64,000 nucleotides of DNA from a virus. A program made the translations under genes and the position numbers. Below are positions 1-64,000 of the stretch, piece by piece. A model generated the notes under the pieces. It saw nothing but the letters and a program-made list of their open reading frames with translations, searched no databases and was not told where the DNA came from. Within the stretch, counting starts at the first letter, position 1; each line of letters opens with the position of its first letter. The DNA lies in the IMG/VR virus record IMGVR_UViG_3300046782_000129, positions 1 through 64,000 of that record; one strand, given 5' to 3'.

Positions 1-1
1 G

Positions 2-127
2 AAGGCCACGGTGACCGCTGTTCCACAGCCTGAAGATCGTCCCGGTCCCGTCCGGATGCGCGTCGAGAAAGATGACGACCCGCGTCGGGGAAATTTCGAT
101 ACGGCGTTTTTGCGTCGGCGTCGGTAA
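2..127 (+). CDS. 3' end of upstream gene (probably scaffold/prohead protease)
   Basis: Open frame KATVTAVPQPEDRPG...FLRRRR* ending just before the capsid RBS. Function inferred from position only. Confidence 0.45.
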   Translation, partial: KATVTAVPQPEDRPGPVRMRVEKDDDPRRGNFDTAFLRRRR

Positions 128-168
128 AGATCGTTCAACGCAAAGCCTTTTGATAGGAGAAGAGTGAC

Positions 169-1110
169 ATGACGAATCAGGAAGTGATTCAAAAAGCCGA
201 CATGGCGTTGAGCGATCTGGCCATCGCAGGCAAGCTGAATCCGGAACAAACGGATCGGTTCATTCGAACCCTGATCGACCAGCCGACACTGCTGAACGCA
301 GTCCGGACGGTCGCCATGGGTGCTCCGGAGATGAAGATCAACAAGATCGGCTTCGGGTCGCGCATCTTGCGGCCTGCGGTCAGCGCGACCGCCTTGGCGG
401 CATCGGATCGCGTGAAGCCTGACCTTGGACAGGTCCAGCTATCCACGAAGGAAGTCATCGCGGAAGTCTGGATTCCGTACGACGTCATCGAAGACAACAT
501 CGAGAAGGGCAACGTCAACGTGCCGCTCCAGACCGGCGCGGGCGGATTGCATCAGACCATCGTGGACCTGATGGCCGAGCGTGCGGCACTGGACTTGGAA
601 GAGTTGGGCATTCAGGGCGACACCGCGAACGTCGCAGACGCCTATCTGGCGTTGCAGGACGGGTACCTGAAGCTGGCGACGGCCAATGTGGTCAACGTCG
701 GGGGACCGTACGACAAGAACGCCGTCAAGGCGGCCCTCAAGACGATGCCCACCCGGTACCTCCGGAACAGGAGTGCCATGTCGCACTTCGTGTCGGTGGA
801 CAACGAGACGGAAATTCGTGACCAGTACGGCGCACGGCAGACGGCGTTGGGCGACCAGCAGGTACAGGGTTTGCTTCCGGTGTACATCTATGGAAGCCGC
901 GTGACCCCTGTCGCGTTGATGCCGGGAGTCAGCGGCCTGTTCACCGATCCGATGAACCTGATCTTCGGCATCCAGCGCAACATCATGATCGAGTACACGA
1001 AGGACATCCGTGCCCGCGTGTTCATCATCGTGCTGACCTGCCGCATCGACTTCGCCATTGAAGAGGCGAACGCTGTGGTGAAGTACGCGGGCATCACCGG
1101 AAGCCGGTAA
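169..1110 (+). CDS. Major capsid protein (HK97 fold, P2-capsid-like)
   Basis: 313 aa with GKLNPEQTDRFI, KINKIGFGSR, ERAALDLEELGIQGD and C-terminal RIDFAIEEANAVV. RBS AGGA; heads the structural module. Confidence 0.9.
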   Translation: MTNQEVIQKADMALSDLAIAGKLNPEQTDRFIRTLIDQPTLLNAVRTVAMGAPEMKINKIGFGSRILRPAVSATALAASDRVKPDLGQVQLSTKEVIAEVWIPYDVIEDNIEKGNVNVPLQTGAGGLHQTIVDLMAERAALDLEELGIQGDTANVADAYLALQDGYLKLATANVVNVGGPYDKNAVKAALKTMPTRYLRNRSAMSHFVSVDNETEIRDQYGARQTALGDQQVQGLLPVYIYGSRVTPVALMPGVSGLFTDPMNLIFGIQRNIMIEYTKDIRARVFIIVLTCRIDFAIEEANAVVKYAGITGSR

Positions 1111-1144
1111 CGCCGGTCACACAAGGCACCAAGGAGAGTCAACG

Positions 1145-1372
1145 ATGGCGATGGAGAAACATAACCAGCCCCAGCCGGGGGAACATGCGTGGGATCATCC
1201 AAGCGTGGATCACCCGAGCATGGAACCCCACAGAAACAGGCGGATGGGGGATGACCCGTCTCCAGTCAAGACCAGACTGGCCACGACGCTCCCCGCACCG
1301 TGGGCACCCAAGACGGTGGCCGAGCACAATGCGTGGGTGGACAAGACCTCCGCTGAGCAGTTGAAGGACTAG
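1145..1372 (+). CDS. Small hypothetical protein
   Basis: AAGGAG RBS, followed by a terminator. Confidence 0.5.
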   Translation: MAMEKHNQPQPGEHAWDHPSVDHPSMEPHRNRRMGDDPSPVKTRLATTLPAPWAPKTVAEHNAWVDKTSAEQLKD

Positions 1373-1392
1373 GCGGAATACAGTAAGCTCAT

Positions 1393-1422
1393 GGGGACTC
1401 CTCTAACAGGGGAGTCCCTTTT
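1393..1422 (+). terminator. Rho-independent terminator
   Basis: GGGACTCC...GGAGTCCC stem plus TTTT after the capsid unit. Confidence 0.75.
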
Positions 1423-1462
1423 GCACTTGATTGCCACAACAACATGTCAAAGGAGTTGACAC

Positions 1463-1897
1463 ATGGCGTTGAAAACGGGAGAGAGACCTGAGAAGTCGGT
1501 CGGGGAAGATGTGGCTGGACCTCAGCCAGTGGACACCATCGTCCTTGAACTGACGATGTACGTCAATTACACGTGGAACGGGGAGACGTATCACGCGGGG
1601 ACACCGTATCGGTTCAAGCGGGATGATGCAATGATCCTCATGTCCGAACAGGACCACGAACGTCCTATCTGGCGGATCTACCAGCCGCCCAAGATCAAGA
1701 AGGCCCAGCGTGCGCCAGAAGTGGACTCAACCGAGGTGAAGGCGGTACGGACACGCCAATCCTTGGAAGAGGCGGGCTTTCGGGACACGCGGAAGGGGAC
1801 GAACACGGGTAAGAGAATCGACGTCGGCACTGATGAGGAGATTGCAGACATTCTCGACCGTCCTGATTTCGACGCATCCGGGGACGTGACGGTGTAA
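1463..1897 (+). CDS. Hypothetical protein, head module
   Basis: AAGGAG RBS; lies between capsid and adaptor genes. Confidence 0.7.
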   Translation: MALKTGERPEKSVGEDVAGPQPVDTIVLELTMYVNYTWNGETYHAGTPYRFKRDDAMILMSEQDHERPIWRIYQPPKIKKAQRAPEVDSTEVKAVRTRQSLEEAGFRDTRKGTNTGKRIDVGTDEEIADILDRPDFDASGDVTV

Positions 1898-1899
1898 TT

Positions 1900-2517
1900 A
1901 TGTCGATGAAGATGCCGCTGTTCGTGAAGCCGGAAGATGTCATGACCCGGTTGCAGTTGGACCCCGAGCTTGCGGGGATCACCGACGTGATCACCTCTGG
2001 CATCATCGGCGCACAACTTCACGTCCAGCGCATCTGTAGCGGGCTACTGCCACGTCAAGTGCAGGACGCCCGCTACTTCATCGACTCCATGTCGTTCTCC
2101 AGCATCGCCCCCAACGGCACGTATCGTGTGGAGATTCCGAGCGGGTTCGTCCGTATGGACGTGCCCGTGATGATTACGGCGTCCGCGTCCGGGGCCGGTC
2201 CATTCGAAGACCTGACCGAGGTGGACATGGGGCTGGTGAGACTGGAAGCTCCGCGTGGCTACCTTCACCTCGATGGAAACACGTTTGGAGACTGTCACGT
2301 GCGGGTGCAATGTGAGACGGGGTTCGATGCTGATGAAGAAATTCCAAACGACGTGTATGAAGCCATCATGTCGCTCATTCCGATGATTTTTGAAAGTGCG
2401 CCCACGACGGGAGGCACGACCCAGAAGGCCATGATGCGACATCAGCCCACGGACCCGGCATTCATGCTGTTACAGCCCTATATTCGGACCAAAGGCTTCT
2501 CTTTCCGTCCAGCGTGA
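1900..2517 (+). CDS. Putative head-tail adaptor/connector
   Basis: VRVQCETGF...IPNDVYEAI...LLQPY pattern typical of gp6/gp15-like adaptors; synteny. Confidence 0.6.
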   Translation: MSMKMPLFVKPEDVMTRLQLDPELAGITDVITSGIIGAQLHVQRICSGLLPRQVQDARYFIDSMSFSSIAPNGTYRVEIPSGFVRMDVPVMITASASGAGPFEDLTEVDMGLVRLEAPRGYLHLDGNTFGDCHVRVQCETGFDADEEIPNDVYEAIMSLIPMIFESAPTTGGTTQKAMMRHQPTDPAFMLLQPYIRTKGFSFRPA

Positions 2518-2520
2518 GTG

Positions 2521-2576
2521 CAAGCAAGCACAAGCAAGCACAAGCAAGCATTTTCCAAGCAAGCACAAGCAAGCAT
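2521..2576. repeat. 56-bp element (CAAGCAAGCA)x3-TTTTC-(CAAGCAAGCA)x2-T, copy 1
   Basis: Read directly; exact reverse complement at 52236-52291. Confidence 0.95.
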
Positions 2577-3039
2577 GAAGCTTCTTTCCGTTACCGTCGT
2601 CGGCCAGACCGGTTTAGAGGCTTCAATGGCTGGTTTGGCCGAGGCCATGGACACGAGGAAGATCCTCGATGAGGGAGCCGCCGTCATCTACAACCGGATG
2701 CGGTCACGGTTCCTCATGGAGGAAGATCCTCTGGGGAACAAGTGGCCCCCCTCTCGTGCGGCTCTCCGACGTGCGGCGAGTGGCCGAGGCGGTGGCACCC
2801 TGTTCGACACCGGCAAACTCTTTCGAAGCATTCAGTTGTATGCTGGGGACGACACGACCCGCGCCATCGGCACGGATGTCACGTCCCCGAGCGGTTTCTC
2901 CTACGCCGAGAAGCATCAGTTCGGGATTGGCTTCCCCCAGCGGCAGTTTTTAGGCTTCGGGCAGGACGATCTGGAGACCATGCAGAACGTGATCATCAGA
3001 CGCATTGCTGAGGGCATCAAGAAGGGGACGAACGTATGA
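2575..3039 (+). CDS. Virion morphogenesis / tail completion protein (Mu gpG / P2 gpS-like)
   Basis: RFLMEEDPLGNKWPPS, TLFDTGKLFRSI, YAEKHQFG, PQRQFLG motifs. Start placed at ATG 2575 rather than GTG 2518. Confidence 0.85.
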   Translation: MKLLSVTVVGQTGLEASMAGLAEAMDTRKILDEGAAVIYNRMRSRFLMEEDPLGNKWPPSRAALRRAASGRGGGTLFDTGKLFRSIQLYAGDDTTRAIGTDVTSPSGFSYAEKHQFGIGFPQRQFLGFGQDDLETMQNVIIRRIAEGIKKGTNV

Positions 3040-3524
3040 ACCCCAGCAAGCTGAACGAGGTGATGGCGGAGGCCATGGCCCGGTTGCAGCAATTGAATGC
3101 CCCGCCCGTGGACTTGACTGGCCGCGTCGTGGTGGCGTATGACGAGAACGATTTACACGATGTCCTGAAGGGCATCAAGAGTTTCCCTGCCGTAGGCATT
3201 GTGTACGAAGGCATGCGTTCGATGCCTGAGTCAGGTCCTACGGCCAAAGTGGGTCTGTCCGCAGAGATTGTGTTGGCCTTCGTGTTGGTGGAGGCGGGCG
3301 ATCAGATTCATCGGACGAACCAGAAGAAGGTCCGCGCTATTGAGTGGCTGGATGCGATGCGGGCACAATTCATTGCCCAACGGAGCACTGTCACCCAGCA
3401 TTTCTGGCATTTTCTCGTGGAAAGCCCAGCCGCCTTGCGGTCTGGTACGGTGGTGTGGATCCAGCGATGGTCAGTCCCCGTTCAACTCCCCCACCAACCG
3501 CCCTCCCAGCCAAACTGCCGCTAG
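3036..3524 (+). CDS. Putative tail terminator
   Basis: FPAVGIVYEG motif, size and synteny. Confidence 0.55.
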   Translation: MNPSKLNEVMAEAMARLQQLNAPPVDLTGRVVVAYDENDLHDVLKGIKSFPAVGIVYEGMRSMPESGPTAKVGLSAEIVLAFVLVEAGDQIHRTNQKKVRAIEWLDAMRAQFIAQRSTVTQHFWHFLVESPAALRSGTVVWIQRWSVPVQLPHQPPSQPNCR

Positions 3525-4240
3525 TCTCCTGCATTCTGCCGACGAAGGATCGAGCAGCCTTCATCCCGCAGGCCATCAGAAGCTACCAGACGCAGACGTA
3601 TCCCTACCGGGAACTGGTGATCGTAGACAACGGGAACGACCACACCGAGTCGATGATTCCCTTTGCTACGGATCCCACCATTCGATATGCCCGCGTGGCA
3701 GGCCGATTGACCACCGGAGACATGCGAAACCTGTGTGCGAAGCACTCGTACGGACAGATCATCTGTCATTTTGACTCGGATGACTGGAGTGCGCCGGGAC
3801 GTGTGACAGAACAGGTCACACAGTTGGGGGAGTTCGGCGTGGTGACTGGCTATCACTCGATGTTGTTCTATGACATCCGAGATGGCAAAAGCTACCTGTG
3901 GCACATGCCGCATTCACCCGTGCGCTACATATTGGGGACATCGCTGTGTTACCGTCGAGAGTGGTGGCGTACCCACCGGTTCGAATCGTTGCGTGTGGGA
4001 GAAGACTTGCGGTTCTATCAACGAGCCTGCCGAGAGGCCAGACGGTTGACCTTCTCGGCTCCCGCAGGCCATCAGATGGTGGCCCGCGTGCATGATCATC
4101 AGACGTGTCGGAAGTCTCTCACCCCGATGAGTTATACTCCGATGCCACCCACGGCGTTACCCTCGGGATTCCCATGCGATTTAACATCTGCTCCAATCTC
4201 AATAACGGTGTTGGACTCCAGCGGGACTACGAACTGCTGA
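3467..4240 (+). CDS. Glycosyltransferase family 2 (GT-A)
   Basis: PLVSCILPT...ELVIVDNG, ICHFDSDDW (DxD), GEDLRF. Start uncertain. Confidence 0.88.
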   Translation: MVSPRSTPPPTALPAKLPLVSCILPTKDRAAFIPQAIRSYQTQTYPYRELVIVDNGNDHTESMIPFATDPTIRYARVAGRLTTGDMRNLCAKHSYGQIICHFDSDDWSAPGRVTEQVTQLGEFGVVTGYHSMLFYDIRDGKSYLWHMPHSPVRYILGTSLCYRREWWRTHRFESLRVGEDLRFYQRACREARRLTFSAPAGHQMVARVHDHQTCRKSLTPMSYTPMPPTALPSGFPCDLTSAPISITVLDSSGTTNC

Positions 4241-5040
4241 GACACCAGTTAGAGAAGCGTGGCCATCAGGTGTATGGAGTGCAGTTCAATGCCACTCCGG
4301 TGGTGGCTCCACGAGCAGATGTCAATATTTTCGTGGAAGTGGTGACGCCGTTCGTGTTTGCTGCCGCTCCCAAGCAATGGGTTATCCCCCATCCTGAGTG
4401 GTGGTTTGCTCAGTGGGACAAGTACCCCTATGACTTGGTGCTAGCGAAGACCAGAGACTGCGAACGGATTTTTAGAGCGAAGGTTGGGGACAAATGCCGT
4501 TATATTGGGTGGCTGGCAAGGGATTTGTATCGTCCGGAGATTCCACGGCAACGGAAATTCCTGCATGTCTGTGGGAAGTCACAGTTCAAGAACACGCCTG
4601 CGGTTATTGTGGGATGCCAGCATGCTGGTGTGCCCCTGACTGTGATCGGGACACACGCGGGCACCCGCCGTCACGTCTCCGATCCGGAGCTAGTCAACTT
4701 GATGAACACCCATTTTTGTCAGGTGATGCCTTCCGCGTATGAAGGGTACGGCCATGTGTTGCATGAGGCGTTGGGGGCGGGACAGATCCTCATTACCACC
4801 AATGCTCCGCCGATGAATGAGTTGACGCCCTCCATCTTGTTGCCGAGTGAAAGCACGTCGAAGTACCATGAAGGCACGTTGCACAAGGTGTCGCCACTCA
4901 GTGTGTCGAAGGCCGTCAAGCATGTGATGGCGTTGCCACCCACGTCGGTGCAACGGTATCGTGACGAGGGCCGCGCACAGTTTCAGCAAGATCAGGTGGC
5001 GTTTGAGCAGGCGTTGGACGAGTTGTTGGGACCCGGCTAA
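4174..5040 (+). CDS. Glycosyltransferase, GT-B fold (GT4-like)
   Basis: PSAYEGYGHVLHEALGAG (EX7E) and ITTNAPPMNE. Confidence 0.85.
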   Translation: MRFNICSNLNNGVGLQRDYELLRHQLEKRGHQVYGVQFNATPVVAPRADVNIFVEVVTPFVFAAAPKQWVIPHPEWWFAQWDKYPYDLVLAKTRDCERIFRAKVGDKCRYIGWLARDLYRPEIPRQRKFLHVCGKSQFKNTPAVIVGCQHAGVPLTVIGTHAGTRRHVSDPELVNLMNTHFCQVMPSAYEGYGHVLHEALGAGQILITTNAPPMNELTPSILLPSESTSKYHEGTLHKVSPLSVSKAVKHVMALPPTSVQRYRDEGRAQFQQDQVAFEQALDELLGPG

Positions 5041-5585
5041 TGGTGTTTACGGATCACGGGAAGAAGAATGCGCTGTGGGATGTGCTGCACTCAATTGCCA
5101 CACAGCGGAAAATCGTGGCCTATCTGGAAGTGGGGGTGTGTTACGGCCACTCCCTGCGAACGGTGCTGGACGTGCAGTTCCCAGACCGATTGACGCTCTG
5201 TGATTCGTGGGGCGGCGAGTCGGGTGGAGAACAATTTGGAGGCCCGACTCACATCGAAGCCCTCCTCCAGACCTTGGAATACCACTACCCAGTGACGTTC
5301 TTGAATGGAAACTCCCACGAGTTACTGAAGACCGTCAAGCAACGGTTCGACCTGATTCTCGTGGATGGCGACCACACGGAGGAAGGAGCCAGACAAGACC
5401 TTCAGGATTGTTGGCCCTTGCTGATGCCCGGAGGCTTGTTGGTGTTCGATGACCTGAGCCATCCCTCCCACCCCGAGCTACTGTCGGTGTTCCATGACTT
5501 CATGACCAGCGTGCAGGCCACCCTGATCCATGAAGATGTCGATACGCCGATGGGCGTCGGTGTGCTATGCAAGATATCGTCCTAA
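5040..5585 (+). CDS. Class I SAM-dependent methyltransferase (Methyltransf_24-like)
   Basis: YLEVGVCYGHS, FDLILVDGDHTEEG, LMPGGLLVFDD. Confidence 0.88.
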   Translation: MVFTDHGKKNALWDVLHSIATQRKIVAYLEVGVCYGHSLRTVLDVQFPDRLTLCDSWGGESGGEQFGGPTHIEALLQTLEYHYPVTFLNGNSHELLKTVKQRFDLILVDGDHTEEGARQDLQDCWPLLMPGGLLVFDDLSHPSHPELLSVFHDFMTSVQATLIHEDVDTPMGVGVLCKISS

Positions 5586-6340
5586 TCCCCACCTATGACC
5601 GGCCCGAATTGCTGTGGTTGTGCTTGGAGTACATGGCAGCAAGTCCGGAGAGCCGAGAGGTGCAGATTCTAATCTGTGTGGATGCTCATGTGGGGCACGC
5701 CCCCCCTCCACGAGCCGAGATTGAAGAAGTCATCAAGAAATTCCCGCAGCTACACATTCGCATCGGCTTCAGGCCCGCGCACACGTTCCACGGGAACAGT
5801 TTCAATTTGATGATGGCGTACCGGGACTTGTATCAGACCGAGGCCCGCTACGTGTTCATGGTGGAAGACGACGTGATGATCATGCCCGAGTTTTTCGCAT
5901 GGCATCGCCAGCAACACCTCCACCGGTTGATTGGGTGCAGCATTGGCGTACTGAAGCGTCCTGAGCACGGGCACTATGCGTCGTTGGGGGTGTGTTTTCG
6001 TCGGGAGATTCTGAAAAGAATTATCCCCCATTGTCAAACGGCGTACTTTCAAGACATGAGGGGATATTGCAAGAAAATGTTCCCTCCGTCGAAGTATGAC
6101 TGCGAACAGGATGGGTTGTGGTGTCGAGTGCTGTCCGATCAACCGGTCGTCTGGCCTATGATTGCCATGGCCCAACATGTAGGGTGGTACGGCTACCACA
6201 GAAAGAAGAGTCATCGCCCCAGCGGGACACTCGATCAACGTTACCAGCAAGTCAAAATCGCTCTGTCTGACGCAGGAATTTTGCACACGATGGTGCGAGA
6301 GTTCTGGGATGTGGAACCCTTACGAAGCCCTTGCAATTGA
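5567..6340 (+). CDS. Glycosyltransferase, GT-A fold
   Basis: IVLIPTYDRPELL, YVFMVEDDV, QDGL, QHVG motifs. Confidence 0.75.
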   Translation: MQDIVLIPTYDRPELLWLCLEYMAASPESREVQILICVDAHVGHAPPPRAEIEEVIKKFPQLHIRIGFRPAHTFHGNSFNLMMAYRDLYQTEARYVFMVEDDVMIMPEFFAWHRQQHLHRLIGCSIGVLKRPEHGHYASLGVCFRREILKRIIPHCQTAYFQDMRGYCKKMFPPSKYDCEQDGLWCRVLSDQPVVWPMIAMAQHVGWYGYHRKKSHRPSGTLDQRYQQVKIALSDAGILHTMVREFWDVEPLRSPCN

Positions 6341-6403
6341 GTGCCGAATGCCTCACACTCTTGGACGCAGCCACAACAGGTTGTGTGTTCAAAGGAGAAC
6401 GCT

Positions 6404-7519
6404 ATGAGTCTGGTAAATGTTAAGAGTCTAGGGTATGGCGGTACGGGTATCCCCGACGCTTTGCCTCAGGCGATTGCCGAACTCCAAGGCATGAGATTGA
6501 CCGTGGTCAATGGAGCAGCGGCAGGCACGGTTGTCCCGGTCCCCGGCATGGACCCGGAAGACACCATCGGAGCCGCTGTGGATCTGACCGGCACGGTGGA
6601 CATCCCCGTCAACACGCTTACCATCCAAGGCCGCAACGCGAAGGGCACGATCACGTGTCTGACGACCGCCGCCGATGGCGACTTCGTGACCGTCAACGGC
6701 AGGAACTACACGTTCCGCAATGTGATCGTGAGCACCAGCTACAATGCGCCTCCCGGCGTGGTGCCTATCACGATTACGCCGAGCGGCAGTGACCCCGAGC
6801 AGATGGCCAGAGTACTGGCTCAGGTCATCATGTCCGGAGATAGCAGCGTGACCTGCACGGTGGGTCCCGATGCATCGTCTCCGCCGAAGATGGCCGTGGT
6901 GACCGTGCTGGTGCGCCAGCCCGGAACCGCAGGCAACAGCTACACGCTGGCCGAGACTGGTAATTCGGTCACGGTATCCGGAGCCACCTTCACAGGCGGT
7001 ACATCAACTGGCAGCGCGGGATTCGTGAGCAGCGTCAGCTTGGCAGGCAAGAAAGTCCTCCTGCTCTGGTACGACAAGCGTCCGGGAGTGCAGACGGCTC
7101 CGTTGCTCATGGGCGTGCTTGGGGCGATGGAAGACCCAATGGAGCACATCACGTTGACCGTGACGGAACTGGACCCGGAGTCGGCCAACATCGGAGACCC
7201 GAGCTTCACGTTGCACGTTCACGGCACGGGCTTCGGTCCGGATTCGGTGATCGTGTTCAACGGCCACGAAGAGCCGACGACGTTCGTTTCCACCACGGAA
7301 CTGACCACGGGGGTGGACATGGACGTGTGGAAGGGTCCTTCGGAACCCCTGCCGGTGGTCGTCAAGACCGGGCTGGGTGATCAGAGTGAGCCTCTGGAAT
7401 TCCAATTCTTTGCTGCTGGAACTCCTCCAAAGGCTGGGTCGGAAGGCAAGGGCAACTTGACCTTCAAGGGTGGCGGGGAGAAGAACGACACGAAACACCC
7501 CGGCAGACCCAGACGCTAA
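6404..7519 (+). CDS. Putative virion structural protein with C-terminal Ig-like (IPT/TIG) domain
   Basis: AAGGAG RBS; FTLHVHGTGFGPDSVIVFNG...TTFVSTTELT. Confidence 0.7.
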   Translation: MSLVNVKSLGYGGTGIPDALPQAIAELQGMRLTVVNGAAAGTVVPVPGMDPEDTIGAAVDLTGTVDIPVNTLTIQGRNAKGTITCLTTAADGDFVTVNGRNYTFRNVIVSTSYNAPPGVVPITITPSGSDPEQMARVLAQVIMSGDSSVTCTVGPDASSPPKMAVVTVLVRQPGTAGNSYTLAETGNSVTVSGATFTGGTSTGSAGFVSSVSLAGKKVLLLWYDKRPGVQTAPLLMGVLGAMEDPMEHITLTVTELDPESANIGDPSFTLHVHGTGFGPDSVIVFNGHEEPTTFVSTTELTTGVDMDVWKGPSEPLPVVVKTGLGDQSEPLEFQFFAAGTPPKAGSEGKGNLTFKGGGEKNDTKHPGRPRR

Positions 7520-7545
7520 CCATTTAGAGGAGAGGGAGACTCAGC

Positions 7546-8379
7546 ATGGCAACTTTTGATGGGGCCAATTGGTACTTCAGCGGCCAAGGCGTGATCATGG
7601 TCGGTCGGCGGGATCCGATTACCGGCAATCCGATTGGCCTGAGACCAGTCGGCAACTGCCCGGACATGAAGATCGGGATCGCCACGACCGTTGTGAATCA
7701 CAAAGGGTCGCAGGACGGTCAGCGTGCGACAGACGCACGACTCCAGACCGAAATCAACGTGACTTGCTCGATCACCGTGGAGAACTGGAACGCGAAGAAC
7801 CTCGCAGAAGCCACGAGAGGTTCGGACACGCTCCTGCCAGCCGGAACCGCCACCAACGAAGACGTGATGGGCTTCCCCGGTATGGTCAGTTCGTTCCGGC
7901 ACATCGACGTGAACGGCGTGGTCGTCAAGCAAGGCAGTTCCTCGCTGGTGATGTACACGGACGGCACGGTGCCGTGGGACTACAAGCTGAACCAAGCGGC
8001 AGGCTCCATCCTGATGAACGATGGCGTCCTGATGGACTTCGCGTCCTACGCCCCGGCATCGCCCTTCGATCCCGCAGGCGATCCACTCACGGTCAGCTAC
8101 AGCTACGGGGAACAGTACCTCGTGGATTCGTTGACCCGTCCGATCACCGACAACTGGCTGCGCTTCGAAGGTCTCAACACCATCGAGGAGAACAGCCCGG
8201 TCATCGTGGACGTGTTCCGCTTCAGCAACGACCCGCTGAAGGAACTGGCCCTGTTGTCCGACACGTTCGGTCAGTTCGTCATCGAGGGTTCGGTCCTCAA
8301 GGACGATACCCGTTTGGCAGGCAGCAATTACTTCAGCATCAAGAAGCTGAAGGCACAGCCCGACAACGCCGTCAACTAG
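7546..8379 (+). CDS. Major tail tube protein
   Basis: YFSGQG...VGNCP, LRFEGLNT, IEGSVLKDDT motifs; upstream of chaperone and tape measure. Confidence 0.85.
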   Translation: MATFDGANWYFSGQGVIMVGRRDPITGNPIGLRPVGNCPDMKIGIATTVVNHKGSQDGQRATDARLQTEINVTCSITVENWNAKNLAEATRGSDTLLPAGTATNEDVMGFPGMVSSFRHIDVNGVVVKQGSSSLVMYTDGTVPWDYKLNQAAGSILMNDGVLMDFASYAPASPFDPAGDPLTVSYSYGEQYLVDSLTRPITDNWLRFEGLNTIEENSPVIVDVFRFSNDPLKELALLSDTFGQFVIEGSVLKDDTRLAGSNYFSIKKLKAQPDNAVN

Positions 8380-8401
8380 ACGGCCACTCGGGGCACGGCA
8401 T

Positions 8402-8433
8402 GGGTGGGTGGCAATGGGCCATCCACCCCTTTT
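8402..8433 (+). terminator. Rho-independent terminator
   Basis: GGGTGGGTGGC...GCCATCCACCC stem plus CTTTT. Confidence 0.7.
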
Positions 8434-8460
8434 CGTAGCAGGCCCAACAAGGAGTGTTCA

Positions 8461-8919
8461 GTGGCCAAAAAGATCGTGAAGATCGCAGACCTCGCTCAAC
8501 TCAGCCGTCCCGTTGACATTTCTGAAGACGAACAGATCATGGTGCGGGCCTTGAACCTCCGCGAGATGGTGGAGTTGTTTATCGATTCCCGTGACGTGTT
8601 TCTGCCGTTGTATGCGGCAGGCGTGGAAGGCACGGTGAATGCCGAAGGACTCGGACCTTTCCTGCTCACGGCTCCAGAAGTCGTCGCCAAGATCATCGCC
8701 CTCGCTTCGGACGAGCCGGGATCTACCGACGTGATCCAGAAGCGCATGCCTGCGACCGTGCAACTGATTGCGCTGTCGGAGATATGGAAGCTGTCGGTAC
8801 CCGACGCAAAAAAAGCGAGAGAGTTGTTATCCGAGGTGACAACTCTGTTGCAAAAGCTCAACGAAAAGGGCGAGTTAGCCCAGAAGACAGCTTCTCCAAT
8901 GAGCTTGCAGGCGCAGTAG
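8461..8919 (+). CDS. Tail assembly chaperone (gpG-like)
   Basis: AAGGAG RBS before GTG; between tail tube and tape measure. Confidence 0.75.
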   Translation: MAKKIVKIADLAQLSRPVDISEDEQIMVRALNLREMVELFIDSRDVFLPLYAAGVEGTVNAEGLGPFLLTAPEVVAKIIALASDEPGSTDVIQKRMPATVQLIALSEIWKLSVPDAKKARELLSEVTTLLQKLNEKGELAQKTASPMSLQAQ

Positions 8920-9116
8920 AGTTACTGGTGGCCCATGGCCATCGCCCCCATGAAGTCTGGGGCTACAGTTTGCGAGTCATTCAGGTGTACGTAGACCTGA
9001 TCACCGTGCGGGTTCGTCAGCAGTTGCATGCCTTGACGGTGGCCGTACGCCATACGCAAGGGTCTGATGCCAAGGTGTTTCGTGAGTTTCTGAAAAGCCT
9101 TGAGGGAGACGAGTAA
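8808..9116 (+). CDS. Tail assembly chaperone extension (gpGT-like, -1 frameshift)
   Basis: A AAA AAA heptamer at 8808-8814; the -1 frame stays open up to the tape measure start (LLVAHGHRPHEVWGYSLR). Confidence 0.7.
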   Translation, partial: KKSERVVIRGDNSVAKAQRKGRVSPEDSFSNELAGAVELLVAHGHRPHEVWGYSLRVIQVYVDLITVRVRQQLHALTVAVRHTQGSDAKVFREFLKSLEGDE

Positions 9117-12100
9117 TGCCCCCGACCTCAGCCGCGATGGAGTTGAAAGTTCTGATTAGCGTCTTGCAGGAGGGCGGAGCACTCAAGACCCTACTAGCGG
9201 ATACCAAATCTCTGACTACGGCACTGACGACCCTTCAAGGGCAAGCTCAGAAAGGAAATGCCGAACAGAGTATCAAGAAGATTGGGGATGCCGGAAACGA
9301 AGCGGCTAAGGGTATCGCCAATCTGAACTCCATAATGGAGAAGGCCGTTGCGGGGGTAAAATTTCTGGCCGGTGGGTTTCTGGCGTTGGAGTCGGTACGG
9401 TTTATCAAAGACCTCGCAGATACGGCAGCACGAGCCGAAGTGCTGGCTACGGTGCTCCATGTTGTCGGATTCAATGCCGGATACTCTGTTGATCAGCTTG
9501 ATAAAGCGGATCGTCAAATTCAAGCTCTTGGAATTACAGCGACGGCATCACGTCAGGCCCTCACTCAGTTCATCCAAGCTCAGTTAGACCTCACCAAGGC
9601 CCCAGAACTCGCCCGAGCCGCCCAAGACGCAGCGGTCATTCTCGGAGTGAACTCGTCAGAAGCGTTTTCTCGGTTAGTGACGGCTGTACAGACCAGTAAC
9701 ACGCTGATGCTTCGGCACATGGGCATTATCGTGCAGGCCGAAGGTTCCTATTCGAAGTACGCTGCTGCGATTGGGAAGACAGCAGGACAGTTAACGACGG
9801 AGGAGCGTCATCAAGCGTTTTTGAACGCCACGCTAGAGGAAGCGAAAAAGATCCAAGGGTCATACGAAGCCGCGATGGGAGACGTGGGTAAGCAATTGAC
9901 GTCTCTCGACCGCTTGACTGAGAACTTGAAGGAATCGTTGGGTAAGAATTTACTGCCTGCGTATTTGGCTGTGGTGCAGGAACTGTCGTTGGTGTTGGAG
10001 CAGTTGAAACTGACGTCCGATGGGATGTACGAACAGGGTGAAGGAGCGAAGACTCTCGGGGAAAACGTTCGTGAACTGGTGAAATTTCTCCACGATTTAC
10101 TCGATATCATCATTAAGTTCAAAACAGAAATTCTAGGATTTGTGGGGGGATGGATTCTGCTGAGATACGTCATGCTCCCGGTCGTGGAAGGACTCAAATG
10201 GCTCGTTACGTATCTGGGGAGTGGTGAACTGGCCGCAGGGGCGGGCATTCTCGGGAGGATCGCCGGAGCGTTTAGTCTTCTTGGTGCGACGATCATCATT
10301 TTTGTCGTCGGTATGGCCATTGTCTCTGAGCGATTCCGTATGGGATTGGCAGGGATGGCCAGTGCGGTCATGGCGGCAGCAGAAGCCATGACTATCCCTT
10401 TCCAAGGGGCATTTCGAGCGATTATCGCGGCTCTGCAAACCCTACGAAATATCATCGACCACCCATTTGACACGGATAGTTGGAAGCAGCCGTGGATTGA
10501 GTGGGAAAAGTACATCAAAGATAGAATTTCGGGAGTAAAGGATTGGTGGGACTTAGCGAAGGTCGGATTCTCCATCGCCTTCCCACAGCTAGCCACGCCC
10601 GAGTTTGCCCGAGGGATCGTCCAATCACAATTGACGAAAACCTTTGAGGAAGAAGCCCAACTTCTTGAGCAGATCACTAGGAAGACTCAAGAGTACAACG
10701 ATATGACAACTGCCGGGTCTACGGCCATGGCCACGGCGGCTAAAAAAGAATTGGATGTTCTAAATAGTAAGGCAAAAACGCTCCATGAAAATCGGATGGC
10801 CGCAGAAGACGCTCTGAAATACTCTAAAGAACAGCGGGCACAAGCTGAAAAGGACTTGGAGACCAGACGAGCACAGATAAAGCTGGAAGCTCTTGCGACT
10901 TCGGTAGAAGAGGCGAGAAAGGGAGCGAAGTTCGGGTACGGCCCATCTGGTGAAATTGGTGTGCAGTTTGGCAATCAGTTGGGGCAGTTCAATTCGTTGC
11001 TGAGAGGGTACACCACAGGTGTTGATCATGCTGGGGTCGCTACTGCCGAATTGGTTCGCAACCTTGAAGAGGTTGGTGCCCAGACCAAGACCCGAGATGA
11101 ACTGGTTCAACTGAAAAAGGCAGCAGACGACCTGTTGAAGACTCCGGGGCTGTCTCTGTCTGAGACTTTGCGGGCGAGACAGGTCTCGTCCACGGCGGCT
11201 CTTCAAGTGGCACAAGCCGAGCGGCAACGTTCAGCAGCCATTGTCGCTGATCAGATAGAAAAAGCCAAAGAAATTACGGATATCCAGACCCAGAAGGATG
11301 AACGGGAACTCGCCAACCTCAAGACCCGTGGGACCAACGAACAACAGTTGCTGGAGTTTCAGTACAAGCAGCACCTTGTTCTGCTCGATGACTACTACGA
11401 TGCCCGCATCGCCAAGATTCGGAAGGAGACCGACGCTGAGGTGAAGGTGCAGCAAGACCAAATTGCTGCGATAGATGCCAAGGCCGCGATTGGAAATCAA
11501 GATCCGAAAGTTTACGCCGATCTAGCTATCCAAAAGGCGAAAGCCGTCGCCCAAATCGCGCAGATTCGGGGCAGGGGTGAAAACGAGGAAGACGCGCAGA
11601 ACCAAGAGCGGATTACCCAGAGGAATCAACTCGTTGATGACCTGAGGATGGCCACGTTTCAACAGCGTGCTCAAGTGGGGGGCATTACCGCTGAGATGGC
11701 CCTGTTGAATGAACAATTGGAGCGAGAGAAAGACAAATACGCCGCGTTAGATCCCATGCAGGCGGAAGAACTGACTCGTCTGCATCGTTTGTCAGCGGAA
11801 GCTGCACTGTACCAGAAATACCGGGATCAAGCTCTCCAAGTTGAGATGGGGATCACGCAGGCGTTCAGGGATCAGTTGGATCAGCGACAGCAAGGACGTG
11901 ATCTGGCGGGCGCACAAGATAAGGCCGACGTTGCTACTGGAAAGATGACGGAGAACCAAGCACGGGTCCGATCCAATGACCGTATTCGGCAAGAGATGGC
12001 GGACAATGAACTGAAGCGATTGACGCTTGAAAAAGACTACGCCCTCCAAGCACAACATGCACAGGAGAGCCTTGAGGCAATGAAGGTGGATAAGGTTTCC

Positions 12101-12868
12101 ACCGCCGAACAAATTACGCTTGCCGAGCAGAAATACAACGCGGAGCTTTTGAAGACCCAGACGGCCATTGCTGGGGTGGATAAGGCCCAGATCGAACTCG
12201 CCGCATCCATCGAATCAACCAACAAACAGATTCGGGATTCGTTTGTGAACTCGTGGGCGGATGCGCTAAACCAGATGGTTTTTAGTTTCAATAGTATGGG
12301 GAAAATCTTAGCCGACATGGCGAAGACGATTAGCCAGACCATCATCGGGATCTTTACCAAAGCCTTCGCAGAGGCGTTCGATAAGAAATTTGGAATTTCT
12401 AAGTTTGTTTCTGGATTGGCGGATAGGTTGTTAGGGTTAGGTGGAGGAAGTGGAAGTGGTGCCGGATCTGCGGTGACCGGAAATGCTGGGGGTGGATTGA
12501 TCACCGGACCCGGTACGGGCACCAGTGATTCGATCCCCGCCATGCTGTCCACGGGTGAGCACGTGATGCCTGCCTCCAAGACCGCCCAGTGGTTACCTCT
12601 TCTTGAGGGTATCCGACTCGGAAGAATCCTCCCGGCCTATGCCTTAGGTGGTGTGGTTTCTCTGCAATCGATTGCCATGTCTCCGATCATCCCGAGACGA
12701 TACGCCGCTGGGGGCATGGTCTCCGTGGGTGATGCCGGAGCCTCCAACGTGATGCCCGGTGGCGGCGGGGCGGGCAACATGGTCATTTCTCTCCACCCTG
12801 ATGCGATGAACCTGACTCTCAGGGAGTGGCTGGAGCAAGAAGTTGTCAGACAACAAGGGAGACGGTGA
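9116..12868 (+). CDS. Tape measure protein
   Basis: 1250 aa, helical and Ala-rich, central hydrophobic segments, C-terminal GGLITGPGTGTSDSIPAMLSTGEHV. Confidence 0.92.
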   Translation: MPPTSAAMELKVLISVLQEGGALKTLLADTKSLTTALTTLQGQAQKGNAEQSIKKIGDAGNEAAKGIANLNSIMEKAVAGVKFLAGGFLALESVRFIKDLADTAARAEVLATVLHVVGFNAGYSVDQLDKADRQIQALGITATASRQALTQFIQAQLDLTKAPELARAAQDAAVILGVNSSEAFSRLVTAVQTSNTLMLRHMGIIVQAEGSYSKYAAAIGKTAGQLTTEERHQAFLNATLEEAKKIQGSYEAAMGDVGKQLTSLDRLTENLKESLGKNLLPAYLAVVQELSLVLEQLKLTSDGMYEQGEGAKTLGENVRELVKFLHDLLDIIIKFKTEILGFVGGWILLRYVMLPVVEGLKWLVTYLGSGELAAGAGILGRIAGAFSLLGATIIIFVVGMAIVSERFRMGLAGMASAVMAAAEAMTIPFQGAFRAIIAALQTLRNIIDHPFDTDSWKQPWIEWEKYIKDRISGVKDWWDLAKVGFSIAFPQLATPEFARGIVQSQLTKTFEEEAQLLEQITRKTQEYNDMTTAGSTAMATAAKKELDVLNSKAKTLHENRMAAEDALKYSKEQRAQAEKDLETRRAQIKLEALATSVEEARKGAKFGYGPSGEIGVQFGNQLGQFNSLLRGYTTGVDHAGVATAELVRNLEEVGAQTKTRDELVQLKKAADDLLKTPGLSLSETLRARQVSSTAALQVAQAERQRSAAIVADQIEKAKEITDIQTQKDERELANLKTRGTNEQQLLEFQYKQHLVLLDDYYDARIAKIRKETDAEVKVQQDQIAAIDAKAAIGNQDPKVYADLAIQKAKAVAQIAQIRGRGENEEDAQNQERITQRNQLVDDLRMATFQQRAQVGGITAEMALLNEQLEREKDKYAALDPMQAEELTRLHRLSAEAALYQKYRDQALQVEMGITQAFRDQLDQRQQGRDLAGAQDKADVATGKMTENQARVRSNDRIRQEMADNELKRLTLEKDYALQAQHAQESLEAMKVDKVSTAEQITLAEQKYNAELLKTQTAIAGVDKAQIELAASIESTNKQIRDSFVNSWADALNQMVFSFNSMGKILADMAKTISQTIIGIFTKAFAEAFDKKFGISKFVSGLADRLLGLGGGSGSGAGSAVTGNAGGGLITGPGTGTSDSIPAMLSTGEHVMPASKTAQWLPLLEGIRLGRILPAYALGGVVSLQSIAMSPIIPRRYAAGGMVSVGDAGASNVMPGGGGAGNMVISLHPDAMNLTLREWLEQEVVRQQGRR

Positions 12869-13278
12869 TGCCTCTGCAATTCAGTGACACGCTCAGGAAC
12901 AATCGAGCCAATCAGATCGAGACAACGCTGGGTACGGCTCCAACGATGTACATCTTCTCAGGACCCATGCCCGCCAACTGTGCGGCGGCGGATGCAGGCA
13001 CGCTGCTCTGTCAGTTCACCCTGCCCTCTGACTGGTTGTCCAACGCCACGACCGGCATCAAGACGAAGGTGGGCACGTGGACGGGCACCGCAGGCGTGGC
13101 CGCAGGGGCAGGGACCGCAGCGGGGTACTTTCGGCTCAAGACGGGATCAGCCGTTCACATGCAGGGCAACATCACGGTGACCGGGGGCGGCGGAGCCATG
13201 ACCATCGACAACATCATGATTGTCAATGGTCAGCCGGTGAACGTGACCAACTTCAATGTGATTGACGGCAATGCCTAA
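12868..13278 (+). CDS. Putative virion/tail protein
   Basis: GGGAG RBS, TGATG coupling; AGTAAGYFRL...MQGNITVTGGGG. Confidence 0.7.
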   Translation: MPLQFSDTLRNNRANQIETTLGTAPTMYIFSGPMPANCAAADAGTLLCQFTLPSDWLSNATTGIKTKVGTWTGTAGVAAGAGTAAGYFRLKTGSAVHMQGNITVTGGGGAMTIDNIMIVNGQPVNVTNFNVIDGNA

Positions 13279-13717
13279 TGCATCGCTCGATCAGACGCTC
13301 GGAAGTGTGACGCTTGATGCTCAGGCGTTGAACACGAACAATTTGTCAGTGGATCAGACGCTGCAATCGGTTGCACTGACGGCCACGGGCATTTTAGGTC
13401 GTGTGCTGACCGTCAAGGACTACTTAGGGGAAGCCAAGCTCGATGCTCAGATCGCCTTGGGTGACAAACCTGCGGTGATTACCGGCCCACCCCGCATCTA
13501 CAACCTGACCGGCCCTGTCAGGGATTCCGGAGGGGCCATCCTCTGTTTTGTTGGACCCCCGTGGAAGACGGTGGAGTGGCGAATGGTGCAAGGCACGGGG
13601 ACGTTGACGCCCTTCACGACGTTCACCGATGCTCGGGGACAGGCGTCGTGTCGATTTGATGCAGGCTATCACCCAAAGAAGACGCTGGTGGTGGTCGGCG
13701 TGGCATATGTGCCATGA
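13271..13717 (+). CDS. Putative tail protein with Ig-like segment
   Basis: Coupled ORF; FTDARGQAS Big_1-like pattern. Confidence 0.6.
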   Translation: MPNASLDQTLGSVTLDAQALNTNNLSVDQTLQSVALTATGILGRVLTVKDYLGEAKLDAQIALGDKPAVITGPPRIYNLTGPVRDSGGAILCFVGPPWKTVEWRMVQGTGTLTPFTTFTDARGQASCRFDAGYHPKKTLVVVGVAYVP

Positions 13718-14712
13718 GCGTACGGCTGTTGGCAGGACCATTTCCAGTGGTAAGTCCGAAGGGTACGTCTTTGACGTATTCCCTTCAGGATTGGACATGG
13801 TATCCCGGTATAGGATTTTTGCTGTCTGGAGTTACTACTGCCGAGGAGGAGGCTGGAGAAGCCGGGTTCCAACACACCTATCTGATGACGTTGGATGGGG
13901 TTGTCACTAATTTTTGTCGAGGTCCGCGCTCGTGGAGTTGGTGGCCTGCAAAACAGAGGCTTATAGACATGGCAGCGTACAGGCAACCAGACGGGACCTA
14001 CGAGACTATGGAACTTGTGTTTGAACCTATAGCGATGGTTGCTCAGGCTGCTGGTCCTGAAAAAGCCCCGTCCGGGATAATTACTTTTCTTCGGTATGTG
14101 AAGTTAGCAGATCGGCGTATTTATACGAATTCTTTCAAAATGTATCGGCAGGTTGAGGGGGTCGTACCTGATGTACCCGAGTACGATTTTTACCCATTCT
14201 TTCCGGATGAAGTGTTGCCGGGTAGGTCGGAACACGATATGTGGGTGCCGGGAGCGTCCCAGCAAACTGGGAGTGGGTGTTTCTATGACACGGTAATGTG
14301 CAGGGTGTCGTCACCAGTTTATAAGATAGCCACGCTACCGTATTTCAACTTTTTGGGCTATGCCCCCGAGTACGGGGTGTTGTTTTCTATTCATGCGACT
14401 GGTCCTTCACCGACGATAGATCAATTGATGGTTCGGATATGGAGTTTGGAAGTTCATCCGACCATCTTGACGGTTCCTGAAGCATTCATCGGTACTCCTA
14501 AGTCTGGGCAAGTGGTGACCTATCGAGTGCGCGTGACCGGGGACGATGACGATGGGGCCGAGAATGAACTGGTGAACTGGTCGTTGACTGGAGCCGGGGT
14601 GTTATTGGATGTGCAGACCAAAGCCGATGCCGATGGTTACGCCACGGCGCGGGTGCAGTATGGGCTGGGGGAAAGCGGGTCCTCAACTGTTGAGGCGAGG
14701 GTCCTATGTTAA
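13714..14712 (+). CDS. Tail-region protein A1 (paralog of 15782-16843)
   Basis: MSVRLLAGPF, YVKLADR, KSGQVVTYRV, ELVNW.LTGAG shared with A2; C-terminal Ig-like segment. Confidence 0.75.
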   Translation: MSVRLLAGPFPVVSPKGTSLTYSLQDWTWYPGIGFLLSGVTTAEEEAGEAGFQHTYLMTLDGVVTNFCRGPRSWSWWPAKQRLIDMAAYRQPDGTYETMELVFEPIAMVAQAAGPEKAPSGIITFLRYVKLADRRIYTNSFKMYRQVEGVVPDVPEYDFYPFFPDEVLPGRSEHDMWVPGASQQTGSGCFYDTVMCRVSSPVYKIATLPYFNFLGYAPEYGVLFSIHATGPSPTIDQLMVRIWSLEVHPTILTVPEAFIGTPKSGQVVTYRVRVTGDDDDGAENELVNWSLTGAGVLLDVQTKADADGYATARVQYGLGESGSSTVEARVLC

Positions 14713-15782
14713 GAGAAATATTTCGTTCCGACCCTATTCCGTATATGACTGAGGCGCAGCATCCTAAGTCTGGGTATTGGAATCAAAACAACGCGCCTTC
14801 GCCCTACGTGGAGAAGCTTGCGTGGATCAGTGGGTTGATTGTTCAACATCCCCCGGAAGTTCCTGTGAGTCGTATTCTCGTCACGACCGTGATGTACACC
14901 AACTATTTTTCGTCTGGTGGTGGCACTGCGGCAGATTTTATCTTTGACGCTCTTACTGGAAAATTTGTGACGCGAGTCTCAGGGGATGGGGTAAGTGTTG
15001 GGCTTATTTTTGCGCTGAATACGCCGAAAGCTGCCCGCAGTGGAGTTATTTATTCAAGAGATTACTACCAATCTTCATTGCACAAAATTGCTTTCGGAGC
15101 GTCTACGACCGCTTTGCCGGGAGAACCGCCGACTACCCCCCAAGGGTGGAAGTTTCTTCAGGCCGACGCGGTGGTCATTGACAAGCCTAAGGGGGCCTAT
15201 AAGGAAGACCCCACAGCTTCGGGCTTTCTTAGTAGTCCATTATTTGGGTTCGATGCATGGGCTATTGATGACGTTCAGAAGCCGGGAGCACTCCTCGACG
15301 GGTCGGGTACAGATTTTCGTGTGTTTGAGTTTCCGTCAGGGAAGTGGAAGTACAGCATGGTGGTGCCAGATAGTATCGCGGCGGTTTGTTTGGCGGATGA
15401 TTCTCGATGTTACATCTTGATGGGCAATCGTGTGCTGGTGCTCTTTGATTACGTTCGGGGTGAAGTGATGGGGGCGGCGAAGGTGCCTCCAACAGCAAAC
15501 ACTGGCCCGTACAAAGGGTATTGGAACGCTCCGTATACACAAATGGCGTGGGACAAAGTGTACAACCGGCTGCTGGTGCTGGAGATGGAGGGGGACAAAC
15601 CAGATGGATCGTGTGCATGCAAGGTGCGAGGATTTCAACTGGTGAACATGCCACAACGTATCACTAGACCTATTCCTTTGAAGGTGCCCCGTCAGGGTCG
15701 AGTGGTACCGGTGCTTGTGCAGATCGTAGATGACATGAATCACGGCGTGGGCGGCTACGTGGTCAACGCACAGGTGATCTGA
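14706..15782 (+). CDS. Tail-region protein B1 (paralog of the N-terminal part of 16837-19716)
   Basis: MLREIFR, DDSR.Y, DYVRGE..GA.KVPP, VPRQGR, DDMN.GVGGY shared with B2. Confidence 0.75.
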   Translation: MLREIFRSDPIPYMTEAQHPKSGYWNQNNAPSPYVEKLAWISGLIVQHPPEVPVSRILVTTVMYTNYFSSGGGTAADFIFDALTGKFVTRVSGDGVSVGLIFALNTPKAARSGVIYSRDYYQSSLHKIAFGASTTALPGEPPTTPQGWKFLQADAVVIDKPKGAYKEDPTASGFLSSPLFGFDAWAIDDVQKPGALLDGSGTDFRVFEFPSGKWKYSMVVPDSIAAVCLADDSRCYILMGNRVLVLFDYVRGEVMGAAKVPPTANTGPYKGYWNAPYTQMAWDKVYNRLLVLEMEGDKPDGSCACKVRGFQLVNMPQRITRPIPLKVPRQGRVVPVLVQIVDDMNHGVGGYVVNAQVI

Positions 15783-16843
15783 TGGCGGTGCGACTCCTCG
15801 CAGGACCGTTTTTCATGACCCTGAATGGGGCACCCGCCACATTAGTAGTGGAAGTCACCACGGTGACGTGGTGGCCGGGAGTGGGGTTGATTGCTGAAGG
15901 TTCACCCGGAGGATTCTATTCGTCCTACGTGGGCATCATGACGCTCGATGGGCGATTCTGTGATCGGTCGAATTCTGGCTTGGACTATGCTGGTTGGTGG
16001 CCCGCGAAAAGTGCGTTAGTGCAAATTGTTGGGCACTCGTTTTCAAGTCCTAGAGTGGGCCAGTTCGAATTGATTTACGAGCCGATTGTGTTCACCCCAG
16101 AACGGTCCGGTCCATACGAGGGGGATCCGGTTAATCATCCGTTGTACTTGAAGCAATACGTCAAGCTAGCAGATCGCTGCATTTTTTACGAACCCAACGG
16201 CACCAGCATCTCCACGCCCGAAGGCCCTCGATACGAGCACAGTTTTCGGGTGGTCGTGGACGGGGTGGAAATTGACGGTGAAGGCCCGCCCCACCCGTTC
16301 ACAGGACAGGGAGGAAGTACGGGAAGACTCCACCCCGGACGATCAGACACCGAAGTGTTTGTCACTGCATATTCGATTCAGGGAGATACCCAAGCGGCCT
16401 TCTACGACACGGCCACCAAAACGTGGTCGTCTCCGGTCTATCGCATTGGGATGGTGTGTTATGGCGGGCTGGTGTATTGCTCAGACTTCGGAGTGATGGT
16501 CTCCACCCACAACTGGGTCTCCAACCCTGACGAGCTTGGGAGCCGCACACAATCCAACCAGCTTCGTGTCTGGAGTCTGGAAGTCAACCCCACCATCATG
16601 ACGGACGTGGAGGTGGCCGAAGGAGAAGTGAAGTCTGGGCAGGTCGTGACTTACCGAGTGCAGGTTACCGGGGATCAGGACGATCCGGCTGAAGGCGAAC
16701 TGGTGAACTGGTTCCTGACCGGAGCCGGATTCCTGTTGACGATGCAGAGCAAGACCGATGAAGACGGCTATGCCACCGCCCAAGTGCAATACGGCGTAGC
16801 TGAGACGGGAGAGTCGAAGGTGGAGGCGACCCTGATATGTTGA
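15782..16843 (+). CDS. Tail-region protein A2
   Basis: Paralog of A1; translationally coupled. Confidence 0.75.
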   Translation: MAVRLLAGPFFMTLNGAPATLVVEVTTVTWWPGVGLIAEGSPGGFYSSYVGIMTLDGRFCDRSNSGLDYAGWWPAKSALVQIVGHSFSSPRVGQFELIYEPIVFTPERSGPYEGDPVNHPLYLKQYVKLADRCIFYEPNGTSISTPEGPRYEHSFRVVVDGVEIDGEGPPHPFTGQGGSTGRLHPGRSDTEVFVTAYSIQGDTQAAFYDTATKTWSSPVYRIGMVCYGGLVYCSDFGVMVSTHNWVSNPDELGSRTQSNQLRVWSLEVNPTIMTDVEVAEGEVKSGQVVTYRVQVTGDQDDPAEGELVNWFLTGAGFLLTMQSKTDEDGYATAQVQYGVAETGESKVEATLIC

Positions 16844-19716
16844 GGGAAGTCTTCCGCACTGAGACCATCAAGTATCGTCCCGGAGAGAAATTTGGGGCTT
16901 TCGGGATCTACAGCATGGTGTGTACGACCCCCGTCGAGCAGGCCCAAGGGGATACAAGCATCGTCATCACCGGGGTGGTGCAGACCCAAACGCATGACGG
17001 GGCAGATTTTCTGGGGTGGCGGTACAACAGTGTGACCGGGGCCTTGATCAAGCAATTTGATTTGTTTCCCGGAGGCCCAGAAGGCTTCCTGACGATGAAC
17101 TACATTACATCGTCCCGAATGGGCATGTACTGGGGTGGTCGTGGAGCGGATGGGCAGTTTCAGCGACTGCATTACGGCAACATCGTCACCGCGTTACCGG
17201 AAGATGAGCAGGGCCTGAAGGATTTGGCGAAGCATCCAGAACCTTTCTGGATCTTGGACGGAGAGGTGATTGACTACAAGCACTGGCAGTCCTTGGGTGG
17301 ATTTGGATTTTTGCCTGAGGATAACTACTCTATTGATGACAAGCTGGCCGATGGAGGAAGGTTTCTCGTGGGGTCAGGAGGAATGGCGAACACGCCTGAC
17401 CACATCACGTTGCAGTACTTGTCCGTGTTCAATTTTAAGACAGGCAAGTGGATCTATGATCTGCCGATGGTCAATGAGGTGGTGGCGACGGCCCTTGAAG
17501 ACGATTCTCGCATCTACGTGTTGTTGCAAAATCGCTTGTTGTTACTGGTGGATTACGTCCGAGGAGAGATTCTTGGGGCCTCAAAGGTGCCGCCACTGGT
17601 GAATGGGGATCCCTATGGCGGAAACAGTGGACTCGATGCGGTGTTTGATGGCGTGCGGATGGCGTGGGATTCGTCTCTCCGCCGACTGTTGATTATCGAA
17701 AACTCTCCAGATAAGGCAGACGGCACCTGTACCGTGTGCGTGCGGGGATTTTCATTGTCTGCGGAGCCGAATCGGTTGACGATTCCTATCCCCCTGATCG
17801 TCCCACGTCAAGGCCGCACGATTCCCGTCCTCGTGCAGGTCAAAGACGACATGAATGCAGGCGTCGGTGGGTATGCTGTGGAGGCTGCTGTGGCAGGGTA
17901 TGGATCATTGGTGGGGATGCCCATCACGAACTATCGTGGGGATGCCATCATTAACGTGGCGTGCATCGGGTCTCCCCTGTTTTCTCCCGTGGAACTACCG
18001 GGCGGCGGAGATGGCGGAGGCGGAGGCATTGACACCGGAGGAGGACCCGTCTCAGGACGGGTGCCGTCCATCGGTAAGTCGTGTTGGGTGGGATGGTTTG
18101 AAGTCCTGCCGATCACCTTCCCGACGTTGGCCTACGCCCCGCCCGGAAATGCCTATCTCTGGAGCGATAGAGTCACGCCCACCCTGCCAATCACTGACAC
18201 GAGCAACGTGCAGTTTGCCACGTGGGTACAGGGAGCGTCGGTGGAAGAGATTGAAGGGCGAGTGGCAACAGTCAGTGGACCAGCCGTGGCCTACTGGGAT
18301 AGTCGGACGTGGCCACGTTATCCAAACCTGAGAGTCAATGATTGGCTGGCGATTCAAGCCTACTGTAAAGTCGATGAGATTGCCGCAGATTTTGAAACGA
18401 ATATGCGGGCCACCATCGCTGCCGTCCCGCCCACCTATCAAAAAGTCTGTTTGGTATGTCAGTGCTACACGTCCAACACCACGAACACGAGTGATCTGAT
18501 CGGCATTGTGCCGGTCTATGCTCGGTTGGCGAGAGACCTTCCGAGTGTGACCATGCTACTGGTCTTCACGGATCAAGGACGACAGACCGGGTTGATGGAT
18601 CATCCGGAAGTCCTGCCCTACTGGGTGGATTTGTTCAAAGGCGTACCGACTGCTCCCGTAGGGTTGAGCGTTGGTGCCGAGGTGGCCCGAAGAACGGTCA
18701 GTTCTCTGATGAATGGTATCGCGTTGTTGGATTCGGGATCGATGGACACCGGGTCTGATACCGGATCAGACTATGGTGGTCCTCTTCCCGCAGGACGAGT
18801 GAAAGTGATTGCCACGGTGGTCGTGTCCGGACCAGACCCGACGAACTCTATTCTCCTCAGCGGTGGAATTGACAGTGGGGGCGTCGGCACGGGAGGTACT
18901 GGAGGGACCGGTGGCACAGGCGGTGCTGGAGGACCGGGGACTCCCGCCCCTCCCGGAGGCGGCGTGGACTCGGGCACAAACCTGTCGGAAACTGCACCAA
19001 ATTATTTCTATATCGTGCAGCGAGTGTTTGCTCAAGCCCCATGGAATTTGTCTGAGGGTAATGCGACGGCCTTTGATGGTTCTGGAGCCTTTACCGAAGC
19101 GGTTGTCACGGCTCTGCACGATGTGGATCCACGATTTGGAGACCTCGCAAAAACATTTGGACAGGTCCGGTACAATGGACACTCGGTGGACTCGGTGGAT
19201 TTCAAGAGTCCAGATGGCATCACTGGGGAAGTGATTACCATCGTATCCAACGGACAGATTCAATGGGTGTGGCAGAGCCGTAATTCCGCCAACCTGAGTA
19301 ACTGGTATTACCCAGCGGCAGCATCTTCCGGGGTGCTTCCTCCGAGTTCAAGCGGAGGCACGACTCCTCCACCGAGTGGGTTCAATCCCAGCGGGCCGGG
19401 GTCATCGGCTTCCAGTCCAGTCGTGGCGCAGAGTAAAGATCCGTTCCAAGTTGTGAAGGATGTGGAAGCCAGTTGGGATGTGTTCAGTGGTATCGCCTTA
19501 GTCGGGGGACGGCCTTTTGATAAGTTAGAAGTATGGGTAGCCAAATGTAATACGCCCACGCAAATTGGCAGTGTGTGGACGCAAGGCATGAATCGATACT
19601 GGGAAGATTTGATGGCGGTACAGGCGGGACTGCCAAATTATCCCGTTCTCGTCACCGATGTTAGCCTGCCCGCCATGCATCTAGCCGAGACTGTGGTGCC
19701 TCCGTCACAAGGGTGA
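16837..19716 (+). CDS. Large multidomain tail-region protein B2
   Basis: 959 aa; B-domain followed by domains separated by Gly-rich linkers. Confidence 0.75.
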   Translation: MLREVFRTETIKYRPGEKFGAFGIYSMVCTTPVEQAQGDTSIVITGVVQTQTHDGADFLGWRYNSVTGALIKQFDLFPGGPEGFLTMNYITSSRMGMYWGGRGADGQFQRLHYGNIVTALPEDEQGLKDLAKHPEPFWILDGEVIDYKHWQSLGGFGFLPEDNYSIDDKLADGGRFLVGSGGMANTPDHITLQYLSVFNFKTGKWIYDLPMVNEVVATALEDDSRIYVLLQNRLLLLVDYVRGEILGASKVPPLVNGDPYGGNSGLDAVFDGVRMAWDSSLRRLLIIENSPDKADGTCTVCVRGFSLSAEPNRLTIPIPLIVPRQGRTIPVLVQVKDDMNAGVGGYAVEAAVAGYGSLVGMPITNYRGDAIINVACIGSPLFSPVELPGGGDGGGGGIDTGGGPVSGRVPSIGKSCWVGWFEVLPITFPTLAYAPPGNAYLWSDRVTPTLPITDTSNVQFATWVQGASVEEIEGRVATVSGPAVAYWDSRTWPRYPNLRVNDWLAIQAYCKVDEIAADFETNMRATIAAVPPTYQKVCLVCQCYTSNTTNTSDLIGIVPVYARLARDLPSVTMLLVFTDQGRQTGLMDHPEVLPYWVDLFKGVPTAPVGLSVGAEVARRTVSSLMNGIALLDSGSMDTGSDTGSDYGGPLPAGRVKVIATVVVSGPDPTNSILLSGGIDSGGVGTGGTGGTGGTGGAGGPGTPAPPGGGVDSGTNLSETAPNYFYIVQRVFAQAPWNLSEGNATAFDGSGAFTEAVVTALHDVDPRFGDLAKTFGQVRYNGHSVDSVDFKSPDGITGEVITIVSNGQIQWVWQSRNSANLSNWYYPAAASSGVLPPSSSGGTTPPPSGFNPSGPGSSASSPVVAQSKDPFQVVKDVEASWDVFSGIALVGGRPFDKLEVWVAKCNTPTQIGSVWTQGMNRYWEDLMAVQAGLPNYPVLVTDVSLPAMHLAETVVPPSQG

Positions 19717-19719
19717 ATC

Positions 19720-21165
19720 ATGCCGTACTTGAACAGTAAGGGTGAGTGGTGCGCTGGAGTGGGAGGCGCAGGGCTGTCGTGGGGCAGTCCCAGCGGGAGC
19801 CATACGTTGACGGTGGGAAATTCAGGTTCTGCCAATTGGCTGGATGATGATCACGTCATTGGACAAGATTGTAGTGCTGGATCCTGTGTCCTGCGGTCGT
19901 TCAATGTTCGTGACGGTACGTCTTCCGTGGTTGATCCCAAGGGGGCCAACACTTTGTACGCGGGAGGTGGCGTGTGGGCTGCATGGTTGGGCGGCGACGG
20001 CATCAGAAGTTCGACGGGGTACACGTCTCTTGTTGGCGGTTTGGCTGACGTCGGACCAGACGGAGCCATCTGTGTGAAGCGTGATTACCAAGGGGCAGGG
20101 CCGTTTGACGTGTTCGAAGTTGATGGGTCGAATTGGTTGCTGACCAATGGTCTGGCCAACGATCCCCAACTACTGGGCAGTAGAAAGGCGGTGTGGGTCG
20201 AAGACGGTCCTAAGACGACCGGCGCACCCACCCCCAATCCGATGACGCGACCCTTCTGGTGGCTGCGAATGCTATACACCCCAGATCCTGACGGCTGGTG
20301 GTGCATCTATCAGGACAGCACCGGGCGGTTGCTCTTGCACCCGGTGACTTCAAACAAAGGGTATGTGCTGACTGGGGCCGGAAGTCTGACGTACAACCCG
20401 GACTTGGTGCGCCTGTCTGCCACGACCATCCGAGTGGCGTGGTCGGTGACACAGGGAGAAGAGCCTCAGAACATTGTCACGCGGGATATTCAGATTCAGG
20501 TGGATACCCGGACAGAACTCGGCACGGCTACCCCCCCGACGTGGGATCCCAGTCAGGATGCCGGAGCCGGGGGGCCGGGAGGCACGACCGGGGTTTCTGT
20601 GGGGACGGTCACCCTCAGGAGCGAAGGCACGTTTGACGTGGTGGGGGCGGCAGAGGAACTGGTGACGTTGCCCATTGAGGTGTGGCCCGCGTTCCCAGTC
20701 GAGAGCGGTCATGGACGTATCATCCATCCCATTCTCGGGGCCTTTGACTACGAAGTGAAGCCAGACGAGTGGGTGAACATCGATGCGGACGCCATCATCG
20801 CCCCCGTGTGGTCTTCGACTCGGACCCTGACCAGTGCCTCCAACGTCTTGTGGCAGGGCAATCTCCGAGACGTGACCATCGAGGAGCGATGGAAGGCTCT
20901 GGGCGGGTTGTCCATGCCCATCACCCAGCTTCGCATGCTGCTGGCCATCTGGACGACTCCTGTGGATCCAGATGTTGGGTATGTCCAGTGGTTCCCGAAC
21001 TACATTACGAACGTAGGCTTCAAAGTCTTGCCGGTGATGTTGGCGGCGGGAGGTCAAGGCGTTACCTTCGATGACATTGTGAACTACAAGGACGAGGATG
21101 GCGAACCCATTGGCTGGATGACGAATCCCGTGACGTTCACGCTGAAGTTGGTGGGGAGACTGTAA
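19720..21165 (+). CDS. Putative tail-tip protein (beta-rich N-domain, possible distal-tail-like C-domain)
   Basis: 481 aa with Gly-rich linker; synteny. Confidence 0.55.
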   Translation: MPYLNSKGEWCAGVGGAGLSWGSPSGSHTLTVGNSGSANWLDDDHVIGQDCSAGSCVLRSFNVRDGTSSVVDPKGANTLYAGGGVWAAWLGGDGIRSSTGYTSLVGGLADVGPDGAICVKRDYQGAGPFDVFEVDGSNWLLTNGLANDPQLLGSRKAVWVEDGPKTTGAPTPNPMTRPFWWLRMLYTPDPDGWWCIYQDSTGRLLLHPVTSNKGYVLTGAGSLTYNPDLVRLSATTIRVAWSVTQGEEPQNIVTRDIQIQVDTRTELGTATPPTWDPSQDAGAGGPGGTTGVSVGTVTLRSEGTFDVVGAAEELVTLPIEVWPAFPVESGHGRIIHPILGAFDYEVKPDEWVNIDADAIIAPVWSSTRTLTSASNVLWQGNLRDVTIEERWKALGGLSMPITQLRMLLAIWTTPVDPDVGYVQWFPNYITNVGFKVLPVMLAAGGQGVTFDDIVNYKDEDGEPIGWMTNPVTFTLKLVGRL

Positions 21166-23201
21166 TGGACGGAAGGTGGCAACCCATCAGTCCGGATAGC
21201 GCACGTGAGGTGAAGATTGTTCTTCACCCCACGGCGGCGATTTGGGAAGTCCGACGTGGACTGGATCCGGGATCCGATGATTCTATTGATCTGTCCGAGT
21301 TTGTCAAAGATGCCCGACAGACCGCCTTCGACTTCAACGTGACGTTGGTGTTCAACCGCGAGTTGTTCGGGCAGTACCAGCCGAAGCCTAATCAGGTCAT
21401 CGAGATTCAGTTACGTCAAAACGATGAATGGAAGCCGTTGTGGCTGGGCCACATAGACGCCATCAACAGCTTCACCATGTCTCGTGGGGAACGGCAGATG
21501 CAACTGATTGCCAAAACCCGAGACCAGCAGGACATCTGGAGGAATGCCCCACGAGTCTCACCGCTATTCCCCCAGATGACAAATTTCACCTACATGATCC
21601 AGCGCATTGCCCGATCCGCTGAGATGAAGGGGGATGAGATTGTCTTGCCGCCGAGTTCGTTGATGACGGCCCACAGTAACACGCAGTTGGCCGACATGAC
21701 GGCGTGGGACATGGTGTCATCCATTATGGTGGCGTTGGGATGGACGCCCTTCATTGATGCCATCGGTCGGTTACGAGCCGCAGACAAGGGGTTACAAAAT
21801 CGCTCTTCGGACATCAAGCTGACGGATGATCGCATGGTGAAAGTTGGCGGGCAACGTCAACGTCCTCCGGTGAGTCGAATCAAGGTCTCGTGGTTGGACC
21901 CTGAGTTGAAGATGTGGAAGCAGACGGGTCGGAAGTTGGCGGGACCGATTGTCGTGACGCTCGGATGGTTCATGCCTTATTGGAAGGTGCATGTGGATTT
22001 CTCTTCAGACGGGACCCAGCGGGCGACGGGTACCTACAAGAAGATTCTCAACAGCGTGAACACGATAAATGTGCCGGGGTTGAAATTTTGTACGGAGAAC
22101 TGGATTCAGCAGTCTCCGACTGGAGGGAAACTTTCGTTCGTCAATTTCAATACCTACGCTATGTTGTTTTTGTTGACTCAAATGACTCTTCGAACGGCTA
22201 CAAGAGTGGATTTCGTGGCGGGAGCAATACCTGTAGCGACACCGGCAAAGGATGAACTGTACGCTTATGTCACTGGGCTGGGGGAAAGTGTAGGCCCAGT
22301 GATTGGAAATATTGTACAGGTAGGCACTCCTGTTGCTGGGGCATTATACACAGTACCTTCTGTTAAGGGATCTATCTGGGAGAGCATTGCTCACGCAGCG
22401 TTTGCATTAGAAATGATGAACATCGGTACTGGCAGCTATGAAATCTGGGGCGATCCCTACAACTATGTTCACTCCAAGAATGTTTCCGAAGCCTTTGACA
22501 CCTCGGTGCCGACGTGGGTGAATCGTGTCCAAGAAATCAACTGTGATTTCATCACCAATGAAGGCCATGCGAAGGCTGTCGCCACTCGTGAATTGATTTA
22601 CACGGCCCGTTCCGCCAACAAGTGGTCCGTGACCATTGTAGATGATCCCCGCATTGAGTACGGAGACCTCTTAGAGTTTCCCGATGGAAGTCAGTTGTTC
22701 GTGGAAGATTTCACCCGGTCGTTGGGCAGAGGGAGTGAAGCCACGATAGACATCAGTGGGTTCTTGGTCGGACGAGTCGGTGGCGGTGGCAAGATGATCA
22801 CTATCGTGGGAGGCACGCCAGACATTGGGATTGGTGCTCCCGGTCAGCCCGGTGGAGGCCCTGAGGGTGGGACTCCCGGTGCGCCCGGTGCATGGGATGG
22901 TGTGATGGGTTCAGATGCGGCCCATCCGATTGTTGCCATGAGCATTGACCCAGATCAGCTTCGCCGGGATGTGACGGCCAGCTTCAACCACTATGATCCG
23001 ATTGCCCGTGCAGCGGGCATCAGTATCGGCACCATTGATCAGTGGGTAGGGTATGCCTCACAACCAGAATTGTTCAGCAGCATGAAGTGGTACAACGGCT
23101 GGAACAAGTACTGGGAGGATCGGATGGACATCCACAATCCGGGGTTCTCTGGGAGTGCGGATCCGGGGGGTGGTGATCATCCAGCGGTGTATCGAGCGTA
23201 G
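21165..23201 (+). CDS. Putative baseplate hub / tail-tip protein
   Basis: LWLGHIDAI, WTPFIDAIGRLR, DDPRIEYGDLLEF patterns of hub proteins. Confidence 0.65.
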   Translation: MDGRWQPISPDSAREVKIVLHPTAAIWEVRRGLDPGSDDSIDLSEFVKDARQTAFDFNVTLVFNRELFGQYQPKPNQVIEIQLRQNDEWKPLWLGHIDAINSFTMSRGERQMQLIAKTRDQQDIWRNAPRVSPLFPQMTNFTYMIQRIARSAEMKGDEIVLPPSSLMTAHSNTQLADMTAWDMVSSIMVALGWTPFIDAIGRLRAADKGLQNRSSDIKLTDDRMVKVGGQRQRPPVSRIKVSWLDPELKMWKQTGRKLAGPIVVTLGWFMPYWKVHVDFSSDGTQRATGTYKKILNSVNTINVPGLKFCTENWIQQSPTGGKLSFVNFNTYAMLFLLTQMTLRTATRVDFVAGAIPVATPAKDELYAYVTGLGESVGPVIGNIVQVGTPVAGALYTVPSVKGSIWESIAHAAFALEMMNIGTGSYEIWGDPYNYVHSKNVSEAFDTSVPTWVNRVQEINCDFITNEGHAKAVATRELIYTARSANKWSVTIVDDPRIEYGDLLEFPDGSQLFVEDFTRSLGRGSEATIDISGFLVGRVGGGGKMITIVGGTPDIGIGAPGQPGGGPEGGTPGAPGAWDGVMGSDAAHPIVAMSIDPDQLRRDVTASFNHYDPIARAAGISIGTIDQWVGYASQPELFSSMKWYNGWNKYWEDRMDIHNPGFSGSADPGGGDHPAVYRA

Positions 23202-23208
23202 GTGAGAC

Positions 23209-23823
23209 ATGGCTGTTCTAACAGATTTAGCGTCCGCAGAAATCAAACGCACGACGCTGAAGCTTTATGGCGTGACGACCACTCGTCCGACGATTTTTCT
23301 CTCGGATGGATTGAACACCACTTACGTAGTGGACGTGAACATCGGGGAACTAGACCCGACAGGAACAATCAATCAGTATTTTGCCCAGAAAAAAGATGGT
23401 TCGCTGGATAAGCACGGGAAGTTTACTAATTCAGGACTCATCACCGGGATACCCGGTCAGCCCCCAGAGGATTGGCAGTTAGATGATTCACTACCGGGGC
23501 ATATTGACACCACGATGCACAACGTGGCCTTGGCTCGGAACAACGCTGAGTTACGGTACGCTGACATCGGTGCCCCAGTCGTCCTGAATCGCTCGGACGC
23601 ATCGTCGGCGTGGGAAGTCTCAGGGTTTTCGATGCTCCAACCGGGCACGCATGTGCTCTATCCCGTGGATCTGGGGGACATGACGATTGGGACGGTGATT
23701 GACCTGACTGTGACCACCCGGTTGTTGACGCTGGCGGAGTTTGGGGAGTGGGCACCCTTCGGCAGCTTAGCGTTGGGGGCGAGTGCGCTCTTCAAAGGTG
23801 GCGAACTGATTAGCGTGGTGTAG
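23209..23823 (+). CDS. Tail-region hypothetical protein
   Basis: AGGTGAG RBS; in operon. Confidence 0.65.
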   Translation: MAVLTDLASAEIKRTTLKLYGVTTTRPTIFLSDGLNTTYVVDVNIGELDPTGTINQYFAQKKDGSLDKHGKFTNSGLITGIPGQPPEDWQLDDSLPGHIDTTMHNVALARNNAELRYADIGAPVVLNRSDASSAWEVSGFSMLQPGTHVLYPVDLGDMTIGTVIDLTVTTRLLTLAEFGEWAPFGSLALGASALFKGGELISVV

Positions 23824-23832
23824 GAGATTTTC

Positions 23833-24924
23833 ATGTCGATTGAACTGCAAACGTTTGCCAGCGGCGACACGGATTACATCTCTAAACTCAATGCCAATGT
23901 GGCGGCGTTGACGGATGCGATTAACGCTCTGCAAACACAAATAGGTTCGATGAGCGGTGGGAGTGCGCTCTCGACGGGCATGCTCATGAACACGCTGTTC
24001 AATGGAGCCGATGCCTTGATTGGCACCACGAGCTATTCTCCCCAGAAGAGTGCCACGACCCTGACGATCCAACCGGGAGGGATGTATCTGGTGACGTCCC
24101 AAACGGTGGTCTCGTCTTTTATTGCCGTGCCGTTGAATTTTACCGGACAGTCTGCGGGGACCTACTACATTGTGGTGGCGACGTCGGGCCAGCCCACCCG
24201 TATGACCACCAAAGATCCGGGGGCTATCTATTCGGTCGTCTGGACAGGATCAGGGTTCGGCCAGATTACGTACCTCGTGCCCATCTTCTACGACACCACC
24301 GAAGCCGATGCGTCCCGAAGAAGCTTGGCGATGAGCACCACTTCTGGTGAGAAGCAATTCAACACGCTGGATGCCCGGATGGAGCAAGCTGAAACTGCGG
24401 CCATGGACGCCGCAGAGTCTGCGGGCAATGCCATGTCCGTGGCCTACGAGTTGGAAGCCTATGTCACGTCGGCCCGGTATCGCAAGGTGGGGATCACGGT
24501 GGACGGCACGACGGGTGTCAAAGGAGCCATCCAGATCGATTTTGGCGGCACTATCGTAGGCTGGAGCATCATCGGCAACATGATTGGCAGTATTCAGGTG
24601 GAGGTGGACTTGCATCCGTCGTCAGCCCCGCCTGCGAATCCAAATGTTCCCAATACTACAACCGACAAGATTTCCGCCAACGCCCCGATCAAGTTGACGG
24701 GCAACAAGTCCGCATCGACAGCAGAGAGTGGCGTGGCCACGTGGATGCATAATTTGGCGAAGTGGGACGTGATCCAGTTCAACGTCATCTCCGTAGACAC
24801 GTTGACGCAGGCCACGTTGTATCTCCGGATCTTGGAAGAGATGCCTTCGCCCCCAGTGATCAATCCGTTAGAAGAACTGGAATTTGATCTATCCCCGTTG
24901 GAATTTCGTGAAGGAGACCGGTAA
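23833..24924 (+). CDS. Putative minor tail / fibre attachment protein
   Basis: AGGAG RBS; coiled-coil segments plus beta-rich C-domain. Confidence 0.6.
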   Translation: MSIELQTFASGDTDYISKLNANVAALTDAINALQTQIGSMSGGSALSTGMLMNTLFNGADALIGTTSYSPQKSATTLTIQPGGMYLVTSQTVVSSFIAVPLNFTGQSAGTYYIVVATSGQPTRMTTKDPGAIYSVVWTGSGFGQITYLVPIFYDTTEADASRRSLAMSTTSGEKQFNTLDARMEQAETAAMDAAESAGNAMSVAYELEAYVTSARYRKVGITVDGTTGVKGAIQIDFGGTIVGWSIIGNMIGSIQVEVDLHPSSAPPANPNVPNTTTDKISANAPIKLTGNKSASTAESGVATWMHNLAKWDVIQFNVISVDTLTQATLYLRILEEMPSPPVINPLEELEFDLSPLEFREGDR

Positions 24925-25964
24925 TGTCCCTGCTATTTATGGACGGCTTTGATCACACAGGTAATGGATCCCCTGATTTGGTGGCTCACGGAAAATGGGG
25001 AGCCAATGTTGGGTTTTCAATTGCATTGACGTCCACAACTACTCAATCCAGAACAGGTGGACATAGTGCCCAGATGTACTATCAGGGGGATGAAACCGAA
25101 ACCAAACCTTATTTGGCCATTGGTGGGTTTGTTGTAGGGATGGCCATACGTTTCAATCAAGCCCCCGGTGGAGGAGACTTTATCCGGATCAAAGAAGGAG
25201 CCACGATTCACCTTGCTTTGGCCATGACAGCCGGGGCTGTCTTACAAGTGAAAGTGGGTTCGACCGTGATTGCAACCGGCATCACGGTACTTCCGATGAA
25301 TTCGTGGGTGTATGTGGAGTTTAAGGGTGTGATTCACGACACCGCTGGGTCATACGAAGTGCATATTGATGGGGTAGCTGAGGCGTCTTTGACTAATGCT
25401 GGTCCAGTGGATACGCGAAATGCCGGGGCTACTGGGCAATGGGATCGAGTGTCTGTATTGCCTACCTCAACAGGATGGACTTCATTTGTTGATGATTTTT
25501 ATCTTTGTGATTTGAGCGGCACGAGTCGTAATGATTTTTTGGGACCAATAAAGATCGACACGTTGATGCCTCAACCGGGAAACGGTACCAACGTAGGGTT
25601 CACTCCCTCCACTGGCACGGATCACGGAGCGTTGGTGGATGAAAATCCTCCGAACACAACGGATTACAACGGGGGGGCCACGGTCGGACTCAAGGACACT
25701 TACAACCTCACCAACCCCACGTTGAGCGGAGCCATTCTCGGTATTCAAGTGAACATGTATGCGGCCAAGTCTGATGTGGGTGGACGAAAAGTCGTTTCAG
25801 TCGTCCGTGTCGGCGGGACAGATTACGATGGTAGTCCAGACCTTCCGTTGATCACCACATTTCAATACGTCTCACAAGTTCGGTCACAGAACCCCGGCAC
25901 CTCCGCCGATTGGACCGTAGCCGATGTCACCGCTCTTGAAGCGGGTATGAAAGTGACGGTGTAG
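24924..25964 (+). CDS. Putative tail fibre/receptor-binding protein (paralog 1)
   Basis: MSLLFMDGFDH, WVYVEFK, DDFYLCD..G..NDFLG, QNPGTSADWT. Confidence 0.65.
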   Translation: MSLLFMDGFDHTGNGSPDLVAHGKWGANVGFSIALTSTTTQSRTGGHSAQMYYQGDETETKPYLAIGGFVVGMAIRFNQAPGGGDFIRIKEGATIHLALAMTAGAVLQVKVGSTVIATGITVLPMNSWVYVEFKGVIHDTAGSYEVHIDGVAEASLTNAGPVDTRNAGATGQWDRVSVLPTSTGWTSFVDDFYLCDLSGTSRNDFLGPIKIDTLMPQPGNGTNVGFTPSTGTDHGALVDENPPNTTDYNGGATVGLKDTYNLTNPTLSGAILGIQVNMYAAKSDVGGRKVVSVVRVGGTDYDGSPDLPLITTFQYVSQVRSQNPGTSADWTVADVTALEAGMKVTV

Positions 25965-25966
25965 CG

Positions 25967-27097
25967 ATGGCCCTGCTGTTCATGGACTCGTTCGACCACT
26001 ACGCCTTTGCTGATTTCACGACAAAATGGACGTCGTTCATTGGTGGTTACAATGGAACTGAAGCGTCGGGTATTGTGGCAACGGCTGGGCGTCGAGGAGG
26101 CTCGGCAGTACGCTTTCAAACCACCGGAACAAGTGCGGGAGCGGTTGGTGGAGCTTTGCTTACACTTCAGCCAACAAGCAACAAAATTGTCGTGGGATTT
26201 GCCTTTACGTCTGTGTCTACGTTTCTTGCATGGGCGATAGCTAATACCGGAGCAGAGGGTAATGGTTTTGGCACCCCTCCGTGCTTGTTGAATGTTCGTA
26301 ATGCGGGGGTGGCGCAAGCATGGATTAGACTAAACACTGATGGGACACTTTCCGCGATGCGTCCCACGAGTGGTTCGGCTTCTGTCACTATAGGCCCACC
26401 AACCAGTGCTTCTCTCGTGCAAGCGGTGTACACCTATATCGAAATTGCCATGACGATTGATGCCACGGTGGGGGCGGTGGCCATTCGATTTAACGGGGTG
26501 ACGGTAATGAACCAGACCGGGGTGAATACCGTGGGGTTCGGAACGGCCTTGAACGCATGGAATGCCATTCGCATCGGACCGATGGGATTTACTGGTGCTC
26601 TTCCTAACGTAGAGATTCGATACGACGATCTGTATGTGTTAGATGGCTCTGGAGCCGCCCCATGGAACACGTTCCTCGGAGATTGCCGAGTAGAAGCGAT
26701 GTCTCCTTCCGGGCCGGGGGCGAATACCGGGTGGACCCCCTCCGCAGGGGCCAATTGGCAATGCGTAGATGACGCGGCTCCGAATGGTGATGCAGACTAT
26801 ACCGCCGCAGCGACGGCGGGGTTGACGGACACGTTTGCCACACAAGATTTATTGGCGGCGGGAACGACCGTGTACGGGGTGCAGCACTGTTTGAGTGCTA
26901 AGAAGGCAGACGCTGGGGCGGCTTCTCTGGCTCCAGTCATTCGCCATGGTGGAACGGATTATCCGGGGGCCGTTCTGAACCCCAACACAGGGTACAACGT
27001 GCTGATGCAGATTGCCCAAGTGAACCCCGGCACCTCCGCCCAGTGGACCATGGCTGACTTCAACGCCGCCGAGTTTGGGTATCGGAGAACGGTCTAG
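25967..27097 (+). CDS. Putative tail fibre/receptor-binding protein (paralog 2)
   Basis: MALLFMDSFDH, YTYIEI, DDLYVLDG..NTFLG, VNPGTSAQWT. Confidence 0.65.
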   Translation: MALLFMDSFDHYAFADFTTKWTSFIGGYNGTEASGIVATAGRRGGSAVRFQTTGTSAGAVGGALLTLQPTSNKIVVGFAFTSVSTFLAWAIANTGAEGNGFGTPPCLLNVRNAGVAQAWIRLNTDGTLSAMRPTSGSASVTIGPPTSASLVQAVYTYIEIAMTIDATVGAVAIRFNGVTVMNQTGVNTVGFGTALNAWNAIRIGPMGFTGALPNVEIRYDDLYVLDGSGAAPWNTFLGDCRVEAMSPSGPGANTGWTPSAGANWQCVDDAAPNGDADYTAAATAGLTDTFATQDLLAAGTTVYGVQHCLSAKKADAGAASLAPVIRHGGTDYPGAVLNPNTGYNVLMQIAQVNPGTSAQWTMADFNAAEFGYRRTV

Positions 27098-27100
27098 ATC

Positions 27101-28765
27101 GTGGCCCTTACTCGCGTTCAAGCTACACCTCAGGCTCGGGGGACCGGCTCAACGGTCGTCATGACGTTTGCGACCCCACCCACCGTGGGGAACGCGATTG
27201 TCGTGCCGTTTGTGATGTACTCGGTGGCGGTTCCTACGTGTACCGATAGCTCCGGGAATAGCTATCAGCTAGTGGCGATCAAAAGAAATGGTACGGGTGC
27301 GGCAGGGGTTTTTGCCTCTCGTAAAGTTGCGGCAACAGGATCGCCCTTTACCGTGACGATTTCCGGAGGATTAGATTACGAAGCGTGTGCGATTGAGGTG
27401 GGTGGAGTCGTCAACTCACTGATAGTCGATCAGACGACAGGACAAACAGGCACCAGTGCGGCTCCGTCCACGGGAAGCACGACAGGATTGTCCAGTGCAA
27501 ACGTGTTTGTAGTGGCGGTCGCTGCTCTTCAAGCCAATCAAACGGCGATTACCGTCGAAGCAGTGACTCCGACGTGGACGCAAGAACTTGAAAACTTCAA
27601 TTACACCGCCACGGTGGCAGGGGAAGCCGATAGCCGAGCGTTGACGGGTGTGCAAAGCACACCACAGAGTTGTAGCTGGACAAATTCTACCACGTCCGCG
27701 TGGTCAGCAGTCATTGTGGCGTTCAGGGAAGCCGCACCGGTCGTGTTACTCATCGGGGCCGAGAGCGGAATTGTTGACGAGAGTTTCTATGCTCGGACCT
27801 TGACCACGGCTGGCAACGCGGCACAGACGACCGCACAGGCCAAATACGGGGTGGGGTCTCTGACTTTCGACGGTATTGGGGATCGAATCGTCGCGGCGAA
27901 TAGTCCTGATTTTGCCTTGGGGACAGGAGACTTTACCGTTGAGGGATGGTTTCGATTTGTTGTCAAGCAAGACAGCCAAGCTCTGTTAGGCCAATGGGGA
28001 TCTGGAGGCAATAGCTGGTATTTCTATGTTCAAGGTGGCCAGTTGGTGTGGACGATAGGAGCCACTTTAGGGTTTACGTGGGCACCAGTTCTTGGCACGT
28101 GGTACCACCTTGCCGTAGATCGAAATGGCACAACCACTCGGATCTACATCAATGGGGCAGTGGTGGCGACGTCTGCCACCATGAACACCATTACGGCCAC
28201 GACGGAAGCTCTGGTTCTGGGAACCATCGGTCAGGCTAACCAATTCGCTAGTTTTGATTTCAACGGTCAGATGGATGAAATTCGGGTTACCAAAGGGGTC
28301 GCCCAGTATGCTGGAGCCTTTACTCCGCCGACTGGTCCCTTTGATCGTGGAACCACGAGTACCGTTGCCATTCGGGTGACGCAAGACACCATCGAGTCGT
28401 TAACTCAACCCGTTCCCGCTCTGAGAGTCACACAAGACACCATCGAGTCGTTAACCCAACCCGTTCCCGCTATCAATGTTACGCAGTTGACGGTGGAGGT
28501 GTTGGGGCAGGCCGCAAATAACTTCGGGACGGACTTGAGTTCTGCTCAAGTATCACAGACAGCCGTTGAAGTGCTGTTTGCTCCAGCTATTTCAAGAGCC
28601 AATCTGTCACAAGTGGCCGTGGAAGTGATGTTTGCTCCTTCGTCCACCCAACCTGCCAAGCTCTCTCAGGTGGCCGTGGAAGTGATGTACCTGCCGGGAC
28701 CCTCAGGGGCCGCAGGCGTCACGGTGTGGATGGGTGAAGTCGGCGGCGTGATCTGGGTGGACTAG
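27101..28765 (+). CDS. LamG/ConA-like lectin domain virion protein
   Basis: DFTVEGW, WYHLAVDRNG..RIYING, FNGQMDEIRVTKG; C-terminal VTQ/SQ.AVEV repeats. Confidence 0.82.
   Translation: MALTRVQATPQARGTGSTVVMTFATPPTVGNAIVVPFVMYSVAVPTCTDSSGNSYQLVAIKRNGTGAAGVFASRKVAATGSPFTVTISGGLDYEACAIEVGGVVNSLIVDQTTGQTGTSAAPSTGSTTGLSSANVFVVAVAALQANQTAITVEAVTPTWTQELENFNYTATVAGEADSRALTGVQSTPQSCSWTNSTTSAWSAVIVAFREAAPVVLLIGAESGIVDESFYARTLTTAGNAAQTTAQAKYGVGSLTFDGIGDRIVAANSPDFALGTGDFTVEGWFRFVVKQDSQALLGQWGSGGNSWYFYVQGGQLVWTIGATLGFTWAPVLGTWYHLAVDRNGTTTRIYINGAVVATSATMNTITATTEALVLGTIGQANQFASFDFNGQMDEIRVTKGVAQYAGAFTPPTGPFDRGTTSTVAIRVTQDTIESLTQPVPALRVTQDTIESLTQPVPAINVTQLTVEVLGQAANNFGTDLSSAQVSQTAVEVLFAPAISRANLSQVAVEVMFAPSSTQPAKLSQVAVEVMYLPGPSGAAGVTVWMGEVGGVIWVD
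28382..28471 (+). repeat. In-frame tandem duplication, 51-bp period
   Basis: 28382-28420 vs 28433-28471 match at 38 of 39 bases (QDTIESLTQPVPA x2). Confidence 0.9.
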
Positions 28766-28781
28766 GCCAAGGAGGGCGGTT

Positions 28782-29195
28782 GTGTTACGGTTCCAGTTTC
28801 CTCAGATAGAGAAAAAGTACGAGCCACCTGTCAATTGTTTGACGCTGACGCGGTATTTCTACCCACTCTCCGAACGGTCGGAGGAACAACTTGGCAAGCA
28901 ATTGCAGCAGGCAGAGGAGGTGGTGTCGTACAACATCGTCCGTCCCTTGCTGGAGCACCAACGGGAGGCGTTACTCTGCCTCGTGTCGGACATCGTGGCC
29001 GGGTTGGCGGCGGCACCGTCCGGGTCGTTTGAGAGAAGTTTCCTCGTCACCTCCATCAATCGTGGCATGTTTCAGATCGCGGCAGCAGAATTCCACACGT
29101 TCTGCTACGCGGATGGCAAGGCCCAGACCCGGCTCTGGGAGAAACGAAAAGCTGAGTCTTACCTCTTCAGTCGAGGGCACTTGCTTTTTGACTAA
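28782..29195 (+). CDS. Atypical GH24 lysozyme-like protein
   Basis: C-lobe pattern PLLEHQREALL...AAAEF...RLWEKRKAESYLF; catalytic N-lobe shortened; AAGGAGG RBS. Confidence 0.65.
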   Translation: MLRFQFPQIEKKYEPPVNCLTLTRYFYPLSERSEEQLGKQLQQAEEVVSYNIVRPLLEHQREALLCLVSDIVAGLAAAPSGSFERSFLVTSINRGMFQIAAAEFHTFCYADGKAQTRLWEKRKAESYLFSRGHLLFD

Positions 29196-29231
29196 CGCCT
29201 TGATAAACTGACAGTCGCCAATGGAGTGCTT

Positions 29232-29396
29232 ATGAACAACGACAAGTTTGCCGAGGAATTTGAGAAGTTGGCGGCGGAAGTTTCCGAGAAAGCCGCCAAG
29301 ATCGAGTGTGCCCCGGACGAGTACCGGGATGGACTCCAAATCATCATCGATACGCTGAAGATCGATCTGCGGGCGTCGGAAGAAACCAGTGCTTGA
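29232..29396 (+). CDS. Small hypothetical protein (54 aa)
   Basis: GGAG RBS; MNNDKFAEEFEK...; not in the ORF track. Confidence 0.55.
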   Translation: MNNDKFAEEFEKLAAEVSEKAAKIECAPDEYRDGLQIIIDTLKIDLRASEETSA

Positions 29397-30576
29397 TTTT
29401 GCCACGGCCTTCAAGGCCAAGCTTCCATTCATCGGGGTACACACTGACGATCCGGTCAATGTGCGGTTGATTCTCCAGCACTGGTCTGGGAAGACGCTCC
29501 AGCCGCTGCCGACCGCCAAGCAGGCCCCAGTGGGGGACGCCTACCTCTGGTGGACGGAAGACCTGACGATGGTCACGACGGACACGTACCGCAGGCTCTG
29601 TGCGGTGGCGGCAAGCTGCGTGGTCGTGAACCCCGACAAGCCCTCGTCACTGGTGTATGACACGGGGACCCTTCAGACGCCGCCCGAGTTCTACCGGCAG
29701 TACCTGAAGGAGTTCGTGCAGGAAGACCAGATCGAGCCGGTGGTCCAGCAATTGAAGGGCCTATCCCTGAAGTCCGCGCAAGAGGTGGTGCAGTTGACCA
29801 TGGCGCGGGCGCAATCAGTTGCACCGCACGAGGTGAGGAAGACCCGTCAGATGATGGGCGGGGAGACGCCCGGTCTGACCACGTTGGACACGGAATTCGA
29901 CTTCTACGAGTGGCCCAAGCCCCTTCAAGACTGGCTAGCCCTCAACGACAAGTATTTTCTGGACCTGAACACGCCCATGCAGTTGGTGCCGAGAGGCTTA
30001 CTGCTGGCCGGGGACGCAGGCACCGGTAAGTCCATGGCGGCAAAGGTGTTAGCCAAGCATTGGGACGTGCCCTGCTTCCGGCTGGACGTCTCCACGAGCC
30101 TGAATCGGTTCCTTGGAGAATCAGAAAGTCGGATCGCCAGAAATCTGAATGTCATCGAACAGAGTGCGCCGTGCGTGTGGCTCCTCGATGAAGTCGAGAA
30201 GCTGTTCGCGTCCAATGGCGATGAAGGCACCACCCAGCGCATCCTCAGTCAGATGCTCTGGTGGTTGCAGGCCCACACGTCACGGGTGTTGACCATCATG
30301 ACGACCAACAACCTGTCCAGCATCCCGAAGGAGTTGTACCGGGCCGAGCGGTTGGACAAGGTGATCCATCTGGAGAAGCTATCTCTCTCAGGAGCGAAGC
30401 AGTTTGCCACGAGGGTCTACGAATCGGTGTTGAAGGCTCCCATGACCCCGAAGCGGGCCAAGGTGATCCGGGATGCACTGGACAGGGGTGACAAAGGGAC
30501 GTATGCTCACGCCGAGGTCCGCGTGCTAGTTTATGAGACGATCAAGGAGCAAGGGTGGGTGGACCCCAACACCTAA
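29389..30576 (+). CDS. AAA+ ATPase (Ycf46-like)
   Basis: Walker A GDAGTGKS, Walker B WLLDEVEK, PKELYRAERLD. Confidence 0.88.
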   Translation: MLDFATAFKAKLPFIGVHTDDPVNVRLILQHWSGKTLQPLPTAKQAPVGDAYLWWTEDLTMVTTDTYRRLCAVAASCVVVNPDKPSSLVYDTGTLQTPPEFYRQYLKEFVQEDQIEPVVQQLKGLSLKSAQEVVQLTMARAQSVAPHEVRKTRQMMGGETPGLTTLDTEFDFYEWPKPLQDWLALNDKYFLDLNTPMQLVPRGLLLAGDAGTGKSMAAKVLAKHWDVPCFRLDVSTSLNRFLGESESRIARNLNVIEQSAPCVWLLDEVEKLFASNGDEGTTQRILSQMLWWLQAHTSRVLTIMTTNNLSSIPKELYRAERLDKVIHLEKLSLSGAKQFATRVYESVLKAPMTPKRAKVIRDALDRGDKGTYAHAEVRVLVYETIKEQGWVDPNT

Positions 30577-30584
30577 GGGTCGAT

Positions 30585-30614
30585 TTGACAACGGAAATCG
30601 ATTCGTGCTAGACT
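30585..30614 (+). promoter_or_regulatory. sigma70-type promoter
   Basis: TTGACA-N18-TAGACT with extended TG. Confidence 0.65.
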
Positions 30615-30653
30615 AGGCTACGGTCGATTTTGACCCCAATGGAGTGTAAAAAA

Positions 30654-31265
30654 ATGGCAGACACGCAGAACCCTCTTCACTATCACGGATCGAGCAATCA
30701 CTACGTGGATGTGGCCGTCCGGGGCGGCGACGAACATCTTGGCCTGAACGTCGAGTACGCGGTTCACCCACACGGGTTCGGCGCGTTCATCGTTCGGTTC
30801 GTGGTTCACGGGAAAGGTGTGGACCCCAAGAACTACGTCCACCTGACCTACCGGCAGTCGGCCAAGTTCATCATCCCGGCCACCAAGACGACCGGCGCGG
30901 AGTTGTTCAAGGGCATCCGCCTCAACAAGGTGGCGATCAAAGCCTTCGAACCTGCCGTGCAGCGGTTCGAACTGGACCACTTTGCCACGAAGTTCGGCAT
31001 GTGGGACACCCTGACCGAGTGGATCGCGGATCAGATCACGGCGGAGGGATTTACGTTCAACCCCGCCATCACGGATTTCAAAGAGACGGTCAAGTCGCTG
31101 ATGGTCCCCAAGGCCACGCCCGAAGACAGCGTGAAGAGCATCATCGAGTTCCCGGATCTGAATTCTCCGGAGCAGAAGGCGGCGGCTCTCCACTTGGTGC
31201 AGGCCCCCGACGAAGACGAGACTGACGAAGACGACAGCGACGAAGACGACGACACCATCAACTAG
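30654..31265 (+). CDS. Hypothetical protein with acidic tail
   Basis: GGAG RBS; strong GC3 codon bias. Confidence 0.75.
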   Translation: MADTQNPLHYHGSSNHYVDVAVRGGDEHLGLNVEYAVHPHGFGAFIVRFVVHGKGVDPKNYVHLTYRQSAKFIIPATKTTGAELFKGIRLNKVAIKAFEPAVQRFELDHFATKFGMWDTLTEWIADQITAEGFTFNPAITDFKETVKSLMVPKATPEDSVKSIIEFPDLNSPEQKAAALHLVQAPDEDETDEDDSDEDDDTIN

Positions 31266-31291
31266 CCAACGGCTGAAGGAGCAGAACGCAC

Positions 31292-31999
31292 ATGGTCATG
31301 AAACGGAAGCCGCTGGCGGAACGTCTGCGGGCAAAACTGAAGACGCTGGGGTTTCCCGAGCGTAAGGCGACCGAGGTCGCCAAGAAACTCGCTCCGGTGG
31401 CCGCGAAGCCCCCGGCGAAGGGTACGGTCTTCCTCAAACTGGTCTCCAAGCTGGAGAAGCTGGGGTTGTCGGATCGCAAGGCCAAGACGGTGGCGAAAGG
31501 CTTGTCGCCACTCGTCAAGGCCGAGCACCGGTCGCAGGCGGCTGATCCCAAGGCCCCGAAGGTCCCCAAGGACCTGACGGCCCCACTGGATCTGCCGGTG
31601 GCCCCGATGGAGGGCATCAAGGGCATCGAACTGATGCGCGTCATGAACGGTCTCTCGTCCACGGCCACCTATCTGGTGGCGGCGGTCAAGGGAGACGTGG
31701 GGATCGTGGCCATCCGGAAGTTCTCGGACGAGTACTTCAACGTGAAATTCTATCCGAACATGCGGTACTGGAATCGCACGCCCGGAGAGTTGGAAGCCTT
31801 GGCGGCGACTGACTATCTCCAGCGTCAGTGGTACGAGCGGATGCACTTCAGCAACCACGGACTGGCCAAGCTGCTGGTCATGTTGCAGGACGAAGCCAAG
31901 CCCAAGTCCCGCATGAAGAACCTGATGGACCGCTTCATGGCGGTGGCGTTCAAGTCGTTGTTCAAGGCGTTCGACAAGTTGTACAGCCGAGCGGCGTAA
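31292..31999 (+). CDS. Hypothetical Lys-rich protein with duplicated N-terminal motif
   Basis: KLKTLGFPERKATEVAK / KLEKLGLSDRKAKTVAK. Confidence 0.75.
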   Translation: MVMKRKPLAERLRAKLKTLGFPERKATEVAKKLAPVAAKPPAKGTVFLKLVSKLEKLGLSDRKAKTVAKGLSPLVKAEHRSQAADPKAPKVPKDLTAPLDLPVAPMEGIKGIELMRVMNGLSSTATYLVAAVKGDVGIVAIRKFSDEYFNVKFYPNMRYWNRTPGELEALAATDYLQRQWYERMHFSNHGLAKLLVMLQDEAKPKSRMKNLMDRFMAVAFKSLFKAFDKLYSRAA

Positions 32000-32014
32000 C
32001 CAAAGGGAGAGCTA

Positions 32015-32260
32015 ATGGCAAATCCTGATCGAGAAACGGTGGCGGAGAGTACGGACAAGGTGGTGAAAGTCGTACAGTATCCCAACGGGGATTACATTGT
32101 CCGTTTTCAAGGGATCCGGTTAACGGTGGAGCGGTTCATCTTCGATAAGAACGGGGGCAACATCGTGTTGCGTAGAGATACCCGTCCGTCACGACGTGAT
32201 GAAGCGTTCATCGTGATTCCGAAGGCGGCTGGCGTCGAGGGTGAAGAGGAGAAGTCGTGA
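32015..32260 (+). CDS. Small hypothetical protein
   Basis: GGGAG RBS. Confidence 0.6.
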   Translation: MANPDRETVAESTDKVVKVVQYPNGDYIVRFQGIRLTVERFIFDKNGGNIVLRRDTRPSRRDEAFIVIPKAAGVEGEEEKS

Positions 32261-32622
32261 GACTGCTGGAGACCAGAGAAGACGTCACCAACTACATCGA
32301 TCATTTGATGTGGGGCATCGAGCATCACGCGGCCAGTCTCAAAGGCGTTGCGGAGACGGCCTTGACGCATCTGTTGCGGTACGCGGAGCAGCCTCCGCAA
32401 GTGCGGACGTTCCGTGGATCGATTGCCAATGCATTGTGGGCGACCATTGGTGGGCAGCGGTATGCGTTCAGTGCGGCCAAAAATGCGCTGAGCCAGTACT
32501 CCATCGTGATCAAGCGTGGCGGCGTGCAGGGTCCCGTGGTAGCCACCTTGACCGCCACGATGTCACGAGATGAAATTGTATCGGTGTTCAGGCAGTTGAA
32601 GTACGTCGGCAAAGCGGCGTAA
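32257..32622 (+). CDS. Hypothetical protein resembling integron-cassette family VCH_CASS14
   Basis: HHA...NALW.TIGGQRYAFS...QG pattern, recalled from memory. Confidence 0.5.
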   Translation: MRLLETREDVTNYIDHLMWGIEHHAASLKGVAETALTHLLRYAEQPPQVRTFRGSIANALWATIGGQRYAFSAAKNALSQYSIVIKRGGVQGPVVATLTATMSRDEIVSVFRQLKYVGKAA

Positions 32623-32643
32623 GTAACTTTCGTCGGGGGGATC

Positions 32644-33732
32644 ATGACCCATCCGGTGTTGTTGCGTCCTGAGTGTGTCGAGGCAGGGGGAGACGTGGTT
32701 GTCGGTCTCCTTCTGTCTCAGATCGTGTACTGGTACCTTCCAGACAAAGAGGGCAAGCCCAAACTCCGAATCCATCGCCACGGGTTATACTGGGTAATGA
32801 AGACCCGTGAGGATTGGATGGAAGAGACCGGGTTGACGCTGGAGCAGTACAAGCGTGCTGTGGCCGTGTTGAAGCGGAAGGGGTTGGTAGAGACGCGGGT
32901 GATGCGGCGGTTCAATGGAGACGCCGTGACCCATCTGCGTCTCTTGCAACCGATTGCCGGGGCCACACTGCCCCTGCCGCCACGGTGGCTGAAGCCCCCA
33001 ACCGGCTGGAGTCAGACCCCCCACGCGGATGGTGGGAAAGCCACCACGCAAGTACAGATAGTACAGAAAACAGAGAAGACCGAAGAAGAGAAAGAAAAGA
33101 TCCTCATAAGTATTGGCGAAACACAGAGCAGTTTCGCTAGTAATCTTGGATCCTCTGTAAAAGGAAGTAATAGCGAGGGGAATCAAGAGCAAGGTCAAGA
33201 GCAGGGAAAGAGCAGTACAAAAGCTATAACTCCGAATTTGTCAATTGCAGTTCAGAAACACCCATGGTGGGCCATGAACGCCAAAGAGGTCTTGAAAGCG
33301 CATCAGGCGAGTCTCAACGGAGAGTTGGGGGCCTACTGGCAATCACGGGTCAAGCTGGTGACAGAGAACCCGAAGGCGTATCTGCCACCCCTGACGCTGA
33401 AACAGAGGGGACAACTTTCCCATCTGAAGAAGAAGCTGGGTGAGATGACGAGACCGGTGATCGCCTACGCGGTGGAGCACTGGATGAAGTTTGCGAGTGA
33501 GGCGGCTGACTACGCGGGCTGGTCCGACTACCCGACCAACCCGGATATTGGCTTTCTCTTGAAGCACCACCATGTGGCAGTGAATTTGCTTATGCCAAAG
33601 GCACCCAAGCCGAAGGCGACCCCGGCAGTGGAGGCGGTGCAATCGGTTGCACCGGTAGCGAAGAAGGAACCCGTTCATGTGCTGACGTTGAAGGAGTTGA
33701 CGGAGCTATTGGACGAGTACCACTCTTCGTAA
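32644..33732 (+). CDS. Putative replication initiator (N-terminal wHTH)
   Basis: LLLSQIVYWY...KTREDWMEETGLT...LKRKGLVE; upstream of DnaC/DnaB-like genes. Confidence 0.75.
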   Translation: MTHPVLLRPECVEAGGDVVVGLLLSQIVYWYLPDKEGKPKLRIHRHGLYWVMKTREDWMEETGLTLEQYKRAVAVLKRKGLVETRVMRRFNGDAVTHLRLLQPIAGATLPLPPRWLKPPTGWSQTPHADGGKATTQVQIVQKTEKTEEEKEKILISIGETQSSFASNLGSSVKGSNSEGNQEQGQEQGKSSTKAITPNLSIAVQKHPWWAMNAKEVLKAHQASLNGELGAYWQSRVKLVTENPKAYLPPLTLKQRGQLSHLKKKLGEMTRPVIAYAVEHWMKFASEAADYAGWSDYPTNPDIGFLLKHHHVAVNLLMPKAPKPKATPAVEAVQSVAPVAKKEPVHVLTLKELTELLDEYHSS

Positions 33733-33744
33733 GGAGACGGAATC

Positions 33745-34314
33745 GTGACGACCGGCATGCTTGACGCGAAGGAGCACGAGCGGATTATTGCCGACTTTGA
33801 ACGGGTGTGTACGACCGCTGGCATCCAAGGCCATTTTTTGCACGAGTCCATGATGACGTATTGCGGCCCGATTGAAGTGGATTGGGTCCGAAAGTTCTGG
33901 CGATACAAGAAAGCCGGGGTGGCGGGACTGGCCTTGGTGAACATCTCTCGCCCCGACACCCGGTGTCAGGCGATTGCTGCCGCCTTGGTGCGGCACTACG
34001 TGGATGCCCGTGTGATCCCGTTGAACACGCTGATCGATAGCACTTCCAATGGCAACCGTCCTCCGTCTCCTACGGTGCTGTTGATCCCCAACCTGTACAT
34101 GGCGGCGACCAACTACAAGACGTTGGCGTGGCGGGTGCAGGCCATGTACGATTTGTTGTTGGAGCGGGCCACGAGAGGCAAGCCCACCGTGGTGTACGTC
34201 GAGAACCTGAAGCCGGGGATGGGTCTGGCCAAAGCCTACGGCGAACCGTTCCGAGATTTTCTCAGCCGATTCATGCAGGTCGAGGAGGAAGCCGTCCATG
34301 AGCAGGTCGGATGA
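33745..34314 (+). CDS. DnaC-like helicase loader, degenerate P-loop
   Basis: AIAAAL, VLLIPNL, YDLLLERATRGKPTVV; no GxGKT. Confidence 0.55.
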   Translation: MTTGMLDAKEHERIIADFERVCTTAGIQGHFLHESMMTYCGPIEVDWVRKFWRYKKAGVAGLALVNISRPDTRCQAIAAALVRHYVDARVIPLNTLIDSTSNGNRPPSPTVLLIPNLYMAATNYKTLAWRVQAMYDLLLERATRGKPTVVYVENLKPGMGLAKAYGEPFRDFLSRFMQVEEEAVHEQVG

Positions 34315-34519
34315 CGATCACAGCGATTTGAGGATCATCGCAGCGGTACTGGCGCACAAGGCGGGGTTGAATGCCGTCCAGCCTGATCCGGAACAGATTG
34401 CGATGATCCAGACGTTTGCCCAGCAGCATGGGCAGACGTTGGACAAGGAAGAGATTATCCGGTGCTTGCGAAAAGCCCAGATTGAGCTACTGGAACGCCA
34501 GCTAGACAACAAAGAATAG
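34298..34519 (+). CDS. Small hypothetical protein
   Basis: GAGGAGG RBS. Confidence 0.55.
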   Translation: MSRSDDDHSDLRIIAAVLAHKAGLNAVQPDPEQIAMIQTFAQQHGQTLDKEEIIRCLRKAQIELLERQLDNKE

Positions 34520-34528
34520 GAATCTGCC

Positions 34529-35815
34529 GTGGCCTACGCAATTGGAGTGAAGGCAATTAAGCGGTTGTGTGTCGAGCAGAGTCCTATCACGTGGCAGAAG
34601 GCAAAGCTCTCGCCCATCCTCTTCAAACCGTATGAACAACCCCTGTTTGCGTGGGTGCAGACGCATGTGAAGCAGTTCCATGTGCTGCCGCAAGTCGAGA
34701 CGTTGCAGGCGATGTTTCCGGACACGGTGCCGGTGGAGACGCCCGAGCCGTCGAGCTACTACCTCAAGGCCCTAGAGCAGCAGTTCTTCTACGACACGCT
34801 GAACAAGACCAATCTGGCGTCTCAAGACCTCCTCAAAGAGGATCAGGACGCTTCAGACGCCGCGATGGAGATTCTGCGAACTGGAGTCAGAACCATTACG
34901 GAACAGAAGTACCGGGCACGGATTTTGGACGTGGGGATGGATGCGGCGGCGTTGGTGCTCAAGGCGTATCACAATACCGCGCTGTTAGAGTATGTGGCCG
35001 CGTTTGGGTGGCCGTATTTAGATGAGCAGTCGGGTGGCGTCATGCCGGGGGATGTCATCAGCTTCGTGGGGCGACCAGCGGTCGGGAAGACATGGCTGAC
35101 GTTGTGGAGTGCGCTCCACAACTGGACCGTCAGAAAATTGAATGTGCTCTACGTCTCTATGGAGATGATGACGCTGCCGATTGCCCAGCGTATCACGGCG
35201 TTGTATTCCAAACAGAACATCGCGCAGTTGAAGATGGCGGGCTACAGTAATCAGACCTTCGATAAGTTCATGAAGGGTCTGAAGGCCATGAAGAAGGAAG
35301 AGGCCAAGATGTACGTGGTGGACGGCAATCTGGCCACCAGTGCCGAAGACCTGTTTGCCTTGGCGGAGATGCTGGAGTGCCGGGTGGTGTTTATCGACGG
35401 GGCCTACCTCCTTCGCCATCGCAACGTGCGACTGGACCGCTTTACCCGAGCGGCAGAGAACGTGGAACTGATCAAGCGGCACTGCACCGACTTAGAAATC
35501 ATGACGTTCTGTAGCTGGCAGTTCAACCGCGAAGCCTCCAAGAAACAGAAGAAGGGCGGCGTGGAGCATGGGGACTTGGAAGATATCGGCTACACGGACG
35601 CCATTGGACAGATCAGCAGTATTGCCTTGTCGCTCTTTCAAGAAGACAGCGTGGAGACGATCAAGGAGCGGAAGATCCAAGTGATGAAGGGCCGCAACGG
35701 AGAGGTGGGGCAGTTTACCATCGCGTGGGACTTCATCAGCATGTCCTTCCAGCAAATCTATCCCGTGGTGGGCATCGAGAAGGCTGAACCGAATACGGAT
35801 TTCGATACCTTGTGA
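34529..35815 (+). CDS. dnaB: DnaB-like (SF4) replicative helicase
   Basis: GRPAVGKT, YVSMEM, VFIDGAY, WQFNRE, MKGRNGE. Confidence 0.88.
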   Translation: MAYAIGVKAIKRLCVEQSPITWQKAKLSPILFKPYEQPLFAWVQTHVKQFHVLPQVETLQAMFPDTVPVETPEPSSYYLKALEQQFFYDTLNKTNLASQDLLKEDQDASDAAMEILRTGVRTITEQKYRARILDVGMDAAALVLKAYHNTALLEYVAAFGWPYLDEQSGGVMPGDVISFVGRPAVGKTWLTLWSALHNWTVRKLNVLYVSMEMMTLPIAQRITALYSKQNIAQLKMAGYSNQTFDKFMKGLKAMKKEEAKMYVVDGNLATSAEDLFALAEMLECRVVFIDGAYLLRHRNVRLDRFTRAAENVELIKRHCTDLEIMTFCSWQFNREASKKQKKGGVEHGDLEDIGYTDAIGQISSIALSLFQEDSVETIKERKIQVMKGRNGEVGQFTIAWDFISMSFQQIYPVVGIEKAEPNTDFDTL

Positions 35816-36012
35816 CCACCGTGCCGGTCTCCCCCGAGGCATTGAAGCCGTGGCATCGTTGGTTGGTGCAGATTCGTCCCATGCGATTGGGGCGGTGGAT
35901 GCCGTTCACCGTGCATACCTTTCGATGGATGGCCTATCGTCAAGCTGAGTACGCCACCCGCGAATACAAATGTGAAGCCCGAGTCATTCGTCCGAGTGAG
36001 CAGGAGGAATAA
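35812..36012 (+). CDS. Small hypothetical protein
   Basis: Coupled GTGA and TAATG overlaps. Confidence 0.45.
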
Positions 36013-36935
36013 TGCCGTGCATTTGTCCGAGTGATCCCAAGCTGGAACTGGTGTACACCGTCATGGACTGCCCGGTGCATGGTGTGGGAGTGCGTGCCCC
36101 CGGAGGCGTGCCCGGACCACCCGGAGCACAAGGCCCTCCCGGACCTCAAGGTGAACCCGGACCTACTGGTCCAGCCGGTCCCGCAGGGCCAGCCGGTCCT
36201 ACTGGTCCTGAAGGTCCAGTCGGGGCGACCGGCCCCGAAGGTCCCAGAGGACAGCAAGGTCCTCCGGGAGAGTACGCCATCGGCCCTCCCGGAGAACAAG
36301 GCCCTCAGGGGGTACCGGGACCACAAGGCCCCAAAGGAGACCAAGGTGAACCCGGAGATGTTGGGCCTACTGGTAGTGCTGGACCTGTTGGCGATCACGG
36401 GGCTGATGGCCCACGCGGCGAAACAGGACCGCAAGGAAGCGATGGCCCGCAGGGACCACAAGGACCCCCCGGACCCCAAGGTCCCACTGGTATGACCGGA
36501 CCCGGTGGCAGCGGCCCAGCCGGTCCTCCCGGCCCGATGGGTCCCCAAGGCATGCCCGGACCCGTGGGAGCCACCGGACCCTCAGGACAGGGGCCAGCCG
36601 GTCCAGTGGGGCAGGCAGGCCCACCGGGACCTCCCGGACCCGCAGGCCCTCCCGGCGAACCGATGGGGTGTTCACGTGAGGAAGTGCAGGCGATGATCGA
36701 TGCGGCACTCGCCCCCATCTTGTCGGCGTTATCAGACGCCGTGATGTACGGCGGATCAGTGGCCCTGAAGTCGTCTGGAAGTCACGGACAGACTGGGGTT
36801 TTTGACCACGAGGGTAAGTATCTGTGCGCGGACAAGGGTGGACCCGAAAACAGTGGGGACCTGTTCAAATTGACAGGTCGGAACTACGTGGATGTCAACG
36901 AGTCGTGGACCATCGACCGAGGTAAGGACGAATAG
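36012..36935 (+). CDS. Collagen-like (Gly-X-Y) protein
   Basis: About 60 GXY triplets with few interruptions; C-terminal VALKS...[10 protein letters not shown] fascin-like segment. Confidence 0.88.
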
Positions 36936-36953
36936 GCAACTGATTGCAGGCAC

Positions 36954-36982
36954 TTGACAAACGGGGGACGGTGTGGCATACT
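36954..36982 (+). promoter_or_regulatory. sigma70-type promoter with upstream palindrome
   Basis: TTGACA-N17-CATACT; palindrome at 36935-36948. Confidence 0.7.
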
Positions 36983-37005
36983 GTTCCCCTCGCCAAGGAG
37001 TGGTC

Positions 37006-37443
37006 ATGTTCGAACGCACACGGTGTGATTGCACTGAATGTCAGAAATGCTGCCACACACAGCCCGGTCATCTGTTGCCCGGACAGATGGAGAAGATCGC
37101 GGAGCATCTGAACCAGCCCATCGCTGAAGTCAAGGAGATGTTCTGGGCGAGTCCCGGTGCCGTGGTCATGGACCAGCGGACGCAGATTCAGTTCCGCGTG
37201 GGCACCATCACCCCCAAATTTGATCGCCGCAAGAAGGCGTGCGTCTTCCTCACCGAGGAAGGGAAGTGCCGCATCCACGAGGTGGCCCCCTTCGGGTGTA
37301 GTTTTTTTGATGCTCACATGTCGAGCTTCGAAGCGCAGAAGCGGGCGCGTTGGGGATTGCAAGTCATCCTCAGCGATGGGGACTACAAGATGTTGCGGCA
37401 GACCCTGCCGTTTGCCGATCATTACAAACCACGTGGGTACTAA
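37006..37443 (+). CDS. YkgJ/FliB-like cysteine-cluster protein
   Basis: CDCTECQKCC...CVFLTEEGKCRIHEVAPFGC. Confidence 0.8.
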   Translation: MFERTRCDCTECQKCCHTQPGHLLPGQMEKIAEHLNQPIAEVKEMFWASPGAVVMDQRTQIQFRVGTITPKFDRRKKACVFLTEEGKCRIHEVAPFGCSFFDAHMSSFEAQKRARWGLQVILSDGDYKMLRQTLPFADHYKPRGY

Positions 37444-37843
37444 GTGGTCTGGAAAACGACATGGCCGGTATGTGGCTGTGAGTAGTGACCGCCACAATGA
37501 ACACCGAGAAGTTGCTGAGAAGGCAGTAGGGAAACCTTTGCCTCTTGGGGTTGAAATTCACCACGTCGATGGTAATGGAAGAAATAATGAAAATCGAAAT
37601 TTGGTGATTTGTCAGGATCACGCTTACCACTACTTGCTGGAGGCCCGAGCGAAGGTTGTGAAGAGGGGTGGAAATCCAGACACGCAACGATGGTGCAGTT
37701 TTTGTAAAGCTCTTAGACCGTTGGAACTATTTTACGTGCGTAAAAGCGGCAGAAACACTGGCCAATGCACTTCAACCTGTAGGCTGTGCCGTCCCGCCAG
37801 ATACAAGAAGTATGGCGAGTACGAGCGCAAGACGGAAGATTGA
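37433..37843 (+). CDS. HNH endonuclease
   Basis: EHREVAE...IHHVDGNGRNNENRNLVIC plus CxxC pairs. Start (GTG) uncertain. Confidence 0.82.
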   Translation: MGTKWSGKRHGRYVAVSSDRHNEHREVAEKAVGKPLPLGVEIHHVDGNGRNNENRNLVICQDHAYHYLLEARAKVVKRGGNPDTQRWCSFCKALRPLELFYVRKSGRNTGQCTSTCRLCRPARYKKYGEYERKTED

Positions 37844-38178
37844 TGCTGAAGTGGAAACCGTCCAAAATTGAAAAGCAGTTTTGGGCGTTTCATTACGCTA
37901 ATCCACAGGTGTACGAGAAATTGAGAGAATTAGCGTTCCAAGTAAAAAACAGTGGACAACGACGGTTTGGTATTCGTTGTTTGTGGGAACGTCTTCGATG
38001 GTGGAGGATGTTGGAGACGGGTGGAAAAGATTTCAAGTTGAATGACCACTACCATTCCCACTACGCCAGACTGTTAATGAGTAATGAACCTACACTTCAT
38101 GGTCTATTCGAATTGCGTAGTTTGAAGTGGAGTAAGAGTCTTCGTGCTGATTTTACAAAAATCTCTCGTTTTGGTTGA
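37843..38178 (+). CDS. Hypothetical protein
   Basis: FH.ANPQVY...WERLRW...FKLND pattern; AT-rich. Confidence 0.65.
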   Translation: MLKWKPSKIEKQFWAFHYANPQVYEKLRELAFQVKNSGQRRFGIRCLWERLRWWRMLETGGKDFKLNDHYHSHYARLLMSNEPTLHGLFELRSLKWSKSLRADFTKISRFG

Positions 38179-38740
38179 CCGAGCCATGGCCTATGCCATG
38201 GCATTTCCCCAGAACAAGGCGTCCCACCTATGGACCGCACAGGAGCAGGGCCGAGACGTGCTCTATGGCCGGTGGCTGTTGGGCAATGACTACCGCAACA
38301 AGACCGAGTACTACGGAGCCTACCCACCGGGGTATCTGAAGCGAGTCATGGCGTTGTTTCCGGATGCCCATCAGGTGCTGCACATGTTCTCTGGGAGTCT
38401 CCCACCGGGCGACTACACCCGAGTGGATCTAGTGCAGCCCGCCGAGTACCAATGTTCGGTCTATGACTTTCCACAGGTGATTACAGACAAGTTCTTTTTG
38501 GTGCTGGCAGACCCGCCCTACACGGCTGAGGATGCCAAGCGATACACCACGCCGATGATCAGTCGGCACCGAGCGTTGGCGGCGTTGGCGGCATGCACGC
38601 AGCCCGGAGGGTTTCTCGTGTGGTTGGACACGTGTTGGCCCATGCATTCGAAAGAGCAGTGGCTGACGGTCGGTCGTATCACCATCACTCGTTCGACCAA
38701 CCATCGAACTCGTGACGTGACCATTTTTCAACGGAGATAA
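38144..38740 (+). CDS. Putative amino (N6A/N4C) DNA methyltransferase
   Basis: VLHMFSG and VLADPPY motifs. Confidence 0.72.
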   Translation: MLILQKSLVLVDRAMAYAMAFPQNKASHLWTAQEQGRDVLYGRWLLGNDYRNKTEYYGAYPPGYLKRVMALFPDAHQVLHMFSGSLPPGDYTRVDLVQPAEYQCSVYDFPQVITDKFFLVLADPPYTAEDAKRYTTPMISRHRALAALAACTQPGGFLVWLDTCWPMHSKEQWLTVGRITITRSTNHRTRDVTIFQRR

Positions 38741-38741
38741 C

Positions 38742-39227
38742 GTGGCTCTCAAACTGAAGAAACCCCTACTGGAAGTCTCAGCGGTGATCGAACCGGTGGT
38801 GATCCCCGACAAGGTACTGGTGCAGCAGCCGGTCGAGTCCGAGACCGAGGCCCTGACGTCCGAGTACATCGAGTTGTATCGGAAGTACGACTACTTCGAA
38901 GTCAAGGCCATGATCAAACGGATGGACGAAATCCGCAAGCAGTTGCTGGCCATCGCCAACGAGACGATGGACGAGAAGAAGCCCGCCATCTTTACCAGTC
39001 CTCAAGGCGAAGTGGAGTTCTCGATCCGCAACAAGGTGGCCGAGGTCCCAGAGCCGTTGACGTTGGTCAAGGATTTGCTTGAGAAGTTTGGTCCCGAGGT
39101 GACGGCAAGTGTGGTGGACATCGCCATCACGCCTCTGCGACAATTGCTCAGCGAATTTGAATTGCAAAAGTACCTCGTGGACGTACCGGGAGGTCGGACA
39201 ATCAAGTCCGTACGCCCGGTGGGGTAA
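38742..39227 (+). CDS. Hypothetical protein
   Basis: GGAG RBS; codon bias. Confidence 0.7.
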   Translation: MALKLKKPLLEVSAVIEPVVIPDKVLVQQPVESETEALTSEYIELYRKYDYFEVKAMIKRMDEIRKQLLAIANETMDEKKPAIFTSPQGEVEFSIRNKVAEVPEPLTLVKDLLEKFGPEVTASVVDIAITPLRQLLSEFELQKYLVDVPGGRTIKSVRPVG

Positions 39228-39245
39228 AACCAAGGGAGACTGCAC

Positions 39246-39389
39246 ATGCTTCACCTCCTCCTGCTTGTGTTCGCGCTCGTGTTCTTCATTCTCGCTACGC
39301 TGCCCATGACTGCGCCGTATCACCCACGGCTGGTCGCAGCGGGATTGGCGTGTCTTACCGCGTCCATGATTCAGTGGCCGGTGTCTTAG
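39246..39389 (+). CDS. Small two-helix membrane protein (47 aa)
   Basis: GGGAG RBS; MLHLLLLVFALVFFILATLP...; not in the ORF track. Confidence 0.6.
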   Translation: MLHLLLLVFALVFFILATLPMTAPYHPRLVAAGLACLTASMIQWPVS

Positions 39390-39412
39390 AAGCCGGGTAG
39401 TAGGAGAGTACC

Positions 39413-39652
39413 GTGGCGCAAGAGCCAGAGGCTCAGGTATGCGGGTGGACACTTTACATGCGTCCACCCGACTACCCTGATCACTTTGTGGTGCTTCAGT
39501 GGTGGGTGACCGCTGAAGGAGGACTCCGGACCAGAAGTACGGCGGTGGTCTGTAACACCTTGGAAGAAGCACGGGCACAGGTGCCCCCCGGCACCATCTG
39601 CATGCCGCGTGATGAAGATGACGATCCCACCGTGATAGAAACGTGGATATGA
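39413..39652 (+). CDS. Small hypothetical protein
   Basis: AGGAG RBS. Confidence 0.65.
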   Translation: MAQEPEAQVCGWTLYMRPPDYPDHFVVLQWWVTAEGGLRTRSTAVVCNTLEEARAQVPPGTICMPRDEDDDPTVIETWI

Positions 39653-40599
39653 ACGAAGCACAGGGTGTGGCTTTTCTGGAAGCGTTGCGGTGCAAGAACA
39701 TCAGAGTCAAAGAGAACGGCTGGATCGAAGCCGGTTGTCCGCTGGCCCGGTGGCTTCATAAACACCATGTCGATGCGACCCCGAGCTTCGGTCTGAACGT
39801 CAGGCCGGGAGAGCGGAGCTACTTCTTGTGCTTTGCGTGTCGGCAAGGAAGTGCCGAAGAACTGCTGCACACCTTGGAGATGTACACACACGTCTCTCAG
39901 GACTACGACTTCGCGCAGTGCCACAAGCTCTTGTCAGACGAAGAGTATGTCGTACCGCTCCCGGCCTACGGAGAGTTCCCGAGACCACAACAGGTCTTTA
40001 GTGAGTGGCCCGCCTATTGGCTGGAGAGTTTCAAACCCGCCGAGTGGGTGGCAGAGTCGGCGGTGTATCTCGCAGCCCGAGGCGTACCGCTGTCCATCGT
40101 CCAGCAGTTCCATCTTCGGTTTGACCACAAGCGGCAGATGATTGTCGTCCCCTACTGGGATGTGTTCGGACGGTTCGCTGGAGCCAGAGGCCGGTCGATC
40201 TTGGAAACCCCGCCCCAGAAGCACCATGACTATAGTTTCCAAGGCGTGAACAACGCCCGACTGGTCTGGCTCAATGAACCGGTGTTGAACCAGACCGGTC
40301 CGGTCGTGGTGGTGGAAGGCCAGTTCGATGTGATGCGAACGGCCCAAGCCTACCAGAAGACGGTGGGCAATCTCACGGCTAAGCCCACCCTAGAGAAGAT
40401 GAAGAAGCTGGGGGACTGTGAGACGGTGATTCAGATTCCGGATCGAGACGAGGCCGGGGAGCAGAGCATCGGGAAATATGCAAGGTTTTGTAAGGAACTA
40501 GGGCTGAAACACAAGGTCGTCTGGTTGGACGAGGGAGTGAAGGATCCGGCAGAGTGCGCGGTGGCGTACCTGAAGGACAAAATCTACGAGCAAATGTAG
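39649..40599 (+). CDS. DNA primase (Zn finger + Toprim)
   Basis: CPLA..H...CFAC, VVVEGQFD, IPDRDEAG, KDP. Confidence 0.88.
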   Translation: MNEAQGVAFLEALRCKNIRVKENGWIEAGCPLARWLHKHHVDATPSFGLNVRPGERSYFLCFACRQGSAEELLHTLEMYTHVSQDYDFAQCHKLLSDEEYVVPLPAYGEFPRPQQVFSEWPAYWLESFKPAEWVAESAVYLAARGVPLSIVQQFHLRFDHKRQMIVVPYWDVFGRFAGARGRSILETPPQKHHDYSFQGVNNARLVWLNEPVLNQTGPVVVVEGQFDVMRTAQAYQKTVGNLTAKPTLEKMKKLGDCETVIQIPDRDEAGEQSIGKYARFCKELGLKHKVVWLDEGVKDPAECAVAYLKDKIYEQM

Positions 40600-40615
40600 C
40601 TGCAATCCGTTGCAC

Positions 40616-40645
40616 TTGACAAACCCACACACAATGTAGTAGGAT
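40616..40645 (+). promoter_or_regulatory. sigma70-type promoter with abutting palindrome
   Basis: TTGACA-N18-TAGGAT; palindrome at 40601-40614. Confidence 0.65.
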
Positions 40646-40683
40646 GGCAAGATGGTCGTGTTACGACCGGAGCGAGGTGACAT

Positions 40684-41463
40684 TTGGCGTTTACCTTCTT
40701 GAAAACAGGCGCAGAAAGCGCAAAGATGGCTCAGAAAGCAGCCTTAGAAGCGGAGCAGCGTCGGTCTGAACAAGGCAAGATGTTTCGGTTCTGGTTGAAG
40801 GAAAAAGAGGAAGCCCGCATCACGTTCGTGGACGGAGACTTGGGTCCGGATGGGTTCTTGGTGCCGCCCCGGTATTGGGAGCACAACCTGTTCCATGACG
40901 GGACGTGGAACAACTTCTACGTGTGTCCCGAGCGGACCAACCCCGAGTCCAATGACAAGTGTCCGATCTGTGAAGCGGGAGAGAACCGAGCCTCCTTGGT
41001 GGCCCTGTTCACCATCATCGATCATCGGTCCATCCAGAGCAAGGACAAGACCAAGACGTACAAGGACACGAAGAAGCTGCTGGTCGCCAAGTCGCAGACG
41101 TTCGAACTGCTGAACAACCGAGCGATCAAGCGGGGCGGGTTGACCTGCTGCACCTTCGATGCTCAGCGAATCGGGGACAAGTCGGCGTCAGTCGGCAGTC
41201 AGTTCGACTTCGTGGAGAAGCACGACCTCAAGGAACTCCAGAAGCTGTACATGATCGAGAAGATCGACCCGAAGACCAACCTGAAGATCAAGATGACCAA
41301 CTTCACTCCTGCCGAATACGAGAAGGAAATTACCTTTCGGACGGGGGAACAGTTGCGGATGCTGTTGAAGGGAAAGATTTCTGACGGCGGCGGCGGGGAC
41401 GATAATCCCCCTTTTGAGAAGGCTGGGTCCACGGGGGCAGTGGACTACAGCAAGGAACTGTAG
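40684..41463 (+). CDS. Putative ssDNA-binding protein (gp32-like)
   Basis: RFWLK...EH...C...CPICEAG and acidic tail DDNPPF. Confidence 0.65.
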   Translation: MAFTFLKTGAESAKMAQKAALEAEQRRSEQGKMFRFWLKEKEEARITFVDGDLGPDGFLVPPRYWEHNLFHDGTWNNFYVCPERTNPESNDKCPICEAGENRASLVALFTIIDHRSIQSKDKTKTYKDTKKLLVAKSQTFELLNNRAIKRGGLTCCTFDAQRIGDKSASVGSQFDFVEKHDLKELQKLYMIEKIDPKTNLKIKMTNFTPAEYEKEITFRTGEQLRMLLKGKISDGGGGDDNPPFEKAGSTGAVDYSKEL

Positions 41464-41587
41464 GCCCGTCGTATAATGTTCGTCGGGGGGCGTGCTGGGT
41501 GGAAGTGTGGTCATTGCACCTTGTCCCTGCCCGTGGCTGCATGGTTCTGGTGCGCCTCCCTAATTTTGACCGATGGAGCGGTGAAGC

Positions 41588-42931
41588 ATGGGATTTGTAG
41601 TAGAAGTAGTGCCGATCTTAACGGGGGCGATGTCAGCCTTGCCCTACTCGGAGGGGCTGGAACATCTGTACACGTTTCAATCGGCGTTTGACGAGACGGT
41701 ACGCGGAGCCGTCAAGCAGGGCAACACGTTGTTGGTGCCACGGGAGAGCGTGCCGTACGCGCTACCGAAGAATGACTATCGAACGCTGAGTCCTTCCAAG
41801 CCGGTGAAGGTCACGTTCATCCCTCGCAATGAGGAACAGCAGAAGCTGAGCGTCAAATCGTTGAACCTGTTGTATCAGGGACACAGCCATTTGTTCGAAG
41901 CCCCTACGGGGTGGGGCAAGACGGTGGTGGGAGGTGTCATCGCGGCGTCGTTCGGTCAGCCCACGCTGATTGTCGTGACCAAGGAAGACCTGATGCACCA
42001 GTGGCGCGATTCGCTGACACAGGTGCTGGGAATTTCCCCGTCGCTGATCGGCCACATTCAACAGGACGTGTGTGACTGGAAGGGCAAGCAGTTCGTTCTA
42101 GGCATGGTGCAGAGTCTGATCATCGAGGACAAGTACCCATCGGAGATGTATCGAAACTTCGGGCTGTTGGTGTTGGACGAAGTACACCAGATGGCGGCAG
42201 AGTGCTTCGTCCGGTCGTGCCAGTTGTTCACGGCCAAGCTGAGACTCGGCTTCAGTGCGACCCCCATGAGGAAAGACGGCAAGACCAAGCTCCTGCACTG
42301 GCACATTGGTCAGACGCTGGTGAAGGGCACCATTCTGAATTCTAAACCCAAGGTGCTGATTAGGCAGACGGGCTGGAAGATTCCGTACCACAGCAAGCTG
42401 ATCGGCCACAATTGGCAGCAGGTCCCGATCCCTCACTCGCCCGGTCGCATGATGACGGTGAACAAGGCCATCGCGGCGTCGGAAGGCCGGAACCTAGAGA
42501 TTGTAAATTTTGTCGTCCAGAGCTACAAATCTGACCGTATCACCTTGGTGATGTCCGACTTACGGGAGGCCCATCTGAATCGGCTGTTTCAGATGTTGAC
42601 AAATGAGGGCATTCCGGGTAATGATATTGGATACTATCTTGGCGGCATGTCCAAGATCGAACTGTCGCACACAAAGCAGCGACGAGTGGTCCTTGGGACC
42701 TACAAAATGTGTGCGACGGGTACAGACGTACCGAGGTGGGATACGCTGGTGATGGCGACCCCCCGAGCGGACGTGAAGCAGGCGATAGGCCGAGTGCTCA
42801 GAGCAGCCGAGGGCAAAAAACAGCCGGTGATTCTCGACCTCGTGGATTACAACGCCATCTTTCAGGGATTCCACATGGCACGTCTCAAGACGTACTACGC
42901 CATCGGGGCGGAAGTCGTCAAGGTGCAATGA
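41588..42931 (+). CDS. SF2 DExH helicase
   Basis: APTGWGKT, LDEVH, SATP.R.DG, QAIGRVLR. Confidence 0.9.
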   Translation: MGFVVEVVPILTGAMSALPYSEGLEHLYTFQSAFDETVRGAVKQGNTLLVPRESVPYALPKNDYRTLSPSKPVKVTFIPRNEEQQKLSVKSLNLLYQGHSHLFEAPTGWGKTVVGGVIAASFGQPTLIVVTKEDLMHQWRDSLTQVLGISPSLIGHIQQDVCDWKGKQFVLGMVQSLIIEDKYPSEMYRNFGLLVLDEVHQMAAECFVRSCQLFTAKLRLGFSATPMRKDGKTKLLHWHIGQTLVKGTILNSKPKVLIRQTGWKIPYHSKLIGHNWQQVPIPHSPGRMMTVNKAIAASEGRNLEIVNFVVQSYKSDRITLVMSDLREAHLNRLFQMLTNEGIPGNDIGYYLGGMSKIELSHTKQRRVVLGTYKMCATGTDVPRWDTLVMATPRADVKQAIGRVLRAAEGKKQPVILDLVDYNAIFQGFHMARLKTYYAIGAEVVKVQ

Positions 42932-43395
42932 TGGAGACGAACATGGCGTTGATTATGAAAACGCAGGAGCCGGTGACCTCTGGACCGGCCAAAGGATTCA
43001 GTTGGGATGCGTGGTATGCCAAGAACAAGTCCCGGCTGTCCGAGAAGCGTGCGAGGCGATACCGTGAAGACACCGCCTATCGTGAGGCCGCGTTGGAGCG
43101 AAGCCGCAAGCAGCGTGAGACGAAGAAAGTCACCGTGAAGGATGACAACTGGGTGTCCTTCAACGATGCCGCTGTTGGTCTCGGCATCACGGTCTGGGTG
43201 CTTCGTGAGTGGCGGCGGAAGGACTACTTCCCCGAGCCAGCACGGCGACAGGGACGGCTGTGGTTTACTCCACCGCAGGTCCAATTGCTGCAACGATTGC
43301 ACGAGTTCTTCGTGGCGCACGGGGTGCGTGTGACGGAGGCCAATCGTCAGGCCCTTGAGGAAGTGGTTAGTTTGATTTATGCGAATTGGAGCTAA
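42928..43395 (+). CDS. MerR-like HTH protein
   Basis: AAVGLGITVWVLREWRRKDYFPEP.R...LWFT. Start may be 42943. Confidence 0.65.
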   Translation: MMETNMALIMKTQEPVTSGPAKGFSWDAWYAKNKSRLSEKRARRYREDTAYREAALERSRKQRETKKVTVKDDNWVSFNDAAVGLGITVWVLREWRRKDYFPEPARRQGRLWFTPPQVQLLQRLHEFFVAHGVRVTEANRQALEEVVSLIYANWS

Positions 43396-43398
43396 CGT

Positions 43399-43749
43399 GT
43401 GCCGTTGAAGATGAAAAAGGGGATTCTCCCGAAGGGACCGGACTACCACAAGCACCTGATGTCCAAGCCGATCACGGGGATGGAGTCATCGTCCAAGTCG
43501 GTGTCTGGAGAGAAGGTGGCCGAGTCCACGGGAGAAACCCAGACGCTCCACCCCGGCGTCTTCACCAACGGCATGTCCATTACGGTTGAGGGCGGTCGCG
43601 TGTTGAATCTCGGCAACTACGAGACCGCCCGCGTTGGCGTCACGATCACGGTGCCCTGCGACAAAGACACGTTGAATGAGGCGTACATCTTCGCCACCGG
43701 ATGGGTGTCTTCGAAGATCGAAGAAGCGGTCAAACTTGCTAAGGAGTAG
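43399..43749 (+). CDS. Hypothetical protein
   Basis: LNLGNYETARVGV motif. Confidence 0.7.
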   Translation: MPLKMKKGILPKGPDYHKHLMSKPITGMESSSKSVSGEKVAESTGETQTLHPGVFTNGMSITVEGGRVLNLGNYETARVGVTITVPCDKDTLNEAYIFATGWVSSKIEEAVKLAKE

Positions 43750-43751
43750 CC

Positions 43752-43952
43752 ATGTATGAGCCGGTTGAACCGTTGCTGGTGAACAAAGAAAACGCGGCCA
43801 AGATGTTGGGCGTGGGCCAAGTGGCCCTGAACCGTCTGATTCGAACCGGTGAACTGTCGGTCATCGACTTGGGCCGCAGGTCGCCACGTCTTTCGGTCGA
43901 GGAAATCAAAAGTCTCATTGCCCGTCGCATGAAGTTGACCGCAGCAGAATAG
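43752..43952 (+). CDS. Excisionase-like HTH protein
   Basis: AAKMLGV...LIRTGEL. Confidence 0.75.
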   Translation: MYEPVEPLLVNKENAAKMLGVGQVALNRLIRTGELSVIDLGRRSPRLSVEEIKSLIARRMKLTAAE

Positions 43953-43954
43953 AC

Positions 43955-43983
43955 TTGACAAATAGGTCTGGTTCTGCCAGACT
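43955..43983 (+). promoter_or_regulatory. sigma70-type promoter
   Basis: TTGACA-N17-CAGACT with extended TG. Confidence 0.55.
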
Positions 43984-44007
43984 GCGGGTCGTCATCCCAC
44001 GCAAGGA

Positions 44008-45186
44008 GTGCCTTTGGCCCTAGTCCTGAAGTCTGAGGGGAAGACTGTCCCGTCCGTCAAGAAGGATAGGAAGCCTCCAACTGGTACGTTGCAAGAGGTG
44101 TTGGTCGGGATCCGCAAAGACAAGGGTGAGAAGGTCGTGGTGGCAGGAAACGAAATTCCTGTCGTCAGACGTCTCCCCACAGGCATCTTCGAATTTGATT
44201 TTTATACCGGTGGCGGCTTCCCGTGTGGCCGCTACAGCATTGTGTACGGTCCCGAGTCCGGGAACAAGACCAACGTCTGCCTCAAGGCTGTGTCCCATGC
44301 ACAGAAGCAACCGCCTCCCTGTAACAAAGCGATCTGGGTCAACATCGAACAAAGCTTCGACCCCGTTTGGGCAGAGCGTATGGGCGTCGATACTAAAGCT
44401 TTGTTGGTGGTTAACGCTGGCTATGGTGAGGAAGCCATTGATCTGGTGGATGCGCTGGTTCGGGCGGAGGATGTGGCCATTGTGGTTGTGGATTCTATGG
44501 CGGGTCTCATCGCCAGCAAAGAGATTGCCCAATCCGTCGAGCAATATGACGTCGGAACCTCCGCTCTCCTGATCAAACGCATGGTGAACAAGCTCATGAT
44601 CGCCTTCGGGGAAGAATCGAAGCGTGACCATGACCCCTGCGTCATCCTGATCAACCAGACTCGGTACAAGGTCGGGGTGATGTTCGGAGACCCGGAGACC
44701 ATGCCCGGTGGAGAGGCCCAGAAGTTTCTGTCCAGCCTCCGCGTGCGGTTGAGTGCGAAGAACGTCATCGACAAGGCCACCGGGATCTTGGTGTTCAAAG
44801 AAACCAAGGTGGTCGTCAAGAAGGCCAAGGTCCCAGTCAGGACCACCAGCTTTGAGTTCAGCCTCTGTGTCCACGCCCACGATGATCTGAAGGTCGGAGA
44901 GACCGATAGCTTCAACACCGTGAAGTCTCACCTCCAAGCGTTAGGGATGTTGGTCAAGACCTCCAAGGGTTATGCCCTGACGCAGAATGGAAAGACGCAG
45001 AACTATTCTACGCTGACGGCGATGCAGGACCGGTATCTGAAGGACGCCGTGTTCAAGATGTTCTTGCAGAGCATGGTGATCGAAGCGTACCGAGACAAGA
45101 TGGTGTTGGTCGAAGAGACGAATTATTCCCCGAATGATGTGGAGCCGGGAACGCCGGTCGAAGTGCAATCAGTTGCCGAGGAATGA
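44008..45186 (+). CDS. recA: RecA-like recombinase
   Basis: PTGIFEFD..TGGGFP, YGPESGNKT, VVVDS, INQTRYKVGVMFGDPETMPGG. Confidence 0.9.
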   Translation: MPLALVLKSEGKTVPSVKKDRKPPTGTLQEVLVGIRKDKGEKVVVAGNEIPVVRRLPTGIFEFDFYTGGGFPCGRYSIVYGPESGNKTNVCLKAVSHAQKQPPPCNKAIWVNIEQSFDPVWAERMGVDTKALLVVNAGYGEEAIDLVDALVRAEDVAIVVVDSMAGLIASKEIAQSVEQYDVGTSALLIKRMVNKLMIAFGEESKRDHDPCVILINQTRYKVGVMFGDPETMPGGEAQKFLSSLRVRLSAKNVIDKATGILVFKETKVVVKKAKVPVRTTSFEFSLCVHAHDDLKVGETDSFNTVKSHLQALGMLVKTSKGYALTQNGKTQNYSTLTAMQDRYLKDAVFKMFLQSMVIEAYRDKMVLVEETNYSPNDVEPGTPVEVQSVAEE

Positions 45187-45187
45187 A

Positions 45188-45511
45188 GTGGGATTGCATA
45201 TCAGTCCGGAAGCGAATGACCTCATAAAAGTGCATTGGACAGATGCGGCACTGGAGGTTGTTCATGCCATAGCCCAGACTACTATGTACCTTACGACAGA
45301 TAAGGTCTGGTGGACGCTACCAGCACACTATCGAAAAGTCGTGAGAGAGCCACGAAGGTTGGGACCGGTGATGGTCAGAGCGCGGTCACTTGGGTGGATT
45401 ACTTCTATGGAAAAGTGGTCCAAAAGCAATCGTTCTGTGAATCATCACAGACCTCTTAGGATGTGGAAGTCATTGCTGTTCAAAAAAGTGGTGGTAATAC
45501 GCAGAGGGTGA
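45188..45511 (+). CDS. Hypothetical protein
   Basis: GAGGA RBS before GTG; REPRRLGPVM.RA..LGWI. Confidence 0.55.
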   Translation: MGLHISPEANDLIKVHWTDAALEVVHAIAQTTMYLTTDKVWWTLPAHYRKVVREPRRLGPVMVRARSLGWITSMEKWSKSNRSVNHHRPLRMWKSLLFKKVVVIRRG

Positions 45512-45877
45512 GTGATGCCGAACCCGTATCTGGACCGCTTAGCAGCGCAGGGTAACAACGCCCACGGCAAGAAGTCAGAGCGCAAGGTGGCCAAGAAGTT
45601 GGGTGCCAAACTCCATCCGAATTCCGGAGCCATGGTGGGGGCGAAGTCTGATGCCAGCCTCAAGACTTATCGACTCGAAATGAAATCGACCACCACGCAA
45701 ACGCTCATCATCGAGATGGCGTGGCTGGTGAAAATCGCACAAGAAGCCTTAGCCCATGGGCAGACCCCTGCCGTCGTGGCGTCCTTCGTGGACCCCCAAG
45801 GGAACCCACGAATGAAGACCTACGCCGAGTGGGTGGTACTGCCCATGGCCACATTCAAAGACCTCACTGAGACGTAG
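45512..45877 (+). CDS. PD-(D/E)xK nuclease, Hjc-type resolvase-like
   Basis: GKKSERKVAK, SGA..KSD, LEMKST. Confidence 0.7.
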   Translation: MMPNPYLDRLAAQGNNAHGKKSERKVAKKLGAKLHPNSGAMVGAKSDASLKTYRLEMKSTTTQTLIIEMAWLVKIAQEALAHGQTPAVVASFVDPQGNPRMKTYAEWVVLPMATFKDLTET

Positions 45878-45879
45878 CC

Positions 45880-46776
45880 ATGACCTCGTGGTTGCACAAC
45901 GCCATTCACCAGTCCAACAAGCCGAAGCAGTCGGTGATTGGTGTGCTCAAGCGGCACTTGGGGGGCATGCACCCCGGACGGTCGATGAAGGTGCTCCATG
46001 CCTCCGACGTGACTAAGCCACACTTCTGTCCACGTCGATGGGCCTTCTTCGATATCTTTGAGAAGGATCCACCACCCGATCCTGTGTCGGCGGCACTAGA
46101 CGTGACGTTCCAGATGGGTCTCCATGCTGAGCAACTGGTGGTCGAAGAGTGGGGCGGCGATGCCGTGATTGGGAACTGGCGATGCCGATATTGTGGAGAG
46201 CAACGGTCAATGGTACCCAAGCCCGAGGGCTGGTGCTCCGACGACCGGAGGCACTGGTGGCAGTATCTTCAGATGACCGTGGAGGCCCCGGAGTACGGAA
46301 TCCAAGGCGGCATCGATGCGTTGTTCAACATCGGGGCACCGCAACTGGTGATTACCGAGATGAAGACGCTGAACCCCACGGAATTTGAAACGATCCTGAC
46401 GCCTCTGCCAGAGCACCGGCTCCGCACCAACCTGTACATGCGGATCTTGGAACAGTCGTTGCATCCGTTCAAAGAAAAAATCAACACCAAGGAAGCCAGA
46501 GTGTTGTATATTAGCCGTGGCTATGGAAAGCTGAACGCCGAGTGGAATGAGATTCTGCCGTTCAAGGAGTTCACGGTCAAAAGGAACGACGGGGATTTAC
46601 AGGAGTTTCTGAAGCGGGCAACGTTGTTGAAGGAGTTCCGAGACCATGGTGTGATGCCTCCGGGCATCTGCACCACCGCGTTGGACAAGATTGCCAAGGC
46701 GTGCAGCGTGTGTCCCCCGTGCTTCTCCGGGAAGTATCCAGCCGGGAAGAAGGTGGAGTGCGTACCGCAGGTTTAG
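45880..46776 (+). CDS. Cas4-like PD-(D/E)xK exonuclease
   Basis: HASD...FCPR, G..AE, GGID, EMKT and C-terminal Cys cluster. Confidence 0.72.
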   Translation: MTSWLHNAIHQSNKPKQSVIGVLKRHLGGMHPGRSMKVLHASDVTKPHFCPRRWAFFDIFEKDPPPDPVSAALDVTFQMGLHAEQLVVEEWGGDAVIGNWRCRYCGEQRSMVPKPEGWCSDDRRHWWQYLQMTVEAPEYGIQGGIDALFNIGAPQLVITEMKTLNPTEFETILTPLPEHRLRTNLYMRILEQSLHPFKEKINTKEARVLYISRGYGKLNAEWNEILPFKEFTVKRNDGDLQEFLKRATLLKEFRDHGVMPPGICTTALDKIAKACSVCPPCFSGKYPAGKKVECVPQV

Positions 46777-47249
46777 ACCCAGCCACCTGTACTGGTCTAG
46801 CACTGGTAGGAGAGGACGAAGACCGAGGCAAGACGATCCACATCAAGAAGGAGCGTGGCTTTCTTCGACTGCAACTGATTGCCAACGAGGTTTCTGAAAC
46901 GCTCCACACATGGGATCCGCTCTTTGTGGCGGTCGAGGGATACGCTTACGTCCGGAACGTGAGTTCGTTCGTCACACTGGTAGAGATTGGCACGGCGATT
47001 CGGATCGCCTTGAAGCAGATGGACATGTCGTGGGTCGAGGTGCCGCCGACCGTGCTAAAGAAATGGACGACAGGACGTGGAAACGCAACAAAAGACGAGA
47101 TGGCACTGGCCGTTAACCAGCGATGGGGATTCCATAGCCACTCGCATGATATCGTGGATGCGATTGCACTGGCGCAGATGGCGCAGCTAGGCTGGAAAGA
47201 AGTGCAAGAAATTCACGGCGTCACGGTCGGATGGACAAATTTCCGTTGA
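46758..47249 (+). CDS. ruvC: RuvC-like Holliday junction resolvase
   Basis: GLDP, VAVEG, P..LKKWTTGRGNATK, DIVDA. Confidence 0.85.
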   Translation: MRTAGLDPATCTGLALVGEDEDRGKTIHIKKERGFLRLQLIANEVSETLHTWDPLFVAVEGYAYVRNVSSFVTLVEIGTAIRIALKQMDMSWVEVPPTVLKKWTTGRGNATKDEMALAVNQRWGFHSHSHDIVDAIALAQMAQLGWKEVQEIHGVTVGWTNFR

Positions 47250-47275
47250 CAAACGGATACTAACTTCAGTAGAGT
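47246..47275 (+). promoter_or_regulatory. sigma70-type promoter
   Basis: TTGACA-N18-TAGAGT. Confidence 0.55.
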
Positions 47276-47342
47276 GAAAACAGCCACAAAAGCTGGGCTA
47301 AACAGATCGTTGAGTCCAAGGAGTGGAAAGGAGTAGTTTGTG

Positions 47343-48074
47343 ATGAAAATCGGAGCATTTCGAAAGAACGTCGGGAAGACTCTCACGGTCAAGTCCACCA
47401 AACTGGGGCTGAAGACCGTCGCCAAGAACACGGCCCGGACGAACATCGCACTGGGCACCGTCGCGCTGAAGGTCCACACGGGCCAGTTGCTTCAGACGAT
47501 GAACCAGTACCTGCTCGGCGTGCAGCAGACGCAGGAGATGAAGGACTCGGCTCTGCCGGTCATGGGCAACATCGGGTACGACTTGGCTCTGTTGGCCAAG
47601 GTGCTCAAGGGCAAGCTGCCGTCGAGCACGAAGAAGATCAAGCTGGTGGGCACGCGGGCGGCGGCGATCCTCATGCTGGACGGTCTGGCCACGGATTTGC
47701 TGGTGCAGGTTCAGCGAGGCGCGTTTCAGGCCCCCAAGATGACCACGGTCAAGAAGCTGGTCTCCATGCCCCTGAAGGGCGGAGCCAAGGAAGAGCGCAA
47801 CGTCGAGGTCGTGGACTCGGAGGCCGAGAACGCCGCCGAGACGGAGCGTCAGACGGAGATGAAGTCGTTCCTCAGCGGGGCGGTGGATGTCTACTGGCGG
47901 CTGTGCTTTGACCTGTTCGGACAGCCCCCGGTGCATGTGCTGGAACACCAGTTCAAGGTCATGCAGCAGGCGTACCCGTCCGTCGAGTTCAACGCGAAGC
48001 CCAAGGTGAAGAAGGCCCCGGCGAAGGCCGTTGCCAAGGTCAAGAAGAGCAAGGCCGAAGCGGTGTCCGCGTAG
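47343..48074 (+). CDS. Hypothetical basic protein
   Basis: AAGGAG RBS; Lys/Ala-rich histone-like tail. Confidence 0.75.
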   Translation: MKIGAFRKNVGKTLTVKSTKLGLKTVAKNTARTNIALGTVALKVHTGQLLQTMNQYLLGVQQTQEMKDSALPVMGNIGYDLALLAKVLKGKLPSSTKKIKLVGTRAAAILMLDGLATDLLVQVQRGAFQAPKMTTVKKLVSMPLKGGAKEERNVEVVDSEAENAAETERQTEMKSFLSGAVDVYWRLCFDLFGQPPVHVLEHQFKVMQQAYPSVEFNAKPKVKKAPAKAVAKVKKSKAEAVSA

Positions 48075-48077
48075 GAC

Positions 48078-48107
48078 TTGACAAATCAGCACCGGCCATG
48101 CCATAAT
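48078..48107 (+). promoter_or_regulatory. sigma70-type promoter
   Basis: TTGACA-N18-CATAAT with extended TG. Confidence 0.7.
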
Positions 48108-48136
48108 AGGCAGGTTCGGTTCAAGGAGGAACAGAA

Positions 48137-48937
48137 ATGAGTTCAGCAGCAGAGTCAGCAACGGTGGTCGAGGAAGCCAAGACGGAAACGACCGCCATCG
48201 GGAAGAAGAAGGTCGAGAAGACGGGCAATCTGATCGTGGACATCGCCCATGAGGTCGAAGGTCTCACGAAGACGAAGGCCCTCAACGAGGCCGACCGGTT
48301 GGCCGAGAACATCGAGGTCAACTACTTCAAGATGGGCGGCGTCTTGAAGCTCATCAACGACAACTCGTGGTTCGAAGGCTTCGAACTGTTCGATGACTTC
48401 GTGCGGGAGAAGTATGGATTCGAAGGGCGGAAGGCCCGCTACCTCGTCTCCATCTACGACAACCTCGTCACCAAGATGATCCCGTGGGAGAAGGTCAGTC
48501 ATCTGGGCTGGACCAAGCTCAAGGATCTGGCCCCCGTCCTCACGGTGGACAACGTGGACGAGTGGGTGGCGAAGGCCGAGAAGCTGACGGTCAAGGAACT
48601 CTTGGCCATCATCAAGGAAGCCAAGGAGACCGGTGAGGGCGGCGACAAGAAGATCAAGACGACGGACGAGTTCGTCAAGATCAACTTCAAGCTCAAGCCC
48701 GATCAGGCGGAGATTGTGACGCAGGCTCTGGCGAAGGCCAAGGGTGAGCTTCACACGGAATTCGATGCCGTGGCTATCGAAAATATCTGCATGGGCTACG
48801 TCGGCGGGACGATTTCTGTCCCGAAGCCCTTCAGTCTGGACGAAGTGATCGAGACGACTGGGTTCGAACCGATGCTCAAACGGATCGCGGAGCTTTTCCC
48901 GTCCTATGACATCACGGTCGCGCCGGTCGAAGCGTAA
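48137..48937 (+). CDS. Putative DNA-binding protein (DUF3102-like HTH)
   Basis: MGGVLKLI...FDDFV.EKYGF..RKARYL...LGWTKL; AAGGAGG RBS. Confidence 0.6.
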   Translation: MSSAAESATVVEEAKTETTAIGKKKVEKTGNLIVDIAHEVEGLTKTKALNEADRLAENIEVNYFKMGGVLKLINDNSWFEGFELFDDFVREKYGFEGRKARYLVSIYDNLVTKMIPWEKVSHLGWTKLKDLAPVLTVDNVDEWVAKAEKLTVKELLAIIKEAKETGEGGDKKIKTTDEFVKINFKLKPDQAEIVTQALAKAKGELHTEFDAVAIENICMGYVGGTISVPKPFSLDEVIETTGFEPMLKRIAELFPSYDITVAPVEA

Positions 48938-48968
48938 GAAATTCGGGCGGCAACTGACGCCCGAGGGG

Positions 48969-49025
48969 TGGTTGGGTCAGGGTGAGGATGTCATTCCGCA
49001 GCCCGCCCAACCATGTTTTTCTTTT
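48969..49025 (+). terminator. Long hairpin plus U-tract terminator
   Basis: TGGTTGGG...CCCAACCA then TGTTTTTCTTTT. Confidence 0.65.
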
Positions 49026-49093
49026 GGCACTTGATTGCATAGGGTCAAGCAGCGTAGACTGTGGCTCCCCCGCCGTATAAAAGGAGCACATGA

Positions 49094-49333
49094 ATGGCTG
49101 AGACACCAGAACAACCCACGGATCCCACGTCCCCACCGGAAACGACTCCACCGGCCCATCCCGATCACGAACTACCGGGTGGCCCCGGCAGACCGGGTGG
49201 AAGTCCCGGACGTCCGGGTGGACCTATCGGACCCGGAGGCCCCGGTGGACCGGCTGGTCCCGGTGGTCCCGGTGGTGGTCCCGTCAGGCCCGGAGACAAA
49301 CCGGAACCCGGACGGCCACAGCCGAAGCGGTAA
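49094..49333 (+). CDS. Pro/Gly-rich small protein
   Basis: AAGGAG RBS; PGG repeats. Confidence 0.6.
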   Translation: MAETPEQPTDPTSPPETTPPAHPDHELPGGPGRPGGSPGRPGGPIGPGGPGGPAGPGGPGGGPVRPGDKPEPGRPQPKR

Positions 49334-49348
49334 ACGTTACGCACGGAA

Positions 49349-49380
49349 GGGGGCGGTGTAAGCCGCCCTCTACTTTTTTG
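49349..49380 (+). terminator. Rho-independent terminator
   Basis: GGGCGG...CCGCCC stem plus TTTTTT. Confidence 0.65.
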
Positions 49381-49394
49381 TTGGTGGAGGCGTT

Positions 49395-49607
49395 GTGGGC
49401 AAGGAAGATCGTCAGTCGGGGATTGTCGTCCGAGTGTTCCCGGACAAAGGCTTTGGCTTCATCCGGGATCAGAAGGGCACAGAATACTTTTTCCATCGAA
49501 CCGCATGTCGTGAGTGGGACACCCTGAAGATGCACCAGTCAGTGACGTTCATGGTGCAAGACAACCCCAAGGGACCACGCGCCGAAGACATTGCGGCTTT
49601 GTCGTAG
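49395..49607 (+). CDS. Cold-shock domain protein
   Basis: KGFGFI (RNP1), YFFH (RNP2), KGPRA. Confidence 0.9.
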   Translation: MGKEDRQSGIVVRVFPDKGFGFIRDQKGTEYFFHRTACREWDTLKMHQSVTFMVQDNPKGPRAEDIAALS

Positions 49608-49620
49608 GAAAACACCCCAC

Positions 49621-49650
49621 TTGACAAACGTTTGACAAGTGTGTTAAGTT
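49621..49650 (+). promoter_or_regulatory. sigma70-type promoter (tandem TTGACAA)
   Basis: TTGACA at 49621 and 49632; TG-T-TAAGTT -10. Confidence 0.55.
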
Positions 49651-49722
49651 AGGGGTTCGGTCGTCGTCAAGTAGTTGTCATGACACTCGGGTACTATTGT
49701 CGGCAATAGGAGGAAGTTCACA

Positions 49723-50397
49723 ATGAAGCAGTTCAAGACTCTCACTCTCGCAGTCGCACTTCTCGCGGTCCCCGCACTCGCGTCGGCCAGCACCATTCTC
49801 CAGTTCACGGAGTCTGGTGGGTTCAACACGCCGTTCACGATTACCGGGAATGGAGCCACGGCCACCATCAGTGGCAACAAGACCGTCAGCGTCACCATCG
49901 ACCCGGCGTTCTGTGCCGTGGCCGGTTGTGGTGGGATCCCGACCACGGATACCTACGTGCTGAACTTGGTGGCCAACAGCATCGGGACCGCTCAGGTCGT
50001 CGGTACGTCATTCAGTGAGGCGTTCTCTGGGACGTTCTCGTTCACCGGCACGGGTGCTCACGCTGGTCTGAACTTGCTGACGGTTAATTTCACCGACCTG
50101 CTTCAGGGCAGCATCGGCGGAACGAACCCGACGCTCCAGTCCAGTCAGCCGCCTGACTCGTTCTCGGGCACGTCGGCCATCTTCGGCACGCTCAATCCGC
50201 CGCGTGGGTTCAGCTTCGGGTTCTCGAATTTGAACCCGGCGTTGGGCGTCAACGGTACGGCAGTCCGCAGCGGTGTTGGTGACCTCGCAGGCACCATCAA
50301 CGCGACGGCCTCCACGGTTCCGGAGCCGACGTCGATGGTGTTGCTCGGCAGCGGGCTGGCACTCTTCGCACGTAAGCTGAAGGCCCGCAAGCAGTAA
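49723..50397 (+). CDS. PEP-CTERM sorting-domain surface protein 1
   Basis: Signal peptide ending ALASA; Thr/Ser/Gly-rich body; VPEPTSMVLLGSGLALFARKLKARKQ. Confidence 0.93.
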   Translation: MKQFKTLTLAVALLAVPALASASTILQFTESGGFNTPFTITGNGATATISGNKTVSVTIDPAFCAVAGCGGIPTTDTYVLNLVANSIGTAQVVGTSFSEAFSGTFSFTGTGAHAGLNLLTVNFTDLLQGSIGGTNPTLQSSQPPDSFSGTSAIFGTLNPPRGFSFGFSNLNPALGVNGTAVRSGVGDLAGTINATASTVPEPTSMVLLGSGLALFARKLKARKQ

Positions 50398-50412
50398 GTC
50401 TCCCCAGCAAGG

Positions 50413-50456
50413 CCCACGCAGTGGCAGACCTCGTTCGAAGGGCACCACTGCGTGGG
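50413..50456 (+). terminator. Hairpin after PEP-CTERM gene 1
   Basis: Perfect 12-bp stem CCCACGCAGTGG/CCACTGCGTGGG followed by a pyrimidine tract. Confidence 0.6.
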
Positions 50457-50704
50457 ATTTCTCTCTAGATCCATAGGACAATTGGACTTGATGTAGGCTC
50501 TGTGGTAGAGTGCGGGCTTTCCCATGCCCAATTGCCATGATTGCCAGTTCTGGAAGAAAGATTGGGGTATCTGGGCGCACAACCGATGGACACGAGCGTA
50601 TTCCGAGAGAGGCTGGTGTACGTATCGTAAATTGGATCCACCCCTAGAGATGTCAGGCACGGCGATCTTCTGCCACTTTTATCAAGCCCTTCCAGAAAAA
50701 CCTG

Positions 50705-50902
50705 ATGTCTTCTATGCCCCCGGTCAATCGCAAGCTAGTCATCCAAGCGATGCTCAATGCATTGACCGCGCCCACCAAACCCCTGACTCAGTGGGAAGAG
50801 AAATTCTTGGAAAGCATCGGTGAAGATTTCGATGCCAAAGGTACGCTGTCAGAGAAGCAATTCGCGGTGCTAGACAGGATTTACAACGCGAAGGCGAATT
50901 GA
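50705..50902 (+). CDS. Small hypothetical protein
   Basis: LTQWEEKFLESI...LSEKQ..VL.RI pattern. Confidence 0.6.
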   Translation: MSSMPPVNRKLVIQAMLNALTAPTKPLTQWEEKFLESIGEDFDAKGTLSEKQFAVLDRIYNAKAN

Positions 50903-50919
50903 ATTTGACGAGAGGTTAG

Positions 50920-51035
50920 GCCCCGCAGTAGGATGGGGCTGGGTCGCCCGATGGGATTAGGTTGTAGACGATGTGAGGATGGGAGAGTCTTCTCACCGCG
51001 TCTGCTGGGGAGCCGAACCCACCGGGCGACTGCTT
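50920..51035 (+). ncRNA. Candidate structured RNA (rod-like hairpin)
   Basis: Nested stems GTCGCCCG/CGGGCGAC, TGGG/CCCA, GTAGACG/CGTCTGC, GTGAGGA/TTCTCAC in an intergenic gap. Confidence 0.45.
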
Positions 51036-51075
51036 TCTGCAACTGAGTGCAAAATCTTTGGAGGGAGAGCATACC

Positions 51076-51441
51076 ATGGATGGGCTGGTGCCGGGTAGGG
51101 TCGTCTACTACGTGCTCAGTGCGAAGGATGCCGAGGAAATCAACCGGCGAAGGACGACGCCGGGATCCATTGCCCAAGCGATGGAAGAGGGCACGTGGAC
51201 GGTGGGAGCGCAGGCCCACGTCGGCAGTGAGGTTCACGAGGGAGATGTTCTCCCGGCCCAAGTGATTCGCATCTGGAGTCAAGAGACGGGTAACGTTAAC
51301 CTCAAGGTCAATCTTGATGGCAGCGACACGTTCTGGGCGACGACTCGTGCCTATACCGAGAGTAAAAATCCCGGCACATGGCACTGGATGTTTGATGGCC
51401 AAAACACTCGGTACAGGCCGGATCGCGTGGAGAAAGCATGA
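51076..51441 (+). CDS. Hypothetical protein
   Basis: GRVVYYVLS..DAEEINRRR...VNLKV.LDG.D..WAT pattern; GGAGGG RBS. Confidence 0.75.
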   Translation: MDGLVPGRVVYYVLSAKDAEEINRRRTTPGSIAQAMEEGTWTVGAQAHVGSEVHEGDVLPAQVIRIWSQETGNVNLKVNLDGSDTFWATTRAYTESKNPGTWHWMFDGQNTRYRPDRVEKA

Positions 51442-51615
51442 GCACTGCACGGTGTCAACTGTGCGGGTCGTCAGAGTCCGCGTGGCGGATCAACGAAGCC
51501 AACATCAACGTTGGAGAACTCCGGAACTACTCGATTCAAGCGTGCGAACGATGCACGGATGTTCTGTCCGAAGCCATCGTGACTGCGTGTGAGTCGTTGA
51601 CAAGGGTGATGGATC

Positions 51616-52236
51616 ATGGCGGGCAGACCACCGTTCGAACGACTGAGGGCGTTGGGCGAAGCACGGTTCCAGAAGATTCTGAATCATCTGATGCAAGGGA
51701 AGCCAGCGATGACGCTGGCCCGAGAGATTCAGCAACCTTTGCCCGTGGGTTGGGGTGAGTTCCAAGACGTCGCAGAGAAGACCCTCACTCAGCAACTGAA
51801 CCGTCTCCGTATGGAGGCGGCAGAGGGAGCCTTTGGTCCAGAGATGGCCAAGCAGATCGTGGCCGTCGCTGCCCAACCGAGTAAAGTGCTCGGACATATC
51901 TCCGTCAGTGTCCTCCAGCGCATGGAGGCGTTGTCCGACATCCAGCAGCAACGAGTCCTCACCCTTGTAGAGAAGGAGCAGGTAGGGAAGTTCGTCCACC
52001 CGGCCACCAACGAAGTCATCCTGACCTATCGGCAACTTCTGCTCGATTTACAGAAGATTCGCTTTGATTTGGGACTCGATGACTTCAAGGGACCGGTGAC
52101 TTCTACCGCGATGCGCGGGGCGACCCAGCAGGTCTCCCTTCCTGACGGAACAAATATTCAGCGGCAGGTCTTCGAAGCGGTCAGTACGGTCGAGCAAATC
52201 TTTGACGCCCGGAAGATTCCTCTGCCGGGGCGATGA
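51616..52236 (+). CDS. Putative terminase small subunit
   Basis: Helical 206-aa ORF with HTH-like N-terminus upstream of TerL; mainly positional inference. Confidence 0.5.
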   Translation: MAGRPPFERLRALGEARFQKILNHLMQGKPAMTLAREIQQPLPVGWGEFQDVAEKTLTQQLNRLRMEAAEGAFGPEMAKQIVAVAAQPSKVLGHISVSVLQRMEALSDIQQQRVLTLVEKEQVGKFVHPATNEVILTYRQLLLDLQKIRFDLGLDDFKGPVTSTAMRGATQQVSLPDGTNIQRQVFEAVSTVEQIFDARKIPLPGR

Positions 52237-52291
52237 TGCTTGCTTGTGCTTGCTTGGAAAATGCTTGCTTGTGCTTGCTTGTGCTTGCTTG
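52236..52291. repeat. 56-bp element, copy 2 (inverted)
   Basis: Exact reverse complement of 2521-2576. Confidence 0.95.
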
Positions 52292-52294
52292 GAC

Positions 52295-52519
52295 ATGTTG
52301 ATTTTCAAGGAAGAGAAAAAACTACCGAAAGTATTGGAAATTGTGCTGGTTTGCCCGGAGTGCTTGCACGTGTGGCATGCCGCGTCCATCGTGCTCGGTA
52401 CGTGGTGGGCGGGACCACCGGAAGCGACCGCCAAACAGTGTTACTGTCCGAAGTGCGAGACGCCGCCACCGATGCGTATCCACAAGATTCGTCATGTTGA
52501 CTTTCAAACGGGGAGATAA
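52295..52519 (+). CDS. Small zinc-ribbon protein
   Basis: CPEC...CPKC. Confidence 0.5.
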   Translation: MLIFKEEKKLPKVLEIVLVCPECLHVWHAASIVLGTWWAGPPEATAKQCYCPKCETPPPMRIHKIRHVDFQTGR

Positions 52520-54500
52520 CGGCAAGAGTCTGGTCGCCCACAAGACCAGCCAAGAACATCTGGATGTGGTGAACGAGCGTGCCCACCTGTACCTCCGCCA
52601 GTACCTTGGCCACCATCACGCCGAGAAGATTTGGTTCGCGGGCCAGAAGATCCTTGACCTCAACGAGCGGGCCATGTTCTACGCTCAGATGGTCGTCCAC
52701 GTCGAAGAAGAACTCCGGGGCCAGTCCTCCACGGTTATCCAAGACTTCGCCCAGTATAAGTGGAAGCCGGTGGGCATCAAGGAGTTCATCTGCTCCACGC
52801 ATTACCTGAATAAGCAGGCGGAGATTTATCCCGGTGTGCTGGAAGCTGCCGAGGAGTTGAACAACGGCACGTACGTGGAAGCCGTCATGACCGGAGGTAT
52901 CGGGTCAGGCAAGACCACGCTGGCTCTGTACACGAACGCCTATCAGTTGTATCTGCTGTCCTGCATGAGAAGTCCGCACAAGCAGTTCGGGCTGGACCCG
53001 TCATCTGAAATCATGTTGATTTTTCAGTCGATGACCATGCAGTTGGCCAGAGGCGTGGACTATCAACGGTTCCGGAACATGATCGAGGGCAGTCCCTACT
53101 TCCTGAAGCACTACCCCTTCCAGCGAGACTTGCAGAGCCGGTTGGTGTTCCCGAACCGCGTGGAGGTCGTGCCGGTCTCAGGCTCAGAGACTGCCGCCAT
53201 CGGCCAGAACGTCATGGGCGGATTGATTGACGAGTTGAACTACATGGCCGTGGTTGAGAAGTCGCGGGTGGCCGTGGACCGAGGCACTTACGACCAAGCC
53301 ATTCTCCTCTACAACAGCATCGCCAGACGCCGGAAGAGCCGTTTCATGGAGAACGGCAAGCTCCCCGGCATTCTCTGTCTGGTGTCCAGTAAGAAGTACC
53401 CCGGCCAGTTCACGGACCAGAAGGTGGCCGAGGCAGAGCGGGACCCCAGCATCTTCGTCTACGACCGCCGCGTCTGGGACATCAAGCCGGATGACTTCGG
53501 GAATCAAGGATGGTTCTCGGTCTTCGCAGGCGACCTGACGCGCAAGCCACGCATCATGGACGAAGACGATGAGGTGGCCGACGAGGATCGTCCGTTGGTG
53601 GTGGCCGTCCCCGAAGAGTTCAGAACCGAGTTCGAAAAGGATGTCATCAATGCGCTGAGAGAAATTGCAGGCGTGAGCACACTGGCCCGCCACCCCTTCT
53701 TCTTGGAGGTGGACAAGGTGCATCACTCCTTCATGGAACGAGAGTCGATCTTCAGCCAGCCTGTGGTGGACTTCGTGAACCAGCGGCTGACGCTCTTGAA
53801 ACGCAACTTCTGGAACCCCGAGGTGCCGAGGTTCGCGCATTGTGACTTAGCCCTCTCCGGAGATAGTGCAGGCTTAGCCATCGGCACGGTTACGAACTTC
53901 AAGAACGTGTCCAGCGACCAAGGCCAGCCCGCCTACATGCCGAACATCTGGATCGATGGGGTGTTGGAGGTCCGTCCCCCGAAGAACTGTGAAATCCTTC
54001 TGAGCAAGATCCGAGAGGTCATCATCGTCCTGAAGAAGATGGGCCTGAACATCATCTGGGTGACGTTCGATCAATTTCAGTCGAGCGACAGTCAACAGAT
54101 TCTCAGGCAGCAGGGATTGATCACGGGCCACCAGTCGATGGATGAAGTGCCGTGCAGGCCCTATGATTTCTTGAAGACTGCCGTGTATGAAGGCCGGTTG
54201 AACGCCCCGATCATGCCGAAGCTTCAGCGAGAGATGCTGATGTTGGAGAAGGATACGAAGCACGGGCGAGTGGACCACCCACCGGGCGGGAGCAAGGACT
54301 GCGCGGATGCGTTGGCGGGTGTGGCCTTCGGCCTGACTATGCGACGGGAACTGTGGGGCCTGTATCGGATCCCGACCCTCATGATCCCCCAGAGCGTCTA
54401 CGCCAGCGTGGATAAGCTCAAGCCGAAGGAAGACCAGCCAGACTACCAGCCCGAGTTGAGTCTGGTGGCGACGGAGCGAGGTCTTACGACCCCGATGTAA
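52494..54500 (+). CDS. Terminase large subunit
   Basis: GGIGSGKT, GGLIDE, HCDLA, TFDQFQS, VDHPPGGSKDCADA. Start uncertain. Confidence 0.9.
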   Translation: MLTFKRGDNGKSLVAHKTSQEHLDVVNERAHLYLRQYLGHHHAEKIWFAGQKILDLNERAMFYAQMVVHVEEELRGQSSTVIQDFAQYKWKPVGIKEFICSTHYLNKQAEIYPGVLEAAEELNNGTYVEAVMTGGIGSGKTTLALYTNAYQLYLLSCMRSPHKQFGLDPSSEIMLIFQSMTMQLARGVDYQRFRNMIEGSPYFLKHYPFQRDLQSRLVFPNRVEVVPVSGSETAAIGQNVMGGLIDELNYMAVVEKSRVAVDRGTYDQAILLYNSIARRRKSRFMENGKLPGILCLVSSKKYPGQFTDQKVAEAERDPSIFVYDRRVWDIKPDDFGNQGWFSVFAGDLTRKPRIMDEDDEVADEDRPLVVAVPEEFRTEFEKDVINALREIAGVSTLARHPFFLEVDKVHHSFMERESIFSQPVVDFVNQRLTLLKRNFWNPEVPRFAHCDLALSGDSAGLAIGTVTNFKNVSSDQGQPAYMPNIWIDGVLEVRPPKNCEILLSKIREVIIVLKKMGLNIIWVTFDQFQSSDSQQILRQQGLITGHQSMDEVPCRPYDFLKTAVYEGRLNAPIMPKLQREMLMLEKDTKHGRVDHPPGGSKDCADALAGVAFGLTMRRELWGLYRIPTLMIPQSVYASVDKLKPKEDQPDYQPELSLVATERGLTTPM

Positions 54501-54798
54501 GGCACCCCTCCTTGAGTGCCGTGCCGTACATCTCTTCGAACCCCTCCGGGGCTTCCGTGCAGACCACGGCCAGCTTGTTGCAGGTCACGCAGAACGAGTT
54601 CCACCGGCCAGCCGGGTCATTGGACCGACGCACCCACGAGCGCATGTCGTGGCCCAGCTTGCGGGCGGCAGCAGCAGCGGCCTTCTTGCGGGCCGACAGA
54701 TCCCCGAAGTGATCGATGGCGTTGTAACGCTGGACGATGATGCGACGTTTCCTTGGTGCCAGATTTGAAGAACGACGACGAGCAAACTTCAAAGCCAT
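54484..54798 (-). CDS. Hypothetical basic Cys/His protein (only credible minus-strand gene)
   Basis: AAGGAG RBS on the minus strand and its own promoter; GHDM...CVTC. Confidence 0.7.
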   Translation of the reverse strand: MALKFARRRSSNLAPRKRRIIVQRYNAIDHFGDLSARKKAAAAAARKLGHDMRSWVRRSNDPAGRWNSFCVTCNKLAVVCTEAPEGFEEMYGTALKEGCLTSGS

Positions 54799-54843
54799 GT
54801 TTTCTCCTTGGTTTGATTGCTCACTCCTTGAGCGTACACATGG

Positions 54844-54905
54844 ATCATATCATAGGCCCCTCAGGTTTGTCAAGTTTGACAAATCCCAAAGCTGTGTGAT
54901 ATGAT
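54844..54905. promoter_or_regulatory. Back-to-back divergent sigma70 promoters
   Basis: TTGACA-N18-TATGAT on both strands; -35 boxes 2 bp apart. Confidence 0.8.
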
Positions 54906-54950
54906 CAGTAGAGTCGGAAACTCATGGAGGAGTTTCTGGAGGGAGAGACA

Positions 54951-55199
54951 ATGGCAAAGAAGAAGACGACAGCGGTACCCACCCCGGTGAAGTACGACAG
55001 CCGGATCTGTTTCGGGATTGCCTACTTCACGACGGAGGAAGACGCCATGGCATTCGACCGTCATGTGCGGGCACTAGGCATCACGTACAACGGCGGCTAC
55101 TTTCACGGGATGGCCTGTGGCCGGGACAAGACGTGGGACCACGTGGACCAGTCAGGCGGCTATCTCCATGGCAAGAAGCTCTACGCGGTGACCCAGTAA
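54951..55199 (+). CDS. Small hypothetical protein
   Basis: GGAGGG RBS. Confidence 0.7.
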   Translation: MAKKKTTAVPTPVKYDSRICFGIAYFTTEEDAMAFDRHVRALGITYNGGYFHGMACGRDKTWDHVDQSGGYLHGKKLYAVTQ

Positions 55200-55507
55200 T
55201 GGCGCGGCTCACCAAAGAACGTTACGAGGTCGAGTGGTGGGTGTTGACCGATGCCGCCAAAGCTCGGAAGGCCCGTGAGCAGACTGAAGCGGGTTACATC
55301 TACGAGCACGACCGAGACCAAGACGAGCAGTCGATGTTCGAAGTCTTCCTCAAGGAGAAGGACGCTCTTGCCTTCGCCCGGAAGGTGGTGGACGAATATC
55401 AGACGGTCTACGGCCATGCGACGGTGACGAAGCAGCGACTGGAGAACGTGGAGGGCACACGGATGTGGGAGTGGGAAGACATCGGTGAACCCACCTACGT
55501 CGAGTAA
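55199..55507 (+). CDS. Small hypothetical protein
   Basis: TAATG coupling. Confidence 0.65.
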   Translation: MARLTKERYEVEWWVLTDAAKARKAREQTEAGYIYEHDRDQDEQSMFEVFLKEKDALAFARKVVDEYQTVYGHATVTKQRLENVEGTRMWEWEDIGEPTYVE

Positions 55508-55528
55508 ATCTGCTGCAATCGGTTGCAT

Positions 55529-55558
55529 TTGACAAACCATTGGGGGGCGTGGTAGTAT
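55529..55558 (+). promoter_or_regulatory. sigma70-type promoter with abutting palindrome
   Basis: TTGACA-N18-TAGTAT with extended TG; palindrome at 55514-55527. Confidence 0.7.
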
Positions 55559-55619
55559 CCACGTCCCCCCTCTTTCTAGGGGAGGGGGTTCGTTCCCTAA
55601 GACAGAGGAGCAAGCACAC

Positions 55620-56423
55620 ATGAAGAAGACTCTCCAGTTCGTTCTTGCAGTGGCTATGGTAGGGATCTTCGCAGCGTCGGCATCGGCGGCGTCCATCACG
55701 TTCGTGGGTTCATCGGGCACCTTGGCAGCAGCCACACGTATCACCGATCTTGGTGGTGGCCTGCTGCGGATCGAGTTGGGCAACTTCGGGAGCGCAGCGG
55801 TGATCCCGGTGGATGTGCTGACCGGCGTGTTTTTCGACGGGAACAACGCGGTGTTGTCCAGCTTGGGCAACGTCTCAGCGATCACGTCGGCCACGACGAC
55901 CATCACGAATCCGAATAGTTGTGGCGCAGGCGCGGCAGCGTGCCCGAGTGGAGCCAACCTGAATGTCGGTGGCGAGTTCGCATCGGCGGCGAATCCGCTG
56001 GGCGTCTACGACTTCGGCATCAGTAGCTCGGGACTCGGCATTTTCGGGAACGCCAATTTCCTTGGCCCCGATTTGTCCGACCCGGTTGCTGTCAACGGCC
56101 TGAACTTCGGCATGGTCAGCATCCCGAACGGCATTTCGGGTGGGGCCAATCCGGCAGTCTTGGCTGCTCCGCTGCTCCGTGGCGTCGTGACGTTCACGTT
56201 GCAGGGGCAAGTCGGGTTCAATCCGGCGACGGGGATCACCGGCGTTCGCTTCCAGTATGGGACGGCCCTGACGGATGCGAACTTCATCGGTACTCCGCTG
56301 CCTCCGGGTGTTCCAACGCCGTTCGACGTTGGTCCGACAGCGGTGCCGGAACCGGCATCGATGATGCTTCTCGGTAGCGGGCTACTCGCTGGTGCCCGTT
56401 ACGCCCGTCGTCGCAAGAAGTAA
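55620..56423 (+). CDS. PEP-CTERM sorting-domain surface protein 2 (possibly XDD4-like)
   Basis: Signal peptide ending ASASA; VPEPASMMLLGSGLLAGARYARRRKK; DVLTGVFF, NVGGE, GISSSGLG motifs. Confidence 0.93.
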   Translation: MKKTLQFVLAVAMVGIFAASASAASITFVGSSGTLAAATRITDLGGGLLRIELGNFGSAAVIPVDVLTGVFFDGNNAVLSSLGNVSAITSATTTITNPNSCGAGAAACPSGANLNVGGEFASAANPLGVYDFGISSSGLGIFGNANFLGPDLSDPVAVNGLNFGMVSIPNGISGGANPAVLAAPLLRGVVTFTLQGQVGFNPATGITGVRFQYGTALTDANFIGTPLPPGVPTPFDVGPTAVPEPASMMLLGSGLLAGARYARRRKK

Positions 56424-56529
56424 GTTCTCCCTGCTCGGAAGCGTACTGCCATTCGCTTAGCCCGTTGTTACGGCCCCGGCACAACGCCGAGAAAGTCCGG
56501 GGCAATTTTCCTTCCAGACTGGGCGACCT

Positions 56530-57639
56530 ATGACACGGTACACGCCTGACCAGTTAGCGCAACGAGCGAAGATCGAACCACGTGCCGCCGGGTATCGTTA
56601 CGGCTGTTGCTGGAACGATGCAGAAACGCTGTTCACGTGTGTGACCGGAGCCACCACTGAGGTCAAGGCCACGGATGGTCGCACGTGGACCGGAGTGCTG
56701 CCGCATGCGGCCATCTTCCAGAGCGGAGCATCGTCACACGGTACGTGGGCGGTGGCCTACGGTAGTTGGGACGATGACCAGTTATACGTGTTCGGCCCGG
56801 ACAGTTTTGTGCAGGGCCAGATTCGTGTGGCGGCTCTCGGTCCCAAGTGGGGCAACAACACCACGTTCATCGAAGCCGCCGAGTGGGGCTTCACCGTCTA
56901 CTGGATCAATGCCAGTGACATTTGGAAGTACACGAAGACGCGCCTGTCGTTGGCCCTTGGCGTGATTGGCACCGAGATGATCCCGGTGCCGGTGGAACTT
57001 GCGCCACCCGCAAGCGGATGGGCCGATGTCGTGAGCCACGAGCCGTTGTGGTTGGCCGGTCCCGTGGTCAATGGCACCGGCAGCTACGGCAACATGGCGA
57101 CGACCGCCCCTGATGGCACGACGCATCTGTTTCGTCCGATGACCCGTGGACGTTTCACGTCGGGGCAAGCGGACAACACGGTGAGCGGTCTACCGGGAAC
57201 GATCATCCTCGATGTGCCCACGGGAAAGATTTTGCGTGCGACCAACGTGGACTCGCAGATTGGACCCGTCCTCGCATGTACGCCGAGTGGCCGTGGAGTC
57301 ACGGTGTCCCCCGGTCCAGAAGGTCCGTATCAGATTCAGTTCTCGGAGCAGTGGACGCTGGAACCAGTACACTCCGTTATTACGCCGCCTACGCCGCCTG
57401 ATCCAGTCAAACCGCCCAACCCTGTGGAGCCGCCCATGAACAAACCCGGTGTCAACATCACGTCCTACGACAAGACGCTCACGCCAACAACGAACTGGCG
57501 TGTCGTAGTTGAAGACCGCAACAATCCGGGCGTTAAGTGTGTCGTGGAACTGCTGCACGGGGATCTGCATGTGACGTTGGACAACCCTGCGGGAAGTGAT
57601 CGGAGCGGACTGGCACGACCCATCGTCATTCAAAGTTAA
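56530..57639 (+). CDS. Hypothetical beta-rich protein with Pro-rich linker
   Basis: 369-aa ORF. Confidence 0.65.
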   Translation: MTRYTPDQLAQRAKIEPRAAGYRYGCCWNDAETLFTCVTGATTEVKATDGRTWTGVLPHAAIFQSGASSHGTWAVAYGSWDDDQLYVFGPDSFVQGQIRVAALGPKWGNNTTFIEAAEWGFTVYWINASDIWKYTKTRLSLALGVIGTEMIPVPVELAPPASGWADVVSHEPLWLAGPVVNGTGSYGNMATTAPDGTTHLFRPMTRGRFTSGQADNTVSGLPGTIILDVPTGKILRATNVDSQIGPVLACTPSGRGVTVSPGPEGPYQIQFSEQWTLEPVHSVITPPTPPDPVKPPNPVEPPMNKPGVNITSYDKTLTPTTNWRVVVEDRNNPGVKCVVELLHGDLHVTLDNPAGSDRSGLARPIVIQS

Positions 57640-57649
57640 GGAGCCTCAC

Positions 57650-58096
57650 ATGAAGAAGGACAATCCCGCGTCAGATGTTCCACCACCGGATGACCCGATG
57701 CACTTTCCGGCGAAGAAACCGCAGGCGAAGAAAGAAACACGCACCGTGACGGCGCAAGCTGGTCCGATGGCCGCGAGAGCCGTGTTCAACGCTAGCCAGT
57801 TGGTGGACCTGCACGATGGGTCGTTTGCGGTGCATGTTGAAAATCCGCTCCGCTACAGTTACGACCAAGGTCCGGATGCTGGCACGACGCTCTCTGGACA
57901 AGGCGAATCACCACAGGGCACGGTGTTCTTGTCGATCAATCCGCTCGGAGGGTGGGAGTGCCGTCCGAATGATCCCGCCGTGATCGGCGCGTGGGAACGT
58001 TTTTACAAGCAGGACGGGTTGATCATCGTGAAGCCGTCCGACTTCGATGCCAACCAGCCGCACGTGGCGTACGCCTTCATCTGCTCGGAGAAGTAG
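57650..58096 (+). CDS. Hypothetical protein with fascin/beta-trefoil-like motif
   Basis: AAGGAG RBS; FLSINP.G..E.RP...IGAWERF. Confidence 0.6.
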   Translation: MKKDNPASDVPPPDDPMHFPAKKPQAKKETRTVTAQAGPMAARAVFNASQLVDLHDGSFAVHVENPLRYSYDQGPDAGTTLSGQGESPQGTVFLSINPLGGWECRPNDPAVIGAWERFYKQDGLIIVKPSDFDANQPHVAYAFICSEK

Positions 58097-58099
58097 GTT

Positions 58100-59185
58100 A
58101 TGAACACACGCATGGTTGCGGCGATGCGCCGTGCTATGGAACCGGGTCCCGGTCCGGGGCCGGGTCCGGGACCCCTGCCTCCGGTGATTCCTCCCACCGA
58201 TCAGTCGATGATACGAGCGAACTTCTGTGGTCATCGGGACCACGTGGGACGCATCGTCTTTGACCCGGCGTACTTCTGCGCGAATGAAGTGACGCCAGAG
58301 GATCGCAAGCAGACCTACGCCATCAAGAAGCGGATGGGTCTGAACGCCATCGTGCTCCAGACTCCTGATGGACACGTGTATCCGGGGTACAAGGGCTTCT
58401 CGATCCCTGACTGGCGTCAGCGCATGGACCTGATGAAGGCGTTGGTCGATGAGGTGATCGCCCATGGGTTCCTGCCGTTGGTGTTCCTGACGACCGGCAA
58501 CAACGTGGACGACCTTGGCCTGTACGATGGAGAGCTACGCCGAAAGACCAGAGTCTTCGCAGGCTACGGCAAGGCCGCATGGTTCTCAGGTGGCTGGGAG
58601 ATGACCGGGAGTCAAAACCCGACCATCAGCACGAAGCAGGTCAACGAAATGCTCAAGATCATGCACGAGGAGTTGGGTGACGGTGCCCTGCTGTTTGTGC
58701 ATGGAGCGGACTGGGAGCGGTGTACTGCTGCGAGTTATCGAGGCAGTAATCCGGACATCCAACCCCCCGGTTGTATTTGGGTGAACGATACGTGGGTGGA
58801 AGCCGATGATCCCTCGCAGGGTGGAGAAATCGACTGGTGGTACACGCCAGAAGCTCTGTGGTGCAAGGCGTGGTTCTGGCAGTCACGACACGGTGGAGCC
58901 GGTCCCAGTTACAACGATGACACTGAGTTGAAAGCGTGGCGGGGTCGTGCAATTGAGTGCCAAATCCGGTTCTTGGAGCCGGGAATGCGTCCACCACCGA
59001 TGGTGGCGTACGAACACGGTGCTCCAGATTGGATGGGGTCACGACACGGCAATCGCCCGATCTTCGTGGTGTTTGAACTCTCTCCATACGAATACATCCG
59101 AGAGTGGTGTGATGAAGCTCGGGTGCAATACGTGGCCAAGCTCCTGCACGATGACGGGTTCTTGCATCTGGGTAGCGGCACATGA
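58100..59185 (+). CDS. Hypothetical protein, possible TIM-barrel glycoside hydrolase
   Basis: Alternating beta/alpha pattern; GGWEM and VVFE as candidate catalytic Glu pair. Confidence 0.5.
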   Translation: MNTRMVAAMRRAMEPGPGPGPGPGPLPPVIPPTDQSMIRANFCGHRDHVGRIVFDPAYFCANEVTPEDRKQTYAIKKRMGLNAIVLQTPDGHVYPGYKGFSIPDWRQRMDLMKALVDEVIAHGFLPLVFLTTGNNVDDLGLYDGELRRKTRVFAGYGKAAWFSGGWEMTGSQNPTISTKQVNEMLKIMHEELGDGALLFVHGADWERCTAASYRGSNPDIQPPGCIWVNDTWVEADDPSQGGEIDWWYTPEALWCKAWFWQSRHGGAGPSYNDDTELKAWRGRAIECQIRFLEPGMRPPPMVAYEHGAPDWMGSRHGNRPIFVVFELSPYEYIREWCDEARVQYVAKLLHDDGFLHLGSGT

Positions 59186-59277
59186 CTGCTGCTGATGTGC
59201 TGATCCCAATTGCGGTTGCGCTGGTGGCGGCGTTAGTCGGTGGTGCTATTGGTTGGTGGTTTGGTCGGAGACGTTGA
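59182..59277 (+). CDS. Small single-pass membrane protein (31 aa)
   Basis: ATGA overlap; hydrophobic helix followed by RRR. Confidence 0.45.
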   Translation: MTAADVLIPIAVALVAALVGGAIGWWFGRRR

Positions 59278-59380
59278 TAATGAAGCGCGACACGTTCTGG
59301 GCGACCGTGCTGTGGCCGTTCAACGTGTTGCGCGTCATTTGGAAGGCTCTAACTACTAGAAGGGACAAGACTTAGAGTCC

Positions 59381-59410
59381 TTGACAAATTAAAGCTGGGT
59401 GTGAGACACT
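59381..59410 (+). promoter_or_regulatory. sigma70-type promoter
   Basis: TTGACA-N18-GACACT; ATG 6 nt downstream, so likely leaderless. Confidence 0.5.
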
Positions 59411-59416
59411 AGGGTC

Positions 59417-59665
59417 ATGGATCGCACACTGACAGGCGAAGTGCTCTACAAAGAAGGCCAGTTTTTCGTGGTCAAGACGGATGGCCCGTCCCACCTGACC
59501 ACGATGCACATGACCCCCCGAGAGATGAAGGACGGCGACGTCGGAGACGTGGTGGAGTTGAAGTATTTCTCCACAAACACCTACGGGTTCTGGTACGTCA
59601 GCCGGGTGGTCGATAAGGGGCCGGTTAGCGATGAAGAACAGCTTCTGAGTAGGTATCTGCCCTGA
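59417..59665 (+). CDS. Small hypothetical protein
   Basis: Directly follows a promoter. Confidence 0.6.
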   Translation: MDRTLTGEVLYKEGQFFVVKTDGPSHLTTMHMTPREMKDGDVGDVVELKYFSTNTYGFWYVSRVVDKGPVSDEEQLLSRYLP

Positions 59666-59666
59666 T

Positions 59667-59696
59667 TTGACAAACTGCTAGGACCTGTGCGACAAT
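59667..59696 (+). promoter_or_regulatory. sigma70-type promoter
   Basis: TTGACA-N18-GACAAT with extended TG. Confidence 0.6.
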
Positions 59697-59725
59697 GGGT
59701 TCCTGCTCATGGAGGAGCGAAATTT

Positions 59726-59992
59726 ATGGCCCTGAACCGATACGACGCTGACAAGATGACCCTCCCCCTCTGCGACGACTTTGAAGACACGCCGATCTTC
59801 GTCTCGTGCGAGAAGTGCGAGAAGCCGGTGGAGTCAGAGACGGTGGAAACGGTGGAGCTTCTGACGGAGCGCAACCCCGACGTCTACGAGGATCAGGTGT
59901 GGTGCATGACGTGCCGGGAGCGGGCGGAGTATCTGAGCGATCCGTTCAACGAAGCGTACGAGCGGGCACGGGCGAGAGGCTGGGAAGACTGA
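59726..59992 (+). CDS. Small Cys-containing hypothetical protein
   Basis: GGAGGAG RBS; CEKC...CMTC. Confidence 0.65.
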   Translation: MALNRYDADKMTLPLCDDFEDTPIFVSCEKCEKPVESETVETVELLTERNPDVYEDQVWCMTCRERAEYLSDPFNEAYERARARGWED

Positions 59993-60219
59993 TGGGATGG
60001 ACAGCGATTGATCGGTATGGCCAGACGTGGTGTCTGGTCCGAGTGCAGCGACAGGACGGCACGGAGTTCGCGGACATCGTGCCCGGACCCGATGACGACC
60101 TTGCTATCATGGGAGTGTTTGCATGGGCGTTGTTCCCCCTCGCCAAGGAAATTCTGTACAAGGGTCAGCCACTGGTGAACCCGGTGAAGCATCAGGACGA
60201 CGTGTCAAGCGGTGTCTGA
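59992..60219 (+). CDS. Small hypothetical protein
   Basis: TGATG coupling. Confidence 0.5.
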   Translation: MGWTAIDRYGQTWCLVRVQRQDGTEFADIVPGPDDDLAIMGVFAWALFPLAKEILYKGQPLVNPVKHQDDVSSGV

Positions 60220-60660
60220 TTTGTGGGAAGACATTGGAGCAGCACGACCGGGTGGATCTGCGGATCTGCCAGCGGAAAGCCGATGCCCTGAAGAACAAGG
60301 GAATGAAACGGGTGCGGCCAGAATCCGTGGAACGTCTCCTGATGGTGGAGCGTGAGGCCGAGGAGCGGGGATTTCAGCGGGGTCGGGAGGCCAGTCGAGC
60401 CATGGTGTTGAAGTGGGGCATCAAGCATGACTCGTTTCCCCATCCTAACGAGCGACCGCACTACCGCTGTCAGGAGTGCGCGGTGTCATGGTCAGGAGCG
60501 AGAGATGCCCACCCCCCTAGCGAAGGGTGTGCGGTGCAGCAGGCTCTTGCTAAGGTGGATGTCAGGTCATGAGGCAACGAGAGTGGATGACGTTGATTCT
60601 TCTCGTGGTGGTGCTTACATGGTTTATTGCGAAAGCCATCGCATGGTGGTGGGGGTATCG

Positions 60661-60891
60661 ATGAAGTATCTGGATCGGTTGGAAAAAGACAATGCGTATC
60701 GGGTGGCCGTGGAATTCGGCCAGCAGCAAGGTCAAGAAGACCCGGCGTCAGATGCCGTGGCTTTCTGGTCGGCATGGAGAGCGGCAAGGAACGCAGCAGC
60801 CGCCCTGTTGAACAAGGCGGAGGAACTGAACCTGACGCCTGAGCAGATGGAGGCCCTGACCCGTGTCGCGGAAAAAGTCGCCTACGACTAG
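60661..60891 (+). CDS. Small hypothetical protein
   Basis: GGGGG RBS-like element; MKYLDRLEKD... Confidence 0.5.
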   Translation: MKYLDRLEKDNAYRVAVEFGQQQGQEDPASDAVAFWSAWRAARNAAAALLNKAEELNLTPEQMEALTRVAEKVAYD

Positions 60892-60999
60892 GCTGGAGCC
60901 GTGGTGGTTGATCTGGCCCCCGATGATCTTGCTGGCGGGGGTGGTGCTCGGCGTGTTCTGGGGCGTGGTCGAAGACCTACCGTGGTTGTGGAGGCACTG

Positions 61000-61155
61000 A
61001 TGGCGAAGAAGCGGATTCATCCGATCACGGAGATGAACAACGAGTTCAGCAAGGCTATTTTTCTGGCCCCGTTCGGGTGCCTGTTCATTGGCCTGTTCTG
61101 GGGGCTGGTCTTCACGGTGCTGGGCTGGCTGGGGCTGATAACCGTCCACCACTGA
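61000..61155 (+). CDS. Small membrane protein
   Basis: GGAGG RBS; hydrophobic C-terminus. Confidence 0.55.
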   Translation: MAKKRIHPITEMNNEFSKAIFLAPFGCLFIGLFWGLVFTVLGWLGLITVHH

Positions 61156-61172
61156 GTGGCAATCAAGTGCAT

Positions 61173-61201
61173 TTGACAAACTAATCCTCCTGTGTCATAC
61201 T
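61173..61201 (+). promoter_or_regulatory. sigma70-type promoter with abutting palindrome
   Basis: TTGACA-N17-CATACT with extended TG; palindrome at 61158-61171. Confidence 0.75.
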
Positions 61202-61210
61202 GGTCTGGTC

Positions 61211-61546
61211 ATGGAGGATACATTGACTGTCAAACACGCCACTCCCGAGTTCAACGCCGCCCTCGATGCCTTCGTCGCGGCCACGCAAGCCAAAATCAAC
61301 GCGGACTTCGCCCACAATTACTCGCGGGTGACGCCCCCGGTCCTGACGGTGGAAGCCGGTCAGAAGAACGCCAAGATCGTCAAGACGGACAGCCAGCGGT
61401 CGGTGTTCTGCTTCGTCCGGATCGCGGACGGAGCCATCCTCAAGGCGGCAAGCTGGAAGGCTCCTGCCAAGCACGCCCGAGGGTCCATCTTCGTGAACGC
61501 CGGTCAAGACGCGGTGACCACCTTCGGCGCGAACTACCTGCGCTGA
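61211..61546 (+). CDS. Conserved-looking phage hypothetical protein
   Basis: RSVFCFV...GAILKAASWKAPAKHARG motif. Confidence 0.75.
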   Translation: MEDTLTVKHATPEFNAALDAFVAATQAKINADFAHNYSRVTPPVLTVEAGQKNAKIVKTDSQRSVFCFVRIADGAILKAASWKAPAKHARGSIFVNAGQDAVTTFGANYLR

Positions 61547-61594
61547 GCCTCAAAAAGGGCCAAATTCCCTAGCAAAAACAGGGGAATTTGGTCC

Positions 61595-61623
61595 TTGACA
61601 AACTGGGCTAGTGGTGTCATACT
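61595..61623 (+). promoter_or_regulatory. sigma70-type promoter preceded by a stem-loop
   Basis: TTGACA-N17-CATACT; CCAAATTCCC...GGGAATTTGG hairpin at 61560-61591. Confidence 0.75.
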
Positions 61624-61804
61624 GGGTGGGTAAGGTCATGGAGGATTCGATGGTAGCAACAATTCGCCCGGTCCACTTCGTCCCCGATGTTCGTCGGCCC
61701 TTCAAGACGGCGTGCCAAGCTGGGCGGCACACAAAGCGGTGGAGGTCGGTGGATACGACCACGGTGAAGGCCGCAGTGACGTGCAAAAAGTGCAGGAGGG
61801 TGGC

Positions 61805-61975
61805 ATGAAGGACATGGTACAGCATCACACTGACATCAAGAAGCAGGGCGTAAAGCCAACTACGTGGGTGGTCGTCTGCTCCTGCGGCTATCAGAGCCGT
61901 CCCTACGAACGCAAGCGGGACGCGGACAACGACGAAGGCGAACACGTTCGCCTGATGACCTACGTGAAGGATTGA
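61805..61975 (+). CDS. Small Cys/His protein
   Basis: GGAGGG RBS; H...CSCG...H. Confidence 0.5.
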   Translation: MKDMVQHHTDIKKQGVKPTTWVVVCSCGYQSRPYERKRDADNDEGEHVRLMTYVKD

Positions 61976-62234
61976 TCCAAGTGAGAAACTTCACGCACGA
62001 GCGGGACAAACGCTGCACAGAGACCGTGTTCAGACGGGGCCGGGACGGGCAGGGGTTCAAGCGGTGTGCATTCAGCACCCTGATGCACCTGTCCCCCCAG
62101 CGGTGTGGGCGTGTGGCCCCTGAGGGGCGGAGCAAGTGCTGGCAGCACGACCGGGAGCAGTCGAGGCGGCGGCGGCAGGCCCACGTCGAATTCCCTGACT
62201 CTAAACCCTTGAGAAATAAGGGGTTATAGACCAC

Positions 62235-62263
62235 TTGACAAATGGAGTGATTGGGCGTATACT
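62235..62263 (+). promoter_or_regulatory. sigma70-type promoter
   Basis: TTGACA-N17-TATACT. Confidence 0.8.
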
Positions 62264-62295
62264 TGTTCTGTAAGGTCATGGAGGACAACAAAGTT

Positions 62296-63150
62296 ATGGC
62301 ACACACACCCACGGTCCACAATCCGACGCACTTCGAACCCGCGCACTACGAGGTCGTAGACTATCTTGACAACAAGCGTCCCGCCTACTACGGGCAGGGC
62401 ATCGAAGCGTTCGAAGCCGAGATCAAGTTCTGGCAGGACGAGATGATCGCCACCTTCGGCGCGGACTACGCGAAGAAGATTCACCACTGCGTTCACTGCG
62501 GCAACGGTCGCGTGCGCTGGATCACGGCGACCAAGCACCTCCCCACGGGCGACGTGGTGGTCTTCGGGTCGGACTGCACGGCGCGTCTCGGGTTCCGCAA
62601 TCAGGTCGCCTTCAAGCTGGCGCAGCTTCAGGCGAAGGCGGAAGCCGGTCACAAGCGGATGAAGATTTGGGTCGCCCGCACGGCGTTCCTCGCGGCGAAT
62701 CCGGAGTTCGCGGCGGCGGTCGAGCAGGCGAAGAACGAAGTCCACGCGAAGAATACCTTCGTGGCCGACGTCATCAGCAAGCTGAACCTTTACGGAAGCC
62801 TCTCAGAGCGTCAGGTGGCGGCGGTCATCAAGTCCATCGCCCGTGACATCGAGATGGCGTCAGGCAAGGCGGCAGAGGCCACCGAGGTCAAGGGAGACGC
62901 CCCCACGGGTCGCCAGACGGTCACCGGGGTCATCCTGAGCATCAAGCAGGTCGAAGGCTACTACGGCTGGCAGTCGAAGATGCTCCTCAAGCTGGAGAAC
63001 AACGCCCGCGTGTGGCTGACGGTCCCCAGCAAGGCGGCGGTGGAGGTCAAGAACACCATCACGGTGACGGCCACCTTCGAAGTCAGCAAGGATGACAAGT
63101 CCTTCGCCTTCGGTAAGCGTCCGAGTCTGGTCAGCGTCAAGGCGGCGTGA
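62296..63150 (+). CDS. Hypothetical protein (Zn motif, possible C-terminal OB fold)
   Basis: CVHCG...GSDC, LSERQ, GRQTVTGVILSIK; strong codon bias. Confidence 0.75.
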   Translation: MAHTPTVHNPTHFEPAHYEVVDYLDNKRPAYYGQGIEAFEAEIKFWQDEMIATFGADYAKKIHHCVHCGNGRVRWITATKHLPTGDVVVFGSDCTARLGFRNQVAFKLAQLQAKAEAGHKRMKIWVARTAFLAANPEFAAAVEQAKNEVHAKNTFVADVISKLNLYGSLSERQVAAVIKSIARDIEMASGKAAEATEVKGDAPTGRQTVTGVILSIKQVEGYYGWQSKMLLKLENNARVWLTVPSKAAVEVKNTITVTATFEVSKDDKSFAFGKRPSLVSVKAA

Positions 63151-63172
63151 AATCGATTGCAGGGGGAGGGGG

Positions 63173-63202
63173 TTGACAAACTCCTCCCCCTCATGCGATA
63201 CT
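63173..63202 (+). promoter_or_regulatory. sigma70-type promoter with -35 inside an inverted repeat
   Basis: GGGGGAGGGG-TTGACAAA-CTCCTCCCCC; N18-GATACT. Confidence 0.7.
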
Positions 63203-63234
63203 GGGTGGGTAAGGTAGTCCCAAAGGAGTTGGGT

Positions 63235-63591
63235 ATGACAGACATGACGGTCGCAAAGACGATTCTGGAACAGCTTGGTGGGCGACGGTTCTCGGTGATG
63301 ACCGGAGCCAAGAACTTCATCGGCAGCGAAAACACTCTGTCCTTCCGTTTGCCCGGTAGCGGCTTCGCCAAGGATGGCATCAACGCTGTTCGGGTCACGC
63401 TCAATGGGCTGGATCTGTATGACGTGGAGTTCTCGCGGGTGCGTGGGGCCAAGGTCAAGGTCCTGCACACGGAGACGAACATCTACGGCGACAAGCTGGC
63501 GGAGGCGTTCCGTCTCTGCACGGGCCTGAACACGTCGCTGGGCACCATGGGTGGCGAGATGCGGCGGTTCAACAACCGCCACGAGGATTAA
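63235..63591 (+). CDS. Conserved-looking phage hypothetical protein
   Basis: TILEQLGG.RF..MTGAK...DLYDVEF...TGL.TSL. Confidence 0.78.
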   Translation: MTDMTVAKTILEQLGGRRFSVMTGAKNFIGSENTLSFRLPGSGFAKDGINAVRVTLNGLDLYDVEFSRVRGAKVKVLHTETNIYGDKLAEAFRLCTGLNTSLGTMGGEMRRFNNRHED

Positions 63592-63595
63592 GGCC

Positions 63596-63829
63596 ATGGC
63601 GTTCAAGATGCCGTGGGGGCGGGAAGAAACGGCGGAGCGGCTGGCCAGAGCCTTGATGTCCACTGGCGACAGCTACCGCAGGGGGTGCATGTCCAGACTC
63701 ACCTACCGGTCGCATATGGCATCCTTGTGGGGGCAGGCACGGGTGCATGGGGTGATGGCAGAAGTCGAGGCACAGGTGGACCCAGCGTTGGTGGGTCTCC
63801 GGCCACTCGGGGAGCAGAGGATCGCATGA
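63596..63829 (+). CDS. Small hypothetical protein
   Basis: GAGGA RBS. Confidence 0.5.
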   Translation: MAFKMPWGREETAERLARALMSTGDSYRRGCMSRLTYRSHMASLWGQARVHGVMAEVEAQVDPALVGLRPLGEQRIA

Positions 63830-64000
63830 AACCGCATCAGTGTTTTAGTCGTTCAGGATGGTGGCAGACGCTGTGTGGACTCGATGCCGCCAATCAAGGG
63901 TTCGGGTGGACGTCGGTGCCGGGTAACGTGGGTTGCATCGAGTGCAAAAAGCTGATTCAAAAGGGTGAGCACTTGAAGTGGACAGAGAAGCACATTCTTG

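Follow-up and report, generated by a model that had tools for sequence, protein, structure and literature searches.

What is the function of a single short palindromic word that is repeated throughout the genome of a large soil phage? The word occupies 31 sites in the whole 117.5-kb genome. The window, which is the stretch of DNA analyzed here, is 64 kb in length. The genome of the studied phage is labeled G000, and the other G and L labels denote relatives or related loci.

Palindromic Sites in the Window

The consensus at the DNA level is the palindrome (T/G)GCA[A/C][T/C]-YR-[A/G][G/T]TGC(A/C). The pattern GCAMTCVRKTGC has 20 matches in the window but only 19 distinct exact sites, because the perfect palindrome at 12664 matches on both strands. 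Across 100 dinucleotide-preserving shuffles, the mean is 0.39 sites and the maximum is 4, so the array of exact sites described in the first-pass annotation is real. The 12-mer starts given here are the earlier coordinates plus one, as those included a flanking base. The flanks were also checked, and every copy has the TGCA end first ascribed to it, with a T before GCA or an A after TGC.

One copy with a single mismatch had been counted with the family. This copy (GAAATCGATTGC, 63149-63160, plus strand) is present, 12 nucleotides upstream of a TTGACAAA -35 box at 63173. A one-mismatch search of the window gives 40 matches, including exact sites counted again on both strands, against 7.87 expected, and adds 8 distinct positions. 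The one-mismatch class overall is near chance, and the membership of the 63149 copy is therefore not supported by itself.

Symmetry of the Site

The half-sites GCAAT, GCACT, and GCAAC are found in all combinations and thus vary independently. G007 contains 21 copies of GCAATCAGTTGC, nine of GCAACCAGTTGC, and four each of GCAATCAATTGC and GCAACCAATTGC, and the doubly changed GCACTCAAGTGC is found in G002, G003, and G007. The palindrome reaches 14 to 16 base pairs, with lineage-specific outer bases (TGGCAAT..ATTGCCA in G008, CTGCAAT..ATTGCAG in G005). No other conserved element was found within 45 nucleotides of the sites. On this sequence evidence, the site behaves as expected of double-stranded DNA recognized by a symmetric dimer. 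The suggested likeness to LacI-family operators fails because the center of the phage sites is mostly CA/TG, whereas that of the LacI operator is CG.

Copies Within Genes

Eleven of the 19 sites lie within called genes, in agreement with the earlier count, and eight lie between genes. A single codon phase is shared by 10 of the 11 (phase 2), and by 18 of the 20 coding copies in the genome. In the left part of the window, the phase 2 copies are GCACTCAATTGC at 5087-5098 (plus strand, CDS 5040-5585, peptide LHSIA), GCAATCAGTTGC at 8760-8771 (minus strand, CDS 8461-8919, VQLIA), the perfect palindrome GCAATCGATTGC at 12664-12675 (95% of the length of the tape-measure gene 9116-12868, LQSIA), GCAATCGGTTGC at 13363-13374 (plus strand, CDS 13271-13717, LQSVA), and GCAATCAGTTGC at 21500-21511 (minus strand, CDS 21165-23201, MQLIA). 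A copy of GCAATCAGTTGC at 29811-29822 (plus strand, AQSVA) lies inside the AAA-ATPase gene 29389-30576. The replication-initiator gene 32695-33732 holds two copies of GCAATCGGTTGC, one at 32946-32957 (minus strand, 24% of length, LQPIA) and one in its 3' part at 33639-33650 (plus strand, 91%, VQSVA). The RecA gene 44014-45186 contains GCAATCAGTTGC at its 3' end (45165-45176, plus strand, 98%, VQSVA), and the RuvC-like gene 46701-47249 contains the same sequence at 31% of its length (46871-46882, minus strand, LQLIA). The sole coding copy of the window not in phase 2 is GCACTCAATTGC at 58949-58960 (minus strand, CDS 58100-59185), which is in phase 0.

The copies were compared with an amino-acid-preserving null of the kind proposed earlier, in which synonymous codons are permuted within each gene. 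The window genes contain 11 sites against a mean of 0.54 (maximum 4, 300 shuffles), and the whole genome contains 20 against a mean of 1.03 (maximum 5). The proteome contains 24 peptides that could carry the motif versus 12.5 ± 3.5 in residue-shuffled proteins (200 shuffles, maximum 23). Orthologous positions retain the DNA word despite residue change, as with LQSIA in G000 and LQLIA in G001. Selection acts on the DNA word, not on the encoded protein.

Many of these positions are occupied in relatives. G001 has a site at the same position as 5087, 8760, and 12664, and G004 shares the relative position of 8760. The sites in the RuvC, helicase, and initiator genes are deeply conserved. The initiator gene has a site at 82-91% of its length in seven of the eight genomes holding the family, with the exact codon shifting from genome to genome; in G004, the site is instead 57 nucleotides upstream of the called start. 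The RuvC-like gene has a site at 20-32% in seven of the eight genomes holding the family, including the distant G009, and in G004 the peptide LQAIA is retained without the DNA motif. The RecA site is at 88-98% in four genomes (G000, G001, G005, and G007) and at 2% in G008.

Conservation in Related Phages

The motif was found in every relative tested. Stenotrophomonas phage DLP5 has 34 sites and Rhodobacter phage RcZahn has approximately 22. G009, the most distant relative, carries a co-varying form, GCAACAAGTTGC, in 27 exact copies, and the general pattern is matched at 36 of its sites. In relatives with 47-58% G+C, no repeated word ranks above the motif, and a near-identical word is common to phages of alpha- and gammaproteobacteria. 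A host regulator, originally listed among the possible binders, is unlikely because the motif follows the phage lineage over hosts of different classes and, in a Comamonas genome, clusters only at a prophage edge.

Promoters, Terminators, and Gene Junctions

Sites are enriched four- to five-fold between genes, with 30-50% intergenic versus approximately 9% expected. Where a site is near a sigma-70-type promoter, it always sits 2 to 10 nucleotides upstream of the -35 box. Five copies had been placed before TTGACA boxes, of which four are exact sites, all of them intergenic: GCAATCAGTTGC at 36936-36947 (minus strand, 6 nucleotides before the box at 36954), and, each 2 nucleotides before the box on the plus strand, GCAATCCGTTGC at 40602-40613 (box at 40616), GCAATCGGTTGC at 55515-55526 (box at 55529), and GCAATCAAGTGC at 61159-61170 (box at 61173). 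The fifth is the weak copy at 63149. The promoter at 40616 serves the gp32-like SSB gene 40684-41463, named from the RcZahn annotation of its homologue.

Four further copies, all on the minus strand, were thought to follow terminators, hairpins, or stops. This holds for the intergenic GCAATCAAGTGC at 1423-1434, directly after a hairpin and T-run and 28 nucleotides before the start of 1463-1897; the same terminator-then-site arrangement follows the capsid gene in G004, G005, and G008, and the matching place in G001 also has it. The GCACTCAATTGC copy at 6333-6344, conserved in G001, overlaps the stop codon of 5567-6340 and is 59 nucleotides before the start of 6404-7519. The other two are intergenic as well: GCAATCAAGTGC at 49027-49038 is 89 nucleotides past the stop of 48137-48937, and GCACTCAGTTGC at 51039-51050 is 25 nucleotides before the start of 51076-51441.

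On the gene strand, a consensus promoter begins 0 to 14 nucleotides after the site for 4 of 31 sites in G000, 6 of 31 in G004, 2 of 32 in G001, 3 of 67 in G008, 3 of 44 in G006, 3 of 10 in L236, and 3 of 12 in L243, versus 0 to 1 on the opposite strand and 0.3-0.9% of random positions. The modal gap is 9 nucleotides. In L253, read by eye, approximately 15 of 29 sites are 8 to 9 nucleotides before a -35-like box, directly after terminator hairpins. Under the consensus promoter definition, G005, G009, and DLP5 have no promoter-proximal sites, and the fraction in most relatives is 0-20%. Of the approximately 24 TTGACAAA promoters in G000, only 4 to 5 have a site. Between the site and the -35 box there are 2 nucleotides in G000 and 8 to 10 elsewhere, which is not one fixed helical geometry; inside a genome, the gap may reflect duplicated promoter cassettes. 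By sequence, one subset of sites precedes -35 boxes by a preferred distance, on the gene strand alone, and the rest are dispersed, positionally conserved, and evenly spaced.

Spacing

In all nine genomes, the sites are spaced much more evenly than random (CV 0.43-0.63 versus 0.96, P <= 0.0055). The evenness persists when random re-placement is limited to the coding sites or to the intergenic sites. Site density is genome-specific, at one per 1.5-3.8 kb. The even spacing across genomes, the enrichment between genes, and the placement relative to promoters are new findings of this analysis.

Proposed Function

The best explanation, given a probability of about 0.4, is that the sites would be bound by a conserved dimeric protein that the phage encodes, and would serve as promoter operators and as dispersed roadblocks. 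One sequence-specific phage protein would bind double-stranded DNA genome-wide as a symmetric dimer, with each subunit reading a half-site (T/G)GCA(A/C)(T/C) across a flexible pyrimidine-purine center. It would most likely govern transcription of the whole genome, by repression or blocking rather than activation. Copies 2 to 10 nucleotides upstream of the -35 box of strong sigma-70-type early promoters would be operators, and copies at gene junctions, beside terminators, and inside long genes would be roadblocks or silencing points. Selection would maintain one site per 2 to 4 kb so that no long stretch stays uncovered.

The dispersed sites resemble the stoperators of mycobacteriophages. The L5-type repressor is described as binding more than 20 sites, located at promoters and in short gaps between genes, and as stopping elongation (PMC9283540). 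The array also resembles the KorB sites of plasmid RK2, as KorB is described as acting from palindromic OB sites both close to and distant from promoters (PMC11790492). Counting against the operator and roadblock reading are the small share of promoter-proximal sites, the few promoters with a site, and the differing gap to the -35 box. The near-identical word in alpha- and gammaproteobacterial phages is also conserved to a degree unusual for immunity operators. The even spacing and deeply conserved coding sites fit a role in replication, organization, or protection as well or better.

Candidate Binding Proteins

A single dimeric protein binding genome-wide had been proposed with four phage candidates. 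The symmetric type of site, the promoter-proximal subset, and the dispersed remainder would fit such a protein; the candidates stand only in part. In keeping with the operator and roadblock reading, DLP5 and DLP3 are reported to be temperate (PMC5834331, PMC7326821). Against it, no recognized repressor, integrase, or partition gene was found among the approximately 45 of the 146 phage proteins that were scanned.

The best candidates are a conserved 266-aa protein (48137-48937, plus strand) and the replication initiator (32695-33732, plus strand; earlier 32644-33732). The former belongs to phrog_17202 and has its own TTGACAAA promoter at 48078. Homologues are present in all eight comparison genomes scorable for the gene, the 80-kb part of G006 not covering it, and in RcZahn (E 6e-65). 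Searches of Pfam, NCBIfam, and PDB sequences gave no match. The predicted model contains only helices, with confidence over residues 30-165, and the protein atlas gives weak leads (0.83) to ParB-HTH/DUF3102 clusters. Among 39 related loci, a site lies within 200 nucleotides after the gene in 11 and within 200 nucleotides before it in 12, and none lies inside the homologue.

The initiator has two sites in its own gene and an N-terminal O-like/DnaD-like domain (PHROG matches at E 1e-6). Its homologues are found in seven of eight comparison genomes and in RcZahn (E 3e-42); the G009 counterpart is only a syntenic, unrecognizably diverged ORF (E 0.8).

A weaker candidate is the 150-aa protein 42943-43395 (plus strand; earlier 42928-43395), whose C-terminal half contains a MerR-type winged helix (the Pfam MerR_1 match, at E 3.8e-4, does not reach the curated cut-off). 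It belongs to phrog_19880, transcriptional regulator, and profile matches at E 1e-4 to 6e-3 link it to DNA-binding domains from CarA/CarH, MerR regulators, and RacA. It is weakened because RcZahn has the motif but no detectable homologue; the G009 homologue is weak only. Putative recognition-helix residues do not track the motif variants in either helix-turn-helix candidate. The fourth, 43752-43952, was dropped, as no homologue was found in any of the eight relatives compared.

Alternative Functions

A possible but rather unlikely alternative is that a phage protein is loaded or anchored at the sites and spreads or slides along the DNA, or bridges or tethers it, as ParB does at parS or RacA at its dispersed 14-bp sites, with promoter effects secondary. 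Plasmid-prophage segregation, compaction, or replication-factory formation would be its purpose. The even spacing, which holds under both partial re-placements, and the genome-by-genome density favor it, as do the isolation of DLP5 as a phagemid (PMC7326821), the RacA match of the MerR-like candidate (E 0.006), and the ParB-HTH/DUF3102 leads of the 266-aa protein. However, none of the candidates showed a ParB N-terminal or CTPase domain. DLP5 and RcZahn have a separate ParB-domain gene beside the terminase, with no homologue among the BLAST-compared G000 proteins, and the strict gene-strand-only placement upstream of -35 boxes is left unexplained.

The sites are doubtful as replication or recombination signals, either O-like initiator sites for helicase loading, origins, or titration, or orientation-free Chi-like hotspots read by a phage helicase-nuclease-RecA set. 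In favor, the 3' site of the initiator gene is kept in seven of the eight genomes holding the family while its codon drifts; the lambda ori is located within gene O. The replication and recombination module holds conserved sites (in RuvC, SF2 helicase, and RecA), the spacing of 1.5-3.8 kb would be within the size range of lagging-strand fragments, and the motif is changed in G009, where the initiator has diverged past recognition. Origins, however, are normally clustered iterons and the sites here are single, known Chi sequences are short and asymmetric, and promoter- and terminator-adjacent placement has no obvious role.

It is improbable that the palindrome is the target of a phage modifying or nicking enzyme, or an entry point for modification, marking self DNA or priming later steps. 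In the relative DLP3, none of the 15 restriction enzymes tried cut the DNA, and modification is suspected in that report (PMC7326821). Common to the clade is a gene cluster that encodes a pyruvate-phosphate-dikinase-like protein and two proteins resembling dual-specificity phosphatases, along with sugar-pathway genes; G009, however, has the motif array without this cluster. Type II-like enzymes usually target a short palindrome, but such targets need no enrichment, even spacing, or pre-promoter placement. The central base pair is oriented 39:3 in G005, but the two orientations are balanced in G000, G001, and G007, and G004 has the reverse bias, which argues against strand-specific nicks.

A transcribed hairpin (stem GCAA/UUGC, 4-nucleotide loop) affecting processing, stability, or translation of long co-directional transcripts is very improbable. 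In its favor, many intergenic copies precede a start codon by 1 to 30 nucleotides, immediately ahead of the ribosome-binding site, the palindrome gives the same stem either way round, and sense-strand TCAA is preferred in G005 (39:3), DLP5 (20:8), and G006 (29:14). Against it, 10 of the 31 G000 sites are changed on one side only at positions 4/9, so that the fourth stem pair is lost, and none of the 31 has a compensated pair there. Stem co-variation was never found across genomes of 47-58% G+C. Neither coding copies deep in long genes nor copies upstream of promoters, which those promoters do not transcribe, fit this reading, and the extension of the palindrome into the outer flanks is protein-like and lineage-specific.

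Palindromic Sites in the Phage Genome

The first-pass annotation had described about 20 copies of one short palindrome scattered along this DNA, and the array holds up. The window contains 20 pattern matches at 19 distinct positions, versus a mean of 0.39 (maximum 4) in 100 dinucleotide shuffles of the same sequence. The complete phage record (G000), which opens with the 64 kb of the window, is 117,534 bp in length and contains 31 distinct sites, about one per 2–4 kb; the reversed-pattern control gave none. The general form GCA[AC][TC]NN[AG][GT]TGC finds the same 31 sites. Allowing one mismatch adds only 8 positions, which is approximately the chance level. Exact copies are sharply distinct from near-copies. 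Because near-copies are about as frequent as chance predicts, the one-mismatch copy at 63149, previously counted as a member, is doubtful.

The array also withstood codon-preserving shuffling. Eleven copies are present within genes of the window, versus a mean of 0.54 (maximum 4) in 300 such shuffles. When synonymous codons were permuted within each gene across the whole genome, leaving all proteins and the codon set of each gene unchanged, the mean was 1.03 (maximum 5) versus 20 observed coding sites. The dinucleotide and synonymous-codon shuffles rule out chance or a protein-coding artefact.

Coding copies favor a single codon phase. The first G of the site is at codon position 3 in 10 of the 11 coding copies of the window and in 18 of the 20 in the genome. 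Copies in this phase encode Q-[S/L/P]-[V/I]-A in whichever orientation they lie; as read from the sequence, the other phases force a cysteine codon or, in one orientation, a TGA stop codon. Word-compatible peptides number 24 in the proteome; in 200 shuffles of the protein residues they averaged 12.5 ± 3.5 and never exceeded 23. This excess indicates that the word has marked the phage proteins. At orthologous positions of G000 and the related genome G001, the word is retained where the residue differs. The motif is thus a DNA word and not a protein motif.

Structure of the Site

The core of the site is composed of two inverted half-sites, GCA(A/C)(T/C), that are 2 bases apart. The center is mostly CA/TG and sometimes CG; TA is present in some relatives, and AA in the most distant genome compared (G009). 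The half-sites are independent of each other, as hybrid, both homotypic, and doubly changed forms are all present. Outside the core the palindrome runs on for one or two bases, which are lineage-specific (T in Stenotrophomonas phage DLP5 and in G006, G in G008, and CT in G005), for a total length of 12–16 bp. No other conserved position exists within ±45 nucleotides of the sites, and a composite promoter is thereby ruled out. This anatomy is the signature that would be expected of a symmetric dimer, here putative, on duplex DNA. The sigma-54 promoter, IHF, CcrM, and restriction sites were compared by eye using their consensus sequences, and none fits all variants.

Distribution Across Related Phages

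An exact 127-bp overlap between the two ends of the G000 record suggests that the assembly is circular. Using our own gene calls, 143 of the 146 genes are on the + strand. The named relatives identified with the capsid-gene DNA are the Stenotrophomonas phages DLP5 and Summit and the Rhodobacter phage RcZahn. A search with the capsid protein identified 45 related virus contigs with 31–92% identity. Near-identical sequence is present in runs labelled as soil or rhizosphere metagenomes. DLP5 and Stenotrophomonas phage DLP3 are reported to be temperate (PMC5834331 and PMC7326821, respectively), and both are reported as phagemids (PMC7326821). By published relatedness, DLP3 also belongs to this clade.

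Sites fitting the general pattern number 32 in G001, 31 in G004, 47 in G005 (47% G+C), 53 in G007, 67 in G008, and 34 in DLP5, and 44 are present in an 80-kb part of G006. G009 contains 36 sites and has its own form, GCAACAAGTTGC, with 27 exact copies. Many copies are also present in G002, G003, and G010, and RcZahn has about 22 copies of GCAAT-NN-A(T/C)TGC forms in 100 kb. Among 45 loci retrieved through the protein encoded at 48137–48937, 31 have GCAA....TTGC as their most frequent 4-4-4 palindrome, either singly or tied with another. The extreme case is a virus contig (L253) whose homologue of this protein is 38% identical. It contains 29 perfect palindromes GCAATTAATTGC in 20.7 kb, and most of them are within cassettes, repeated along small early genes, that combine a terminator, a site, and a promoter.

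A Comamonas testosteroni scaffold (L162, scaffold C10 of G014) contains eight sites in its last 7 kb (159–166 kb). This cluster coincides with a drop in G+C, and the preceding 73 kb contain only three unrelated matches. The sites are at the edge of a prophage that is either integrated or split between scaffolds. The prophage edge has a single weak protein match in common with this phage, so the motif extends beyond the close clade. Taken with the sites in the relatives, it follows that the motif tracks phage lineage across several proteobacterial classes. Its form changes with phage divergence, which points to a phage-encoded reader. A host regulator, earlier listed among the possible binders, is disfavored, since the motif is present in both DLP5 and RcZahn and the Comamonas copies are confined to the prophage edge.

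Position and Spacing of the Sites

Between 30% and 50% of sites are intergenic in the genomes compared, versus about 9% expected. In G000 the intergenic sites number 11 of 31 (35%), nearly two-thirds being inside genes, and in the window they number 8 of 19. Many intergenic copies are located 1–30 nucleotides 5’ of a start codon or beside terminator-like hairpins.

Several positions are conserved even though the proteins are only 25–50% identical. The initiator gene contains a site in its 3’ part in seven of the eight genomes holding the gene; in G004 the site is upstream of the gene instead. This site is retained while the exact codon drifts. The RuvC-like gene contains a site at 20–32% of its length in seven of eight genomes, including G009; its persistence is partly at the protein level because the peptide LQxIA is itself conserved. 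The SF2 helicase gene has a site at 10–18% of its length in six of nine genomes, and in G005 the site is 82 nucleotides upstream. A site is located 51–93 nucleotides upstream of the portal gene in seven of nine genomes, and the site following the terminator of the capsid gene is also conserved in position.

The sites are evenly spaced. The coefficient of variation (CV) of the spacing is 0.43–0.63 in all nine genomes versus approximately 0.96 for random placement, with P = 0.0055 for G000 and P ≤ 0.0005 for each of the other eight. For the window alone it is 0.62 versus 0.93 (P = 0.028). Random re-placement of the coding class alone, or of the intergenic class alone, does not abolish the evenness; the classes are therefore complementary. 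Even spacing is a new and unusual property of the array.

Promoters and Transcription

G000 contains 30 TTGACAAA words. Of these, 24 are on the + strand, all within 36.9–107 kb, and most of the 24 have an extended -10 element downstream. These 24 promoters (36954–63173 in the window, continuing to about 107 kb) share the form TTGACAAA(c)-N14-TGn-TAnAAT, and none is located within the structural-gene stretch (1–36 kb). A sigma-70 scan of positions 1–20000 identified fewer promoter-like sites than were found in shuffles of the same sequence.

A site located near a TTGACAAA box is always upstream of it. The gap is 2, 2, 2, and 6 nucleotides in G000, 8–10 in G004, 9–10 in G008, and 5–8 in G006. 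A consensus promoter is located near the site on the gene strand at 4 of 31 sites in G000, 6 of 31 in G004, 2 of 32 in G001, 3 of 67 in G008, and 3 of 44 in G006; the same test gives 0–1 on the opposite strand and 0.3–0.9% at random positions. G005, G009, and DLP5 score zero under this definition. In L253, judged by eye, about 15 of the 29 sites are located 8–9 nucleotides before a -35-like box and directly after terminators. The consistent upstream placement indicates that the link to transcription is real, though for a minority of sites.

An arrangement in which the TTGCA arm serves as the -35 box, with a -10 box 7–10 nucleotides further on, is not a general rule. A -10-like hexamer follows at this distance at 17 of 375 sites on the gene strand and 18 of 375 on the opposite strand, with about 8.7 expected, and the strands thus score alike. 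A few late-region sites do resemble this layout.

A single convincing - strand gene is present in the window (54484–54798, 104 aa), and it is shared with G001 only. It faces a back-to-back pair of TTGACAAA promoters (54866 and 54876), and the layout of this region (54484–54950) looks like a genetic switch. The palindrome is absent from it.

Candidate Binding Proteins

Four proteins of the window were considered as the binder. The protein at 43752–43952 is rejected, as G000 alone encodes it and none of the eight relatives compared has a homologue. The MerR-like protein (42943–43395) has the right type of domain, and its profile hits chain 5i41_B, the DNA-binding domain of RacA (E = 0.006); its candidacy is weakened by a distribution that includes no detectable homologue in RcZahn and only a weak one in G009. 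The initiator (32695–33732) has an O-like/DnaD-like N-terminal domain and contains sites within its own gene. It has diverged past recognition in G009, the sole genome with a differing motif.

The fourth protein (48137–48937, 266 aa, phrog_17202) has a homologue in every scorable genome, including G009 (E = 8.6e-24) and RcZahn (E = 6e-65), and has a strong promoter of its own. Its gene contains no internal site in any of 39 related loci, and a flanking site exists within 200 nucleotides in 22 of the 39. Searches of Pfam, PHROG, NCBIfam, and PDB sequences gave no family or function, and none of the 310 homologous proteins identified is named. The predicted model has a mean pLDDT of 69.7 with a confident helical bundle at residues 30–165. 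Weak protein-atlas leads connect it to ParB-HTH/DUF3102 clusters; no ParB match was found with Pfam or NCBIfam in this protein, the MerR-like protein, or the initiator. Recognition-helix residues do not track the motif variants in either the MerR-like protein or 48137–48937. No LacI-type, Noc, or SlmA protein was present among the subset of phage proteins scanned.

Comparison with Known Systems

The L5-type repressor of Cluster A mycobacteriophages recognizes more than 20 copies of one 13-mer located in promoters and short intergenic spaces, and these stoperators are proposed to stop initiation and elongation, thereby silencing the genome (PMC9283540). The L5 site has no symmetry, is recognized by a monomer, and functions in a single orientation that tracks transcription (PMC9283540). 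The present array resembles stoperators in having 31 dispersed copies, of which 11 are intergenic and 4 are at -35 boxes. It differs in that its sites are palindromic, with half-sites that vary independently, rather than asymmetric 13-mers, are mostly intragenic and evenly spaced, and are found in phages of proteobacteria. The orientation of the center is also mixed although the genes are co-directional (15:13 in G000, 11:11 in G001, and 7:16 in G004); it is biased only in G005 (39:3).

Plasmid RK2 contains 12 OB sites, and the class I sites are located just upstream of the -35 box. Some of the palindromes described here are similarly 2–10 nucleotides upstream of the -35 box (gene strand only), with most others distal or intragenic. 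The replicon here is a phage, unlike RK2, and contains three to five times more sites. The OB palindrome is read by a single RK2 protein, KorB, which silences at short and long range from copies both beside promoters and distant from them (PMC11790492). KorB belongs to the ParB family; it is a CTP-dependent clamp and acts together with KorA/TrbA. The sites here are unrelated in sequence to stoperators and to the OB core, TTTAGCGGCTAAA (PMC11790492). By analogy, the array would work like stoperators or KorB OB sites while belonging to neither.

Other systems are less similar. The sites share with LacI-family operators, parS, and Noc/SlmA sites a palindromic target for a dimer, here putative. 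The likeness to LacI-family operators that had been pointed out lies in the arms (TGCAA..TTGCA) and is superficial; a central CG, the hallmark of those operators, is present in only 3 of 31 sites. The parS sites cluster near partition genes, and the sites here are not clustered. The dyad of MerR-family operators is within the promoter spacer, 3’ of the -35 box and 5’ of the -10 box, whereas the sites here are upstream of the -35 box. The ram sites of RacA are dispersed 14-bp palindromes on the Bacillus subtilis chromosome with a MerR-type winged-helix reader. They are G+C-rich and are not known to be evenly spaced across a whole replicon. RacA itself is encoded by the host and acts in sporulation, where it tethers DNA of the origin region to the pole. 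The motif-bearing RcZahn has no detectable MerR-like protein of this family.

No description of the motif was found in the searched portions of the literature, including the DLP3 and RcZahn papers, or in the abstracts of the DLP5 and Summit announcements. Papers retrieved on regularly spaced phage palindromes were unrelated to it.

Proposed Function

The array may consist of genome-wide operator and roadblock sites for a phage-encoded dimer, the preferred though tentative reading, to which we give a probability of about 0.4. This single model would account for the promoter-proximal copies, the copies at junctions and terminators, the coding copies, and the need for regular coverage. Its two precedents are the L5-type stoperators (PMC9283540) and KorB (PMC11790492), and the operator and roadblock reading fits the temperate, plasmid-like life reported for DLP5 and DLP3.

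Three alternatives retain some probability on account of the even spacing and deep conservation. An array for organizing the genome or loading a clamp is somewhat unlikely. A separate reading, in which the even 2–4 kb spacing is the selected trait and the sites are regularly placed entry points for a sliding or spreading phage protein that forms a chromatin-like layer over the genome, is speculative and unlikely. Under such a layer the genome could be kept silent, replication or helicase loading could be licensed, or the DNA could be protected. The layer would be conserved from alphaproteobacterial to gammaproteobacterial phages and would be encoded even within genes, where it constrains the proteins. 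Replication or recombination signals are rather improbable, and a target for modification or nicking is very improbable. An RNA hairpin element is unlikely, as 10 of the 31 G000 sites are altered on only one side of the stem that would form, and compensated changes are absent.

Dispersed repressor sites are already known from a few phages and plasmids. This array is set apart by being palindromic, statistically even, and held to one codon phase in coding sequence, where it visibly shapes the proteome. The array and its co-varying versions are kept across a widespread clade of approximately 100-kb soil and water phages that includes the cultured DLP5 and RcZahn. It raises the question of how a large phage with its genes on one strand controls its whole genome, and this can be tested in laboratory systems. 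Identification of the binder would give a function to a conserved unknown protein of the replication module.

Additional Features of the Genome

Collagen triple-helix repeats (Pfam, E = 4.7e-27) are located at 36012–36935 and are also present at 68–75 kb of G000. The word CCAGCCGGTC is over-represented because of these collagen-like repeats.

Two proteins of the window (49723–50397, Pfam E = 7.7e-5, and 55620–56423, E = 6.9e-7) end in a PEP-CTERM sorting motif, and both matches are above the curated cut-off. Such ends are unusual for a phage and suggest that its host may have an exosortase system.

At G000 94485–96400 (L093 10485–12400), outside the window, a degenerate array repeats approximately every 36 bp. 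It contains 28 + strand copies of GAACGAGTC, with GAGCG(T/C)ACC-like words about 20 nucleotides after each, in a stretch nearly without called genes; a motif site and the portal gene come directly after it. Only 2.4 units were detected with Tandem Repeats Finder. This array may be composed of iterons or be a packaging region.

Four very large genes 3’ of the portal gene (G000 99006–112894, outside the window) encode polyvalent-type proteins with ART-PolyVal, SprT-like, PI3/4-kinase-like, 2H phosphoesterase/Acb1-like, and MuF domains. Several of these genes open with the palindrome followed by a common K(F/W)D-x-N-Q-P-R peptide, and some sites are therefore within paralogous N-terminal modules.

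A gene cluster at G000 82052–88136, also outside the window, encodes a pyruvate-phosphate-dikinase-like protein and two dual-specificity phosphatase-like proteins. It has homologues in DLP5 and RcZahn and is absent from G009. DLP3 DNA is reported to have resisted 15 restriction enzymes (PMC7326821), so this cluster may be a DNA-modification pathway.
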